From: Tubulanus polymorphus
Taxonomy: Eukaryota > Animalia > Nemertea
DNA length: 64,000 bases
Assembly: GCF_964204645.1 (NCBI RefSeq)
Contig: NC_134036.1
Span: forward strand, 7,912,812 to 7,976,811
Direction of reading: 5' to 3'
Below are positions 1 through 64,000 of the stretch, in pieces. How positions within the stretch are numbered: position 1 is the first letter of the stretch; each line of letters opens with the position of its first letter. The position numbers were made by a program, and so were the translations under genes. The notes below the pieces were generated by a model. That model saw only the letters and a list, made by a program, of their open reading frames with translations. It ran no database searches and had not been told where the DNA came from.

Positions 1-345
1 TTCTTTTACTTGTTGAGGTTTATCATCAAAATAATCTATTCCTAAAACATTATTTCTCAAATTTTGATGGTGTTTTTCTGTTTCGAGATGTCTATTATAA
101 TTCCTTTTTGTTATAAATTCATCACAAACTTCACATTTTATTTCATTCACATTCATATTTTCTAATCGTTCTTTTCTTTCATTGGAATTTTCTGGAGTTT
201 CAAAATCTATTACATTTTTTATATGATTTGCAGTTTTTTCATGTCGTGTTTTATTAGATGTATCGATGTATTTTTTACAATATTGACAATAATATTGATT
301 TTTATTGACATTATTGTTTTCTAGTTGGTGTTCATTCTCCCCCAT
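1..345 (-). CDS. N-terminal zinc-finger region of a protein-primed DNA polymerase B (partial)
   Basis: Own translation from TAAATG at 345: MGENEHQLENNNVNKNQYYCQYCKKYIDTSNKTRHEK..., closely similar to ORF 57202..58095; open to position 1. Confidence 0.8.
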   Translation of the reverse strand, partial: MGENEHQLENNNVNKNQYYCQYCKKYIDTSNKTRHEKTANHIKNVIDFETPENSNERKERLENMNVNEIKCEVCDEFITKRNYNRHLETEKHHQNLRNNVLGIDYFDDKPQQVKE

Positions 346-453
346 TTATTAGGAAAAAAAATTACTTGTGGTGATGAGTGTTAGGAAAAAAATTACTTGT
401 GGTGATGAGTGGTGTCTCGTCCTCTGGCCTGAAAGCCACATATTCTAATTACT
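1..453 (-). mobile_element. Terminal fragment of a third Polinton, same subfamily as element 2; runs off the window start
   Basis: Ends in ...AATTACT at 453. 1-453 aligns by eye to the polymerase end of element 2 (~57750-58175), including the TIR core TTACTTGTGGTGATGAGTGG. A ~30-bp tandem duplication lies at ~350-410. Confidence 0.85.
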
Positions 454-1526
454 GATGTACATGTAAATTACAATGTATGATACCGAAAGACCAAACACGA
501 TTGCTTTAATATTCACAATATTTGACGAAATGAATGAGTGAAGTCACTTATGAATATCTTTTGGCTGATATATAAGATGTATATTAGTCGGTTATTATAT
601 TAACGATTTTTTAAGTATGTAAAAGCAAGGTTAATTCAATATTTTATGTAATATGTGAAAATTTTCTGAAGTTTGAAATTTTTCGAATGTAGATATTTCC
701 GGGCCTCATATCACTATTGATTAACTAACAATCAAGAAATAGATCGGTCAATTTACTAATTACGGCAACTAATCGCTTTGATATTAGCAAACATTCGATA
801 TCTTGTAATGTTTGATGAGAAATTCTTCCGGTGTAGCTATTTCAGGGCCCTATAAACAAGTAGGCTGGTTTTACTTGTAAAAGTATGTCAATATATAAAC
901 CTTACCGTCGGTGTATAGGTTTTTTGACGCCTTATAAAAAGATTACCATATGAAACCTAAACAATGTTAACCATTCAGCGTCATTTTACAAACGACAGCC
1001 GTAAATCGATGTACAAAACATCACAGGTCTATGTGCACACATACAAGCTATTTGGCAAAATATTATTGACTAAGATGTAGAATGGCTTCCTGTGATTATG
1101 TAATGACCTCTATTTGAACGTAGAAATGTTATAATGCATTGAATATCATTAGAAGACGTATTGTAATAGTAAAGGATGTAATATCAGAAGCGGCAGGCAT
1201 AAATAGAAATGATAAGTAAATCGGATCATTCGGTTGAATGGCGGATGTATACACGATTAGGAAGTCTGATATAAAAATCAGACCCTGACATGGGGATGCT
1301 GGTGGAATGACGAAGCTATCTCCAATCTGTGTAGGGCCAGCGCGAATTTCATCAGCGCGACATACGGTCCATATAAAAATGTGTAAATATATAATTTCAA
1401 TATTCAAATGTTTTAGAAAATATGTTCGATATTAGGGTTATGCGGGTTTCATGAGATTAGCAATGTAAACTAGCATAGCTGTCATATACGGCTCCGCATC
1501 CTCTGATGGCATGTGTATTAGGTGAT

Positions 1527-1547
1527 AATTCAATTCAATTCTTTATT
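1527..1547 (-). other. Possible 3' tail of a CR1/L2-like LINE fragment
   Basis: Minus strand reads AATAAAG followed by (AATTG)n short repeats, a typical non-LTR tail. No supporting ORF. Confidence 0.25.
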
Positions 1548-2356
1548 GATCCTTATTATATTGAAATTCCGGGATAAAATTCCCAAATTCAATAAAGTTA
1601 CACATTTTAAAATAAGAAAATACAACATACAAGACACACGGGTAATTCATACGGAATAACATAAACAATTTATTTTAGATGACAATGTCTACTTCAACCC
1701 AGAATCAAGATAGGATATCGGGTGACAGCCAAACCGGACCCGCGGGACCGGGCCGGCTGGCTAGGCCACACGATATGCTTGAAGTCATGGTGAAGCAGAC
1801 ATCAGAAGAGGTATTTCATCAACCATGGAGGCAATGAAGTTGCATTGCCAATTTTCAATAAAAAAAATTAAACCACTAATCAGTACAGTCGAAGACCTGT
1901 ATCATCATTCTACCCAATCGCCAAATCTCATAATTGCCCAAATTTCTTAAAACTTCGATTTCAAATTTGCAATTCCACATTAGATTATACCAGAAATTCT
2001 ACATTTTTTCGCAGGCGTCAAATAATTTATCAAAATTAATTTTCTTGTTTACAAATAATTTATCGATACATTTATAAAGATGGAGGCACTGTACTTGGCA
2101 GAATGTATATCTATCAGTATATTCATGTGCTGCTTTTATGAATTTGTCCGTGGAAAGATGCATAAGATAGTGTCTGGAGCTGGATCGAGATCTGGTGTTA
2201 TGTATGTGGGGAAAACTATGAACTACGAGTCTTAGAAACAGTGATTTGGTCTCAACACTTTGACAAGTCTAAAATAAACCAAAGCCCAAATTGATTTAGT
2301 TTACCTGTTTCGGTGAAGAATAATATTTATTATTTAACTGAAAATAGCACATACCG

Positions 2357-2590
2357 GGGGTGTTTACAAGGAGGATTGAGGATGAGTTCAGTTTTTATGT
2401 GAATATTTTTGTCGAATTTTTATCATTTTCTTTCATCTGTTTTGATCTGTCGGCTTCGGCCATGTTTGTGTTATCAAGTATTTTCAAAATGGCTGGGTCG
2501 TTTGTTACTGGGGGATGTTTCACAAGGAGGATTGAGGATGACTTCAGTTGTTATGTTAATATTTTCCTAATTTTCAACATTTTATTTTAT
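2357..2590. repeat. Remnant of the ~154-bp satellite
   Basis: Contains ACAAGGAGGATTGAGGATGA and TCGTTTGTTACTGGGGGATG, as in the arrays at 28836+ and 58590+. Confidence 0.85.
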
Positions 2591-3786
2591 TCATACTCAG
2601 TCCTCCTTGTCAAATGTCCCCAATTAATAAAACGAATCGACTTTACTAAAAATACTTAGCAAAACAAATGATTTGAAATCATCAAATTTTTGTACGATAA
2701 CATTTGCCATTAAGGAGACACTGATCCGATGGCCGTCAATTTTTGTGCCGGTGCATATAGTAACTAATTACGTCGTTTTATTTTAGAATACATGTATCTA
2801 TTAGTTAAAACAGGAGTGATGTGAATATTCCTGCCTCTTATTTCCGTCTTGTAGCCGCGTTCTAAACCCGCTGAAGTTGGTATATTAAACCCGCATGCAC
2901 CATAAAAGAATGAAGCAGACAGTTTAGCAGTAGAGTTAGAATATTTTAGTACACCTACTTCATTGTGCCGATATGATCTAATTTCCACACAATAGTCGCC
3001 GCCCAAATCGTATTGTGGTAACGCTTGGTTAGAGCTTCATTCGAGAACCAGCCACCACGTATAGCGCACGTACACCAGTGAAGAAAGAGCCTGTATTGAG
3101 ATATGATTACCCACCAAAGCCAAGTCAGAAAATTTCAACATATCTGGTAAGTTTTAGATTATAATTAAGATTAACGATCATGACATGTATTTAAATTCAG
3201 TGGATTCGTGAACTATCTTTCATTTCAAAGATTTTGTAGTTAGATTTTGTTGTATGTGTTTAGTACCATTCTTCAAAAACTGAATTAGTTTTGTATTCAA
3301 ATCTTCTATGTCAGGCTTAATTTAATTTCTCAAGTTCAATTTATTTCATTCTTATAGTTGACATTTTCGTTCGGAAACCTTACAATCTTTAGTTTTCGTT
3401 TGTAGATACCCAAAACGCCCTAGTGATAGATATCTCGACAAGTCAGAATCATATTTTCGAAAACTTTTAGAATATAACGGTGAGTATTCAACATATTCAT
3501 TGCTGTTAGTTTCTCCTATGTGTGAAGATTTCTTTTTTAGAATAATTTGCTTATGTTTTCTCAATCTGTCTTAGAATTGATAGCACACTGGAAACAAAAT
3601 CGATTGAATAGTCAACATTAAAACATGGGATCTTTATTTAATCTGAATGGTTGAGTAAGTGTTCATTTTATATAAGAATGAATTAGAATCTTTCAACGAT
3701 GAATAACAGTGAAAGAATGAATTGAGTTTTCTGATATCGTTTCGCTAGGGTATTCATCGTGTGTAGCAGGATCTGCAAGTGGTATA

Positions 3787-3929
3787 GCAGCAGCATCCTG
3801 TCAACATATAGGAGAGACTGCATCCGTCAAAACAGGAGCAGCACCAACCGTCAACATAGGAGCAGCAGCATCCATCAACATAGGAGAGGCAGCATCCGTC
3901 AACATAGGAGCAGCAACAGCAGCAGCACA
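3787..3929. repeat. 24-bp minisatellite (GCAGCAGCATCCGTCAACATAGGA); variable-length copies also at ~32638-32790 and ~62336-62540
   Basis: Direct tandem units visible; unit number differs among the three macro-repeat copies. Confidence 0.85.
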
Positions 3930-4699
3930 ATATGAAGCGGCATCAAAAGTTTAAAAAAAAGTAAGTTTAAATATAAGTTTTTCACCCCTAAGCTGAAAAT
4001 ACAGAACCGGAAACTGTCAAGGTTTTTCAGAGCTTCATTTTCCTGAGATAGTAACTAGAGAAAATATCGGCAAACTCTTCGGTACCGGGATTAAGTTCCA
4101 CGGCGACGAGATACCACCAGGAGCTCCAGACATCCCAAACAGTGGTTCATATAGATCTTAATTTCTATTTCGATAGTCATTACAGCACTTTTTTGTAAAC
4201 ATTTTCAGTAAAAAATAATAAGCGCTTCGTTCGACTTCGAAAAAAAGACAAGTTTGTTTGGTCTTTTAAAACCTTGATTTCTTCCAGCAAAGGTTAATTC
4301 TACAGAGCTCATTGATGCGCAGTGCCGGTACATAGATTCACAAACTTGAACATAGATTCACAAACTTGAGCTGCAAGAGCAATATGAGCGACAGAATGCA
4401 ACGGAGGAAAAATGAATCGCTTAATAAAAAAGATAAGTAGAGTTTATCACTAGGAGCTGTAAAGTATTTTGAATGCAGTCTGATATGTGTAAAATTGTAA
4501 GTGTAGAAGATTCACTCATTGTTTCGGTCTAACTAAGTTGTGACTGATGTACATGTAACACTGATTGTTTACACAGTCATTTCACTTATTCCTCCTCATT
4601 TGGAAGAATGTTTATTCTCTCATCTTCATTAGCAATAAGAATCATTTCCATCCATTTAACCGCGACATCGTGGCATTTCTACCTCTCTGATTCTAGTGT

Positions 4700-5160
4700 G
4701 GATTAGGAGTGGTTTCGAATAGGGAAGGGTACAGAGGAGCTCACACGTAGGGTTGAATAGGACAATGTGATAAGGTTCGGTCGAGTTGGATGGTGCAGGA
4801 TGCGTTGGTGTGGTTTGGTTGGATGGTGACTTTGGTAGAACTGATCATGGGGTGAGTGGTGTATGTGGTAGTATAGGGTAGTGTAGTTCGGTAGATCTGC
4901 GATAAGAGATAGAAAGGCTGGTGTAAGGGCATTACAGAAGTGACGGTGGTAGGGTTCGGGTAGGAGGATTAGGTGGGGTATGGTAATAGGATAGAGTAGG
5001 ACAGGATGTGATAGGGTAAGGTCTCTGGGTGGGGTAGGGTTGTCTGGTTGTGGTTTGGTTTGGAATCGGTTTATTTCTTGGAAGGGTACGCTTAGTACAA
5101 TGTTTGATAGGCGTATTGCAATAGACAGTGTAAATGTCGGTAGGCATTGTAGGGCCAGGT
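4700..5160 (+). repeat. G-rich, strand-asymmetric low-complexity tract (GGTAG/GATAG/GGTTG pentamer-like); copies at ~33560-34020 and ~63350-63750
   Basis: Strong G/T skew with 5-nt periodic motifs. Confidence 0.7.
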
Positions 5161-5528
5161 GAAATGGGGCAGGTTAGAACGTGTTGAGCTTGAATGAACC
5201 GAACACTGATATATGATTAAAAAAGAAATCATGCAATGAGAAAAACATAGATCGTCGAAAAATTAAAGAGATGTTACCTAAGCATCCAAGACCTTACGAT
5301 GGCAATGTTTTTGAAAGCCACACGATGCAATGAATTTTGATTTCAAATAGTTTAGTACCATCGTCAACCATTTCAATATCACGCGATGACTGGTATAGCG
5401 CGTATCTGGATATGCTCTTGGTCTCAATACTTTCATAACAGACCCGTAGCCGGGGATTTTGAAATTTTGAAAAGGAAAGTTGGCTACAAAAAGAGTTTGA
5501 TATCAACTACCCAGAGTCTGATAACAAC

Positions 5529-6287
5529 AGTAATAGGGGTTTAGTTGTTCTATACCAAAGGTCGAAAGGTCGAGGTCGATAAATTTTCCAAATGTGAAAA
5601 TAACAAGAATTTCTACTTGAGTTAGTCGCGTACACTCCTAATTCAAGTAGAAATTATTATTATTTTAACATTTGGAAAATTTATCAACCTCGACCTTTCG
5701 ACCTTTGATATAGAACAACTAAACCCCTATTACTCTATCTAATCACAAGTCTCATAATTTACAAGCCTCAACACGTTGAGTATTGCGTATTACATGTTGA
5801 TTCTAGAACCATCCATCTAGAAAACTACATTAGCCAATCACAGTTGAGTATTACTCTAGCCAATCACAGTTGAGTATTTCCAGCCAATCACAGTTGAATA
5901 TTCCCTATTAATCTATCCAATCACAGTTGAGTATTTCCAGCCAATCACAGTTGAGTATTTTACTATTAATCTATCCAATCACAGTTGAGTATTCCCTATT
6001 ACACTAGCCAATCACAAGCCTCATAATTTACAAGTCTCAACACGCAGCTTGGTTTTCCCCACTGTTGAGTGGTATAAATAGGCGGGACTCACACGTGGTT
6101 GGACTCACACGTGGCGGGACGCGTTGAGAGGTAAGTGTTATGTTCAATTTTCAATAAAAAATTTGATATTAAAATGGAAGCAAATAAGTACTACTGTCCA
6201 ACATGTAATATCAATATAGATAAATCCCAAAAAGCAAGACACAATAAAACTAAAACACATTTAGATAATAAATTGAAACTAGAATAT
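5529..6287 (+). repeat. Left terminal inverted repeat of element 1 (~760 bp), extending into the pPolB coding start
   Basis: Reverse complement of 21851-22633; identity stops after ...CTAGAATAT. Confidence 0.95.
5830..6136 (+). promoter_or_regulatory. Pol II-like promoter in the TIR: tandem CCAAT-box repeats (CCAATCACAGTTGAGTATT), TATAAATA at 6073-6080, GGCGGG boxes, two CACGTG E-boxes (6092, 6108)
   Basis: Motifs read directly upstream of the pPolB ATG at 6174; largely mirrored in the right TIR. Function inferred. Confidence 0.55.
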
Positions 6288-9200
6288 AAAGATGATATAT
6301 TAGAAACTAAATTAGATGAATTAAAGAATGAAAAAGAAACATATAAATGTGATACATGTAATCAATCATTCAGTGATAAAAGATATTATAAAGAACATTT
6401 AAAATCTAAAAGTCATATTAGAAATATGAATAATGATATTTTAGGTGAAGATTATTTTGATAATGATAATGATAAGAAACAGAAGACAATTAAAAGAATA
6501 AGAAATAAATTAAACAATAAAAGACCATACATGGAAGATGTAAGAAAATATATTAATTTATTGGATAATAAAAAAGATATTGAGATAACCGAAGCATTTA
6601 AAAGTGATATTGGTCCAGCAGCTATCGAGTTTAAATTTCATAAAGGAAAAACATTAGAAGAAAATAAAAAACATTTAGAAAATATGAAAGAAATAATAAA
6701 AATAATAACTGATGTTGAATACCCTAAAATTAGTATATCTTCTAAAGTTAAATTCATAAAATCTGAAGATAATCCAATATATAATATAAATTCTCATTCA
6801 CAACATACTATATCTAAACAACATATAGATGATAAATAAGATAAATTTTATAATGAAGTAAAAACTAAAATAGAAGAGAAATATTTTGAAGGATCTGGTT
6901 TAATATTTGATGAAATAATATTTATGACTTTACATGTTTATAACACAAAATATAATAAGTTAACTAAATCAAAACCAATAGATGAAAATAATATATCATA
7001 TTATAAAGAACCAGATATTGAAGCATCGAGTTATATCAAACTACCATTTAAAACTAATGCTGTAATAAATGTACAAAATGAAGATGATAAATGTTTTCTA
7101 TGGGCTATAATAAGTTGTTTACATCCAACAGAAGATATTACACATAGTTTTAGATTAACTCATTATAAACCATTTGAAAATAATTATAAGATAGATAAGT
7201 ATCCTGTTAAAAACTAAAAACATCCCAAAAATAGAAAGGGATATTAATATAAAGATAAATGTATTTGATTTATTCAAATTACCAAATACAAAAGGTAACA
7301 ATATAAAACATTATACATTAGAACCTCTATACTTATCAAAAGATTATGATTCAAATGATGTGATAGATATATTATGTTATGAGAAACATTATATGTGGAT
7401 TAAAAGAATTGATTTATTTTTCAAATCAGAAAATGATTTTGATAATAAAATATATGTATGTAGAAAATGTATAACTAAATTCAGAACTGAAAGGGCATTA
7501 TTAAATCATAAACAATTATGTGAAAATCATGATTATTGTAAATTAGTTTTACCAAATGAAAAAGATAAAATATAAGAATTCAAAAAATATGATTACAAAA
7601 ATAAAGTACCATTTGTAATATATGGAGATTTTGAATCATTAAATAAAGAACTAACTGATCAAGATAGAAAAGAAATATATTATAAAAGAAGGAAATTAAA
7701 TTCTAATGAAAATGATTTTTCAGATGAACCACCAAAAACAAATACTATTAAAAAGATTCATCAATCAGCTGCTGCTTTCGGGTTATATATAAAATCTGAT
7801 TATCCAGAACTAATTGAAAGTAAATATTATGATTATAGAAATGAAAATGTTATCAATCATTTTTGTGACTTATTAATTGAATATGAAATAAGATTTAGTA
7901 AATTATTGAATACAAATATAGAAATTATAATGACAGAAGAAGATAAAGAAGAATTTGAGTTTGCAGATAAATGTTATTATTGTGAAAAGATATTTAATTA
8001 TAAAGATAAAAAAGTAAGAGACCATGATCATTTGAATGGAAAGTTTAGAGGCGCCGCACATGAGAATTGTAATTTACAAGCTAAGAAAATTAATTTTGTA
8101 CCAGTTATATTTCATAATCTATCAGGATATGATGCACATTTATTTATCAAACAGTTATGTCATAAAATAGAAGAAATTAATATTGAAATAGAAGATTAAA
8201 TTCAAATAGATCAAAAGATAAAATACCAACTTATAAATTTAGAATGTTAGCTAAAACATCTGAGAATTATATATCATTCCAATTTGGATGTCTAAGATTT
8301 ATAGATTCATATAGATTTTTAAATAGTTCATTAGATAACTTATCAAAATCATTAGTTGATGATGAATTAAAGATATTAAAAGAATATTACCCAAATATCG
8401 ATGATTTTCAATTAATGAGATATAAAGGAGCAATTCCATATTCATTTTATAAATCACATAATGATTTTAACATAACTGAATTATTGAAAGAACAATTCTA
8501 TGATGAATTAAAAAATGAATATGTTAAAGATGAAGTGTATAATAGAACATTGAATATTTGGAATCATTTCAAAATAGAAAATCATGGACAATTAGTAGAT
8601 ATATATTTAAAATCAGATGTATTATTATTAACCGATATATTCGAAAGGTTTAGAGATGTAAACCTAAAATATTTTAACATTGATCCTTGTCATTGTTATT
8701 CATCACCAGGTTTAACATGGGATTGTGGTTCAAAATTTACAGATATAAAAATGGATTTGTTAACAAATATAGATCAATTACTATTATTTGAAAAATCTAT
8801 AAGAGGAGGAGTTTCAGGTGTATTAGGTGATAGATATTTCAATGTAAATGATAACCCTGGATATAAGTTATTATATATAGATGCAAATAATTTGTATGGT
8901 TGGGCAATGATGGAACCACAACCTTATGGAGTATTTGAATTAACTGAAGTTTTACAGAATGAAAATAATGATAATTTTGATTGGAAGAAAAGAATCCTAG
9001 ATATTGCAGATGATTCAGATACTGGTTACTTCTTTGTTGTAGACTTAGAATATCCTGAACATATTAAATTTAAATCTAGAAATCTAGCATACTGTCCCGA
9101 ACATAAAACTAAATTACCAATAAAGAATTAAACCCGAAAATCATATTCATACAGAAAAGTTAATGGTAACTCAAGAAGATAAATATAATTATGTAGTACA

Positions 9201-10183
9201 TTATAGAATGTTAAAGTTTTATCTAAAACAAGGAATGGTTCTAAAAAAAGTACATAGATATATTTCATTTAGTCAATCTAAGTGGTTAGAAAAATATATA
9301 GATTTTAACACCAAACAGAGAACTGAAGCTAAAACTGATTTCGAAAAAGATTTCTTCAAGTTAATGAATAATGCATTCTATGGTAAGACTTGTGAAAATA
9401 TTAGAAATAGAAATGATATTGAGTTAGTTAGTAATGGTAAAAGGATAAGGCATTTACAATCATATCCTAAGTTCATTGGTAACAGAATATTTGATGAAAA
9501 TTTAGCTGCAGTTAAGATGAGAAGAACATCAATGAAATTTAATAAACCAATCTATGTTGGCGCTTCAGTTTTAGAATTATCAAAATTACTAATATATGAA
9601 TTCTATTATAATGTATTACAACCACTTTTTGGAGAAAAACATATAGAAATATTATATTTTGATACTGACAGTTACATATTAAAGATAAAAACTGATAACA
9701 TAACAGATGATTTAAAAACATTAAAACATTATTTTGATTTTCGTAATTATCCTAAAGATCATGAATTGTTTAGCAATGATAATAAAAAAGTTTAAGGATG
9801 AATTAGGTGGTGAAGAAATGATTGAATTCATAGGTATTCGATCTAAAATGTATTCATATAAAACTAAAGAACATGAAGCTAAAAAGTTAAAAGGAATAAC
9901 AAAAAGTGTAGTAGAAAAGAATATTCATTTTAAAGATTACATCAATTGTATATTCAATGAAGCAGTTAGAAAACATAAGATGAGATGTTTAAGATCTGAA
10001 GATCACGAAATATTTATTGAAGAAATTGAAAAGATAAGTCTAAACCCATTTGATGATAAAAGTTATATTCTGGATGATGGAATTCATACAGTTGCTTATG
10101 GTTGCAACTTAGATGAATACTTAAAATTTAAAAGAGAAGAAACAAAAGAGAACGAGATACTGAAAAGAATTCTAACGTGTTAA
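6174..10183 (+). pseudogene. Protein-primed DNA polymerase B (pPolB), interrupted by stops/frameshifts; intein-free allele
   Basis: N-terminal Zn fingers; vOTU-like DDKCFLWA...EKHYMW; endonuclease VII-like CYYC...RDHDH...CN; exonuclease region; motifs A YIDANNLYGWAM, B KLMNNAFYGK, C YFDTDS. Confidence 0.95.
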
Positions 10184-10212
10184 TCAAATTTTAATAAAAA
10201 TATGTTATTAAA

Positions 10213-10566
10213 ATGGAGAGTAAACAAGCGCACAGTGAGAAAAACAAATTATTTCTAGATAGAATAAAAGATACTACAAATATAAAATCTGTAGATTATA
10301 AATTCAAAAAGTTAACAGAATTAAAAATCCATAAGAAATATCTAATTACAAATATTGATACAGTTACTAATAACTATGGAGATAAATTAGTTATACACTT
10401 AGAATATGAAGGATTAAAAGGAAATACATATAAATTCAGAACATATTTACCTGATAGATTTCATAGATTATCAAGTGAAGATTTAGAAGAATTATGTTCT
10501 GGAGATTTCTATTTCGTATACAAAGGTAAGAATGAAAAATGGCATCATGAAATAGATTTCGAATAA
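10213..10566 (+). CDS. Small conserved Polinton protein, possible OB-fold/ssDNA-binding; homolog at 40765-41091
   Basis: Shared T.YG.K...L...F..[YF]LPD and VY.GK pattern with the element 2 ORF; fold is a guess. Confidence 0.55.
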   Translation: MESKQAHSEKNKLFLDRIKDTTNIKSVDYKFKKLTELKIHKKYLITNIDTVTNNYGDKLVIHLEYEGLKGNTYKFRTYLPDRFHRLSSEDLEELCSGDFYFVYKGKNEKWHHEIDFE

Positions 10567-10580
10567 AATATGTAAAATAA

Positions 10581-11337
10581 ATGGTAGAATTAAAAGAATA
10601 CAGAATATTTGTTGATTCTAGAAGGCTTACAAATTATAAATCTCATAATTTACTAGTTCAATTAGATAGGGAATATAAAAATTGTGTAGATTTAAAATTA
10701 GTCAATATAAGTTTATGTAATTCTTTTTATAATATAACGGATAAAACTATTGAAGATAATACTTTTTTAATTCATATTGGAAATCTAAATAAATGGTTTC
10801 ATATAATTTTAAAACCAGGATTATATAATTTAGAAACATTAGCTCAATAAATTAATAGAAGAGCACGGTTGAAAATTAGAAGAGAAGATAAATTTTTAAT
10901 TAGATTTATAAAAAGTGATAGCACAAATAAAATTAAAATAAAGGTATATGATGAAAGTCAACATGCATTTATGGTAAAAAACCTATAGCTAAACTGTTAG
11001 GAATTGCACCAGATACTGTTACAGGAAACGTAGATGGTATTTCAAATATAATACCTTTTACACACTTTTATATTTATTGCAATTTAATCGAGCCTACAAA
11101 AACATTCGAAGCAACTAAAGATACAATTTGTAATTCTAGTATATTAAATATTTTACCATTAAAAATGTTAAACAATTTGGAACGCAAATAAATTATAATT
11201 TAACAGAATGTGATTTTAAACCTTGCATTCCTAAATTTAATAATTTTAAATTAGAAATAAGGAATCACAATGGTTATTTAATTGATTTGAATAACTTTCC
11301 TGTGATATATGAATTAGTTATAAGATGTAGAGAGTAA
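10581..11337 (+). pseudogene. Minor capsid (penton) protein, single jelly-roll type, disrupted
   Basis: IFVDSR...NSFYNI...PGLYN...YIYCNLI...ILNILPL...LIDLNNFPVIYEL pattern typical of Polinton/NCLDV pentons; stop at 10848 plus frameshifts; near-identical to 51076-51832. Confidence 0.7.
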
Positions 11338-11354
11338 TTTTTTTCACTATATAA

Positions 11355-11711
11355 ATGAATATAACTGTTGGGCCGAGCATATGTTTTGGATTTGATTTTA
11401 AACGTGAGAAAGAAATGAAATTTAACGTTAATGATGTAATTACACATATCAAAAATATTGTATTTTCTAATGAAACAATATTTGAGTATGAAACAACAAT
11501 AGATAAAGAAACTTTAAATGTAGAAAAGATTACTAATTTAATTAGAGAATCTTAAAGATTTTATGAATTAGATGAAGATTTTATTATAGATGATATTAAA
11601 AAAATAATAATTGAAATATATACAAATGAAACTAGTAATGAAATAAATGTTGATTTAATCATAAATGAGATAACTAAATATTTTGATGATAGTAATTTTT
11701 TTGATAAATAA
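11355..11711 (+). pseudogene. Hypothetical ~118-aa acidic protein with one in-frame stop
   Basis: Intact ortholog at 50703-51059. Confidence 0.75.
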
Positions 11712-11933
11712 ATGAGTGATAATAAGTGGATAATAACTGGATTATATAATGGAGCATTACTATCAGTTGGAACTGTTGGTTATTCAATGGTATTAAAAAA
11801 AGTATTAAAAATGGGAAGTGTTAATGTTGATAGATTTGATATAAATGATATTCTAAAATTAACGTTAGCAGTTACTTTATCTAATTTAACTATTGATTAT
11901 TTAGAAAAACAAAAATATATTCCTCCCATATAA
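11712..11933 (+). CDS. 73-aa hydrophobic putative virion membrane/core protein
   Basis: Two hydrophobic segments; near-identical ortholog at 50481-50702. Confidence 0.75.
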   Translation: MSDNKWIITGLYNGALLSVGTVGYSMVLKKVLKMGSVNVDRFDINDILKLTLAVTLSNLTIDYLEKQKYIPPI

Positions 11934-11957
11934 ATGCGTAATTATTTTACTAAATAA

Positions 11958-12392
11958 ATGGCTTCTGCAGTTATAACTATTATAGGATCAGCAATTGTTA
12001 ACGCTTTAGCATTTACTGGTGGTGGTTATTTATTCAAGCATATTGATAAAAATGGATCATTAACAGAACAAAAAAGACATAACTTAGTATTAGAGAAATA
12101 TAATAAAGCAGCAGAAGAATATAGAGAAAAGAGACAAAACTATATGGATTACATCAATAAAGAATTATATGATCAGAAAATTTCACATAGAGATTTTCAA
12201 TCAGTTGATGATGCAATGAGTTTATATAACGCGGTAACAAATAAAGAAAAATTACATCTATACAAACCTAATTTATCAGATTATTATACCCCAAGTAAAG
12301 AACAAGAGAAATATGAAATAATATGGATTTTAGGTGGAACTGTTATTGTTATATTTGTTATAAGTTTACTAATTAGTAATTTTTTTTGCTAA
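11958..12392 (+). CDS. Putative membrane protein (N-terminal GSAIVNALAFTGGGYLF, C-terminal TM helix)
   Basis: Hydrophobic termini; ortholog at 50034-50456. Confidence 0.75.
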   Translation: MASAVITIIGSAIVNALAFTGGGYLFKHIDKNGSLTEQKRHNLVLEKYNKAAEEYREKRQNYMDYINKELYDQKISHRDFQSVDDAMSLYNAVTNKEKLHLYKPNLSDYYTPSKEQEKYEIIWILGGTVIVIFVISLLISNFFC

Positions 12393-12396
12393 ATAA

Positions 12397-12831
12397 ATGG
12401 AAGATAAAGTTGATAATATTGATATTATTCCTCATGATATAAATAAAACTAAATTAAAAATATATTTAGAAAAACAAATATTAGAATTTGAAAGTGATTT
12501 AAAAGTTAAAAAGAAAAAATATTTAAAAAGTAAAATTATATATTATCTTATTATCAGTGGTTCGGTTACAATTAGTTCTGTAATAACATTTCTAGCAATA
12601 TTCAGTCCATTAACACCTTTAGCTATATCAATTGGTGTATTAGGATTAAGTTCAAGTGTTTTAACTGGTATAAGTTCAAAATTAAATATAAAAAGTAATA
12701 AAGAAAAAATTAAAACTAATATAAAAGAAATTAATAAATTGAAGAATACACTAGATTATATAATAAGTTTAAATGGTCATATAACAGTTGAAGAACAAGA
12801 TAAATTATTAAAAGAATTAGTTAATTATTAA
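12397..12831 (+). CDS. Two-TM coiled-coil membrane protein
   Basis: Central hydrophobic hairpin; ortholog at 49589-50014. Confidence 0.75.
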   Translation: MEDKVDNIDIIPHDINKTKLKIYLEKQILEFESDLKVKKKKYLKSKIIYYLIISGSVTISSVITFLAIFSPLTPLAISIGVLGLSSSVLTGISSKLNIKSNKEKIKTNIKEINKLKNTLDYIISLNGHITVEEQDKLLKELVNY

Positions 12832-12847
12832 TTTTTTAGTTATATAA

Positions 12848-14173
12848 ATGGCAGATAGTTTTCCAAAAGCTTTCCAATATAATAAATCAATTAAATATAA
12901 TATTCCAGCAATATATTTTAATAAAGATATTACATATAGAAATGAAGTTTTAAATTCATTAATTGATTTATATATTTATGTTACTGAAAGTAATAATTTT
13001 CATGTGAAGATGGAAAATATATTTCATGTGTATACAATTAATTTCAAAAATTTAAATGAGGCAAAACAATGGTTATTAAAATCTAATATGAAGTATTGGC
13101 AGAACCAATTAAATTTTGCTGTTTATTGCGCAACAACAGGTTGTGGAATTAGTTGGAATGATCATTTAAACAAACCAAGTTTACCATTGATGTTATCACT
13201 TTTTAGATTTCATACATATTTTCAAATAAAATTAGTATTAGATGAATTAGAATGTCCTTTACCAGGTTCAAAATATTTTAAAGAATTGAATAATAATATT
13301 AATTTTTCTAAGTTTTATAAAATATGTAATGAATTTAATATTAATTCAAATAAAGATTTTAGAGCAAAAATTGGAACAATGGGCGGATTAGGAATATTAT
13401 ATACTAAAGAATTTGGTAAAATAATGACAAATTCAGATATAAGAACACTAAATTGGAATGAATTACCAAAATATTATAATAATATACAACAACAAAACAA
13501 TAATGGTTGGGTTAATTTCATTTTAGAAAATAGTGAAGGTTTTACTAAAGCTGGAATACAAAGAATAAATCAATCTATTAGAACTTATTTGATATGTATT
13601 TTAGGTGCGCAAGTTGAAACAAGATCCCCAATAATTGGAAATGATAACACTTCATTCGATGCGCAGAAACAATTCAAAGTATTATTTGAAGATTCAATTC
13701 ATAATGATAAAAATAGATTGATTCCAGAAAACATTGTAAGATATCAAAATTATTTAGATAAATCACATATTAGATTAAATTATTGTATAGGCCCTAATCT
13801 ATTAATTATTTCTAATGATTTAGTATTAAAGATGGGAAATATAATTGGTTATAATAATCTAATTAAAACTGCAACAATAAATAATTCATTTGGATTGAAT
13901 GATATAAATAAAAAGATTATTACTGCTCCAAAATTAATGGAAGGTGAAAAAAATAAAAAACACATTCAATCAACTGAAACTAAAACTAAAAATATTAAAT
14001 TAAATAATGATTCTAAAATAAAAGATTATAATACATCAGAAAATATTAAAACTGATAATATTCAACATGATATAATTAAAACTAATGATGATAATAAATC
14101 CTATGAAAATACTAAATTAGCTTTAACTTGTGTAGGAATTGTAATCGGAGGAATATTATATTTTAAATTTTAA
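12848..14173 (+). CDS. 441-aa conserved protein (WQNQLNFAVYCATTGCG motif) with C-terminal TM anchor; putative virion protein
   Basis: Intact ORF; ortholog at 48203-49572. Confidence 0.75.
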   Translation: MADSFPKAFQYNKSIKYNIPAIYFNKDITYRNEVLNSLIDLYIYVTESNNFHVKMENIFHVYTINFKNLNEAKQWLLKSNMKYWQNQLNFAVYCATTGCGISWNDHLNKPSLPLMLSLFRFHTYFQIKLVLDELECPLPGSKYFKELNNNINFSKFYKICNEFNINSNKDFRAKIGTMGGLGILYTKEFGKIMTNSDIRTLNWNELPKYYNNIQQQNNNGWVNFILENSEGFTKAGIQRINQSIRTYLICILGAQVETRSPIIGNDNTSFDAQKQFKVLFEDSIHNDKNRLIPENIVRYQNYLDKSHIRLNYCIGPNLLIISNDLVLKMGNIIGYNNLIKTATINNSFGLNDINKKIITAPKLMEGEKNKKHIQSTETKTKNIKLNNDSKIKDYNTSENIKTDNIQHDIIKTNDDNKSYENTKLALTCVGIVIGGILYFKF

Positions 14174-14188
14174 TTTTTTATTATATAA

Positions 14189-15610
14189 ATGGAAGAAGAT
14201 ATTCCAATTGATCCTTTAGATGAACCCGGTATAAGTGATGAACAACAACCTGATTTTAGTGAAACAAGTTTTAATGACGGTAATGAGCCAGGACGTAATT
14301 CTAATTTAAATACACCTGCATGTATTGATAAAACACGTTCAAAGATAAGTATTGAAAAAGAAGTACCAGAAATAACAGAAAAAGAATACAAATATAATGA
14401 AATTATTCATGAATTTAAACCAATGTTAAAAAGATCTGGTTTCAATATAACAAATAAAGGTATGAATTATTTAGTAAAAGATTTGAAATATTTTAATGGT
14501 GATTATTATTGGAAATTAAAAGGCGACTATTATTTTAAGATTTCAAATCTTAAAAGTAACGATAAAATAATAACACAATCAACTTTTAATTTATTTAAAC
14601 CAGATAGAATTAAGAAAATCATTAATGATATTATAACTGATGTTACAGAAAAAGAGATAATTGATAATAGAAGAGAATTTAAACAAAGAAATGCTAAATT
14701 TTTTAAGATAATTAATGAAAAAAAAAAAATTCCTAAAGAAGCTGATAATTCCAAAACTAGTAAACTTAAATCAAACACTGAAGTTCAAACTGAAAAGCTT
14801 TTACCAAATGGATTACTCGATGCAACAGATCAAGAATTAGAAGATTTGAATATATTTTCTGATGAAGCAATTAGAGAAATTATTAGTATAAGAAATGAAG
14901 CTGATAAAATTGCACATAATAAAAGTATAAGAGATATTAAAATTAACAATTTAGAAAAAGAATTAACTGATAAAAATAAAGAAATAGAAAAATTAAAGTC
15001 TGATTTAGATCGTCGAGTAATTGATGAAATGGAATATAAGCAAAAATAATTAGGTTTAGAAAAAGAAATTAATAATTTAAAAGATAATTTAGAAGTACTG
15101 AAAGGTGAAAGAGATATATTATTAAAAGAATTTGGTAATAATTTTAAAAGATTAAAAGATGTTTTTAAAGATTTGTTGATAAAACCAAATTCTAAAATAT
15201 CATTAAAAGATAGAATAAGATTATTATTTAAGTTAGAAGGAATAACAATTCTTTCAATTCTAACAGCTGTAACTATGTTATTTACAACAATTGGTTTAGC
15301 TATATCAAATGCTTTAAAATCTACACCTACTCCTACTCCCAATAAACCGAATAAACCCCCGAATGATAAGAATTCTATACAAGATAAAGTTAAGGATGGT
15401 TTAAAGAAATTAGCAAAATATTTATGGGAACTATCTAAAAAATCTGCTGCAGCTTTACCAGGAATTATTGCATCAATTGTTGGTTTTATATTGAAATCTG
15501 CAGGAAACATTATTAACTTTGCTGCTGAACATATTATTTTATTTTTAATTACAGCTGTAAGTGCTATTATTTTTGGGTTAGTGAATATGATATCAAAAAA
15601 TATCAAGTAA
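14189..15610 (+). pseudogene. Coiled-coil protein with C-terminal hydrophobic helices (~473 codons, one in-frame stop at 15047)
   Basis: ORFs 14189 and 15173 are in the same frame; ortholog at 46441-48186 and in both relics. Confidence 0.75.
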
Positions 15611-15650
15611 ACATGATCAAAAATAAATAATTAATTTTTTTGTTAAATAA

Positions 15651-16898
15651 ATGAGTGGGAGTTATATCAATCCTTCTAAGATTTCTAGAATATCTAATGC
15701 TATTAAAGCAGAAAGATCACATCATATAAATACTCATAACCCTTCTAATATTAATCCTGATGAAACTTTATATGTTAGAATTCCTCGATTAACACAAAAT
15801 ACTTTTTATGTTCCAAATAGTATTTATTTATCAGCCGATATAAAAGTAATCGGTAATCATAATAATTATGTTGTTGATAATGTTGGAAGATATTTGATTA
15901 AAAAATTAACTATAAAGATTGGTCCGGAAACAGTTTTCTCATTAGATGATTATAATTTATTCATGCATTATTAAGATTTATGGTTAACTAAAGAAAATAG
16001 AAATAATATGATATTTCAAGGCATCCAATCAGAAAACCAAAATAAATTAAGATCAGAAGCTAATAGCGCAATATTAACTAATGCTGTAGATAAATTGATA
16101 AAAAGTATATATGGAAGCAAATATAAAATTCCATTAGACTTTGAAATGATAAATAAAAATGCACCTTTATATAAATATGCAATTCAAGAAGACGTTATAT
16201 TTGAGATAACATTTGCTCCTGTTAATGAAATTGTAATATCTAGCGTTAATAAAGATATGAGTTATAAATTATCGAATATATGTTTAGAATATGATACAGT
16301 AACTGATGAAAATATTTCAAGTATAATTCAAACTAAATACAATCAAGGATTTTCATTATTATATGATTATATTGATAAATTTAAAACTGTAACTATTAAT
16401 GCAAATGATGAAATAATTAATGAGAATATTAACTTCCCAAGAAGATCTATTAAAGGTATATTAATATTTTTTACCATTGCAACATATACTAATGGCGCAA
16501 AAAATGTTGATAATTATTTTAATCCTGAAATAACAAAAGTAGAAATAACTATCGAAGGAATAGCAAATAAAATATTTTGTCAAGGAATGAGAATGATAGA
16601 TCAGTGGCCAGAAATTAGAAAGAATTTTATGAATGAAAAAGTAAAATCATCTGAAAATTGTAATATTAATCAAATTGATTATTATACCGGTAATAAATAT
16701 GCAATATGGTTAGATTTTAAAACAACAGAGGATAATTCATTACATGGTTCTGGAAAAAAATTACAAATTACAAAAGATGGAATACAATTATTCATGACAA
16801 AGAAAAGAGGAGACAAAAATTTCAAAATGCACATTTATATTATATCTGACGCGCAATTAAATATTGTAAATTCACAATTAGATAGTGTTATGTATTAA
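15651..16898 (+). pseudogene. Putative major capsid protein (double jelly-roll), one in-frame stop at 15972
   Basis: ~415 codons, beta-rich, THNPSNINP...LYVRIPRL N-terminus; size and position fit a Polinton MCP; strongly conserved across all copies. Confidence 0.7.
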
Positions 16899-16930
16899 AA
16901 TTTTAACTTTAATAAAAATATATATAATAA

Positions 16931-17695
16931 ATGGAAGGAGGTAAAGTATATAAACATATTCCATACATCGATACACATGAAAATAATGATGGTTTATATT
17001 ATGTAATACCTTGTAATATAGCTTTGATATTTGATCCTATTTTCAAAATTTATAAAACTAAACTAATAGAAATCTATAATAATAAAAGTGAAGTTGTTGA
17101 TTATTTAAGTAATGTAATTTATAATAATGTTTTACCTTCGACATCTGATAATGTTTTACCTTCTACATAGAATAATGAAATAATATTAAATGTTAGTGAA
17201 AATAGAAATTATTGTGATTATTATAAAGGTGAATTTTCAAACGCCCCATCAAATTGGAATAAACATATGAATACAAATTCACATATTACAAATGTTATAG
17301 AACGTGTTGGTTTAAAAGAATTTATAGAACACCCATTTAGATATGTTACAAAATTTGTTTCGAATAAAAAAGTAAATGGTAAAGAATTATATGAAGATTT
17401 ATTATTAGCAACACCTAATAAAGATGAATTAGATTTAACTGATGCTAATAAAATATTAGGATCAAACACTGTAAATGAAATATTAGGAGCAAACACGAAT
17501 AAAGATTCTATGAAACATAAAGTAGAAAATAATGATAAATTTGATTGGATGAATAAGCATAACAATGAAACAACTATTGATGATTCGGTAAAAAAGGTGA
17601 AAAAAAAGTATAAAAATAATAGAGAATTTGAAGAAGAAAATTCGGTAGAGAATTTGAGAAAATTGTTAGGGTCTGATATAATATTCATATATTAG
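16931..17695 (+). pseudogene. Hypothetical protein with degenerate zinc-finger-like motif, one in-frame stop
   Basis: ORFs 16931 and 17267 share a frame; YCDYY...WNKHMNTNSH between them; absent from element 2. Confidence 0.5.
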
Positions 17696-17839
17696 TTCAA
17701 ATAATAAAAATAAATTGGTTGAAAATTGTATAAATAATATTTATTTTAAAAAAGGGGCTTTTAAGTATTTAAGGTATCTAATAGGGTATCAGGTATTGGG
17801 GTATCTAATAGGGCATCTAATACATAAGTATATAAATAG

Positions 17840-18451
17840 TTATTTTATAAATTTATTTTCATATGGAAATTGTAATCTCAGTAATAATTTTGAACCTTTA
17901 TTATTCTTTAATTTATTCATATATTCATCATATAATTCAGTAGGTATAATTTGATTTTCTTCCAATGATTGTTGCATAGATTTTCTATCTTTATTGTAGA
18001 ATAAAACTAGAAATCTCATATTCTCCCTAAAGTCTTTAACAATTGAATAATATTTTTGATTTAAAACCCATGTTGTTATCCCGAAATGTCTTCCACAGAA
18101 AGCTAGATAACATAACTCACTTTCTCTAACTTTTGAATCATGTAAATTTGCGCGATCATCTACAATGAATAATGTATTTGATCCTTTATAAGTATCAATT
18201 GCTATTTTTATACAATTATCTAAATTTTCTTTTACTGTTTTAGGATCTAATATAATAAACTTTTTTATCTTAACTATATCTCTATTATATGTTTTATTCA
18301 TTTCATAAGTAGGACAGAATAATATTATATTATCAAAATGATTCTTATAAATAGTTTCTAACAAATCTAATATGAAATGTGTTTTACCACAGTTTGTTAC
18401 TCCAGTAACTAACATATTATGAGGTTCAAATATAAATAAATCTTTATTCAT
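17840..18451 (-). CDS. A32-like (FtsK/HerA) DNA packaging ATPase
   Basis: Walker A GVTNCGKT, Walker B LFIVDD, GRHFGIT motif. Confidence 0.92.
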   Translation of the reverse strand: MNKDLFIFEPHNMLVTGVTNCGKTHFILDLLETIYKNHFDNIILFCPTYEMNKTYNRDIVKIKKFIILDPKTVKENLDNCIKIAIDTYKGSNTLFIVDDRANLHDSKVRESELCYLAFCGRHFGITTWVLNQKYYSIVKDFRENMRFLVLFYNKDRKSMQQSLEENQIIPTELYDEYMNKLKNNKGSKLLLRLQFPYENKFIK

Positions 18452-19562
18452 TTATTCTTTTAATTTTACTAGATGAAATCCATTCATTAAATTTATCATC
18501 GTATCCTTTATATTTCACCAAAGAATACTTTTTCCCTTTAAGAGTTTTTTTTTTCAATACTTTTTCTATTTTGTATTCTATTTCATCTGGATTTGGTACA
18601 AGTGATAATTCTTGTTCATAGAAATAACCTAATATTTCTTCATCTTTTAGATCTTCTACTTTATAAACAAATGGTTTAGTTAATATTATCTTTTTAATCT
18701 TGAATATTTCTTCTGTAAAATTATGGGTATAACCTTTATAAAATGTTTTTCTATATTTAGATATTCTTACGTGTTGTCCTATTTTGAATCTAGGTTCACC
18801 GAAATCATGTGTTACAAACGCTCCATATAAATTATTCCAAACTATTTCTGAATTATCTTCTTTTCTAGCTTGTATAGGTTTCATATTTATAGAACTATGT
18901 TTAGAATTATTATAACCTTTCACTTAATCATCTAACACATCGATATATTTATATGTTTCATTAGCAGTAAAATATTTCCACATTCTAGTTTTCAATGTTT
19001 TATTAAATCTTTCTATAATAGATGCTTTTTTATCTGAGTGTGTTGAAAAATAATCTACATCGTTATCAGATAATAGTTTTTTAAAATGTTTGTTATAAAA
19101 TTCCTTACCTTCATCAAATTGTATCTTATCTGGAATAGATTCTTTAAATATTGATTTAAAAGCATTTGTCACTTCTATACCAGTTTTATTTTTGATTGGA
19201 ATTGACCATGCGTATCTACTGAATATGTCTATAACATTTAATATCCAGAAATATCCTTTGTTGTATTCTTCTAAGTTCTTCATGTCAATTAAATCAGCTT
19301 GCCATTGTTGATCGATATATGAAACCATAACTTTTCTTGTTAAATAAGTTTTATCCATTTTCTTATGTATTTGATATGTGGGTTGGTTTTGTAACCATGA
19401 TTTTAATTCACCATATTTTATACCACCGTGTGGGTGCCGTACGGCACCATTACCATTTTCATTATCAGATTTAATTTTATTCCATTATTCTGAAACGTTA
19501 GAATATGATACCTCACTTTCTGGGTTATAATATAACTCTCTTAAATATTGTTCTTTTTTCAT
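18444..19562 (-). pseudogene. Retroviral-like (RVE) DDE integrase with C-terminal chromodomain, two in-frame stops
   Basis: WQADLIDM, IDIFSRYAW, QFDEGKEF, IERFNKTLK; chromo-like IEKVL...YSLVKYKGYDDKFNEW. Confidence 0.93.
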
Positions 19563-19568
19563 CGTATT

Positions 19569-20020
19569 TTAATCCATTAATAATAATTTAGATTTAGTTT
19601 CAATGGCTTCATGATTTGACTTATTTTCTGGTATAATAGGTTTATTGTCATTGGAATCATATTTATCATCAGATTTGAATTTTGATTTATATATTACACC
19701 GGATACTATAATAACTGTTACTAATCTAATTTTAATATATAATTTATAATTACTTCCAGCATTAGAAGAATCAGATGGATTATTTTTTGAATCAATATCA
19801 GATAAAGTCTGTGATTCATTCATATCAGTTAATTTCTTTTTCTTAGCTTTTTTTAATTCTGAAGATCTTTTACCTAATTCTCTTGCCCATTTAATTTGTT
19901 TCTCTATATCAGTTAATTTCTTTTTCTTAGCTTTTTTAATTCTGAAGATCTTTTACCTAATTCTCTTGCCCATTTAATTTGTTTCTCGGATCTAGCCTTT
20001 TTCTCAACTCCATCACTCAT
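19569..20020 (-). pseudogene. Basic TM-containing hypothetical protein, disrupted by an ~83-bp tandem duplication (19822-19904/19906-19987)
   Basis: N-terminus MSDGVEKKARSEKQIKWARELG matches KKPRTQKQIEWSRQLG of 42149-42559. Confidence 0.65.
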
Positions 20021-20593
20021 TTATTTTAGTTAATTTTTGTTCTGATTCATTTTCTGTTTCGACCTTTGGTTGTAGTACATCTGTTTCGTTCTTACCTGAT
20101 TTATATTCCATAGGCTTGATGTTCGAAAATGTTATGACACCAGTAGAAATTAATGTCATAACAGATCCTAATTGAAATGAAGCATATCCAACCCATTTTT
20201 GTAATTCAGTCATAACTAAGTAGTCACTTTTCAAATCAGTATATAATTTATTTTCATCATCAATTGGTATTAACTGGTTACATAATTTTGAATAACATTT
20301 GACAATACCATCTGAAATAGAATCATTTATTCTAGCTAATCTTGACTCTTCATAAATCTTAAAATATTTTATTACTTTATCTGGTTTCATAGAGTCTAGT
20401 TCTTGAAAAGTAATGATTCTATTTAAAAACTCATTAGTTTTTCCACCGGCAATCAATAGTTCTATATGATGCTTACAATATAAATAGTATTCATAATCTA
20501 TATTGTTATTAACTTGAGTAGAATTAGAAACAACTGTATCTTTATCTTTGTCTTTTCAATATCAATACTATTCTTATTAGATTTCTTTGACAT
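20013..20593 (-). pseudogene. Conserved hypothetical protein (frameshifted near the 5' end)
   Basis: Homologous to 42492-43097 (YYLYCKH...RINDSIS...YSKLCN...FQLG). Confidence 0.7.
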
Positions 20594-20841
20594 TTATATT
20601 AGAGAAATTTAATAAGAAAAATATTATAAGTATTATAAAATGATACTAGCTAGTTAAAACTAAAGAATTCTAGTATTGACTACTGATACTAGCTATTTGA
20701 ACTTAAAGAATTTCTATTTGAATCTATTCAAAATATAAAGTATTCTCTTTTTGAAAAGAAAGTATTAAAAAAACAATAACTAATACTAGCTAGTTGAAGA
20801 TATGTAATTTTTAATACTTTTTATTTAAATTCTATTATTCT

Positions 20842-21645
20842 TTAACCACTCATTAAAGACTCAACGTATTGTTCATTATTTGGATCATTATTCCATAATT
20901 CAATGAATTTCTTTGCTTTATCTAATTGATCCAAATATTACTGTAAATCTAGTTTATTAAAATTTATTTTATTTTCTTTCTTTTCAAGAGGTCTTAAATT
21001 CTTCCAATTCCAAATTAACTTTTTATCATATTCATCATTCATGTCAAATTTAGAAATAGGCAACACATGATCAATATGAAAATAATTACCATGATTATTT
21101 ATATTCATTTTATCATCGAATTGAAATATAATCCATGATTTTAAGAATTCATCCGAACAACCCAATAAATTAGATAGTGTGTATGAGTGACTGTCTTTAC
21201 TGAATAATTGTGTTAATCTATTTATCAAACATTTTTTCATTTTAAAATTTAGATCTGTTTGATATTTTTCATTTTGATAATTGTTAATATTCTCTCTATT
21301 ATTTTCCCTCCATTCTCTCATATATTCTGGGTGATTTTCTCTCCATTCTCTCATATATTCTGGGTGATTTTCTCTCCATTGTTTATTATAAACTTTCCAC
21401 TTTTCTGGATTATTTTCTCTCCATTGTTTATCTTTTTCTTTATATTTTTCTGGATTATTTGCTCGATATTGTTTATTATATAGTTTATTACAAGTTTTGC
21501 AATAACAACTTTTACCATCTTTAGTTTTTTTATGTTTATTAAATTCTGTAAATGGCTTATTTATTTTACACTTATAACATGTCTTCTGATATATATTTAT
21601 TACACCATTATTGTTTATATTTATAGCTTGTGATTGTTCCTCCAT
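20842..21645 (-). CDS. HNH endonuclease of the NCLDV type, with N-terminal CxxC zinc ribbon and 11-aa repeats; premature stop at 20938
   Basis: CYKC...CKTC, (YMREWRENHPE)n, LLGCS..FLK.W...QF, HIDHVLP, NLRPLEKKEN. Confidence 0.8.
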
Positions 21646-21760
21646 TTATAATATATATTTTATTTAAATTAGGATTTAGATTATCTCACTACTATTGTTT
21701 ATCTATAGGAGCAGTAATTATAACTGTCCAGATAAGTCATTTCGGATCCTTGATATCAAA

Positions 21761-21964
21761 TTACTCAACGTATTGTTCATTATTTGGATCATTGTTCCAT
21801 AATTCAATAAATTTCTTTGCCTTTGTTAACTGTTCTGAATATAACTGTAAATATTCTAGTTTCAATTTATTATCTAAATGTGTTTTAGTTTTATTGTGTC
21901 TTGCTTTTTGGGATTTATCTATATTGATATTACATGTTGGACAGTAGTACTTATTTGCTTCCAT
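21761..21964 (-). CDS. Chimeric mini-ORF: pPolB first zinc finger (copied in the TIR) fused to an HNH-tail sequence
   Basis: MEANKYYCPTC...KLEY identical to the pPolB start, followed by LQLYSEQLTKAKKFIELWNNDPNNEQYVE. Confidence 0.5.
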   Translation of the reverse strand: MEANKYYCPTCNINIDKSQKARHNKTKTHLDNKLKLEYLQLYSEQLTKAKKFIELWNNDPNNEQYVE

Positions 21965-22633
21965 TTTAATATCAAATTTTTTATTGAAATTGAACATAAC
22001 TCTTACCTCTCAACGCGTCCCGCCACGTGTGAGTCCAACCACGTGTGAGTCCCGCCTATTTATACTACTAAACAGTGGGGAAAACCCAGCTGCGTGTTGA
22101 GACTTGTAAATTATGAGGCTTGTGATTGGCTAGTGTAATAGGGAATACTCAACTGTGATTGGATAGAGTAATACTCAACTGTGATTGGATAGATTAATAG
22201 TAAAATACTCAACTGTGATTGGCTGGAAATACTCAACTGTGATTGGATAGATTAATAGGGAATATTCAACTGTGATTGGCTGGAAATACTCAAATGTGAT
22301 TGTCTAGAGTAATACTCAACTGTGATTGGCTAATGTAGTTTTCTACATGGATGGTTCTAGAATCAACATGTAATACGCAATACTCAACGTGTTGAGGCTT
22401 GTAAATTATGAGACTTGTGATTAGATAGAGTAATAGGGGTTTAGTTGTTCTATATCAAAGGTTGAGAGGTCGAGGTTGATAAATTTTCCAAATGTTAAAA
22501 TAATAATAATTTCTACTTGAATTAGGAGTGTACGCGACTAATTCAAGTAGAAATTATTGTTATTTTCACATTTGAAAATTTATCGACCTCGACCTTTCGA
22601 CCTTTGGTATAGAACAACTAAACCCCTATTACT
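21851..22633 (-). repeat. Right terminal inverted repeat of element 1
   Basis: Reverse complement of 5529-6287 with a small difference in CCAAT-repeat number. Confidence 0.95.
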
Positions 22634-22639
22634 AACAAC

Positions 22640-24390
22640 TGGGCCATATTTCAAAGATTTAGGCAATCGGTCGAAATACTATTGCTTGGATTAGTCTTAA
22701 CGCGATTCGACAATTAAGATTAAACTCATTAGCATCTTATGTCGGTTGTCAACTCATTCCGCATCATGAAGATAGAAAGGGGAATGAAATATCAAAATCA
22801 CTATGGTAGGTTCGATATATTTGCCTTCAGATAAGCAGGCTTACCTGTTTCGGAAACCATCCTCTTTGGGAATGGACATCTTTGGCTGCAGTACAGTGTC
22901 TGTAAATAGTGGATATATTGATAATAATCAGGGTTTATTAGAATGTCTAAAAATGTTATTCCTGGGGATGATAAATTATTTATATATTTTGATGTTGCGA
23001 GCTTATTCACTAATGTTACTTTTAAACCTTCTTTGGATTTTCTTAGGAGAAAGTAACCTACTTCTGATTTTCATTTTGATAAAAACACAAGGGATACCCT
23101 AGAAATCGCAGATAGTGATTGTCTTTTGGATTTAATCGAACTTTGTACAAAAAACTCATATTTTCTATTTGGTTCTAATTTTTTTAAACAGACTTTTAGT
23201 ATGGCCATGGGGTATACAATCACCCCTGTTTTAGCTGGGTTTTTTGGAACACGTTGACAGCAAAGTTCTTCCTCATTACACTGAAAGTAGACCCAAACTT
23301 TGGCGACGTTACGATGATGTTATTCTTCGGTTAGTTTCCACCGATTTCAATTTGATTGGGTTCTTACATTATTTGAAGTCTTTATATATCCTACTCTAAA
23401 TTTCGATGTAAGTGGGATGAAAATAAAATCTAACCATTTGATACTATTTTGCTTCTTAGTGAACGTGTATTTGCTATAGCAATTTTGAAATGTGACCTAA
23501 GCATACGGAACTTTACGGTGGCAATGTTTTTGAAAGTCACACGTCGCCATAAATTGTCATTTCAAATAGTTTAGTACCGGCGTCAACCACTTCAATATAA
23601 CGCGATGACTGGTATTGCACGTATCTGGATGTGCTCTTGGTCTGAATACTTTCATAATAGACCCGTAGCCGGGGATTTTGAAATTCTGGCCACAAATTTT
23701 GAAAAGGAAAGTTGGCTACAAAAAGAGTTTGATATCAACTACCCAGAGTTTGATATCAACTGGGCCATATTTTAAAGATTTAGGTAATAGGTCGAAATAC
23801 TATTGCTTTGATTAGTCCTAACGCGATTCAACTCATTGGCATCTTATGTCGGTTGTAAACTCATTCCGCATCATGAGGATAGAAAGGGAAATGAAATATC
23901 AAGATTATTTTGATAGTTTCTTTATGTTTGCTTTCCAGTTAAGCAGGTTTACCTCTTAGGGAAACCAACCTAGTTGGGAATGGAGATCTTTGGCTACAGT
24001 TCAAAATGTAAAATCTGTAAATAGTGGATATGCTGATAATTAGATAAATCCTATAATTCAAATTTTATATGATTAAATCTATTATTTTGAAACCGCAATG
24101 AGTTTGAGCATATTGAATCATATGATTTTATAGTACAGATCTCAACAACCAACCAAGATGTGTATACAAAAAACTAAATCAACCCTGTTAGAAATTATGC
24201 AAAGCAAATTCATACTTTTTTCGGGCATTATTGCGAATTACAAAGATTACGATGTTTCAAAACGGTTTCCGTCGCTTCCTTATCCCTGCGGACTTTCAAA
24301 CATTATATGAAGGATATTCCGCCATGACCGATCATATCATATTGCGATTCACCATCTTATTGACTCTCTAAATATTTAGCAGAAATTCTT
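22640..24390 (+). pseudogene. Rearranged fragments of a Penelope-like reverse transcriptase retroelement
   Basis: Own translation gives LDLIELCTKNSYF...FKQTFSMAMG..ITPVLA...WRRYDD and DIPP.PIISYCDSPSY.LSKYLAEIL, typical PLE RT motifs. Confidence 0.65.
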
Positions 24391-24899
24391 CTTTGGTGCC
24401 AGAAAAAGGGCGTGTCCCTGACTGTGGCACATTTAGCAGGGAAAAGGAACGTGATGGCCGATGCTCTGTCTCGTCGAGGTCAGGCTACTGCGACAGAGTG
24501 GTTTCTCCACCAAGAAGTAGCCGATCGGGTTCGGGGCATGTTTGGCAATCCGCTGCTGGATCTGTTTGCCACCCGGTTCAATCGGAGGTGTCCTTTGTTT
24601 GTGTTTCCGTTTCCAGACGCGGATGCGTGGGGGTCGATGCCTTCTCTCTGGACTGGTCGGGGATGCATGCGTATGCGTTCCCCCCACACCAGTCCTGCCG
24701 CGCTTACTGGATCAAATAGAGAGATCAGTCAATTGCAACATAGTTCTGGTAGCTCCATGTTGGCCGGCTCAGAAATGGTTCCTACCACTTCTCAACCTAC
24801 TGTGCGACAACCCCAGGATTCTTCCGAATTTCCTATCGCTTCGGTCTCAGGGGAACTTTCGGCATCATCCAAACAGCCAGTGGTTAAATCTGCTTGCCT

Positions 24900-25932
24900 G
24901 GCCATTGTCCAGCGATCCTTGTCAGCTTCAGGCTTTTCAGAACAGGCTGCCTCCTTTATCGCAGGATCTAAGCGGCCATCAACAAGTACAATTTATGATG
25001 CCAAATGGAGTCATTTTGCGGATTGGTGTGCTGCAGGGGAAATTGATCCATGCTCACCCTCTGTAGCTCAATTGGCAGACTATTAAAGGTTACCGCTCCG
25101 CGATTTCTCATACATTGCGTGCTTCTGGATGGCCAAACGTAGGAGGGGATCATCGGATATCCCAGCTTGTTGCAGGGTTTTCTATTTCCCGGCCTCAGGT
25201 ACCATGGACAGTTCCACCATGGGATCTGTCTGTAATTTTGAAGAAGTTAATGGAGGCTCCATTTGAACCTCTTTCGGCAGCGTCATTTGCGCATTTGTCA
25301 AAAAGACTGTATTTCTGCTGTTCTTGGCTTGCTCGGCCCGTCGCTCTGAGATTCATGCGCTTTCAGTCCGACAAGGTCATATTGTCTTTGGGCCAGCGAA
25401 GGAATTTGTTTCGCTGCGGCCAGCTTTGGAATTTTTGGCCAAGAACCAACGACCAGGCTTGGTTGGGCGTCAATGGCGAATTGAAGCCCTAAAACATCGA
25501 GTGGAACCGGGCATCCCGGACAGGACTTTATGTCCTGTGCGGGCGTTGTGTTTCTATTTAGATCGCTCTGCTTCACGGAGGGGTTCACGGGAACGGTTAT
25601 TTATTCCGCTGCTGGATCACCTAAAGGGTGATATTTCACGGGACACAGTGGCCCGATGGGTCTCTTCACTGATCAAGGACGTTTTATTGAAGGAGAATCT
25701 TTCCTCGGATGAAGTGGTTTCTCATCAAGTGAGGTCTATGGCTACTTCCTGCGCAGCCTTTTCGGGTGCTCCGTTGGAGGAAGTCTGTCGGGCCGCCTTT
25801 TGGAAGTCTTCATCGACATTCACGTCATTTTATTTACGGGATGTTTCAGGCCAGTTAGGCTCATTAGCTTCATTTGGTCCTGTTGTCATGGCTCAAGGTG
25901 TCCGTTCTTTCCGATCGGACCCTTTAGTGTAG
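24900..25932 (+). pseudogene. Tyrosine recombinase of the DIRS element (frameshifted; start approximate)
   Basis: Catalytic R...H-x-x-R...W...Y pattern in ORF 25324..25932; upstream YDAKWSHFADWC segment. Confidence 0.85.
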
Positions 25933-26200
25933 AATATTTATGTTGCATTATCAGGATCACAGGGGGTGTATCCTTGTACATAGTTTGGGCTCATATCTGC
26001 AAGTATTAATTTCGCAAAATTCTGGGGGGGGGGGGGGGTGCCCTGAGCTGGACGGACTCACTGTGGCCAACCGGTCTTCCCTGTGCTACAGTGCTCCATT
26101 CCATGCTTGGGTAAGTGCTCTCTTTTTCCCTCTTACCTTGCGTTTGAGCGGTGGTTTTTCTATCTACCTTTCCCACCATCCTTGTGCTAGGCTAGTCTAG

Positions 26201-26468
26201 CAAAAACCATAGGAAAGGGTACAGGACTCGACAGAAATATTACAATATTTCCGAGTAGTACTTACCCTTTCCTATGGTGGGAATCCCGCCCACCTGCCCC
26301 GCATAGCTGTTTTTTTGGTCTGCTATGACGTAAAAAGATGGTGGATTTCGCCGGTGGCTAAATGCAATACCGCAGGGTTGGGTCGTATAGAAAAACCATT
26401 GGCGATCAATCCAAATTTAGAAAATATTGGCAAAAACCATAGGAAAGGGTAAGTACTACTCGGAAATA
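26201..26468. repeat. DIRS terminal repeat / internal complementary region
   Basis: 33-bp perfect inverted repeat 26246-26278 vs 26436-26468; direct repeat CAAAAACCATAGGAAAGGGTA at 26201 and 26431. Confidence 0.8.
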
Positions 26469-26489
26469 CAAATTTTAGTTCCAAAAATT

Positions 26490-28835
26490 GTAATTTCTTA
26501 GATGTTGTTCTTTAGGATTGCGATATTTTTTATTCTCCATTTATATATAATTAATATTATTTCTATATTATTAATATTGAATACTATCTAATTGTGAATT
26601 TGATATATTTAATTGCGCATCAGAATTAATATAAATATGCATTTTATAATCATCGATTCGTTTTTTCTTTATCATGTTTAATTGTATTCAATCTTTTGTA
26701 CTTTGTAATTTTTTCCCAGAACCATGTAACAAGTTATCTTCAGTTGTTCCAAAATCTACCCATAATGCAATTTTATTAGCAGTATAATAATCAATTTGAT
26801 TAATATTACAATCTTTAGATGATTTTATTTTTTTTCATTCATGAAATGTTTTTTTTGTTTGTTTCTACCCATTGATCTATTACTCTCATTCCTTGACAAA
26901 ATATTTTATTGGCTATACCTTCAATTGTTATTTCTACTTATAATATTTCGGGATTAAAATAATTATTAACATCTATTGTGCCATTAGCATATTCTTTGGT
27001 AATAAATAATAAAATACCTTTAGGAAAGTCAACAATTTCATTTATTATTTCATCACTTGCATTAATAGTTAGAGTTTTACTGTATCATATTCTTAACATA
27101 TATTCGATAATTTATGACCCATATCTTTAATTACACTTGATAATACTATTTCATTTACAGGAGCAAAGTTATTTCAAATGTTATGTATTCTTGAATTGCG
27201 TATTTATATAAAAGTGCATTATTATTCATTATTCAAAATCTAATGGAATTTCATATTTTCTTCCATAAATGTTTTTTTATTAAATTATCTGCAGCATTAG
27301 TTACTATTGCATTATTTGCTTTTGATCCTAATTTATTTTAATTTTTCTGTTTGAATTCCTAGAAATATCATATTTTTTCTATTTACTTTTGTTAACCATA
27401 AATCTTTATAATGTGCAAATAAATTATAATCATCTAATGTAAAAACAGTTTCTGGTTCAATTTTCATCCTAAATTTTTGTATCAAGTATCTACCAGCATT
27501 ATCTACAACATAATTATTATTATTACCAGTTAATTCTATATCAGCTGATAAATACATACTGCTTGATAAGGCATAAAAAGTATTTTGATTTAATCTAGGA
27601 ATTCTAACTTATAAAGTTTCATTTGGATTAATATTTTATTTGAAGGATTGAGAAATTATATGATGATTACGTTCTGCTTGATTTGCATTAGATATTCTTG
27701 AATTATTTGAAGGATCTATATATTTTCCATTCACCAGTTATTAATAAAAAAGCTTACTTACCTACTTTTTACCATATTTAAAAATCCGAAAAAATAGCAC
27801 TAACAACTGCAATTAAAAATGCAATCATATGTTCGGCAGTAAAACTTATACTATTTCCAACAGAGTTTTAAATAAAACTATCAATTGATGCTATAAATCC
27901 AGGTAATGCTGCAGCTGATTTTTTAGATAATTCCCATAAATATTTTGCTAATTTGTTTAGACCATCTTTAACTTTATTTTGTATATTTATGGTAATTATT
28001 TGGCAGTTTATCTGGAATTTTAGGTCTTGGTATAGATTTTAATGAATTTGATATAGCTAAACTAATTGTTGTAAATACCGTAGTTAAAGCTGTTAGAATT
28101 TAAACAATTGTTATACCTTCTAATTCAAATAATGATTTTATTCTATCTTTTAATGATGATTCAAAATTTGGTTTTATTTATTAATAAATATTTAATAATA
28201 TCTTTTAATCTTTAAATTCGATTAGCACCTGATTTAAAAATCATTTTTTTCTTTTTTCTGTACTTTTGAATTTCTTTTAAATTATCAATTGCTTCTTCTA
28301 AACGTAATTCATTTTGTCTATATTACATTTCATCAATTACTTGAAGATCTAAATCCGATCTTAATTTTTCTAATTCTTTATTTGATTTAGATAATTCATC
28401 TTCTAAAGTCTCTAATTTTTTCGTGTACAATTTTCTCAGCTTCATTTCTTATACTAACAATTTCTCGAAGGAATTTTCATGAAACATAGTTAAAGCTTCT
28501 ATTTATTGATCTCTTAAACCGATTACTCCTTCCGGTAAAAGTTTTTCAGTTAGAAATTCCGCTGATCTAGGTTTACTGGTTTTTGATAACTTCTTTAGGG
28601 ATTGTTTCTGGTTCTAAATTTTCGAAATATAATCATTTCTTAGATTAAATTCTCTTCTATTTGGAGTTATTTCTTGTTCTGTAACATCAGTTTTATCATT
28701 CTTATTACTTACTCTTTTAATTCTAATTGTTCTAATTTAGCCGAAGTTGATTTTGTTATTATTTTATCACGACTCTTATTAGAAGATATCTTGAAATAAT
28801 AGTCATCTTTGAAACGCCAATAATAATCACCGTTA
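26490..28835 (-). mobile_element. Decayed Polinton relic (integrase start, MCP, coiled-coil/TM gene), copy 1
   Basis: ORF 27333..27557 YLSADI...NNYVVDN...FTLDDYNLF..YKDLWLTK matches the MCP; many indels. Confidence 0.85.
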
Positions 28836-30055
28836 TAATATCGGCTTCGGTCGTGTTTCGTTTTCTCGAGTATTTTTAGAATGGTCAAGTCGTTTGTTAC
28901 TGGGGGAAGTTTAAAAGGAGTGAGGATGAATTAAGTTGTCAATGTAAATATTTTCCGAATTATCACCATTTTCTTTTACCCGTTTTAATCTCGGCTTCGG
29001 TCGTGTTTTGTTTTCTTGCGTATTTTCAGAATGGTGGAGTTGTTTGTTTTCTGGGGGATGTTTGCCAAGGAGGATTGAGGATGACTTCAGTTGATAATGT
29101 AAATATTTTCCGAATTATCACCATTTTCTTTTACCCGTTTTAATATAGGCTTCGGTCGTGTTTCTTTTTCTTGATTATTTCTCGAGTATTTTCAGAATGA
29201 CCAATTGAAGTGTTCCTGGGTGATCTTTGACAAGGAGGATTGAGGATGAAGTCAGTTTTTGACGTAAATATCTTCCGAATTTTCAAAATTTTCATTTATC
29301 TGTTTTCATATCGGCTTCGGTCATGTTTTGTTTTAACAAGTATATTTGGAATGGTCGAGTCGTTTGTTACTGGGGATGATTTGCAAGGAAGATTGAGGAT
29401 GACTTCAGATTTTAGTGTAAATATTTTCCGAATTTTCAACTTTTTGTTTCATGTGTTTTAATAACGGCTTCGGTCGTGTTTCGTTTTCTCGAGTATTCTA
29501 AGAATGGTCGAGTCGTTTGTTACTGGGGGATGTTTGGCAAGGAGGAGTGAGGATGACATCAGTTGTTAAAGTAAATATTTTCCGAATTTTCGACATTTTC
29601 TTTTATTTGTTTTAATATCGGCTTCGGTCGTGTTTCGTTTACTCGAGTATTTTCAGAATGGTCGAGTTGTTTGTTACTGGGGGATGTTTGACAAGGAGGA
29701 TTAAGGATGACATCAGTTTTTAATGTAAATATTTTCCGAATTTTCTACATTTTCTTTTATCGGTTTTAATTTCGGTCATGCTTTGTTTTAACAAGTATAT
29801 TAAGAATGGTCGAGTCGTTTGTTACTGGGGATGATTTACAAGGAGGATTGAGGATGACATCGGAATTTTCAACATTTTCTTTTAGTTGTTTTAATACCGG
29901 TTTCGTTCGTGTTTCGTTTTCTCTAGTATTTTTACAATGGTCGAGTCGTTTGTTACTGGGGGATGTTTCACAAGGAGGGTTGTGGATGACTTCAGTTTTT
30001 AATGAAAACATTTTCAGAATTATCAACATTTTCTTTTATCTTTTTTACTATCGGC
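28836..30055. repeat. ~154-bp tandem satellite array
   Basis: CGGCTTCGG recurs at 29312, 29465 and 29619 (153-154 bp period). Confidence 0.92.
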
Positions 30056-30734
30056 TGAGGTGTGCATGTGCAAAGTCTGACTGAAGACATTTCTACCAAA
30101 TAGCGACATAAATACCGGGGAAAATCAAAGAAACCACACGTGATGAAACTTTCAAGGTCGTATATATGTATATTTATGGTTTTCATGTATCGCTTATTCA
30201 AATTACACTACCGACCTCTAGTGGGATCAATACATCACTAATTCTCACACCGCAGACATCAAATTGATTAAATCCTATTCCATAAACTTCCGATCGTTTC
30301 TCTCATTCAGCCCTCCGTGATGTGGGTACGTTGATCGGGTATTATACTCAAGATCTGCTTTTGGTCATTAACGGTTGACAAAACCATCATATGCCAATTA
30401 CCAAATACTTGTTACGAATAAAAAACCTCTCGTTTGACTTGTCAGGTTTAGGGTTTTTCACTACTCTTCCTTCTGAACTAACCAGACTCTACTCATGCGC
30501 AAGCTATTCCAGCTAATTATCTATCCATATGTATCAACAACAGCACTCTCTAACTACAAACTGTCAAACCAAGGTTTTTAATCTGTGACATGTAGTATTC
30601 CATGTTTATAATTTACGAGTTGATGGATCTATCAAAGTTAATTATACTGAGTATAGCAATCAATGACTATTTCCTGGATAGAGATCTGGGAGCAAAATGA
30701 GTGACATGAAACTTAGTGATGGTCGCATTTTGTT

Positions 30735-31480
30735 GCGGGAATATTTTCCGAATTTCCAACATTTTCTATTATCTGTTTAAATCTCGTGTTCGGTCGTGTT
30801 TTGTTTTTCTTAAGTATTTTTAGAATGGTCGAGTCGTGTGTTACTGGGGGATGTTGGACAACGAGGTTTGAGGATGACTTCAGTTTTTTTATGTGAATAT
30901 TTTCCGAATTTTTAACATTTTCTTTCATCTGTTTTAATATCGGCTTCGGTCGTGTTTCGTTTTCTCGAGTATTTTCAGAATGGTCGAGTCGTATGTTACT
31001 GGGGGATGTTTGACAAGGAGGAATGAGGAAGACTTCAGTTTTTGTTGTAAATATTTTCCGAATTTTCAACATATTCTTCTATCTGTTTCATTATCGGCTT
31101 CGGTCGTGTTTCGTTTTCTCGAGTATTTGCAGAATGGTCGAGTGTTTTGTTACTGGGGGATGTTTGACAAGGACGATTGGGAATGACATCAGTTGTTAAT
31201 GTAAATATTTTCCGAATTGTCAATATTTACTTTTATCTGTTTTGATATCGGCTCCGTTCGTGTTTCGTTTTCTCGAGTATTTTCAGAATGGTCGAGTCGT
31301 TTGTTACTGAGTGATATTTGAAAAGGAGGTGTGAGGATGACTTCAGTTGTTTATGTAAATATTTTCCCAATTAGCACCATTTTCATTATCTGTTTTAATA
31401 TCGGCTTGGTCTTATTTTGTAATATCAAGTATATATTTAGAATGGTCGAGTCATTTGTTACTCGGGGTTGTTTGACACAA
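30735..31480. repeat. ~154-bp tandem satellite array
   Basis: Same unit as 28836-30055. Confidence 0.9.
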
Positions 31481-31534
31481 AATACAGTTTACAGTAAATT
31501 GCCGTAGCCTCCTAATAAAACTGGGATCACTATT

Positions 31535-34388
31535 AAGCAAAACAAATGATTTGAAATCATCAAATTTTTGTATGATAACATTTGCCATTAAGGAGACATT
31601 GATCCATCAATTTTGATGCCGGTGCATATAGTAACTAATTACATCGTTTTATTTTAGAATACATGTATTTGTTAGTTAAAACAGGAGTGATGTGATTTAT
31701 TCCTGCCTCTTGTTTCGGTCTTGTAGCCGCGTTCTAAACCCGCTGAAGTTGGTATATTAAACCCGCATATACCATAAAAGAGTGAACAGTTTAGCAGACA
31801 GTTTAGTAATAGAGTTCGAATATTCTAGTACACGTACTTCATTGTATCAATTTTGGGTCACGATATGATCGAATTTCCACACAATAGCCGCCGCCCAAAT
31901 CGTATTGTGGTAACGCTTGGTTAGAGCTTCATTCGAGAACCAGCCACCACGTCTAGCGCACGTACACCAGTGAAGGGCCTGTATTGAGATATAATTACCC
32001 ACCGAAGCCAAGTCAGAAAATCCCAACATATCTGGTAAGTTTTAGATCTTAATTAAGATAAACGATCATGAAATGTATTTAAATCAGTGGATTCGTGAAA
32101 TATCTTTCATATCAAACATTTTGTAGTTAGATTTTGTTGTAGGTGTATAGTACCATTCTTCAAAAACTGAATTAGTTTTGTATTTAAATCTTTCATTTCA
32201 GGCCTAGTTTAATTTCTCAAATTAAATTCATTTTATTCTGATAGTTGACCTTTTCGTTCGAAAATCTTACAATCTTACAACGCCCTAGTGATAGATATCT
32301 TGACAAGTCGGAAACATATTTTTGATTACTTTTAGAATATAACGGTGAGTATTCAACATATTCATTGCTGTTAGTTTCTCCTAAGTGTGAAGATTTCTTT
32401 TTTAGAATAATTTGCTTATCTGTTTTAGATTGATAGCACACTGGAAACAAAATCGATTGAATAGTCAACATCAAAACATGGGATCTTTATTTAATCTGAA
32501 TGGTTGAGTAAGTGTTCATTTTATATAAAAATGAATTAGAATCTTTCAACGATGAATAAAAGTGAAAGAATGAATTGAGTTTTCTGATATCGTTTCGCTG
32601 GGGTATTCATCGTGTGTAGCAGGATCTACAAGTGGTATAGCAGCAGCAGCAGCAGCAGCATCCATCAACATAGGAGAGGCAGCGACCGTCAAAACAGGAG
32701 CAGCAGCAACCGTCAACATAGGAGCAGCAGCATCCATCAACATAGGAGAGGCAGCATCCGTCAACATAGGAGCAGCAACAGCAGCAGCACAATATGAAAC
32801 GGTATCAAAAGTTTAAAGACAAGTAAGTTTAAATATAATTATTCACCCCTAAGCTGAAAATACAGAACCGGAAACTGTCAAGGTTTTTCAGAGCTTCATT
32901 TTCCCGAGCTAGTAACTAGAGAAAATATCGGCAAACTCTTCGGTACCGGGATTAACTTCCACGGCGACGTGATACCACCAGGAGCTCCAGACATCCCAAA
33001 CAGTGGTTCATGTAATTCTTAATTTCTATTTCGATAGTCATTACAGCGCTTTTTGTAAACATTTTCAGTAAAAAATAAAAAAGCGCTTCGTTCGACTTCG
33101 AAAAAAAGACTAGTTTGTTTGGTCTTTTAAAACCTTGATTTCTTCCAGCAAAGGTTAATTCTACAGAGCTCATTGATGCGCAGTGCCGGTACATAGATTC
33201 ACAAACTTGTACATAGATTCACAAAATTGAGCTGCAAGAGCAATATGAGCGACAGAGGAGCAACGGAGGAAAAATGAATCGCTTAGTAAAAAAGATAAGT
33301 AGAGTTTATCACTAGGAGCTGTACAGTATTTTGAATGCAGTCTGATATGTGTAAGATTGTAAATGTAGAAGATTCACTCATTGTTTCAGTCTAACTAAGT
33401 TGTGACTGATGTACATGTAACACTGATTGTGTACACAGTCATTTCATTTATTCCTCCTCATTTGGAAGAATGTTTATTCTCTCATCTTCATTAGCGATAA
33501 GAATCATTCCCATCCATTTAAACCGCTACATCGTGGCATTTCTACCTCTCTGATTGTAGTGTGGATTAGGAGTGGTTTGGAATAGGGAAGGGTACAGAGG
33601 AGCTCACACGTAGGGTAGAATAGGACAATGTGATAAGGTTAGGTCGAGTTGGATGGTGCAGGATGCGTTGGTGTGGTTGGGTTGGATGGTGAGTTTGGTA
33701 GAACTGATCACGGGGTGAGTGGTGTATGTGGTAGGATAGGGTAGTGTAGTTCGGTAGGTCTGCGATGAGATAGAAAGGCTGGTGTAAGGGCATTACATAA
33801 GTGACGGTGGTAGGGTTCGGGTAGGAGGATGAGGTGGGGTATGGTAATAGGATAGGGTAGGACAGGATGTGATAGGGTAAGGTCTCTGGGTGGGGTAGGG
33901 TTGTCGGGTTGTGGTTGGGTTTGGGATGGGTTTAGTTCTTGGAAGGGTATGCTTAGTACAATGTTTGATAGGTGTATTGCAATAGGCAGTGTAAATGTCG
34001 GTAGGCATTGTAGGGCCGATGTGAATTGGGGCAGGTTAGAACGTGTTGAGCTTGAATGAACCGAAAACTGATATCTGATTAAAAAAGAAATCATGCAATG
34101 AGAAAAACAGAGATCGTCGAAAAATTAAAGAGATGTTACTTAAGCATCCAAGACTTACGGTGGCAATGTTATTGAAAGTCACACGATGCAATGAATTTTA
34201 ATTTCAAATAGTTTAGTACCATCGTCAACCATTTCAATATCACGCGATGACTGGTATAGCACGTATCTGGATATGCTCTTGGTCTCAATACTTTCATAAC
34301 AGACCCGTAGCCGGGGATTTTGAAATTTTGAAAAGGAAAGTTGGCTAAAAAAGAGTTTGATATCAACTTCCCAGAGCCTGATAACAAC
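31535..34388. repeat. Host macro-repeat block A, copy 2 (carries the empty site for element 1)
   Basis: Colinear with 2657-5528 and continues directly into the sequence seen at 22640. Confidence 0.9.
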
Positions 34389-36440
34389 TGGGCCATATTT
34401 CAAAGATTTAGGTAGAAATACTATAGCTTTGATTAGTCTAAACGCGATTCGATCATTAAGATTAAACTCATTGGCATCTTATGTCGGTTGTAAGCTCTTT
34501 CTGCATCACGAGGATATAAATGGGAATGAAATATCGAAATAATTTTGGTAGGTTCGATGTTTGCCTTCAGATAAGCTGGCTTACCTGTTTTGGAAACCAT
34601 CCAATTCGGAATGGACATCTTTGGCTGCAGTTCAAAATCTGTAAATAGTGGATACATTGATGATAATCAGGGTTTATTAGAATGTCTAAAAATGTTGCTG
34701 TTAGTTTCCGCCGATTTCAATTTGATTAAGTTCTTACATTATTTGAACTCTTTATATATCCTACTCTATTAAATTTCGATTTAAGTGGGATGAAAATAAA
34801 ATCTAACCATTTGATACTATTTTGCTCATTAGTGAACGTGTATTTGCTATAGCAATTTTGAAATGTTACCTAAGCATACCGAACTTTACAGTGACAATGT
34901 TTTTGAAAGTCACACGTCGCCATAAATTTTCATTTCAAATAGTTTAGTACCGGCGTCAACAATTTCAATATAACGCGATGACTGGTATAGCCCGTATCTG
35001 GATGTGCCCTCGGTCTCAATACTTTCATGACGAACCCGTAGCCGGGGATTTTTAAATTTTGAAAAGGAAAGTTGGCTACAAAAAGAGTTTGATATCAACT
35101 TCCCCGAGTCTGATAACAACGGGACCATATTTCAAAGATTTAGGCAATAGGTCGAAATACTATTGCTTTGATTAGTCTTAACGCAATTCGACAATTAAAA
35201 TTAAACTCATTGGCTTCTTATGTCGGTTGTAAACTCTTTCCGCATCATAAAGATAGAAAGGGGAATGAAATATCGAAATCATTTTGGTAGGTTCGATATG
35301 TTTGCCTTCAGATAAGCAGGCTTCCCTGTTTTGGAAACCATCCTATTTGGGAATGGACATCTTTGGCTGTAATTCAAAATCACTAAATAGTGGATATATT
35401 GATAATAATCAGGTTTTATTAGAATGGCTAAAATGGGCATGATAAATTATTTATATATTTTAATGTTGCGAGCTTATTCACTAATGTTACTTTTAAACCT
35501 TCTATGGATTTTCTTAGGAGAAAGTTAGCTACTTCTGATTTTCATTTTGATAAAACCACAAGGAATACCGTAGAAATCGCAGATTACCGATTGTCTCTTG
35601 GATTTAATCGAACTTTGTACAAAAAACTCATATTTTCTATTTGGTTCTAATTTTTTTCAGACTTTTAGTATGGCTATGGGGAATACAATCACCCCTGTTT
35701 TGGCTGGGGTTTTTTGGAACACGTTGAAAGCACAGCTCTTCTTCTTTACACTGAAAGTAGACCCAAACTTCTGCGACGTTACGTTGATGATATTCTTCGG
35801 TTAGTTTCCGCCGATTTCAATTTGATTGGGTTCTTACATTATTTGAACTCTTTATATATCCTACTCTAAATTTCGCTTGAAGTGGGATGAAAATAAAATC
35901 TTACCATTTGATACTATTTTGTTCCTTAGTGAACGTGTATAAATTGTCATTTCAAATAGTTTAGTACCGGCGTCAACCGTTTCAATATGACGCGATAACT
36001 GGTATAGCACGTATCTGGATGTGCCCTCGGTCTCGATACTTTCATAACAGAGCCGTAGCCGGGGATTTTGAAACTTTGAAAAGGAAAGTTGGCTACAAAA
36101 AATGTTTGATATCAACTACCCTGAGTCTGATAACAACTGGGCCATATTTCAAAGATTTGGGCAATAGGTCGAAATAGATAGAGATAGAAATAAGATAGAA
36201 TGGGGAATGAAATATCGAAATCATTTTGGTAGGTTCGATATTTGCATTCAGATAAGCAGGCAAACCTGTTTTGGAAACAATCCTATTTGGGAACTTTCAA
36301 ACATTATAGAAAGGATATTCCGCCACGACCGATCATATCGTATTGCCGATTCACCATCTTATTGACTCTCTTAATATTTGGCAGAAACTCTGTCATCGGT
36401 TCTTGGTTCATTTTCGAATGCCCGCTTACGTCACAATTAT
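34389..36440 (+). pseudogene. Penelope-like RT fragments, copy 2 (internally repeated)
   Basis: ORF 35598 DLIELCTKNSYF...MAMGNTITPVLAG; ORF 36242 KHYRKDIPPRPIISY. Confidence 0.65.
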
Positions 36441-36444
36441 CTAT

Positions 36445-39400
36445 ATTAAATAATGTATTAGATGTATCAATGTATCAATTGCTATTTTAATACAATTATC
36501 TAAATTTTTCTTTAACTGTTATCTAATACAATCTAGGATCTAATACAATAATTTTAGTATTTCTAGTAATGTTCCTATTATAAGTTTTATTGAATACATA
36601 TCTTAGACAAAATAATACTAATATATCAAAATAGTTTCTATAAACAGTTTCTAATGAATTCAATATAAAAATAAGTTTTTCCACATTTTGTTACACGAGA
36701 AATTAACATATTATGATGTTGAAATATAAATAATTCCTCATTGATTTACATATTTTTAATTTCACTTAATGATATCAATTCATTAAATTTATCTAGCCAT
36801 CCAACTCATTTTACTAAAGAATATTTTTTTCTTTAGCAGTTTTTGTTTTTAATTTTTTTTTTCAATTTTATATTCTTGTTCTAGTTTTTCAGTAGTTAGA
36901 ATTAATTCGTCTTCATAAACTACCAATCAACTTCTTCACCTTCAAAATCTACTAATTCATTGACATATGGTTTTGTTGTTATTACTTACTGACCAACTTT
37001 ATATAGATAGGTTCACCAAAATCATCTACAAGAAATGCTCCATATAAATTATGGCAAACAATTTCAGCATTTTCATATTTTCTAACATCAATAGGTTTCA
37101 TTCTAATAGACGAATGATAATAATTATTATATCCTTCTATTAATTTTGGTTAAATATAAAACCATTTAAAAGTATTATTTGCTGTAAAATATTTCCACAT
37201 TCTTGTTCTCTGCTTCAGCTGCTTTCTTATCCAATGTTGTTAAAAAATCTAAGAGTCCATGAACAAATGAATTATCAAATTCTTTTCCATCATCAAATTC
37301 TATTTTATTCTGGATTCGCAGGACCTGAAAGAAATTTTCTCGAACCTTTTGATGTTTGTACAGCATCTTTTCTGGATAGTCGGAAACTCCATACATAACG
37401 ACTAAAAAATCAATTTTATTCAATATCAACCAATATTATCTTTTTAAAGATTTTTCATTGTTTTAAAGATTTTTCATTTTTCATTACGTTGTTCTAACGT
37501 AAATTCATTCATATCTTTATATTTTACAAAGATTTATGGGATTAGCTTATTTAATTTATCTTGTTTTACTTGGCGCCATATATGTTTTACAGAAGAATAG
37601 GCTGAACTCTCAGCCTAGACTGAACTCTCAGGATTATAATACAAATTTCTTAGATGTTGTTCTTTAGGATTGCGATATATTTTATTCTCCATTTATATAT
37701 CACAAATATTATTTCTATATTATTAATATTGAATAATATCTAATTGTGAATTTGATATATTTAATTGCGCATCAGAATAAATATAAATATGCATTTTATA
37801 ATCGTCGATTCCTTTTTTCTTTATCATGTTTAATTGTATTCAATCTTTTGTATTTTGTAATTTTTTCCCAGAACCATGTAACAAGTTATCTTCAGTTGTT
37901 CCAAAATCTACCCATAATGCAAATTTATTACCAGTATAATAATCAATTTGATTCTACTTTTAATATTTCGGGATTATAATGATTATTAACATCTATTGTG
38001 CCATTAGCATACACTTAGGTGATAAATAATAAAATACCTTTAATAGATCTTATAGGAAAGTCATTTTCATTTATTATTTCATCACTTGCATTAATAGTTG
38101 CAGTTTTACTGTATCATATTCTTAACATATATTCGATTATTTATAACCCATATCTTTAATTACACTAGATAATACTATTTCATTTACAGGAGCAAAAGTT
38201 ATTTCAAATGTTATATCTTCTTGAATTGCATATTTATATAAAAGTGCATTATTATTTATTATTCAAAATCTAATGGAATTTCATATTTACTTCCATAAAT
38301 GTTTTTTATTAAATTTACTGCAGCATTAGTTACTATTGCATTATTTGTTTTTGATCTTAATTTATTTTCATTTTTCTGTTTGAATTCCTAGAAATATCAT
38401 ATTTTTTCAATTTTCTTTTGTTAACCATAAATCTTTATAATATGCAAATAAATTATAATCATCTAATGTAAAAACAGTTTCCGGTTCAATTTTCATCCTA
38501 AATTTTGTATCAAGTATCTAACAACATTATCTACAACATAATTATTATTATTACCAGTTAATTCTATATCAGCTGATAAATACATACTGCTTGATAAGCA
38601 TAAAAAGTATTTTGATTTAATCTAGGAATTCTAACATATAAAGTTTCATTTGGATTAATATTTTACTTGAAGGATTGAGAAATTATATGATGATTACGTT
38701 CTGCTTGATTTGCATTAGATATTCTCGAATTATTTGAAGGATCTATATATTTTACATTCACCAGTTATTAATAAAAAAGCTAACTTATCTACTTTTTATC
38801 ATATTTAAAAATCCGAAAATAATAGCACTAACAACTGCAATTTAAAATACAATTATATGTTAAGCAGTAAAACTAATAATATTTCCAACAGACTTTAAAA
38901 ATAAAACGATCAATTAATGCCATAATTCCAGGTAATGCTGCAGCAGATTTTTTAGATAATTCCCATAAATGTTTTGCTAATTTCTTTAGACCATCTTGTT
39001 ATACCTTTTAATTCAAATAATGATTTTATTCTATCTTTTAATGATAATTCAAAAGTTGGTTTTATTTATTAATAATTATATAAAAATATCTTTTAATCTT
39101 TAAATTCTATTAGCACCTGATTTGAATAAATCATTTTTTTTTCTTTTTCTGTACTTTTGAATTTTCTTTTAAATTATCAATTTCTTATTCTAATTCATTT
39201 TGTCTATATTACATTTCTTCAATTACTTGACGATCTAAATCCGATCTTAACTGTTCTTATTCTTTATTTGATTTAGATGATTAATCTTCAAAAGTCGTAA
39301 TTTTTTCATGTACAATTTTCTCAGCTTCATTTCTTATACTAATAATTTCTCAGAGGAATTGTTCATGAAACATAGTTAAAGCTTCTATTTATTGATCTGT

Positions 39401-40045
39401 TAAACCAATTACTCCTTCCGGTAAAAGTTTTTCAGTTTGAAATCCCGATGATCTAGGTTTACTGGTTTTTGAATTAATAACTTCTTTAGGGATTGTTTCT
39501 GGTTCTAAATTTTCATGAATCATCTTCGAAATATAATCATTTCTTTGATTAAATTCTCTTCTATTTAGAGTTATTTCTTGTTCTGTAACATCAGTTATAT
39601 CATTCTTATTACTTACTCTTTTAATTCTAGATTGTTCTAATTTAGCCAAAGTTGATTTTGTTACTATTTTATCACGACATTTATAAGAAGATATCTTAAA
39701 ATCATAGTCATCTTTGAAACGCCAATAATAATCACCATCTAAATATTTCAAATCTGGTGCCAAATACTCCACATTTTATTAGTTACATTAAATCCACATT
39801 TTGTCTATATTGGTTTAAAATTATCAATTAAATCATCATAATAGAATTCTTTTTTTTTTCTAGTCCTTGATCTAAATTTTCAATAATCAATCTTGAACGT
39901 GTTATTAATATGAAATAATTATTTAATACCTGGTCATGGTGCTGCAGATTTTTTAGATAATTTTCATAAATATTTTGCATATTTCATTAGACCATCTTTA
40001 ACTTTATCTTGTATAGAATTATTATTATTTGGCGGTTCATCCGGT
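36445..40045 (-). mobile_element. Decayed Polinton relic (ATPase, integrase, MCP, coiled-coil gene), copy 2
   Basis: EFDDGKEFDNSFVHGLLD integrase piece; MCP and coiled-coil remnants share deletions with the 26490-28835 relic. Confidence 0.85.
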
Positions 40046-40059
40046 GAAATATTTACAAA

Positions 40060-40480
40060 GTAACTGGTAGTTGCTGGAGGATGGTTGACAAGGATGAGTG
40101 AGGGTGACTTCAGTTTTTAATGTAAATATTTTCCGAATTTTCAACCTTCTGTTTCATGTGTTTTAATAACGGCTTCGGTCGTGTTTGGTTTTCTCGAGTA
40201 TTTTCAGAATGGTCGAGTCGTTTGTTACCCGGGGATGTAAGAAAAGGAGGATAAGGATGACATCAGTTGTTAATGTAAATATTTTCCGAATTATCAACAA
40301 TTTCTTTTACCCGTTTTAATATCGGCTTCGGTCGTGTTTCATTTTCTCGAGTATTTTCAGAATGGTCAAGTCGTTTGTTGATGGGGGATGATTGATAAGG
40401 TGGGTTGAGGATGACTTCAGTTTTTAATGAATATATTTTCCGAATTTTCAACATTTTCTTTTATCGGGTTTACTATTGGC
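40060..40480. repeat. ~154-bp satellite array
   Basis: Same unit. Confidence 0.88.
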
Positions 40481-40684
40481 TGAGGTGGTGTGCATGTGCA
40501 CAGTCTGACTGAAGGCATTTCTACCAAATAGCGACATAAATACCGGGGAAAATCAAAGAAACCACACGTGATGAAACTTTCTAGGTCGTATATATGTATA
40601 TTAATGGTTTTCATGTATCGCTTTTTCAAATTACACTACCGACCTCTAGTGGGATCAATACATCACTAATTCTCACACCACATT

Positions 40685-40768
40685 AGTAATTGGGAAAGTA
40701 GGCTTTCAGATCAGAGGTCGAAGGTCGACCACTCATCACCACAAGTATTTTTTTTTCCTAATAAATGG
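40685..40768 (+). repeat. 84-bp TIR of element 2, ending on the TAAATG start of the terminal gene
   Basis: Reverse complement of 58092-58175 with about 3 mismatches. Confidence 0.95.
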
Positions 40769-41091
40769 GAGATAGAAAAGCATTCTTAGCAACAATAAAT
40801 AACAGAATTAAACCAACAAAAAAACAATTTGAAATAAAAAAGTTAGTTGATGTTACAAAAGAAATCGAACATAAGATATTGAAATTAGAAAAGATAAAAA
40901 CTAAATATGGAGAGAAAGTATCAGCTAATTTAAGCTACTGTAATGTTAGTACATCACGAGAATTTAAAGTGTTTTTACCCGATAAATGGGTTTCATTGAG
41001 TACAGAGGAATTGAAAGATTTAGTAGGATTTAAAATAGTATATCATGGGAAAAATGAAGACGGTCATCATGATTTGGAAATTGTTGATTAA
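40765..41091 (+). CDS. Small conserved Polinton protein (homolog of 10213-10566)
   Basis: TKYGEKV...FKVFLPDKW...IVYHGK. Confidence 0.6.
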   Translation: MGDRKAFLATINNRIKPTKKQFEIKKLVDVTKEIEHKILKLEKIKTKYGEKVSANLSYCNVSTSREFKVFLPDKWVSLSTEELKDLVGFKIVYHGKNEDGHHDLEIVD

Positions 41092-42148
41092 ATAAAAAAT
41101 AAAAATAATGAATATCTAAAAATGACCTTAGTCGTTTTATAAACAACTACAATCATACAGTCAAACATCTGTTACATGTTATTATGAGAGAGTGCTTCAT
41201 TTGAATATTAATCAATCAAACAGGTGTTGCACAACGTTGTTGTTATATTGGATAGCTAGCAGTTATATATTAAGCACGCAGTACATACAACACACACAAG
41301 CCAGTTAGCCGGCATTGAACCACCACGTTTTCATTGGTTGCTGAAAGCGAGGTTTATTTAAATTAGCTCGGCCGTGACGACAGGAGGATAGTTATCATTC
41401 TCTCGTGATTAAAAGGAATATTTCAATGTTTTTACGGTAAGTTTTAGCAAAACCACCCGACTTGACTCGCAGAGTTTTTAGGGGATAAGCATCCCGTTAT
41501 TGAGAGGCGCCACGAGATACCTATCCCCAAGCATTTCTACTTACACCCCTGTGACCCACGCCTCACCAATTCTCCTTCAATGGTTGACAGGAAACACATT
41601 ATATTTAAGGCGCCTTATGCATTTCCTATCAACCCCTTACCCCCGAAAAGAGGACTGAAGGAGAACCACGGAGGGTGGACAAAGGTGCATTTTCGAAATG
41701 CCCCTGCAAGCCAAGCCCGGCGGCACTCCAGTGGTTGAATGAATTGCCTTATATACTTAGCTAAAACACCTAAGTAAATGTTGCTGGTGCTAAAAAAATA
41801 TGTGAAATTTGAAATTATAAATTATTTCGAATGAAAAGAATATAAGAATGAAAACTGATAAATGAATTATGGATTTTTAACTTAATTATGATATAATTTT
41901 TAATCAAATTAGTAATCAATTACTATGTTAATTGATTAACAAATTCAAATTCAAATATTCATTTTAGCATACCCAGTGTTGTCATCTTTCAATTTAAGAA
42001 AAAACTAATAATAAGAAACGACTGTAATACAATATTCAAGTAAAAACAAAATAAATTGATAAAAATAATGAATATCTAGAATCCGAAATGACTTATCTGG
42101 ACAATTTAATTGCTCCGCATAGATAGACAAAAGTAGTGAGATATTTAA

Positions 42149-42559
42149 TTAATTAAAAAAAATTATTTTTTTTTGCTTTTTTTCTAAAATATTAATCCAT
42201 TTTTTTATTATCAATTTTGGAATTTCAGAAGTACTTTCATTTTTGATAGCAGTTGGTTCAGAATTACTAATATCATGAATTTTATTTGATTTCTTATACC
42301 AATTACACCCAATCAAAATGAATACAATTACAAATCCAACTGTAAAATATAAATATTTATAAAATATTCTATTATCAGAAGGAGTAGAAATAACAATATT
42401 TTCACCATTTTTATTAACATTTTTATTACTTATTTTTTCTTTTACAGATTTTTTATATTCTTGTGATTTAATTCCTAATTGCCGAGACCATTCAATTTGT
42501 TTCTGAGTTCTCGGTTTTTTCTTCACAGTTAATTCCTTCACTTCTTTCACCTCGCTCAT
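42149..42559 (-). CDS. Basic protein with one TM helix
   Basis: Homolog of 19569-20020. Confidence 0.65.
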   Translation of the reverse strand: MSEVKEVKELTVKKKPRTQKQIEWSRQLGIKSQEYKKSVKEKISNKNVNKNGENIVISTPSDNRIFYKYLYFTVGFVIVFILIGCNWYKKSNKIHDISNSEPTAIKNESTSEIPKLIIKKWINILEKKQKKIIFFN

Positions 42560-43097
42560 TTATTATAGAAATATTTTTACTTTCAATATTTGAAAATGTT
42601 ATAACCCCAGTTGATAATAATGTCATAAATCCACCTAATTGAAACGATAAATATCCAATCCATTTATTTAATTCAGTCATAACTAAATAATCATTTTTTA
42701 AATCGGAATATTATCTATTTTCATCTTCAATTGGTAGTATATAATTACATAATTTACTATAACCTTTTACTACATTTTCTGATATCGCGTCATTAATTTT
42801 AGCTGTTCTCGCGGCTTCATAAATCTTAAATAATCTAATAATTTCATCTGATTTCATTGTATCTAATTCATTATAAGTTAAATTTTTACCGACAAAATTT
42901 TTACATTTTCCAGATGCTATTAATATTTCTAATTGATGTTTGCAATAAAGATAATATTCATAATTATTATTTGTTGTAACATTATTTAAAGCACCATCAT
43001 CTGGAATTAATTTGTTTTCTGTTATTCCTAAATCATCTAAAGTTTTTTCAATTGGAACATCACCATTTTTAGATTTTATTTTCTTTTCACCTACCAT
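42492..43097 (-). pseudogene. Conserved hypothetical protein with one in-frame stop (42711)
   Basis: Homolog of 20013-20593. Confidence 0.7.
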
Positions 43098-43124
43098 TTA
43101 TATAACAACAAAATTAGTTGTGAT

Positions 43125-43401
43125 GTTGCAACTAGAATTCAACTAGAATGTAACTAGAATTCAAATTGATTAACAAGCTAGTTGAAATATTGTTGTTTTT
43201 GTTTATTTCTTGTTAAATCTAGTTGATTTTTGTTTCAACTACTAACAACTAGAATTCAACTAGAATGTATCTAGAATTAAACTAGATTAACAAGCTAGTT
43301 AAAATATTGTTAAATCTAGTTGATTTTTGTTACAACTACCAATAACTAGAATTCAACTGGAATGTAACTAGAATTCAACTATATTAACAAGCTAGTTGAA
43401 T
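43125..43401. repeat. Intergenic CAACTAGAATTC / CTAGTTG repeat cluster (three blocks)
   Basis: Direct and inverted short repeats between the ATPase stop and the next start. Confidence 0.8.
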
Positions 43402-44010
43402 TTAAATAAATTCATATTTAAAATGGTGTTGTAATCTAAATAGTAATTTTGATCTTTTAATTTTTTTCAACTTATCCATATATTCATTATGTAAATCATG
43501 TGGAATAATATCATTTTCCTCAAGTGCATTTTTCATTGATTTTCTATCTTTATTGTAGAATAAAACTAGAAATCTAATGTTTTCTCTAAAGTCTTTAACA
43601 ATTGAATTATATTTTTGATTTAAAACCCATGTTGTTATCCCGAAATGTCTTCCAGAGAAAGCTAGATAACATAACTCACTTTCTCTCACTTTTGAATCAT
43701 GTAAATTAGCGCAATCATCTATAATGAATAATGTATTTGATCCTTTATAAATATCAATTGCTATTTTTATACAATTATCTAAATTTTCTTCTACTGTTTT
43801 AGGATCTAATATAATAAATTTATTATTTCTAGTACTATTTCTATCATAAGTTTGATTAAATTCATACGTTGGGCAAAATAATACTATATTATCAAAATAG
43901 TTTTCATAAACAGTTTCTAATAAATTTAATATAAAATAAGTTTTTCCACAATTTGTTACGCCAGATATTAACATATTATGAGGCTCAAATATAAATAATT
44001 CTTTATTCAT
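43402..44010 (-). CDS. A32-like DNA packaging ATPase (intact)
   Basis: GVTNCGKT, FIIDD, SGRHFGIT. Confidence 0.93.
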   Translation of the reverse strand: MNKELFIFEPHNMLISGVTNCGKTYFILNLLETVYENYFDNIVLFCPTYEFNQTYDRNSTRNNKFIILDPKTVEENLDNCIKIAIDIYKGSNTLFIIDDCANLHDSKVRESELCYLAFSGRHFGITTWVLNQKYNSIVKDFRENIRFLVLFYNKDRKSMKNALEENDIIPHDLHNEYMDKLKKIKRSKLLFRLQHHFKYEFI

Positions 44011-45138
44011 TTATATATTTTTAATTTTACTTGGTAATATCCCTTCATTGAATTTATCTGGCCATCCAACCCATTTTACTAAAGAATATTTTTTTCTTTT
44101 AATAGTTTTTGTTTTTAATACTTTTTCAATTTTATATTCTTGTTCTAGATTTTCAGTAGTTAAACTTAATTCTTCTTCGTAAAAGTAGCCATCAACTTCT
44201 TCACCATCTAAATCTTCTAATTCATAGACATATGGTTTTGTTGTTATTTTGTTTTTTATTTTATATATTTCTCTAGTAAAATTTCGATCGTATCCTTTAT
44301 CAAATATCTTTTTATACTTAGAAATTCTAACATTTTGACCAACTTTCAATTTAGGTTCACCAAAATCATCTACAAGAAATGCTCCATATAAATTATTCCA
44401 AACAATTGCAGCATTTTCAGGTTTTCTAGCATCAATAGGTTTCATTCCAATAGAAGAATGATAAGAATTATCATATCCTTCTATCAATTTTGGTAAAACA
44501 TCAATCCATTTAAAAGTATTATTTGCTGTAAAATATTTCCAGATTCTTGTTCTTAATGTTCTATTAAATCGTTCAACAACTGCTGCTTTTTTATCTGATT
44601 TTGTTGAAAAATATTTAATATTATGATTATCTAAGAGTTCATGAACAAGTGAATTATCAAACTCTTTTCCATCATCAAATTGTATTTTTTCTGGTTTTAG
44701 TTTATCATCCGAAAGAAATTTTCTTAAAACATTTGATGTTTGTACAGCATCTTTTCTATAAAGTGGGAAGCTCCATACATAACGACTAAAAATATCAATT
44801 ATATTCAATAACCACCAATAATCATCATTATCTTTCTTAACATTTTTCATATCAATTAAATCTCCTTGCCACTGTTGATCTACATAACTTACCATAGTTT
44901 TACGAGTTTTATATTTTCTAACAATTTTTTTATGTGTTGTATATGTTGGTTGTTCTAACATAAATTCATTTATATCTTTATATTTAACTAAATTCTGTGG
45001 GATTATCTTATCTAATTTATCTTGTTTTACTTGACGCCATATATTTCTAGTAGAAGAATAAGCAACTGAACTCTCAGGGTTGTAATATGAATTTCTTAAA
45101 TATTGTTCTTTAGTATTATGAGTTTTTGTACCACCCAT
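44011..45138 (-). CDS. RVE integrase with chromodomain (intact, 375 aa)
   Basis: WQGDLIDM, QFDDGKEF, VERFNRTL; YSLVKWVGWPDKFN. Confidence 0.95.
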   Translation of the reverse strand: MGGTKTHNTKEQYLRNSYYNPESSVAYSSTRNIWRQVKQDKLDKIIPQNLVKYKDINEFMLEQPTYTTHKKIVRKYKTRKTMVSYVDQQWQGDLIDMKNVKKDNDDYWWLLNIIDIFSRYVWSFPLYRKDAVQTSNVLRKFLSDDKLKPEKIQFDDGKEFDNSLVHELLDNHNIKYFSTKSDKKAAVVERFNRTLRTRIWKYFTANNTFKWIDVLPKLIEGYDNSYHSSIGMKPIDARKPENAAIVWNNLYGAFLVDDFGEPKLKVGQNVRISKYKKIFDKGYDRNFTREIYKIKNKITTKPYVYELEDLDGEEVDGYFYEEELSLTTENLEQEYKIEKVLKTKTIKRKKYSLVKWVGWPDKFNEGILPSKIKNI

Positions 45139-45168
45139 TTATATATCCTTAATTTTAACTTTATATTT

Positions 45169-46416
45169 CTAATATTGAATACTATCTAATTGTGAATTTA
45201 CAATATTTAATTGCGCGTCAGATATAATATAAATGTGCATTTTGAAATTTTTGTCCCCTCTTTTCTTCGCCATGAATAATTGTATTCCATCTTTAGTGTT
45301 TTGTAATTTTTTTCCAGAACCATGTAATGAATTATCCTCTGTTGTTCTAAAATCTAACCATAATGCATATTTATTGCCGGTATAATAATCAATTTGATTA
45401 ATATTACAATTTTCAAATGATTTTACTTTTTCATTCATAAAATGTTTTCTAATTTCTGGCCACTGATCTATCATTCTCATTCCTTGGCAAAATATTTTAT
45501 TTGCTATTCCTTCGATAGTTATTTCTACTTTTGTTATTTCAGGATTATAATAATTATCTACCTTTATTGCACCATTAGAATATGTTGCAATGGTGAAAAA
45601 TATTAATATACCTTTAATAGATCTTCTTGGGAAGTAAATATTCTCATTAATTATTTCATCATTTGCATTAATAGTTACGGTTTTAAATTTATCAATATAA
45701 TCATATAATAATGAAAGTCCTTGATTGTATTAAGTTTGAATTGTGCTAGCAATATTTTCATTAGTTACTGTGTTATATTCTAAACATATATTCGATAATT
45801 TATAACCCATATCTTTAACAACGCTAGATAATACAATTTCATTTACAGGAGCAAATGTTATCTCAAATATAATATCTTCTTGAATTGCGTATTTATATAA
45901 AGGTGCATTATTATTTATCAATTCAAAGTCTAATGGAATTTTATATTTGCTTCCATAAATCTTTTTAATCAAATTATCTGTGGCACGAGTTACTATTGCG
46001 TCATTAGTTCCTGATCTTAATTTATTATGGTTTTCGGATTGAATACCCTGAAATATCATATTATTTCTATTTTCTTTAGTTAACCATAAATCTTTATAAT
46101 GCATAAATAAATTATAATCATCTAATGAGAAAACTGTTTCCGGACCAATCTTTATAGTTAATTTTTTAATCAAATATCTTCCAACATTATCAACAACGTA
46201 ATTGTTATCATGGCCATTTACTTTTATATCGGCTGATAAATAAATACTATTTGGAACATAAAAAGTATTTTGTGTTAATCGAGGAATTCTAACATATAAA
46301 GTTTCATCGGGATTAATATTTGAAGGGTTATGAGTAATTATATGATGTGATCTTTCTGCTTTAATAGCATTAGATATTCTAGAAATCTTAGAAGGACTTA
46401 TATAACTCCCACTCAT
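45169..46416 (-). pseudogene. Putative major capsid protein, disrupted
   Basis: Near-identical to 15651-16898; stop at 45730. Confidence 0.7.
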
Positions 46417-46440
46417 TTATTAAACAAAAAAATTAATTAT

Positions 46441-48186
46441 TTATTTTTTATTATTTTTTTCTTGATATCTTTTTGATATCATATTTACTAACCCAAAAAT
46501 AATAGCACTTACAACTGTAATTAAAAATAAAATAATATGTTCAGCAGCAAAGTTAAGAATATTCCCAGCAGATTTCAATATAAAACCAACAATTGATGCA
46601 ATAACTCCTGGTAAAGCTGCAGCAGATTTTTTAGATAGTTCCCATAAATATTTTGCTAATTTCTTTAAACCATCCTTAACTTTATCTTGTATAGAATTAT
46701 TATCATTCGGGGGTTTATCTGGTTTATTGGGAGTAGGAGTAGATTTCAAAGCATTTGATATTGCTAAACCAATTGTTGTAAATTACATAGTTACAGCTGT
46801 TAGAATTGAAAGAATTGTTATTCCTTCTAATTTAAATAATAACTTTATTCTATCTTTCAATGATATTTTAGAATCTGGTTTTATCAACAAATCTTTAAAA
46901 ATAACTTTTAATTTTTTAATATGATTAAGATCATATGATTTTAATAATGTATCTCTTTCTTTTTCCTGTAATTCTTTGTTATATTTTAAATCATCTCTTT
47001 CTTTTTCTAAAGCTAACTTTCTGCTTTCATAATCAGCTTCCTCGATTAATTGAATATCTCTATTTAATTCTAATTGTTTTAATTCTTCATTTGCATTAGT
47101 TAATTCTTTTTCTAACATGGTTATTTTAGAAAATCTCATCTTAATATTAGCAATTTCACCAGCTGATTCTTGCATACCTTTAATTTCTCTACGTGCTTGT
47201 TCAGGAAATGCTTCTAATTCATCATCAGTTAACTGAGGCATCGACAACGAAGAAGAAGGACTTGTTCAGTAATTGTTCCCGATTTTCTTTTGAAACGATG
47301 CTCAATGTCTTCATTCGATAAACAGGTATGTCCATCAACTTTGAAGAAAGTTACGCTTGAATCAAGTATTCCTTTTTCTAGTAAAGATAGTATTCGATTT
47401 ATTCCAGTTTCAGTACCGGGTGTATCTAAAATACTATTCATCTCTTCGTCAAATGAATGAATTGTATCAAACATTTTATCAAAATGTTTTACTACTTGTA
47501 ATTGATTTGAATCATTATCAATTTGTTGAATATCTCTTCTAGATGTTTCGGGTGTTGAAGATCTTAATTTATCTAATCGATCTCTATTCTCTTCCATTTC
47601 CGTTTCTGGATTATCATCGATTATTTTAAATAAGTCATCAATTCTTTGTTTGAATTCTTTTCTATTTTGTTTTTATTTCTTTTTGTGTTACATCAGTTAT
47701 TTCATTACTATTAATTATTCTCTTAATTCTATCTGGTTCTAACTTAAGCAAAGTTGATTCTGCTAATATTATATTTTGATTTTTATAAGAGATGTTAATA
47801 TAATAATCATCTTTCAATTTATAATAATATTCACCATCTAAAAACTTTAAATCTTGTACTAAAAGTCTGGCGCCTCTATCATTTATATTATATCCAGATC
47901 TTACAAATACATCTTGAAACTTATATATAAATTTATTATTTTCTATATCTTCCTTTGATAAACCTGGCATTTCATTTTCAGGATTTATTTTCGATCTAGT
48001 TCTTCTATCAAATTCATCTGTTGATGGGACTTTAGAACCACTATCTGCTAAATTAGAATCATATGCTGATTCATCATCATTATCAATATTAGTTTCATTA
48101 AAATCAGGTTGTGGTTCATCATCAATGTATCCTTCATTATTATTTCCCATGTCATCCAATGGAAAACCTTCTCCACCTTCTGCCAT
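46441..48186 (-). pseudogene. Coiled-coil protein with C-terminal hydrophobic helices, disrupted
   Basis: C-terminus near-identical to 15173-15610; N-terminal and central parts diverged and longer. Confidence 0.75.
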
Positions 48187-48202
48187 TTACATAATAAAAA
48201 AA

Positions 48203-49572
48203 TTAAAATTTAAAATATAATATTCCTCCGATTACAATTCCTATACAAGTTATAGCTAATTTAGTATTTTCATGGGATTTATTATCATCATTTAGTTTAA
48301 TTATATCATGTTGAATAATATCAGTTTCTATATCTTCTGATGTATTATAATCCGGTTTAGAATCATTATTTAATTTAATATTTTTAGTTTTAGTTTCAGT
48401 TGATTGAATATGTTTTTTATTTTTTTCACCTTCCATTAATTTTGGAGCAGTAATAATCTTTTTATTTATATCATTTAATCCAAATGAATTATTTATTGTT
48501 GCAGTTTTAATTAGATTATTATAACCAATTATATTTCCCATCTTTAATACTAAATCATTAGAAATAATTATTAGATTAGGGCCTATACAATAATTTAATC
48601 TAATATGTGATTTATCTAAATAATCTTGATATCTTATAATGTTTTCTGGAATCGATCTATTTTTATCATTATGAATTGAATCTTCAAATAAAACTTCAAA
48701 TTGTTTCTGTGTATCGAATGATGTATTCAAATTTCCAATTATTGGTGATCTTGTTTCAACTTGCGCACCTAAAATACATATCAAATAAGTTCTAATAGAT
48801 TGATTTATTCTTTGTATACCTGATTTAGTAAAACCTTCATTATTTTCTAAAATGAAATAAACCCAACCATTATTGTTTTCTTGTTTTAAATTATCATAAA
48901 ATGTCAGTAATTTATTAAAATTTAATGTTTCTAAATCCTAAGTTTCTATTTTACCATAACCTAATTTATGACTATAGATATTATACAAACTATTAGATGG
49001 TATGGGAAGTGCACAATATTCTGCAATCTTTTTAGGGCAAGGAAGTGATCTTATTGTTCCAATTTTTGTTCTAAAATCAGAATTATTTATATCTATATTA
49101 AATTCATTACAAATTTTATAAAACTTTGATAAATTAATATTATTATCTAATTCTTTAAAATATCTTGATCCTGGTAAAGCGCACTCTAATTCATTTAATA
49201 TTATTCTTATTTAAAAGTATGTATGAAATCTAAATAAACTTTGAATTAATTTATATTTAGAATTATTCAAATGATCATTCCAACTAATTCCACATCCTGT
49301 TGTTGCACAATAAACAGCAATATTTAATTGGTTCTGCCAATACTTCATATTAGATTTTAATAACCATTGTTTTTCATCTTTCAATTTTTTACATGAAATA
49401 TATTTTCCATCTTTACATGAAAATTATTACTTTCAGTAACATAAATATATAAATCAATTAATGAATTTAAAACTTCATTTCTATATGTAATATCTTTATT
49501 AAAATCTATTGCTGGAATATTATATTTAATTGATTTATTATATTGGAAAGCTTTTGGAAAACTATCTGCCAT
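48203..49572 (-). pseudogene. Ortholog of the 441-aa TM-anchored protein, disrupted
   Basis: Both ends near-identical to 12848-14173. Confidence 0.75.
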
Positions 49573-49588
49573 TTATATAATTAAAAAA

Positions 49589-50014
49589 TTAATAATTTAT
49601 TAATTCTTTTAATAATTTATCTTGTTCTTCAACTGTTATATGACCATTTAAACTTATTATATAAACTAGTGTATTCTTTAATTTATCAATTTCTTTTATA
49701 TTAGTTTTAATTTTTTCTTTATTACTTTTTATATTTAATTTTGAACTTTTAACGGTTAAAACACTTGAACTTAATCCTAATACACCAATTGATATAGCTA
49801 AAGGTGTTAATGGACTGAATATTGCTAGAAATGTTATTACAGGACTAATTGTAACCGAACCACTAATAATCAAATAATATATAATTTTACTTTTTAAATA
49901 TTTTTTCTTTTTAACTTTTAAATCACTTTCAAATTCTAATATTTGTTTTTCTAAATATATTCTTAATTTAGTTTTATTTATATCATGAGGAATAATATCA
50001 ATATTATCTTCCAT
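49589..50014 (-). CDS. Two-TM membrane protein
   Basis: Ortholog of 12397-12831. Confidence 0.75.
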   Translation of the reverse strand: MEDNIDIIPHDINKTKLRIYLEKQILEFESDLKVKKKKYLKSKIIYYLIISGSVTISPVITFLAIFSPLTPLAISIGVLGLSSSVLTVKSSKLNIKSNKEKIKTNIKEIDKLKNTLVYIISLNGHITVEEQDKLLKELINY

Positions 50015-50033
50015 TCATTTAGAAAAAAAATTA

Positions 50034-50456
50034 CTAATTAGTAAACTTATAAGCAACAAATATAACAATAACAGTTCCACCTAAAATCCAAATTATTTCA
50101 TATTTCTGTTGTTCTTTACTTGGGGTATAATAATCTGATAATTTAGGTTTGTATAGATGTAATTTTTCTTTATTTGTTACTGCGTTATATAAACTCATTG
50201 CATCATCAACTGATTGAAAATCTCTATGTGAAATCTTCTGATCATATAATTCTTTATTCATGTAATCCATATAGTTTTGTCGTTTTTCTCTATATTCTTC
50301 TGCTGCTTTATTGTATTTCTCTAATGCTAAAATATGTCTTCTTTGTTCTCCTAATGAACTATTTTTATCAATATGTTTAAATAAATATCCACCACCAGTA
50401 AATGCTAAAGCGTTAACAATTGCCGATCCTATAATAGTTATAATTGCAGAAGCCAT
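50034..50456 (-). CDS. Putative membrane protein
   Basis: Ortholog of 11958-12392. Confidence 0.75.
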   Translation of the reverse strand: MASAIITIIGSAIVNALAFTGGGYLFKHIDKNSSLGEQRRHILALEKYNKAAEEYREKRQNYMDYMNKELYDQKISHRDFQSVDDAMSLYNAVTNKEKLHLYKPKLSDYYTPSKEQQKYEIIWILGGTVIVIFVAYKFTN

Positions 50457-50480
50457 TTATTTAGCAAAAAAATTATGCAT

Positions 50481-50702
50481 TTATATGGGAGGAATATATT
50501 TTTGTTTTTCCAAATAATTAATAGTTAAATTAGATAAAGTAACTGCTAATGTTAATTTTAAGATATCATTGATATCAAATCTATCAACATTAACACTTCC
50601 CATTTTGAATACTTTTTTTAATACCATTGAATAACCAACAGTTCCAACTGATAGTAATGCGCCATTATATAATCCAGTTATTATCAAATTATTATCACTC
50701 AT
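50481..50702 (-). CDS. 73-aa hydrophobic protein
   Basis: Ortholog of 11712-11933. Confidence 0.75.
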   Translation of the reverse strand: MSDNNLIITGLYNGALLSVGTVGYSMVLKKVFKMGSVNVDRFDINDILKLTLAVTLSNLTINYLEKQKYIPPI

Positions 50703-51059
50703 TTATTTATCAAAAACATTACTATCATCAAAAAATTTAGTTAACTTATTTATGATTGATTCAACATTTATTTCATTACTAGTTTCATTTGTATATATTT
50801 CAATTATTCTTTTTTTAATATCATCGATGATAAAATCTTCATCTAATTCATAAAATCTTAGAGATTCTCTAATTAAATTAGTAATCTTTTCTACATTTAA
50901 AGTTTCTTTATCTATTGTTGTTTCATACTCAAATGTTGTTTCATTAGAAAATGCAATATTTTTAATATGTGTAATTACATCAGTAATGTTAAATTTCATT
51001 TCTTTCTCACGTTTAAAATCAAATCCAAAACATATGCTCGGCCCAACAGTTATATTCAT
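50703..51059 (-). CDS. 118-aa hypothetical acidic protein
   Basis: Ortholog of 11355-11711. Confidence 0.75.
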   Translation of the reverse strand: MNITVGPSICFGFDFKREKEMKFNITDVITHIKNIAFSNETTFEYETTIDKETLNVEKITNLIRESLRFYELDEDFIIDDIKKRIIEIYTNETSNEINVESIINKLTKFFDDSNVFDK

Positions 51060-51075
51060 TTATATAATGAAGAAA

Positions 51076-51832
51076 TTACTCTCTACATCTTATAACTAAT
51101 TCATATATTACAGGAAAGTTATTCAAATCAATTAAATAACCATTATGATTTCTTATTTCTAATTTAAAATTATTGAAATGTGGAATACAAGGTTTGAAAT
51201 CACATTCTGTTAAATTATAATTTATTTGCGCTCCAAATTGTTTAACATTCTTCAATGGTAAAATATTTAATATACTAGAATTACATGTTGTATCTTTAGT
51301 TGCTTCAAATGTTTTTGTAGGATCAATTAAATTGCAATAAATATAAGTGTGTAAAAGGTATTATATTTGAAATGCCTTCTACGTTTACTGTAACAACATC
51401 TGGTGCAATTCCTAGCAATTTAGCTAATGGTTTTTTTACTATAAATGCATTTTGACTTTCATCAAATACCTTTATTTTAATTTTATTTGAGCTATCACTT
51501 TTTATAAATCTTATTAAAAATTTATCATCTTTTCTAATTTTCAACCGTGCTCTACGATTAATTTCTTGAGCTAATGTTTCTAAATTATATAATCCTGGTC
51601 TTAGAAATAGATGAAACCATTTATTTATATTTCTAATATGAATTAAAAAAGTATTATGTTCAATAGTTTTATTCGATATATTATAAAAAGAATTACATAA
51701 ACTTATATTAACTAATTTTAAATCTACACAATTCTTAAATTCTCTATCTAATTGTACTAGTAAATTTTGAGATTTATAATTTGTAAGTTTTCTTGAATCA
51801 ACAAATATTCTGTATTCTTTCAATTCTACCAT
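51076..51832 (-). pseudogene. Minor capsid (penton) protein, frameshifted
   Basis: Ortholog of 10581-11337. Confidence 0.7.
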
Positions 51833-51900
51833 TATTTATAACATAAAAAAATTACCGCTCATCACTAAAAATTAATTTTAATAAAATTTTTCCTAAATAA

Positions 51901-52842
51901 ATGGATGAGAAGATAGCATGCGAAATTTGTGGTGAACTTCTAAGAAAAAGTAATATGGCTCGACATATGAAAAAACATGATGAAAATTATAAACCCCCTA
52001 AAATAAACTGCCCAAAATGTAATAAATTATTCTCAAGAAATTATGTTAAAAAACATTCAGAGAAGTGTAGAATTAATGGTGCAACGGCTAATGTTGATAG
52101 TAATGAAAGTAATAGTAATTCTGCCGAAGTTGAACCTGAAGTTATTTGGAAAAGACCTTTCTTATTCTATGATAAGGATAATATAAAAGATCATTTCTGT
52201 GAGCCTTGTCGAATAAAATATAGCCCTGAAAATATAGAAGATTGGGAGAATCATCAATTTCGTAAAGCACATATAGATAAAATTTCTAATAAATTTGAAA
52301 CTGAATTCAATGAAAGAAAAAATAATTTATTAGAAAAAATAAAATATGAGAAAACGTAACCAGATAATAAAGAAACAGTTGAAAAGTTAGAAAAACAATA
52401 TAATGAATTAACAAGAAAAAAATATTATTGTAAATATTGTAAATTGATTATTACAACAAGTAATTCAAATCTACATAATAGAACAATAAAACATAAAGAA
52501 AACGTAAGAAAATACCAGGAGCTTAATGAAGATATATTACCAATAAATTATAAACGAAAATGTCCACAATGTAGTTATGCGACCTTAAGACAAGAAGGTA
52601 CTGTGTTATTTTGTAATGAATGTGGATGGCAAAAGAATTTATTGGGTGAAGAAAAAACTAGAGATTTTCTCATAGATCCAAAATTAAATTATCTAGATGA
52701 AATTTTTAAAATATTTTCTATGGAAGATCATACACCAGAATATATGCAATGGCTTGAAAAAATGAAAATAATAGAAAATAAAAATGGTGAAATAACTAAA
52801 AAAGATATTATAAATACAATTATTCCGTCAACATTTAATTAA
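51901..52842 (+). pseudogene. Multi-zinc-finger protein (probably one frameshifted gene)
   Basis: CEIC...HMKKH, CPKC...H, CEPC...H...H, CKYC...H, CPQC...CNEC motifs; TAAATG start. Confidence 0.65.
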
Positions 52843-53019
52843 CACAAAACAAAAGAAAATGTATTTATATTTATTATTTAACGATTATTATGAAAAACCT
52901 AAATTATCAGAAGATACGGAAAATATAAAAAAAATATTCAAACAAATATTAATGTATCATTTAGAAAATAGAATAACAGATTCAATAAATTATGAATTCT
53001 TTTTAAATAAGATTGTAAA

Positions 53020-56000
53020 TTATTTAAACATAGATATTATAATTCCATAAGGTAATGTTTTTATACCATCATCTAAAATATGCCTTTTATCATCAAATGG
53101 ATTTAAACTAGTTTTTTTCAACTTCATTAATGTACATCTCATGATCTTCTGATCTTAAACAATTCATTTTGTGTTTCATTACAATTGATTTATATAAACA
53201 CTATATAATCTTGAAATTCTATATGTTTATCAACCACATGTTTTGTTATTCCTTTTAACTTTTTAGCTTCATGATCTTTTGTTCTGTAACTATACATTTT
53301 ACTTCTTATCCCAACAAATTGAATCATTTCATCACCCCCTAATTCATCTTTAAATTTACCAGGAATCTTTTTATTATCATTGCTAAATAGTTCATGATCT
53401 TTGGGATAATTGCTAAAATCAAAATGATGTTTTAATGTTTTTAAGTCTTTTGTTATGTCATTTGTCTTGATTTTTAGTATGTAGGCGTCAGTATTTTTGG
53501 CTATTAATGGAAATCCACAGTTAAATGTACCATCTTCAGTTGATAAATCATAAACATAATCTGTTGGGTTATATATTTCAAATAAATCTTTAACTTCTTC
53601 AGTTAACTCATTTTCTACATGGCTTAAATTAAAGCAATTTGGTTTAGATTTAATCAATCCAATATTCATATTAAAACCTAATGAATTGCATAATATATTT
53701 AATCCTGATATAGCAACTTTTCCTTTTTGAGCTAAAGATATTGTTTTGCGGTTTTTGAAACTTTTAGTACCATCGGCTGCGTAGAATCCAATGAAGAACC
53801 ATTTTCTTAAATTATTTTTTGCATTTAATACATAATCTGGAACTATCTTTTCTTTAGTTGAAGTATTACTTTTCACTATTGCATGAATATAGAATTCGTT
53901 ATTATATTTTATAGCAAAATCTTTAGGATTATTCACATGTATTCTATAACGTTGCGATGATTTCATAACATCTATGATTTTGAATGTTTTATGTGAATAA
54001 ACTTCTTCACAGAATTTCTTAATTCTTTCTAATAATTTTAAGTCTTGATTGCATAAATACCAGCAATATTGAGTGCGATTAACATAATTATACACACCTG
54101 CTGAACCATCACCCATGAAAAATCCTTTGATAAAATATTCTTTTTCTTCTAATGTTTCGGGTTCTATATTATAAATATTATCAATTATTTCATCAAATGA
54201 CATATGATTCATTCTTTGGAAAAATCTTTTATGTAATAATTCATCTCCAATTTTTATATCAGTTGGTTTTATTTCATCGCCATTTCGTTTAATTAAACTA
54301 TGATCTTCTGTAACATCTACGAACCCTAATTTAGTTCTAACTCTATAGATTTTATTATTTGTTTTATGTCTAATAATATTCTTTAATTTTTTCCATCCAT
54401 TTCTTGTCCAAACATCCATTAATCCATTTATTTGTATTAATTATTTTTCTCCATATGAAATATAACATTCATTTTGTTTTGGAATTATTTCTGAAATTCT
54501 TCTTATCAATATTTTATCATTACATTTTAATAATATTGGGGTGTCAGCTGTTACAGAATCAAAATATAATATTCCAATATGCTTTTCCCCAAAAAGTGGT
54601 TGTAAAACATTATAATAAAAATCATACATTAATAATTTTGATACTTCTAAAACAGTCGAACCAATAAATATAGGTTTATTAAATTTCATTGATGTTCTTT
54701 TTAATTTAACAGCTGTTAAATAATCTTCAAATCTTTTATTTCCTAAATGTCTAGGACTTGATTGTAAATGTCTTAATCTTTCAGAATTATTTACTAATTC
54801 AATATCATTTCTATTTCTAATATTTTCACGTTTTACCATAAAAACTATTATTCATTAATTTGAAGAAATCTTTTTCAAAATCTGTTTTTGATATTGTTCT
54901 CTGTTGAGTATTGAAATCTATATATTTTTCTAACCACTTCGATTGATTAAATTCAATATATCTATGTACTTTCTTTAATTTCATTCCTTGTTTTGGATAA
55001 AATTTTAACATTCTATAATGAACAATATAATTGTATTTATTATTTTGAGTAAGTATTAATTTTTCTGGAAAAACATGATCTTTCGGTTTTATTTTCTTCT
55101 GGTATTCACTTAAATAACTATCATCTACAGTTAAATGTTCTGGGCAATAAGGTAAGTTTCTTGTTTTAAACTTTATATTTTCAGGATATTCTAAATCAAC
55201 TACAAAGAAATAACCAATTGGTGCTTCATCTTTTGAACTCGCAATTGCGCTTTCTCAATCAGTTTTATCATCATTTTCAACTTCTGTTAATATAAAATTT
55301 TCATATGGTTGAGGTTGCATCATTGCCCAACCATATAAATTATTGGCGTCAATATATAATAATTTATATTCATCATTTGCTTTAAAATACCTATCTCCCA
55401 TAACACCACTAATTCCACCTCTAATTGATTTTTCAAATAATAAAACCATATCTGGTTTTTTTAATAAATCTAATTCTACATTTGTATATTTTAAACCACA
55501 TTGCCAGGTTAAACCAGGACTAGAGTAGCAATAACAAGGATCAACATTAAAATGATTCAAATTAACTTCTCTAAATTTTTCAAATATGTCAGCCAATATC
55601 ATAACGTCTGATTTTAAATATAAATCAACTAATTCACCATGGTTTTTCATCTTAAAATGGTTCCAAATATTTAATGTTCTATTAAACACTTCGTCTTTCA
55701 CATACTCCTCTTTTAATTGATTATAAAATTGATCTTTTAATAATTCTGTTACATTAAAATCATTGTGTGTTTTATAAAATGAATAAGGAATTGCACCTTT
55801 ATATCTCAATAATTTAAAATCTTGTTCATTTGGATAATAATATCGAGTTATAACAAAATCATTATCAACTAAACTTTTTGATAAATTATCTAATGAACTT
55901 GCTAGAAATCTATAAGAATCTAAAAATCTAATGCAACCAAATTGAAATGAAATATAATTTTCAGATGTTTTAGCTAATAGTTTAAAATCATATTTTCTTA

Positions 56001-58095
56001 CATTTACACCATTCATAGCATTATATTCTTCTATTTCTTGATTAATTGCGCCCAATTTTCCCGATAATTGTTTTATAAATAGATGGGTATCATAGCCTGA
56101 TAAATTATGAAATAATATTGGTACGAAATTAACTTTCTTAGCTTGTAAATTGCAATCTTCATGAGCAGCTCCACGATATTCTGAATTTAAATGATCATGA
56201 TCTCTAACTCTTTTATCAAATGAATTAAAACGTTTTTCACAATAACAACAATGAGTTGCATAATTAAAATCAATTTCATCTTTTGTCATAACTATTCTTT
56301 TATTTTTGTTTAATAATTTTGCAAAATCACTTTTTAATTCAATCATTTTATCACAAAAATCATTAACTACATTTTCACCTCTAAAAGAAATATATTGACT
56401 TTCATATAATTCAGGATAATTTGATTTTATATAAATTCCATAAGCAGCAGCTCTTTGATGAACTTTTTTAATTGTATTTATAATTGGTGGGTCTTGTATT
56501 GTGTCTTCATTTAATTCATTTCCTTTGTCCATTGATTTTAATAATTGCTTTTTGTTATATATTTCTTTTCTATCTTGATCAGTTAATTCTTTATTCAACG
56601 ATTCAAAATCCCCATAAATTACAAATGGAACAATATTCTTAAATTTATGATTAGTAAGTTTCAATTTATAATCTTTTTCTGTTGGCATTATTAATTTACA
56701 AAAATCTTTATTATCACATAATTCTTTATATTTTAGTAATGTATTCTCAGTCATAAATTTAGATAAACATTTTCTACATAGATAAATTTTATTATGGTGA
56801 TCACTTTCTGTTCTAAAGAATAAATCAATTTGTTTTAACCACATATAATGTTCATTTTCATCTTTTTTGTAATATAACAAATCTATAGCATTTTCATCAT
56901 CATAATATTCTGTTAAATATAAAGCTTCCAATGTATAATCTTTAATATTTTCACCTTTTGTCTTTGGTAATTGCATTAATTCGAATACATTTATTTTTAA
57001 ATTATTAACTTTTTCTATTTTAGAAATCATTTTTATAGTTACTGGATATTGATCAATTTTATATAATGTTTCATATTTCCGATAATCTGTTATTCTACAA
57101 ACATTTTCCTGTGTTGGACGTAAGCAACTAATAATTGACCATAGAAAACATTTATTATCTTCATTTTGAATATTTATTACTGCTTTTGTTGTAAATGGTA
57201 ATTAAATATAAGATGATGCTTTAATATCCTTTTCTGTTGTAAAGTTTGAATCATTTTTAAACATTTTATTACTTTTTGATGTTTTATTTCTTTTTGTATT
57301 ATAAACATTTAAATCTAAATATATAATTTCATTCAATGTTAAGCCAGAACCCTCAAAATATCTTTCTTCAATATGACGTTTAAATTCATTAAATATTTTT
57401 TCTAACTTCTCTTTTATATGTGTTTTTGAAATTATTTCTTCAGAGAGTGTTTGAATATTATAATCCATTTTATCTTCTGACTTTATAAAACTTACTTTCC
57501 CAGAGATACTAATTTTTGGATATTCAACATCTGTTATCAAATCTAGTATTTTTTCTATTATTTCATTAAATGTACTATAATCTTCTATTGTTGTACCTTT
57601 AAAAAATCTAAATATAATAGCTGCAGGACCAATTTTACTATGTAATGTTTCTAAAATTTCAATTGTATCTTTTATTTCTAGTGAATCAATATAATTTCTA
57701 ACATTTTCCATGTATGGTTTATTTGAAACGGATTTAGTTTTTGAAGTTGATTTTTTTACTTGTTGAGGTTTATTATCAAAATATTCTGATCCTAAAACAT
57801 TTTTATTTAAATTTTTATAATGTTTTTGTGATTCGAGATGTCTATTATAATTCCCTTTTACTATAAATTCATTACAAACTTCACATTTTATTTCATCCAC
57901 ATTCATATTTTCTAATCGTTCTTTTCTTTCATTGGAATTTTCTGGAGTTTCAAAATCTATTACATTTTTTATATGATTTGCAGATTTTTCATGTCGTGAT
58001 TTTTGGGATTTATCGATGTATTTTTTACAATATTGACAATAATATTGATTTTTATTGACATTTTTATTGACATCTGGCTGTGGTTCATTCTCCAT
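53020..58095 (-). pseudogene. Protein-primed DNA polymerase B containing an intein, disrupted
   Basis: YIDANNLYGWAM, KLMNNSFYGK, YFD|intein|TDAY, KKLKGI, NPFDDKR; N-terminal Zn fingers. Confidence 0.95.
53493..54557 (-). mobile_element. Intein with LAGLIDADG homing endonuclease (355 codons, one in-frame TAA at 54441-54443) in pPolB motif C
   Basis: Block A SVTADTPILL, block B VDVTEDHSL (TxxH), blocks C/E KGFFMGDG and IGFYAADG, block F YVYDLST, block G ...IAKN|T; absent at the same site in element 1. Confidence 0.93.
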
Positions 58096-58175
58096 TTATA
58101 AGGAAAAAACATTACTTGTGGTGATGAGTGGTCGACCTTCGACCTCTGATCTGAAAGCCTACTTTCCCAATTACT
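58092..58175 (-). repeat. 84-bp TIR of element 2 (polymerase end)
   Basis: Reverse complement of 40685-40768; includes the pPolB TAAATG start. Confidence 0.95.
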
Positions 58176-58589
58176 CACATTATACTCAAGATCTGCTTTT
58201 GGTCATTAACGGTTGACAAAACCATCATATGCCAATTACAAAATACTTATTACGGATAAAAAACCTCTCGTTTGACTTGTCAGGTTTAAGGTATTTCACT
58301 ACTCTTCCTTCTGAACTAACCAGATTCTGCTCATACGCAAACTATTCTAGCTAATTACCTATCCACATGTTTCAGCAACAGCACTCACTAACTACAAACT
58401 GTCAAACCAAGGTTTTTAATCTGTGACATATAGTATTCCATGTTTATGATTTACGAATTGATGGATCTATCATAGTTAATTATATTGATTATAGCAATCA
58501 ATGACTATTTCCTGGATAGAGATCTGGGAGCAAAATGAGTGACGTCAAACGGCCTCAGACGTGAAACTTAGTTATGGTCGCATTTCGTT

Positions 58590-60330
58590 GCTTGAATATT
58601 TTCCGAATTTCTAACATTTTCTATTATGCGTTTAAATCCCGGGTCCGGTAGTGTTTCGTTTTCTCAGGTATACTTTTAGAATGGTCGAGTCGTTTGTTAC
58701 CCGGGGATGTTAGAAAAGGAGGATAAGGATGACTTCAGGTGTTAATGTAAATATTGTCCGAATTATCAACATTTTCTTTTACCCATTTTTTTAGCGGCTA
58801 CGGTCATGTTTCGTTTTCTCGAGTATTTTCAGAATGGTCGAGTCGTTTGTTACTGGAGGATGGTTGACAAGGATGAGTGAGGGTGACTTCAGTTTTTAAT
58901 GTAAATATTTTCCGAATTTTCAACCTTCTGTTTCATGTGTTTTAATAACGGCTTCGGTCGTGTTTGGTTTTCTCGAGTATTTTCAGAATGGTCGAGTCGT
59001 TTGTTACCCGGGGATGTAAGAAAAGGAGGATAAGGATGACTTCAGTTTTTAATGTAAATATTTTCCGAATTTTCAACATTTTCTTTTATCTATTTTTATA
59101 TCGGCTTCAGTCGGGTTTCGTTTTCTTGAGTATTTTCAGAATGACCAATTGGTTTGTTACTGGGCGATCTTTGACAAGGAGGATTGAGGATGACGTCAGT
59201 TTTTGATGTAAATATCTTCTGAATTTTCAAAATTTTCTTTTATCTGTTTTAATATCGGCTTCGGTCATGTTTTGATTAATCAAGTTTATATAGAATGGTC
59301 GATTCGTTTGTTACTGGGGATGATTTACAAGGAGGACTGCGGATGATTTCAGTTTTTAGTGTAAATATTTTCAATATTTTCAACCTTTTGTTTCATGTGT
59401 TTTAATAACGGCTTCGGTCGTGTTTCGTTTTCTCGAGTATTTTCAGAATGGTCGAATGGTTTATCACAGGATGATGTTTGACAAGGAGGAGTGAGGATGA
59501 ATTCAGTTGTCAATGTAAGTATTTTCCGAATTTTAAACATTTTATTTTATCTGTTTTAATATCGGCTTCGGTCCTGTTTCGTTTTCTTGAGTATTTTCAG
59601 TATGGACGTGTCGTTTGTTACCGGGGGATGTTTGACAAGGAGGATTGAGGATGACATCAGTTGTTAATGTAAATATTATCCGAATTATAAACATTATCTT
59701 TTATCTGTTTTGATATCGGCTCCGGTCGTGTTTCGTTTTCTCGAGTATTTTCAGAATGGTTGAGTCTTTTGTTACTGGGGATGATTGACAAGGAGGATTG
59801 AGAATAACTTCAGATTTTAATGTAAATATTTTCCGAATTTTCAACGTTTTCTTTTATCTGTTTTGATATCGGCTTCAGTCGTGTTTCGTTTTCTAGAGTA
59901 TTTTCAGAATGACCAATTGAATTGTTACTGGGAAATGTTTGACAAGGAGGAGTGAGGATGACTTCAGTTTTTAATATAAATATTTTCCGAATTTTCGAAA
60001 TTGTCTTTTAGTTGTTTTAATATCGGCTTCGGTCGTCTTTCGTTTTCTCGAGTATTTTCAGAATGGTCGAGTGGTTTGTTACTGGGGGATGTTTGACCAG
60101 GAGGAGTGATGATGACTTCAGTTGTTAATGTAAATATTTTCCAAATTATCACTAATTTCCCGTAGCCGTTTTAAAGTCGGCTTCGGTCATGTTTCGTTTT
60201 CTCGAGTATTTTCAGAATGATTAAGTAGTTTGTTACTCGGGAATGTTTGACCAGGAGGAGTGAGGATGACTTCAGTTTTAAATGAACATATTTTCCGAAT
60301 TTTCAACATTTTTTCATCTGTTTTACTATC
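58590..60330. repeat. ~154-bp tandem satellite array (about 11 units)
   Basis: Same unit as 28836-30055. Confidence 0.92.
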
Positions 60331-60759
60331 GGCTGAGGTGTGCATGTGCACAGTCGGACTAAAGACATTTCTACCAAATAGCGACATAAATACCGGGAAA
60401 ATCAAAGAAACCACACGTGATGAAACTTTCAAGGTCTTGTATATGTATATGAATGAAAAACCTCTCGTTTGACTTGTCAGGTTTAGGGTTTTTCACCACT
60501 CTTCCTTCTGAACTAACCAGACTCTGCTCAAACTATTCTAGCTAATTATCTATCCATATGTTTCACCAACAGCACTCACTTACTACAAACTGTCAAACCA
60601 AGTTTTTTAATGTGTGACACGTAGTATTCCATGTTTATAATTTACGAATTGATGGATCTATCAAAGTTAACTATACTGAGTATAGCAATCAATAACTATT
60701 TCCTGGAGATCTGGGAGCAAAATGAGTGACATGAAACTTAGTGATGGTCGCATTTTGTT

Positions 60760-61110
60760 GCTTGAATATTTTCCGAATTTCCAACATTTTGTATCATCCG
60801 TTTAAATTTTGGGTTCGGTCGTGTTTTGTTTTTCTTAAGTATTTTTAGAATGGTCGAGTCGTGTGTTACTGGGGGGATGTTGGACAACGAATATTCAAGT
60901 TTGAGGATGACTTCAGTTTTTTATGAGAATATTTTCCGAATTTTTAAAATTTTCTTTTATCTGTTTTAATATCGGCTTCGGTCGTGTTTCGTTTTCTCGA
61001 GTATTTTCAGAATGGTCGAGTCGTATGTTACTGGGGGATGTTTGACAAGGAGGATTGAGGATGACTTCAGTTTTTATGTAAATATTTTCCTACTTTTCAA
61101 CATTTTATTT
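60760..61110. repeat. ~154-bp satellite, short array
   Basis: Same unit. Confidence 0.85.
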
Positions 61111-61269
61111 TATTCATACTCAGTCCACCCTGTCAAATATCCCCAATTAATAAAACGAATCGACAATACTAAAAATACTTGTGATAACCAAGACACGACC
61201 AAAGTCGAGAATACAAAATACAGATTACAGTAAATTGCCGTAGCCTCCTAATAAAACTGGGAACAATAT

Positions 61270-64000
61270 TTAGCAAAACAAATGATTTGAAATCATCAAA
61301 TTTTTGTATGATAACATTTGCCATTAAAGAGACATTGATCCGATGGCCATCAATTTTCGTGCCGGTGCATATAGTAACTAATTACATCGTTTTATTTTAG
61401 AATACATGTATTTGTTAGTTAAAACAGGAGTGATGTGATTTATTCCTGCCTCTTGTTTCGGTCTTGTAGCCGCGTTCTAAACCCGCTGAAGTTGGTATGT
61501 TAAACCCGCATACCATAAAAGAATGAAGCAGACAGTTAATAGAGTTCAAATATTCTAGTACACGTACTTCATTGTGTCAATTTTGGGTCACGATATGATC
61601 GAATTTCCACACAATAGCCGCCACCCAAATCGTATTGTAGTAACGCTTGGTTAGAGCTTCATTCGAGAACCAGCCACCACGTCTAGCGCACGCACACCAG
61701 TGAAGGGCCTGTATTGAGGATTACCCACCAAAGCCAAGTCGTCAGAAAATCCCAACATATCTGGTAAGTTTTAGATTATAATTAAGATTAACGATCATGA
61801 AATGTATTTAAATCAGTGGATTCGTAAACTATCTTTCATATCAAAGATTTTGTAGTTAGTTTTGTTGTAGGTGTATAGTACCATTCTTCAAAAACTGAAT
61901 TAGTTTTGTATTCAAATCTTTTATTTCAGGCCTAGTTTAATTTCTCAAGTTCAATTGATTTTTTTCTGATAGTTGACCTTTTTGTTCGGAAATCTTACAA
62001 TCTTTAGTTTTCGTTTGTAGATACCCAAAACGCCCTAGTGATAGATATCTCGACTAGTCGGAAACATATTTTTGATTACTTTTAGAATATAACGGTGAGT
62101 ATTCAACATATTCATTGCTGTTAGTTTCTCCTAAGTGTGAAGATTTCTTTTTTAGAATAATTTGCTTATCTGTTTTAGATTGATAGCACACTGGAAACAA
62201 AATCGATTGAATAGTCAACATCAAAACATGGGATCTTTATTTAATATGAATGGTTGAGTATGTGTTCATTTCATATAAGAATGAATTAGAATCTTTCAAC
62301 GATGAATAAAAGTGAAAGAATGAATTGAGTTTTCTAGCAGCAACCGTCAACATAGTAGCAGCAGCATCCATCAACATAGGAGCAGCAGCATCCGTCAACA
62401 TAGGAGCAGCAGCATCCATCAACATAGGAGAGGCAGCATCCGTCAACATAGGAGCAGCAGCATCCGTCAACATAGGAGCAGCAGCATCCATCAATATAGT
62501 AGCAGCAACAGCAGCAGCACAATTTGGTATCAACATAGGATCCAAGCGGCATCAAAAAATTAAAAACAAGTAAGTTTAAAGATAAGTTTTTCACCCCTAA
62601 GCTGAAAATACGGAACTGTCAAGGTTTTTCAGAGCTTCATTTTCCCGAGATAGTAACTGGAGAAAATATCGGTAAACTCTTCGGTACCGGGATTAAGTTC
62701 CACGACGACGTGATACCACCAGGAGCTCCCGAAATCCCAAACAGTGCTTCATATAATTATTAATTTCTATTTCGTCATTACAGCACGTTTTAAAACATTT
62801 TCAGTACAAAATAAAAAGCGCTTCGTTCGACTTCGAAAAAAAGACAAGTTTGTTTGGTCTTTTAAAATCTTGAATTCTTCCAGCAAATGTTAATTCTACA
62901 GAGCTCATTGATGCGCAGTGCCGGTACATGGATTCACAAACTTGTACTATTCTGTTTTTGCCAATCATGCCATTCAAATCAATCAATTTATTCAAACATT
63001 TTCAGCAACATTGGAATAGCAAGAGCAGTATGAGCGACAGAGGAACAACGGAGGAAAAATGAATCGCTTAGTATAAAAGATAAGTAGAGTTACATTCATC
63101 ACTAGGAGCTGTAAAGTGTTTTGAATGCAGTCTGATATGTGTAAGATTGTAAGTGTAGAAGTTTCACTCATTGTTTCAGTCTAACAAAGTTGTGACTGAT
63201 GTACATGTAACCGTGATTGTGTACACAGTCATTTCACTTATTCCTCATTTGGATGAATGTTCGTTCTCTCATCTTCATTAGCAATAAGAATAATTTCCAT
63301 CCGTTTAACCGCGACATCATGACATTTCTACCTCTCTGATTGTAGTGTGGATTAGGAGTGGTTTGGAATAGGGAAGGGTACAGAGGAGCTCACACGTAGG
63401 GTAGGATAGGACAATATGATAAGGTTAGGTCGAGTTGGATGGTGCAGGATGCGTTGGTGAGGTTGGGTTGGATGGTGAGTTTGGTAGAACTGATCACGGG
63501 GTGAGTGGTGTATGTGGTAGGATAGGGTAGTGTAGTTCGGTAGGTCTGCGATTAGAGATAGAAAGGCTGGTGTTAAGGCATTACAGAAGTGACGGTGGTA
63601 GGGTTCGGGTAGGAGGATGAGGTGGGGTATGGTAATAGGATAGAGTAGGACAGGATGTGATAGGGTAAGGTCTCTGGGTGGGGTAGGGTTGTCTGGTTGT
63701 GGTTGGGTTTGGGATTGGTTTAGTTCTTTGAAGGGTATGCTTAGTACAATGTTTGAACGTGTTGAGCTTGAATGAACCGAACACTGATATCCGATTAAAA
63801 AAGAAATCATGCAACGAGAAAAGCATCGATCGTTGAAAAATTAAACAGATGTTACCTAAGCATCCAAGACCTTACGGTGGCAATGTTTTTGAAAGACACA
63901 CGATGCAATGAATTTTGATTTCAAATAGTTTAGTACCAGCGTCAACCATTTCAATATCACGCGATGACTGGTATAGCACGTATCTGGATATGCTCTTGGT
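61270..64000. repeat. Host macro-repeat block A, copy 3 (runs off the window end)
   Basis: Colinear with 2657-5420 and 31535-34280. Confidence 0.9.

Follow-up and report, generated by a model that had tools for sequence, protein, structure and literature searches.

Two Polinton-like insertions in the interval

We analyzed a window of 64,000 nucleotides, the whole stretch of eukaryotic and probably animal DNA considered here, and found that positions 5529-58175 hold two separate full-length Polinton-like insertions, E1 and E2, and not a single element (Table 1). Both have AGT...ACT termini flanked by a 6-bp target site duplication (TSD), and the empty site of the E1 insertion is visible in reads. 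They have in common a protein-primed PolB (pPolB), an RVE integrase, an A32 ATPase and a double jelly-roll (DJR) capsid gene. Essential genes are broken in both, including the pPolB and capsid genes of each. Decayed older fragments and host repeats lie between the two. Rfam gave 0 matches, four flank ORFs had no Pfam match, and no other frame longer than 99 aa was found in the unassigned gaps of the elements.

Table 1. Features of E1, E2 and the intervening fragments (window positions)
Feature	Position	Strand	Remark
E1, full-length Polinton-like element	5529..22633	+	17,105 bp; 6-bp TSD AACAAC
E1 left TIR	5529..6287	+	759 bp; 95% to right TIR; takes in pPolB start
E1 left terminal palindrome	5529..5733		205 nt
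E1 TIR Pol II-like signals	5834..6135	+	
E1 protein-primed PolB	6174..10183	+	no intein; in pieces; start TAAAATG
E1 candidate minor capsid (penton) gene	10581..11340	+	broken
E1 block p118, p73, p144a, p144b, p441, p485	11355..15610	+	starts are T-run plus TAAATG
E1 major capsid protein gene	15651..16898	+	one internal stop; double jelly-roll via intact relative's model
E1 A32-like packaging ATPase	17840..18451	-	
E1 RVE integrase plus chromodomain	18444..19562	-	two internal stops
E1 HNH/EndoVII-type nuclease	20938..21645	-	ORF intact
E1 right TIR	21851..22633	-	terminal palindrome at 22429-22633
Fragment F1, E1/E2 family, capsid region	26492..28841	-	decayed
Fragment F2, E1/E2 family	36434..40045	-	decayed and rearranged
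E2, full-length element	40685..58175	-	17,491 bp; TSD CACATT
E2 A32-like ATPase	43402..44010	-	
E2 RVE integrase	44011..45138	-	frame open; DDE-like residues
E2 major capsid protein gene	45169..46416	-	one internal stop
E2 block p485, p441, p144b, p144a, p73, p118 plus candidate penton	46450..51832	-	several broken
E2 gene with zinc fingers, zinc ribbon, VLTF3-like domain	51901..53050	+	broken
E2 protein-primed PolB	53044..58095	-	in pieces; start TAAATG
LAGLIDADG intein in E2 PolB	53493..54557	-	at YFD|TDA; itself frame-broken

The pPolB of both elements matched PF03175 above cut-off and carries Cys/His motifs that we read as vOTU-like, following PMC11161782. The ATPase matched Pox_A32. The capsid had no Pfam match and no IMG/VR relative, and IMG/VR scans with the ATPase, the capsid alignment and the intein returned no loci. 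The structure predicted for the capsid of an intact relative (pLDDT 92.6) matches DJR capsids, those of mavirus or Sputnik being only remotely similar (ranks 47 and 49). The broken gene next to the E1 block, which we take to be a candidate penton on the strength of a familiar motif, belongs to a conserved candidate family, for which no PDB, Pfam or PHROG match exceeded cut-off.

The initial annotation had described membrane-protein genes without a standalone maturation protease. Hydrophobic segments are present in four proteins of the E1 block and in five of the seven non-control proteins tested, p73 and the E1 f3 piece having none, and no protease family was found among 41 ORFs scanned. Individual searches with p441, f3 and p485 turned up nothing significant, although the elements could still encode a very divergent standalone cysteine protease. 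Likewise, no protease was found in the scanned parts of relatives that lack the TAAATG start described below. A model of p441 (pLDDT 76) had no BFVD match at E<=0.001, a best PDB Z of 4.8 and no usable Atlas match.

A poxvirus-like late start signal

The claim that nearly all genes start with TAAATG was borne out. Of 28 gene starts, 24 carry the signal, whereas it stands at 5.7% of the remaining ATGs (75 of 1326; p about 2e-26 in a binomial test); a fuller gene list gives 26 of 30, or 26 of 31 when the E1 integrase start, which lacks TAAATG, is counted. A T-run upstream of TAAAT is the vaccinia late promoter consensus and an A-rich upstream form marks intermediate genes (PMC11980589). At least five T at -16 to -10 were found at 14 of 15 structural or unknown-block gene starts in the window but at 6 of 73 internal TAAATG (p=3e-9), a contrast inflated by the location of these controls mostly in A-rich coding DNA. 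When relatives were included, T occupied the 10th base upstream of TAAAT at 33 of 35 such starts. The ATPase, p408 and E1 HNH starts have the A-rich, intermediate-type form. This late/intermediate division does not follow function strictly: T-runs precede E2 pPolB and the VLTF3-like gene, and penton and ATPase starts are mostly A-rich.

Could TAAATG be a mere by-product of a compact genome, with its high AT content, its coupling of stops to starts or its poly(A) signals running into the next gene? The elements are about 23% GC, and AATAAA overlaps 13 of 24 TAAATG starts. For 3 of the 28 starts, TAA doubles as the stop of the gene before, whose open frame is 51, 118 or 375 codons long. However, the low background at other ATGs argues against this explanation, as do head-to-head TAAATG gene pairs, 14-72 bp apart, at 10 of 82 loci of relatives: stop-start coupling cannot explain pairs on opposite strands. 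Nor does composition predict the signal, since the AT-rich relatives L018 (26% GC, 0/5) and L066 (29% GC, 0/3) lack TAAATG, whereas L045 (6/6) and L005 (2/3) keep it at 39-44% GC. We conclude that the by-product explanation is largely refuted and very improbable. AATAAA depletion did not discriminate, with 46 observed in the window against 45.4 expected and TAAATG-negative relatives not depleted either.

Across relatives, almost every core-gene start in two capsid clades has TAAATG (27/29 and 16/17), but the signal is absent from a 28-locus clade (0/146) and from other groups (0/21 and 0/10). In the 28-locus clade a CroV-like TCTA was weakly enriched (30/146 against a background of 7.6%); as orthologues are not independent, we do not claim it. 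A near relative, L037, is TAAATG-negative and has a TTTTCT...TATA layout instead, resembling the ASFV late promoter (PMC5294985). We found no publication on a pox-type late promoter in Polintons, in a search that most subscription papers lay outside.

The initial annotation had missed a broken E2 gene with a domain like poxvirus late transcription factor 3 (VLTF3); E1 has no such gene. For its intact relative, P0354, 26 of 30 Atlas matches carry Pox_VLTF3. The Pfam scores of the VLTF3-like domain are below cut-off, and a Pfam scan of P0354 gave no VLTF3 match. VLTF3 is also present in L037 (Pfam score again below cut-off), and polintoviruses in general have it (PMC11131425).

Because nearly all genes start with a poxvirus late signal, E1 and E2 likely use the transcription machinery of a pox-like helper. 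On balance, the E1/E2 lineage probably consists of helper-transcribed, virophage-like Polintons whose RNA polymerase would come from a co-infecting cytoplasmic pox-like virus. The two-part late promoter, the head-to-head pairs, the clade fixation and the VLTF3-like gene all speak for the helper-dependent, pox-type transcription originally proposed.

We wondered if an autonomous nuclear Polinton-like virus might serve equally, with host Pol II, TBP and its own VLTF3-like factor using TAAAT as initiator without a helper. Small Mriyaviruses are not known to have an RNA polymerase. They encode VLTF2 and VLTF3 (bioRxiv 2026.06.19.733378). The E1 terminal repeat resembles a promoter of the nuclear Pol II type, with seven CCAAT (about 1 expected, though these are tandemly arrayed), TATAAA at 6073, two GGCGGG, two CACGTG and GGTAAG at 6130. 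Furthermore, in organism A the E1/E2 family is present in high copy number with a variety of flanks, and this requires access to germline nuclei. Against these points, opposite-strand starts lie as little as 14 bp apart; T at -3 is a poor context for translation; and a TATA touching the ATG would start RNA within the frame, yet N-termini are conserved. The E2 TIR, which is 84 bp long and stops on both sides at the terminal gene's TAAATG start, has no CCAAT array, and E1 lacks the VLTF3-like gene. We consider the nuclear explanation somewhat unlikely. The CCAAT, TATA, GC-box and E-box of the E1 TIR and the TAAAATG start of E1 pPolB count against the helper reading.

Cytoplasmic transcription could also depend on a non-pox helper, either a giant virus of another kind or an element of the cytoplasmic linear-plasmid type that brings an RNA polymerase. 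The upstream motif of yeast linear plasmids, ATNTGA, is at background (2/29 and 0/17), and T at -10 fits vaccinia specifically. Yeast virus-like elements do have a TAAAN initiator with slippage (PMC6211774), the ASFV-late-like layout of L037 is in keeping with such a helper, and the intein and HNH relatives considered below are mimivirus-like. We regard this explanation as quite unlikely. That TAAAN initiators serve yeast cytoplasmic linear plasmids too (PMC6211774) counts against a pox-specific reading.

Intein, nuclease and termini

The start signal had been said to converge with a giant-virus-type PolB intein, an NCLDV-type HNH nuclease and hairpin termini. The convergence was incomplete: E1 alone has the HNH gene and the long hairpin, and E2 alone the intein. 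This intein (Pfam Intein_splicing and LAGLIDADG_3) belongs to a Polinton-specific clade nested within giant-virus-type inteins. It suggests an acquisition long ago more than a helper present today. No publication on an intein in Polinton pPolB was found, again with most subscription papers outside the search. The HNH gene is confined to E1. Both of its relatives in IMG/VR (2/2) are flanked by parts of NCLDV-type capsid genes, but the E1 nuclease has a match to phage family phrog_1035 as well, at 2.7e-19. The affinities of intein and HNH suggest mimivirus-like and phage pools as their source and not poxviruses.

Hairpin termini are a feature of E1, each end of which is a 205-nt palindrome (z=-22.5), whereas the E2 TIR folds weakly (z=-2.7). 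Hairpin-transfer replication was unsupported, as the flip/flop inversion expected of the terminal loop appeared in 0 of 15 joints listed (one run, 12% of reads).

Proposed cycle and comparison with known systems

In the helper-transcribed cycle that we favor, the RVE integrase would insert the linear genome, and intact copies would be set free again, perhaps with the help of the Pol II-like promoter that E1-type termini contain. Replication would proceed from the AGT ends by pPolB. The helper polymerase would initiate within TAAAT and, by slippage, give the transcript a poly(A) leader, with the VLTF3-like protein of some copies tuning this late transcription. Particles would be built in the helper's factory from capsid, ATPase and membrane proteins. 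An antiviral defence role for E1/E2 lies outside this explanation and is unsupported.

A clade-wide poxvirus late-promoter layout offers a direct and cheap test of mavirus-like helper dependence in some Polintons, and it predicts pox-like viruses in hosts where perhaps none are known. More broadly, though we think it unlikely, a widespread, protease-less, animal-endogenised Polinton-like lineage might be provirophages of pox-like giant viruses, keyed to their helper by promoter type (TAAATG for two clades and a TATA-type layout for L037). Its promoters would then be a genomic trace of pox-like viruses yet to be discovered, and families of high copy number might serve a multicellular host as a heritable defence that can be induced.

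E1 and E2 have the features of Polintoviricetes (pPolB, RVE integrase, TIRs, 6-bp TSD, DJR capsid and A32 ATPase) and share these, the vOTU-like motifs and a length of 17 kb with Maverick-Polintons/adintoviruses (groups 1 and 2). They differ in having no detected standalone cysteine protease (adenain/Ulp1), a group 1/adintovirus trait, in their pox-type starts and membrane-protein block with the unplaced p441, and in a capsid without a Pfam match or an IMG/VR relative. Their virophage-like character lies in the vaccinia late consensus match and in the lack of an RNA polymerase match among scanned ORFs, the helper being a presumed one.

Four PLVs in entomopoxvirus occlusion bodies, AHEV_PLV1, AHEV_PLV2, CBEV_PLV1 and Ca_PLV1 (Barth et al. 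2024, PMC11296320), are likewise small DJR animal viruses, proposed as poxvirus hyperparasites; they have an A32 ATPase, two have pPolB and one is integrated. However, all four encode an adenovirus-type protease, with tyrosine recombinases or no integrase, whereas E1 and E2 have RVE and no such protease was found. None of the terms "promoter", "TAAAT", "intein" and "HNH" occurs in the main text of that paper, and four short E1/E2-family motifs were absent from its supplement in a motif look-up without alignment, a weak test.

Mavirus/EMALE provirophages and Tetraselmis PLVs share integration by RVE with pPolB and the lack of an RNA polymerase. They also share a helper-type late promoter as compatibility key: provirophages reactivate only if they carry the helper's late promoter (bioRxiv 2025.10.09.676808). 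They differ from E1 and E2 in their protist hosts, their mimivirus-like helpers and their demonstrated reactivation and defence. We know of no capsid or integrase in yeast cytoplasmic linear plasmids. The plasmids pGKL1/2 resemble E1 and E2 in pPolB, TIRs, AT richness and TAAAN initiator but encode their own RNA polymerase (PMC6211774).

Two broken Polinton-like viruses

The two full-length Polinton-like insertions of the window, E1 and E2, are genuine endogenous Polinton-like viruses, now broken. Both are AT-rich (~23% GC; the flanks are mostly 29-49%) and complete as judged from their ends, which read AGT at the start and ACT at the end. By sequence they represent distinct subfamilies, with identities of 78% in the ATPase, 74% in the pPolB piece and 56% in the integrase core. 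The window itself is eukaryotic, with an animal as the likely host, and a host block recurs in it at a spacing of ~29 kb.

Features of the window, with positions, target-site duplications (TSD) and terminal inverted repeats (TIR)
Feature	Position	TSD	TIR	Remarks
E1	5529-22633	AACAAC	759 bp	
E2	40685-58175	CACATT	84 bp	
Same-family fragments	26.5-28.8 kb; 36.4-40.0 kb			
E2-type end	1-458			
Broken VLTF3-like gene of E2	51901-53050			Zinc fingers, zinc ribbon; weak Pox_VLTF3 match (E 0.001, below cut-off)
p441	12848-14173			Capsid-adjacent gene block
Terminal hairpin core	5633-5673			
AGGTCG short tandem repeats	5559-5578; 40715-40727			Close to the end in both TIR types; perhaps integrase or terminal-protein binding sites
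154-bp satellite arrays	28830-31477; 40046-40491; 58595-61141			Adjoin element insertions
Higher-GC stretch within E2	41130-41760			No gene assigned; probably a secondary insertion
Presumed DIRS-type retrotransposon, broken	24364-25932			RNase H, methyltransferase and tyrosine recombinase motifs; no Pfam match

In 12% of one DNA sequencing run of organism A, 273 reads pass from the E1 end into dissimilar flanks (agreement 0.39) and 148 carry the empty E1 site. The family is therefore multi-copy, with many insertion sites. The 64 kb holds five pieces of it; together with the adjoining satellite arrays, this suggests an insertion hot spot or a silencing cluster.

A Pfam scan of 41 ORFs returned pPolB, an RVE integrase, a Pox_A32 ATPase, the intein and zinc fingers; protease and RNA polymerase were not found. 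pPolB lies in pieces in both elements, the capsid frame has one stop in each, and the E1 integrase has two. Neither copy could work by itself. The capsid has 132 database relatives, mostly of ~415 aa, and its model (81 aligned rows headed by an intact relative; pLDDT 92.6) matched double jelly-roll capsids, with 131 BFVD matches at E<=0.001 and a best TM of ~0.65. vOTU-like motifs are retained in 4 of 5 pPolB relatives. The p441 product, conserved across 28 related ORFs, has a hydrophobic C-terminal helix and a confidently predicted core that matched no known fold. Two relatives filed as Bartonella sp. (P0011) and Ca. Thiodiazotropha (P0177) are probably host DNA within symbiont assemblies.

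The TAAATG start motif

The initial annotation held that TAAATG starts nearly all genes, and this was borne out: the motif stands at 24 of 28 gene starts versus 75 of 1326 other ATGs (26/31 in a fuller count; 16/18 with each gene family counted once). According to PMC11980589, a vaccinia late promoter consists of TAAATG and, ten bases before it, a conserved T amid other Ts, and an intermediate promoter consists of TAAA preceded by A/T-rich sequence. TAAATG also serves genes of entomopoxviruses and of a fish poxvirus (passages of PMC3061580 and PMC4542343). At least five Ts occupy -16 to -10 at 14 of 15 capsid/membrane-block starts versus 6 of 73 internal TAAATG sites, an upper bound on the contrast because the gene classes are our own assignment and most control sites fall in coding sequence. 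In a manual selection of 66 starts (the window plus eight close loci), 61 have TAAATG and 33 of the 35 block starts have T at the tenth position upstream; those of the ATPase, p408, the candidate penton and both TAAAATG genes are mostly A-rich upstream. We find the pox-type promoter signature in E1 and E2 convincing.

Is the motif conserved in relatives? Among the best 80 of 227 confirmed metagenome stretches, which gave 60 usable capsid starts, TAAATG was present in all nine loci with >=52% identity to the query and in 7 of the remaining 51. A quick capsid tree (52 rows: two window pieces plus 50 loci whose capsid frames are full) confined it to two supported clades (SH-aLRT 99 and 100) and one long-branch row. 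Core-gene starts carried it in 27/29 and 16/17 cases in these clades, in 2/3 in locus L068, and in 0/146, 0/10 and 0/21 in other groups.

Perhaps the motif is an artefact? We consider this very improbable: in 10 of 82 loci, TAAATG genes lie head to head, 14-72 bp apart, an arrangement that for those genes rules out upstream poly(A) signals as well as stop-start coupling. The pattern in relatives, including these pairs, shows TAAATG to be a selected cis signal. In a close relative, a deoxynucleoside kinase gene (L002:10340-10981; Pfam dNK, E 2e-31) starts at a TAAATG preceded by a T-run, and a typical PF03175-type pPolB (L042:1757-4369; E 4e-52) adjoins a TAAATG-clade locus, an arrangement that suggests replication-module exchange.

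Helper dependence and its rivals

E2 carries a broken VLTF3-like gene that was absent from the initial annotation. Two intact relatives align across it, and Pox_VLTF3 appears in 26 of 30 Atlas matches of one of them (score 0.93, with calibration not measured for protein parts). E1 has no such gene. VLTF3 has been reported in polintoviruses (PMC11131425, section 8; excerpts of PMC8502044).

On these sequences, we somewhat favor a helper-dependent E1/E2 lineage. Autonomy in the nucleus is the main rival: upstream of pPolB, the E1 TIR has seven CCAAT boxes, TATAAA, GC boxes, E-boxes and a donor-like GGTAAG, a set that resembles a nuclear Pol II promoter and suggests a two-compartment cycle or full autonomy. 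We regard full autonomy as possible but rather unlikely. Counted against helper dependence is the use of TAAAN by yeast linear plasmids (passages of PMC6211774), and neither a helper nor a transcript came to light. A helper of non-pox kind seems improbable. The near relative L037 (49% GC) lacks TAAATG and has a weak VLTF3 match. Near most of its starts lies TTTTCT followed by TATA, a layout present at 8/10 core starts across the three loci of its group versus a background of 11%; L037 is possibly keyed to an ASFV-like helper. A role in antiviral defence is speculation.

Association of PLVs with poxviruses (PMC11296320, in part, where promoter analysis is absent) and promoter-keyed reactivation in protists (portions of bioRxiv 2025.10.09.676808) are already known. 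No report of Polintons with TAAATG, a late promoter or an intein was found in the passages our literature search covered or in sections 5 and 6 of a 2026 framework preprint (bioRxiv 2026.06.19.733378).

Intein, nuclease, protease and termini

Further claimed pointers to a helper held only in part. The intein shares its insertion motif with the mimivirus PolB intein; it is closest to other pPolB inteins (63%, 49%), after which come family B polymerases, that of mimivirus (39%) among them. In a quick tree (69 rows from 76 of 120 matches listed, with 250-420 aligned columns kept and two partial pPolB rows dropped), the nine pPolB inteins fall into a single clade (99) amid PF00136 inteins, where mimivirus is the sole row named to a virus. 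The giant-virus type stands, but not as a pointer to a present poxvirus helper; the tree fits one old giant-virus transfer followed by spread among Polintons. The HNH nuclease has 66 relatives. In both IMG/VR loci found with HNH (L081:3290-5756, L082:747-1541), it sits between pieces of what we take, from a sequence motif, to be an NCLDV-type major capsid gene, but phage families match it too. No standalone maturation protease was found beside the membrane genes, but TAAATG-negative relatives, partial loci of which were scanned, showed none either.

Hairpin termini proved not to be common to both elements: only E1 has the 205-nt terminal palindrome. Other copies in the organism A reads have shorter stems of different sequence with a similar loop, and terminal hairpins are therefore a subfamily trait. 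No flip/flop joints were seen in the 12% of the run read. About 420 reads have the hairpin core alone in common and then continue into other sequence; they are another high-copy family with the same core.

Follow-up and report, generated by a model that had tools for sequence, protein, structure and literature searches.

A class-1 LAGLIDADG intein in the catalytic motif of a Polinton DNA polymerase from the nemertean Tubulanus polymorphus

Background

The window analysed here (64,000 nucleotides of Tubulanus polymorphus contig NC_134036.1, to which all positions refer) holds a viral-type DNA polymerase gene whose reading frame is split at its catalytic motif. The locus raises the question of what the inserted sequence is, where it came from, and whether it moves. 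An earlier note, made from the letters alone, read it as a giant-virus-type homing intein with an empty target nearby. According to passages of PMC5784728, inteins are absent from metazoan genomes, and viral inteins come from large DNA viruses.

Results

Anatomy of the insert

The insert is 1065 bp long (355 codons), in frame, and splits a protein-primed family B polymerase (PolB) at YFD/TDAY (slashes mark the insertion point). Its parts are the following:

53493..54557, minus strand: intein of 355 codons, a Hint splicing domain with an inserted two-motif LAGLIDADG endonuclease; one premature stop
54555..54557, minus strand: Ser1, the N-terminal nucleophile, adjoining the extein YFD
54441..54443, minus strand: premature stop at codon 39, largely private to the window copy (from reads)
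54300..54311, minus strand: block B TEDH (within DVTEDH), with T83 and H86
54105..54134, minus strand: first LAGLIDADG helix, FIKGFFMGDG, with Asp150
53769..53798, minus strand: second LAGLIDADG helix, FFIGFYAADG, with Asp262
53493..53498, minus strand: terminal Lys-Asn (N355), followed by Thr+1 of the C-extein

The anatomy given in the earlier note was confirmed throughout: an exact position between YFD and TD, Ser1, TEDH, two LAGLIDADG motifs, the Lys-Asn end, Thr+1, and a single nonsense codon in the intein. Block F reads YD, its Asp being D337, and the class-1 residue set is complete (S1, T83, H86, D337, N355, T+1). The penultimate His, a usual feature of class-1 inteins that is not obligatory, is absent; the window intein has Lys instead, as in Mimivirus. 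Removing the insert restores the conserved polymerase motif (YFD/355 aa/TD vs. YFDTDS), and the alignment covered the whole catalytic motif in 114 of the best 120 polymerase relatives listed.

Profile searches and structural modelling used the intein protein with X at the stop codon. The Hint/LAGLIDADG profile match that the earlier note had proposed as a check was obtained with Pfam LAGLIDADG_3 (PF14528, 31 bits vs. a cut-off of 22.5) and TIGR01445 (30.1 bits vs. 24.5); Intein_splicing (E 3e-6, 27.4 bits) stayed under its 35.8 cut-off for the window intein and was above cut-off for the relative P0256. The predicted structure had a pLDDT of 94.1 and a pTM of 0.92 with a 47-row alignment, and T83, D85 and H86 were nearly invariant in the alignment (47 rows). 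Its best fold matches were the archaeal PI-PkoII, TliVMA, PhoVMA and PI-PfuI and the yeast PI-SceI; the four top matches are intein endonucleases with E from 1e-16 to 1e-14 (2cw7, E 1e-16; 7qsu, TM 0.64/0.62). These proteins likewise combine a Hint domain with the two-domain LAGLIDADG fold, but their structural-alignment identity is 10-17% and they sit in other host genes and at other sites. All nine Polinton inteins that we aligned retain the two LAGLIDADG Asp together with the splicing residues. The insert is a genuine Hint/LAGLIDADG class-1 intein at the pol-c (YGD/TDS) site. That YGD/TD is a known intein site, as the earlier note had it, holds here too: the closest inteins occupy that same site.

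Host elements in the window

The interrupted gene belongs to one of two Polinton elements in the window:

40685..58175, minus strand: element 2, a complete 17.5-kb Polinton/Maverick; terminal inverted repeats of ~85 bp, 6-bp target duplication CACATT
53040..58095, minus strand: protein-primed family B DNA polymerase of element 2, the intein host gene (PF03175, E 5e-14)
45169..46416, minus strand: probable major capsid protein of element 2, split between two ORFs (weak Capsid_N match, E 0.002)
44011..45138, minus strand: rve integrase of element 2 (PF00665, 41 bits)
43402..44010, minus strand: A32-type packaging ATPase of element 2 (PF04665, 45.9 bits)
5529..22633, plus strand: element 1, a 17.1-kb Polinton; 785-bp inverted repeats, 6-bp target duplication AACAAC
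9655..9672, plus strand: empty site YFD/TDS of element 1, reading YFDTDS uninterrupted

Both elements show the Polinton/Maverick hallmarks (15-20 kb, terminal inverted repeats, 6-bp duplication). In element 2 the repeats start with AGT and their first 63 bp are identical. An adenovirus-type protease gave no profile match among the 15 ORFs scanned. Besides the stop in the intein, the element 2 polymerase is broken by stops at 57204 and 55257 and by frame changes near 54829 and 53200.

Element 1 carries an intein-free polymerase of a divergent subfamily, likewise broken. The uninterrupted YFDTDS reported in the earlier note is indeed there, and its identity to element 2 extends from 16 nt upstream to 6 nt downstream of the junction (a 22-nt core), with the next codon differing. 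The two elements are mosaics, with 90-93% identity in two central blocks, 77% in the ATPase-integrase block and 73-77% at DNA level in the polymerase; therefore these families recombine. Because the polymerase DNA is merely 73-77% identical, the empty site of element 1 lies in a different polymerase subfamily, and it is not the nearby empty allele that the earlier note had taken it for. The nearest relatives of the element 1 polymerase are all empty. Close to the site, elements 1 and 2 are more alike (87% and 83% over the adjoining 100 bp), but we do not read this as a sign of conversion, since other 100-bp windows reach 82-84%.

The ATPase-integrase block is also inverted relative to the polymerase between element 1 (17840-19385) and element 2 (43402-44952), and the two polymerases are far more diverged than the central blocks, a pattern of module swapping. 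At window positions 1-450 (minus strand) begins a third, element-2-type Polinton, with a terminal repeat remnant and the 5' end of a polymerase; it runs off the window edge and may hold a further intein copy. Decayed capsid/integrase fragments at 26500-28840 and 36430-40050 are 91-93% alike and ~77-84% identical to elements 1 and 2.

The element 2 family in sequencing reads

Mapping at 88% likeness used about 12% of read run X6 (organism A). Read depth was 140, 173, 238 and 233 across the intein vs. 267-292 in adjoining bins, so roughly half to most subfamily copies carry the intein; alternatively, the dip may come from divergence or deletion. At the intein stop (54443), 202 of 206 reads differ from the window copy, and most reads have a differing base at its other breaks. 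The family is multicopy and mostly intein-bearing, and the window copy is one of its decayed members. Some 1-2% of the reads share several private letters of the window copy, which suggests, as a rough estimate, some tens to a few hundred copies. Moreover, 404 reads run past the element end with an agreement of 0.36, as expected from numerous insertion sites. Of 68 joints in the reads of organism A, the best 15 include none that skips the intein, and therefore no empty allele of the element 2 subfamily was seen among them. Contigs of X1 and X2 contain a 212-nt deletion inside the intein.

Relatives among Polinton polymerases

The intein search gave 41 matches, the best being pieces of Polinton polymerases with an intein in the same position. 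Among longer proteins there were 1412 matches, and the best 120 added unbroken polymerases including P0260, P0256, P0268, P0269 and P0276; P0075 was obtained through a cluster look-up. Identities of these same-site Polinton inteins to the window intein are 62% (P0260), 48% (P0256), 47% (P0046 and P0276), 41% (P0075) and 40% (P0269). Several intein-bearing relatives are unbroken frames of 1476-1693 aa with PF03175 or Endonuclease_7; P0260 is 1693 aa long, and P0256 (1537 aa) belongs to a cluster of 136 with contigs of up to 1 Mb. The intein is present in five of the best 120 polymerase relatives.

Eukaryote names among those 120 are limited to the corals Stylophora and Porites (38-42%). One relative among them bears a bacterial label, which we took as assembly contamination, and the intein-bearing relative P0266 is listed with the assembly of a clam gill symbiont. 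Polymerases of similar kind occur outside animals, according to passages of PMC8502044. Relatives' DNA gave no match in three locus scans of viral contigs and one of genome contigs, and a metagenome locus scan returned a single intein-free fragment of 1066 bp (L001). A PDB sequence search with the extein gave no match.

Residues before the junction vary widely in the intein clade (YMD, ASD, YLD, YGD; YFD/TDA in the window). In the proteins P0376-P0492 the catalytic motif is unusually variable, with FTD, YMD, GFD, ASD or YID before the junction and TDS, CDS or TDA after it, as expected if the site had long been under pressure from a site-specific nuclease.

Patchy distribution and a tract at the insertion site

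The tree of the N-extein core contained 15 filled and 51 empty polymerases and required at least eight changes; a single filled clade was rejected (AU p 3e-31). Its rows were hand-picked among search results, P0386 was left out because its site was unmatched, and P0412 and P0469 are partial-intein proteins. Intein and extein identities track each other in six of seven lineages (62/57, 48/51, 41/44, 70/75, 72/78). Thus, the intein has long resided in these lineages, with gains and losses between close relatives.

The P0256 cluster offers a closer view, with seven filled and six empty near-full polymerases that are 94-99.7% identical. From 15 listed proteins among the 136 cluster members we retained these 13, excluding the fragments P0361 and P0363, and compared them at protein level. 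Ten columns distinguish filled from empty copies, and all lie at -6 to +44 of the site (10/61 columns vs. 0/1060 elsewhere); the corresponding Fisher p of 1e-13 treats related columns as independent and is unusable as a probability. Upstream 50-residue windows of the 13 polymerases are 96-100% alike. The empty sites come in three versions: YTD/CDS, YFD/TDA and YGD/TDA. This tract fits donor co-conversion, selection for resistant targets, or both, and the seven filled copies may stem from one event.

A jump between polymerase families is suggested by P0276, one protein on one 5.3-kb contig. Its intein is 39-47% identical to the rest of the clade, but its N-extein gave no significant alignment to the others (E 0.007 at best). 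This polymerase also carries what we take to be a VSR-like motif. P0276 and the flank tract are indirect pointers to homing, in genomes other than that of the window.

Relatives outside Polintons and the putative donor

An exhaustive intein search gave 1958 matches, and the best 150 were mostly inteins of RNA-primed PolB at YGD/TDS, besides two Polinton pieces; the best blast identity of the RNA-primed PolB inteins to the whole intein was mostly 30-38%. Named viral members are Mimivirus R322 (38%) and ChoanoV1 (37%). The Mimivirus intein aligns with the window intein over 375 columns (E 2e-56) and spans residues 1053-1403 of R322, in agreement with passages of PMC549080. The two share the YGD/TDS site, Ser...Asn/Thr ends, Lys before Asn and two LAGLIDADG motifs. 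The length of the Mimivirus intein is also similar (351 aa vs. 355 aa), and the motifs that the earlier note had listed for it are all present in the window intein. The host genes differ: that of Mimivirus, a free giant virus, encodes an RNA-primed polymerase, and the one in the window encodes a protein-primed enzyme and belongs to a 17-kb integrating element on a eukaryotic chromosome. The Lys-Asn (KN) end, which the earlier note considered atypical, is common in the family (119/202 non-Polinton relatives) and uninformative; 17 of 20 Polinton inteins end in HN.

Polinton inteins form one clade in trees of 112 rows (support 99), 65 rows (99, quick version) and 42 rows (100/98), and in 100% of 200 bootstrap trees of the 42-row set. 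We rooted the intein tree on three inteins of other proteins, given the putative label 'TOPO' from their motifs. In the 42-row tree, the Polinton inteins lie inside a 99/95 clade with Mimivirus and ChoanoV1. Four donor placements were left standing: a viral clade ending in GFPL (p 0.44), Mimivirus (0.12), the outgroup (0.18), and asfarvirus-like rows (support 21/92). The short ending G-F-P-L, present in all but one of 20 Polinton inteins and in 59/202 others, hints at that viral subgroup. An asfarvirus-like sister group, with SH-aLRT of 89 and 82 in the 112-row tree, was set aside when it failed to recur in the 65-row and 42-row trees or in the placement tests. The protein P0130 is closest to PDB 8ywg, presumably the African swine fever virus enzyme.

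The link to nucleocytoplasmic large DNA viruses made in the earlier note therefore stood in part: the nearest non-Polinton relatives are in RNA-primed PolB and the two named ones belong to Mimiviridae, but four donor placements are left. Judging from the breadth of the family and the nesting of the clade, a giant-virus origin is our best guess. Comparing intein and extein phylogenies, as the earlier note had suggested, gave a similarly divided outcome, since the Polinton inteins are one clade but their branching largely tracks the host polymerases. A recent single giant-virus jump did not hold up; we found instead an old, Polinton-wide clade.

The intein family also occurs in four polymerases matching the phage family phrog_262, which we take to be 'T4-like'. 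The inteins of the phage-type polymerases P0110, P0112, P0332, P0341 and P0226 are nested among the giant-virus family in two places, a case of cross-domain intein transfer. Named phage genomes gave two weak matches (26-28%). Topoisomerase II-like proteins (P0257, P0225, P0239, P0117) carry the same intein family at a DxD site, and P0257 appears to hold three inteins.

Discussion

We propose, with a probability of roughly 0.78, that the insert is a class-1 LAGLIDADG pol-c intein of a Polinton polymerase, from an old Polinton-specific clade that likely persists by homing into closely related empty copies. We predict that precursors made from unbroken copies splice: an N-O shift at Ser1, aided by the block B Thr and His, would be followed by transfer to Thr+1 and cyclisation of Asn. 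This step is taken from class-1 chemistry, and the window copy, with its stop at codon 39, is unable to make a full precursor. Since splicing restores YFD-TD, it would be necessary for element replication. Once freed, the endonuclease would cleave polymerase genes that lack the intein in Polintons of the same genome, and when such a break is repaired on a filled template, the intein would be copied together with a short flank; the patchy distribution and the flank tract suggest both steps. The source of the clade was likely the RNA-primed family B polymerase of some large DNA virus, with a single entry, possibly in steps. A stepwise passage was argued for such distant sites by Ogata et al., in passages of PMC549080. 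Afterwards, the clade would have diverged alongside one polymerase family, with repeated gains and losses and at least one jump to a second family.

The same deep order of both trees, and the similar divergences of intein and extein, would also be expected of a passenger that entered once, still splices and has lost homing, the empty copies being products of loss or of normal recombination among variants of the polymerase. Long descent with losses suffices for this agreement, the families recombine in blocks regardless, and the 212-nt deletion in the contigs of X1 and X2 points the same way. We consider such passive descent unlikely: both catalytic Asp are retained and the Polinton rows include no mini-intein, at least eight gains or losses are needed, the sole diagnostic tract among the 1121 columns scored coincides with the insertion site, and P0276 requires a lateral step.

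Much less probable still is that a giant virus passed the intein directly to element 2 in a recent co-infection and that homing into element 1 is under way. The 38% identity to the Mimivirus intein at the same site and the 22-nt core shared by the sites of elements 1 and 2 speak for it, but the closest relatives are Polinton inteins (40-78%) in one deep clade, the intein has the same composition as its exteins (GC 0.25, GC3 0.15), and element 1 has a diverged polymerase from an empty group. The old, homing Polinton clade is thus the reading that we retain. Its fullest version is a living animal-genome intein of giant-virus type that splices from the Polinton polymerase, homes among endogenous copies, selects cleavage-resistant empty motifs, and has crossed divergent polymerase families and several animal phyla; we hold this version tentatively, at somewhat below even odds.

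Nucleases have been found in Polinton polymerases before. Passages of Jeong et al. 2023 (PMC10748475) and Krupovic et al. 2024 (PMC11161782) report HNH and VSR nuclease inserts in pPolB2, and the latter suggest that these derive from intein invasions. Those papers describe fused domains and mention no splicing domain, whereas the window intein has a full Hint domain with splice residues and interrupts the catalytic motif itself. A complete intein is thus now seen in a Polinton polymerase, where passages of PMC11161782 only suggested intein invasions. Passages of PMC10710043 report inteins of Anaeramoeba, and others that interrupt giant-virus polymerases endogenised in algae and protists. They are virus-type polymerase inteins on nuclear scaffolds, as here, but in non-animal hosts and giant-virus genes; the window system is instead a multicopy transposing element, with filled and empty targets within one nucleus. 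In the main text of that paper, the words 'Polinton', 'animal' and 'metazoa' are absent.

We found no report of a Polinton intein in the main texts of the open literature searched. The passages on 'intein' in PMC11161782, PMC12220804, PMC5718144, PMC3671162, PMC13768754 and PMC9939771 do not mention one, and the word 'intein' has no occurrence in the main text of PMC10748475 or in that of PMC8502044. This is a pol-c intein in a new host-gene family and, likely, a new host kingdom.

With this finding, the pol-c allele is no longer confined to RNA-primed polymerases but occurs in protein-primed ones as well, and a Polinton intein physically documents that genes were exchanged between two virus phyla at their one shared motif. 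It also matters for animal genomes, which had been described as intein-free in passages of PMC5784728. Since Polintons are multicopy, filled and empty targets share one nucleus, so homing and splicing in animal cells become testable from genome data. Moreover, splicing is needed to rebuild the active site, and conserved splice residues would therefore argue for elements that still replicate.

Other sequences in the window

Element 1 contains a 235-aa ORF (20938-21645) with a zinc-finger-like start, repeats of 11 and 15 residues, and an end that we take to be an HNH-like motif; it had no Pfam match, and a counterpart in element 2 was not found. The CpG observed/expected ratio is 0.67 in the intein, 0.54-0.59 in elements 1 and 2, and 0.8-1.0 in the flanks. 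The host DNA of the window is a ~29-kb repeating unit (2650-5530, 31040-34390, 60750-63760) with a 154-bp satellite (28830-31480, 40070-40490, 58595-61110), and the Polintons inside these host repeats may mark a preferred target region. We could place no host gene in the window; its richness in satellites, like the size of the Illumina run, would suit a large animal genome. A GC-rich remnant of a DIRS-like retroelement lies at 24400-25930, with RNase H-like and tyrosine recombinase-like frames. These frames had no Pfam match, and their look-alikes include Phage_integrase members. Those of the recombinase are eukaryotic, mostly from Mollusca or Cnidaria, and few in members.
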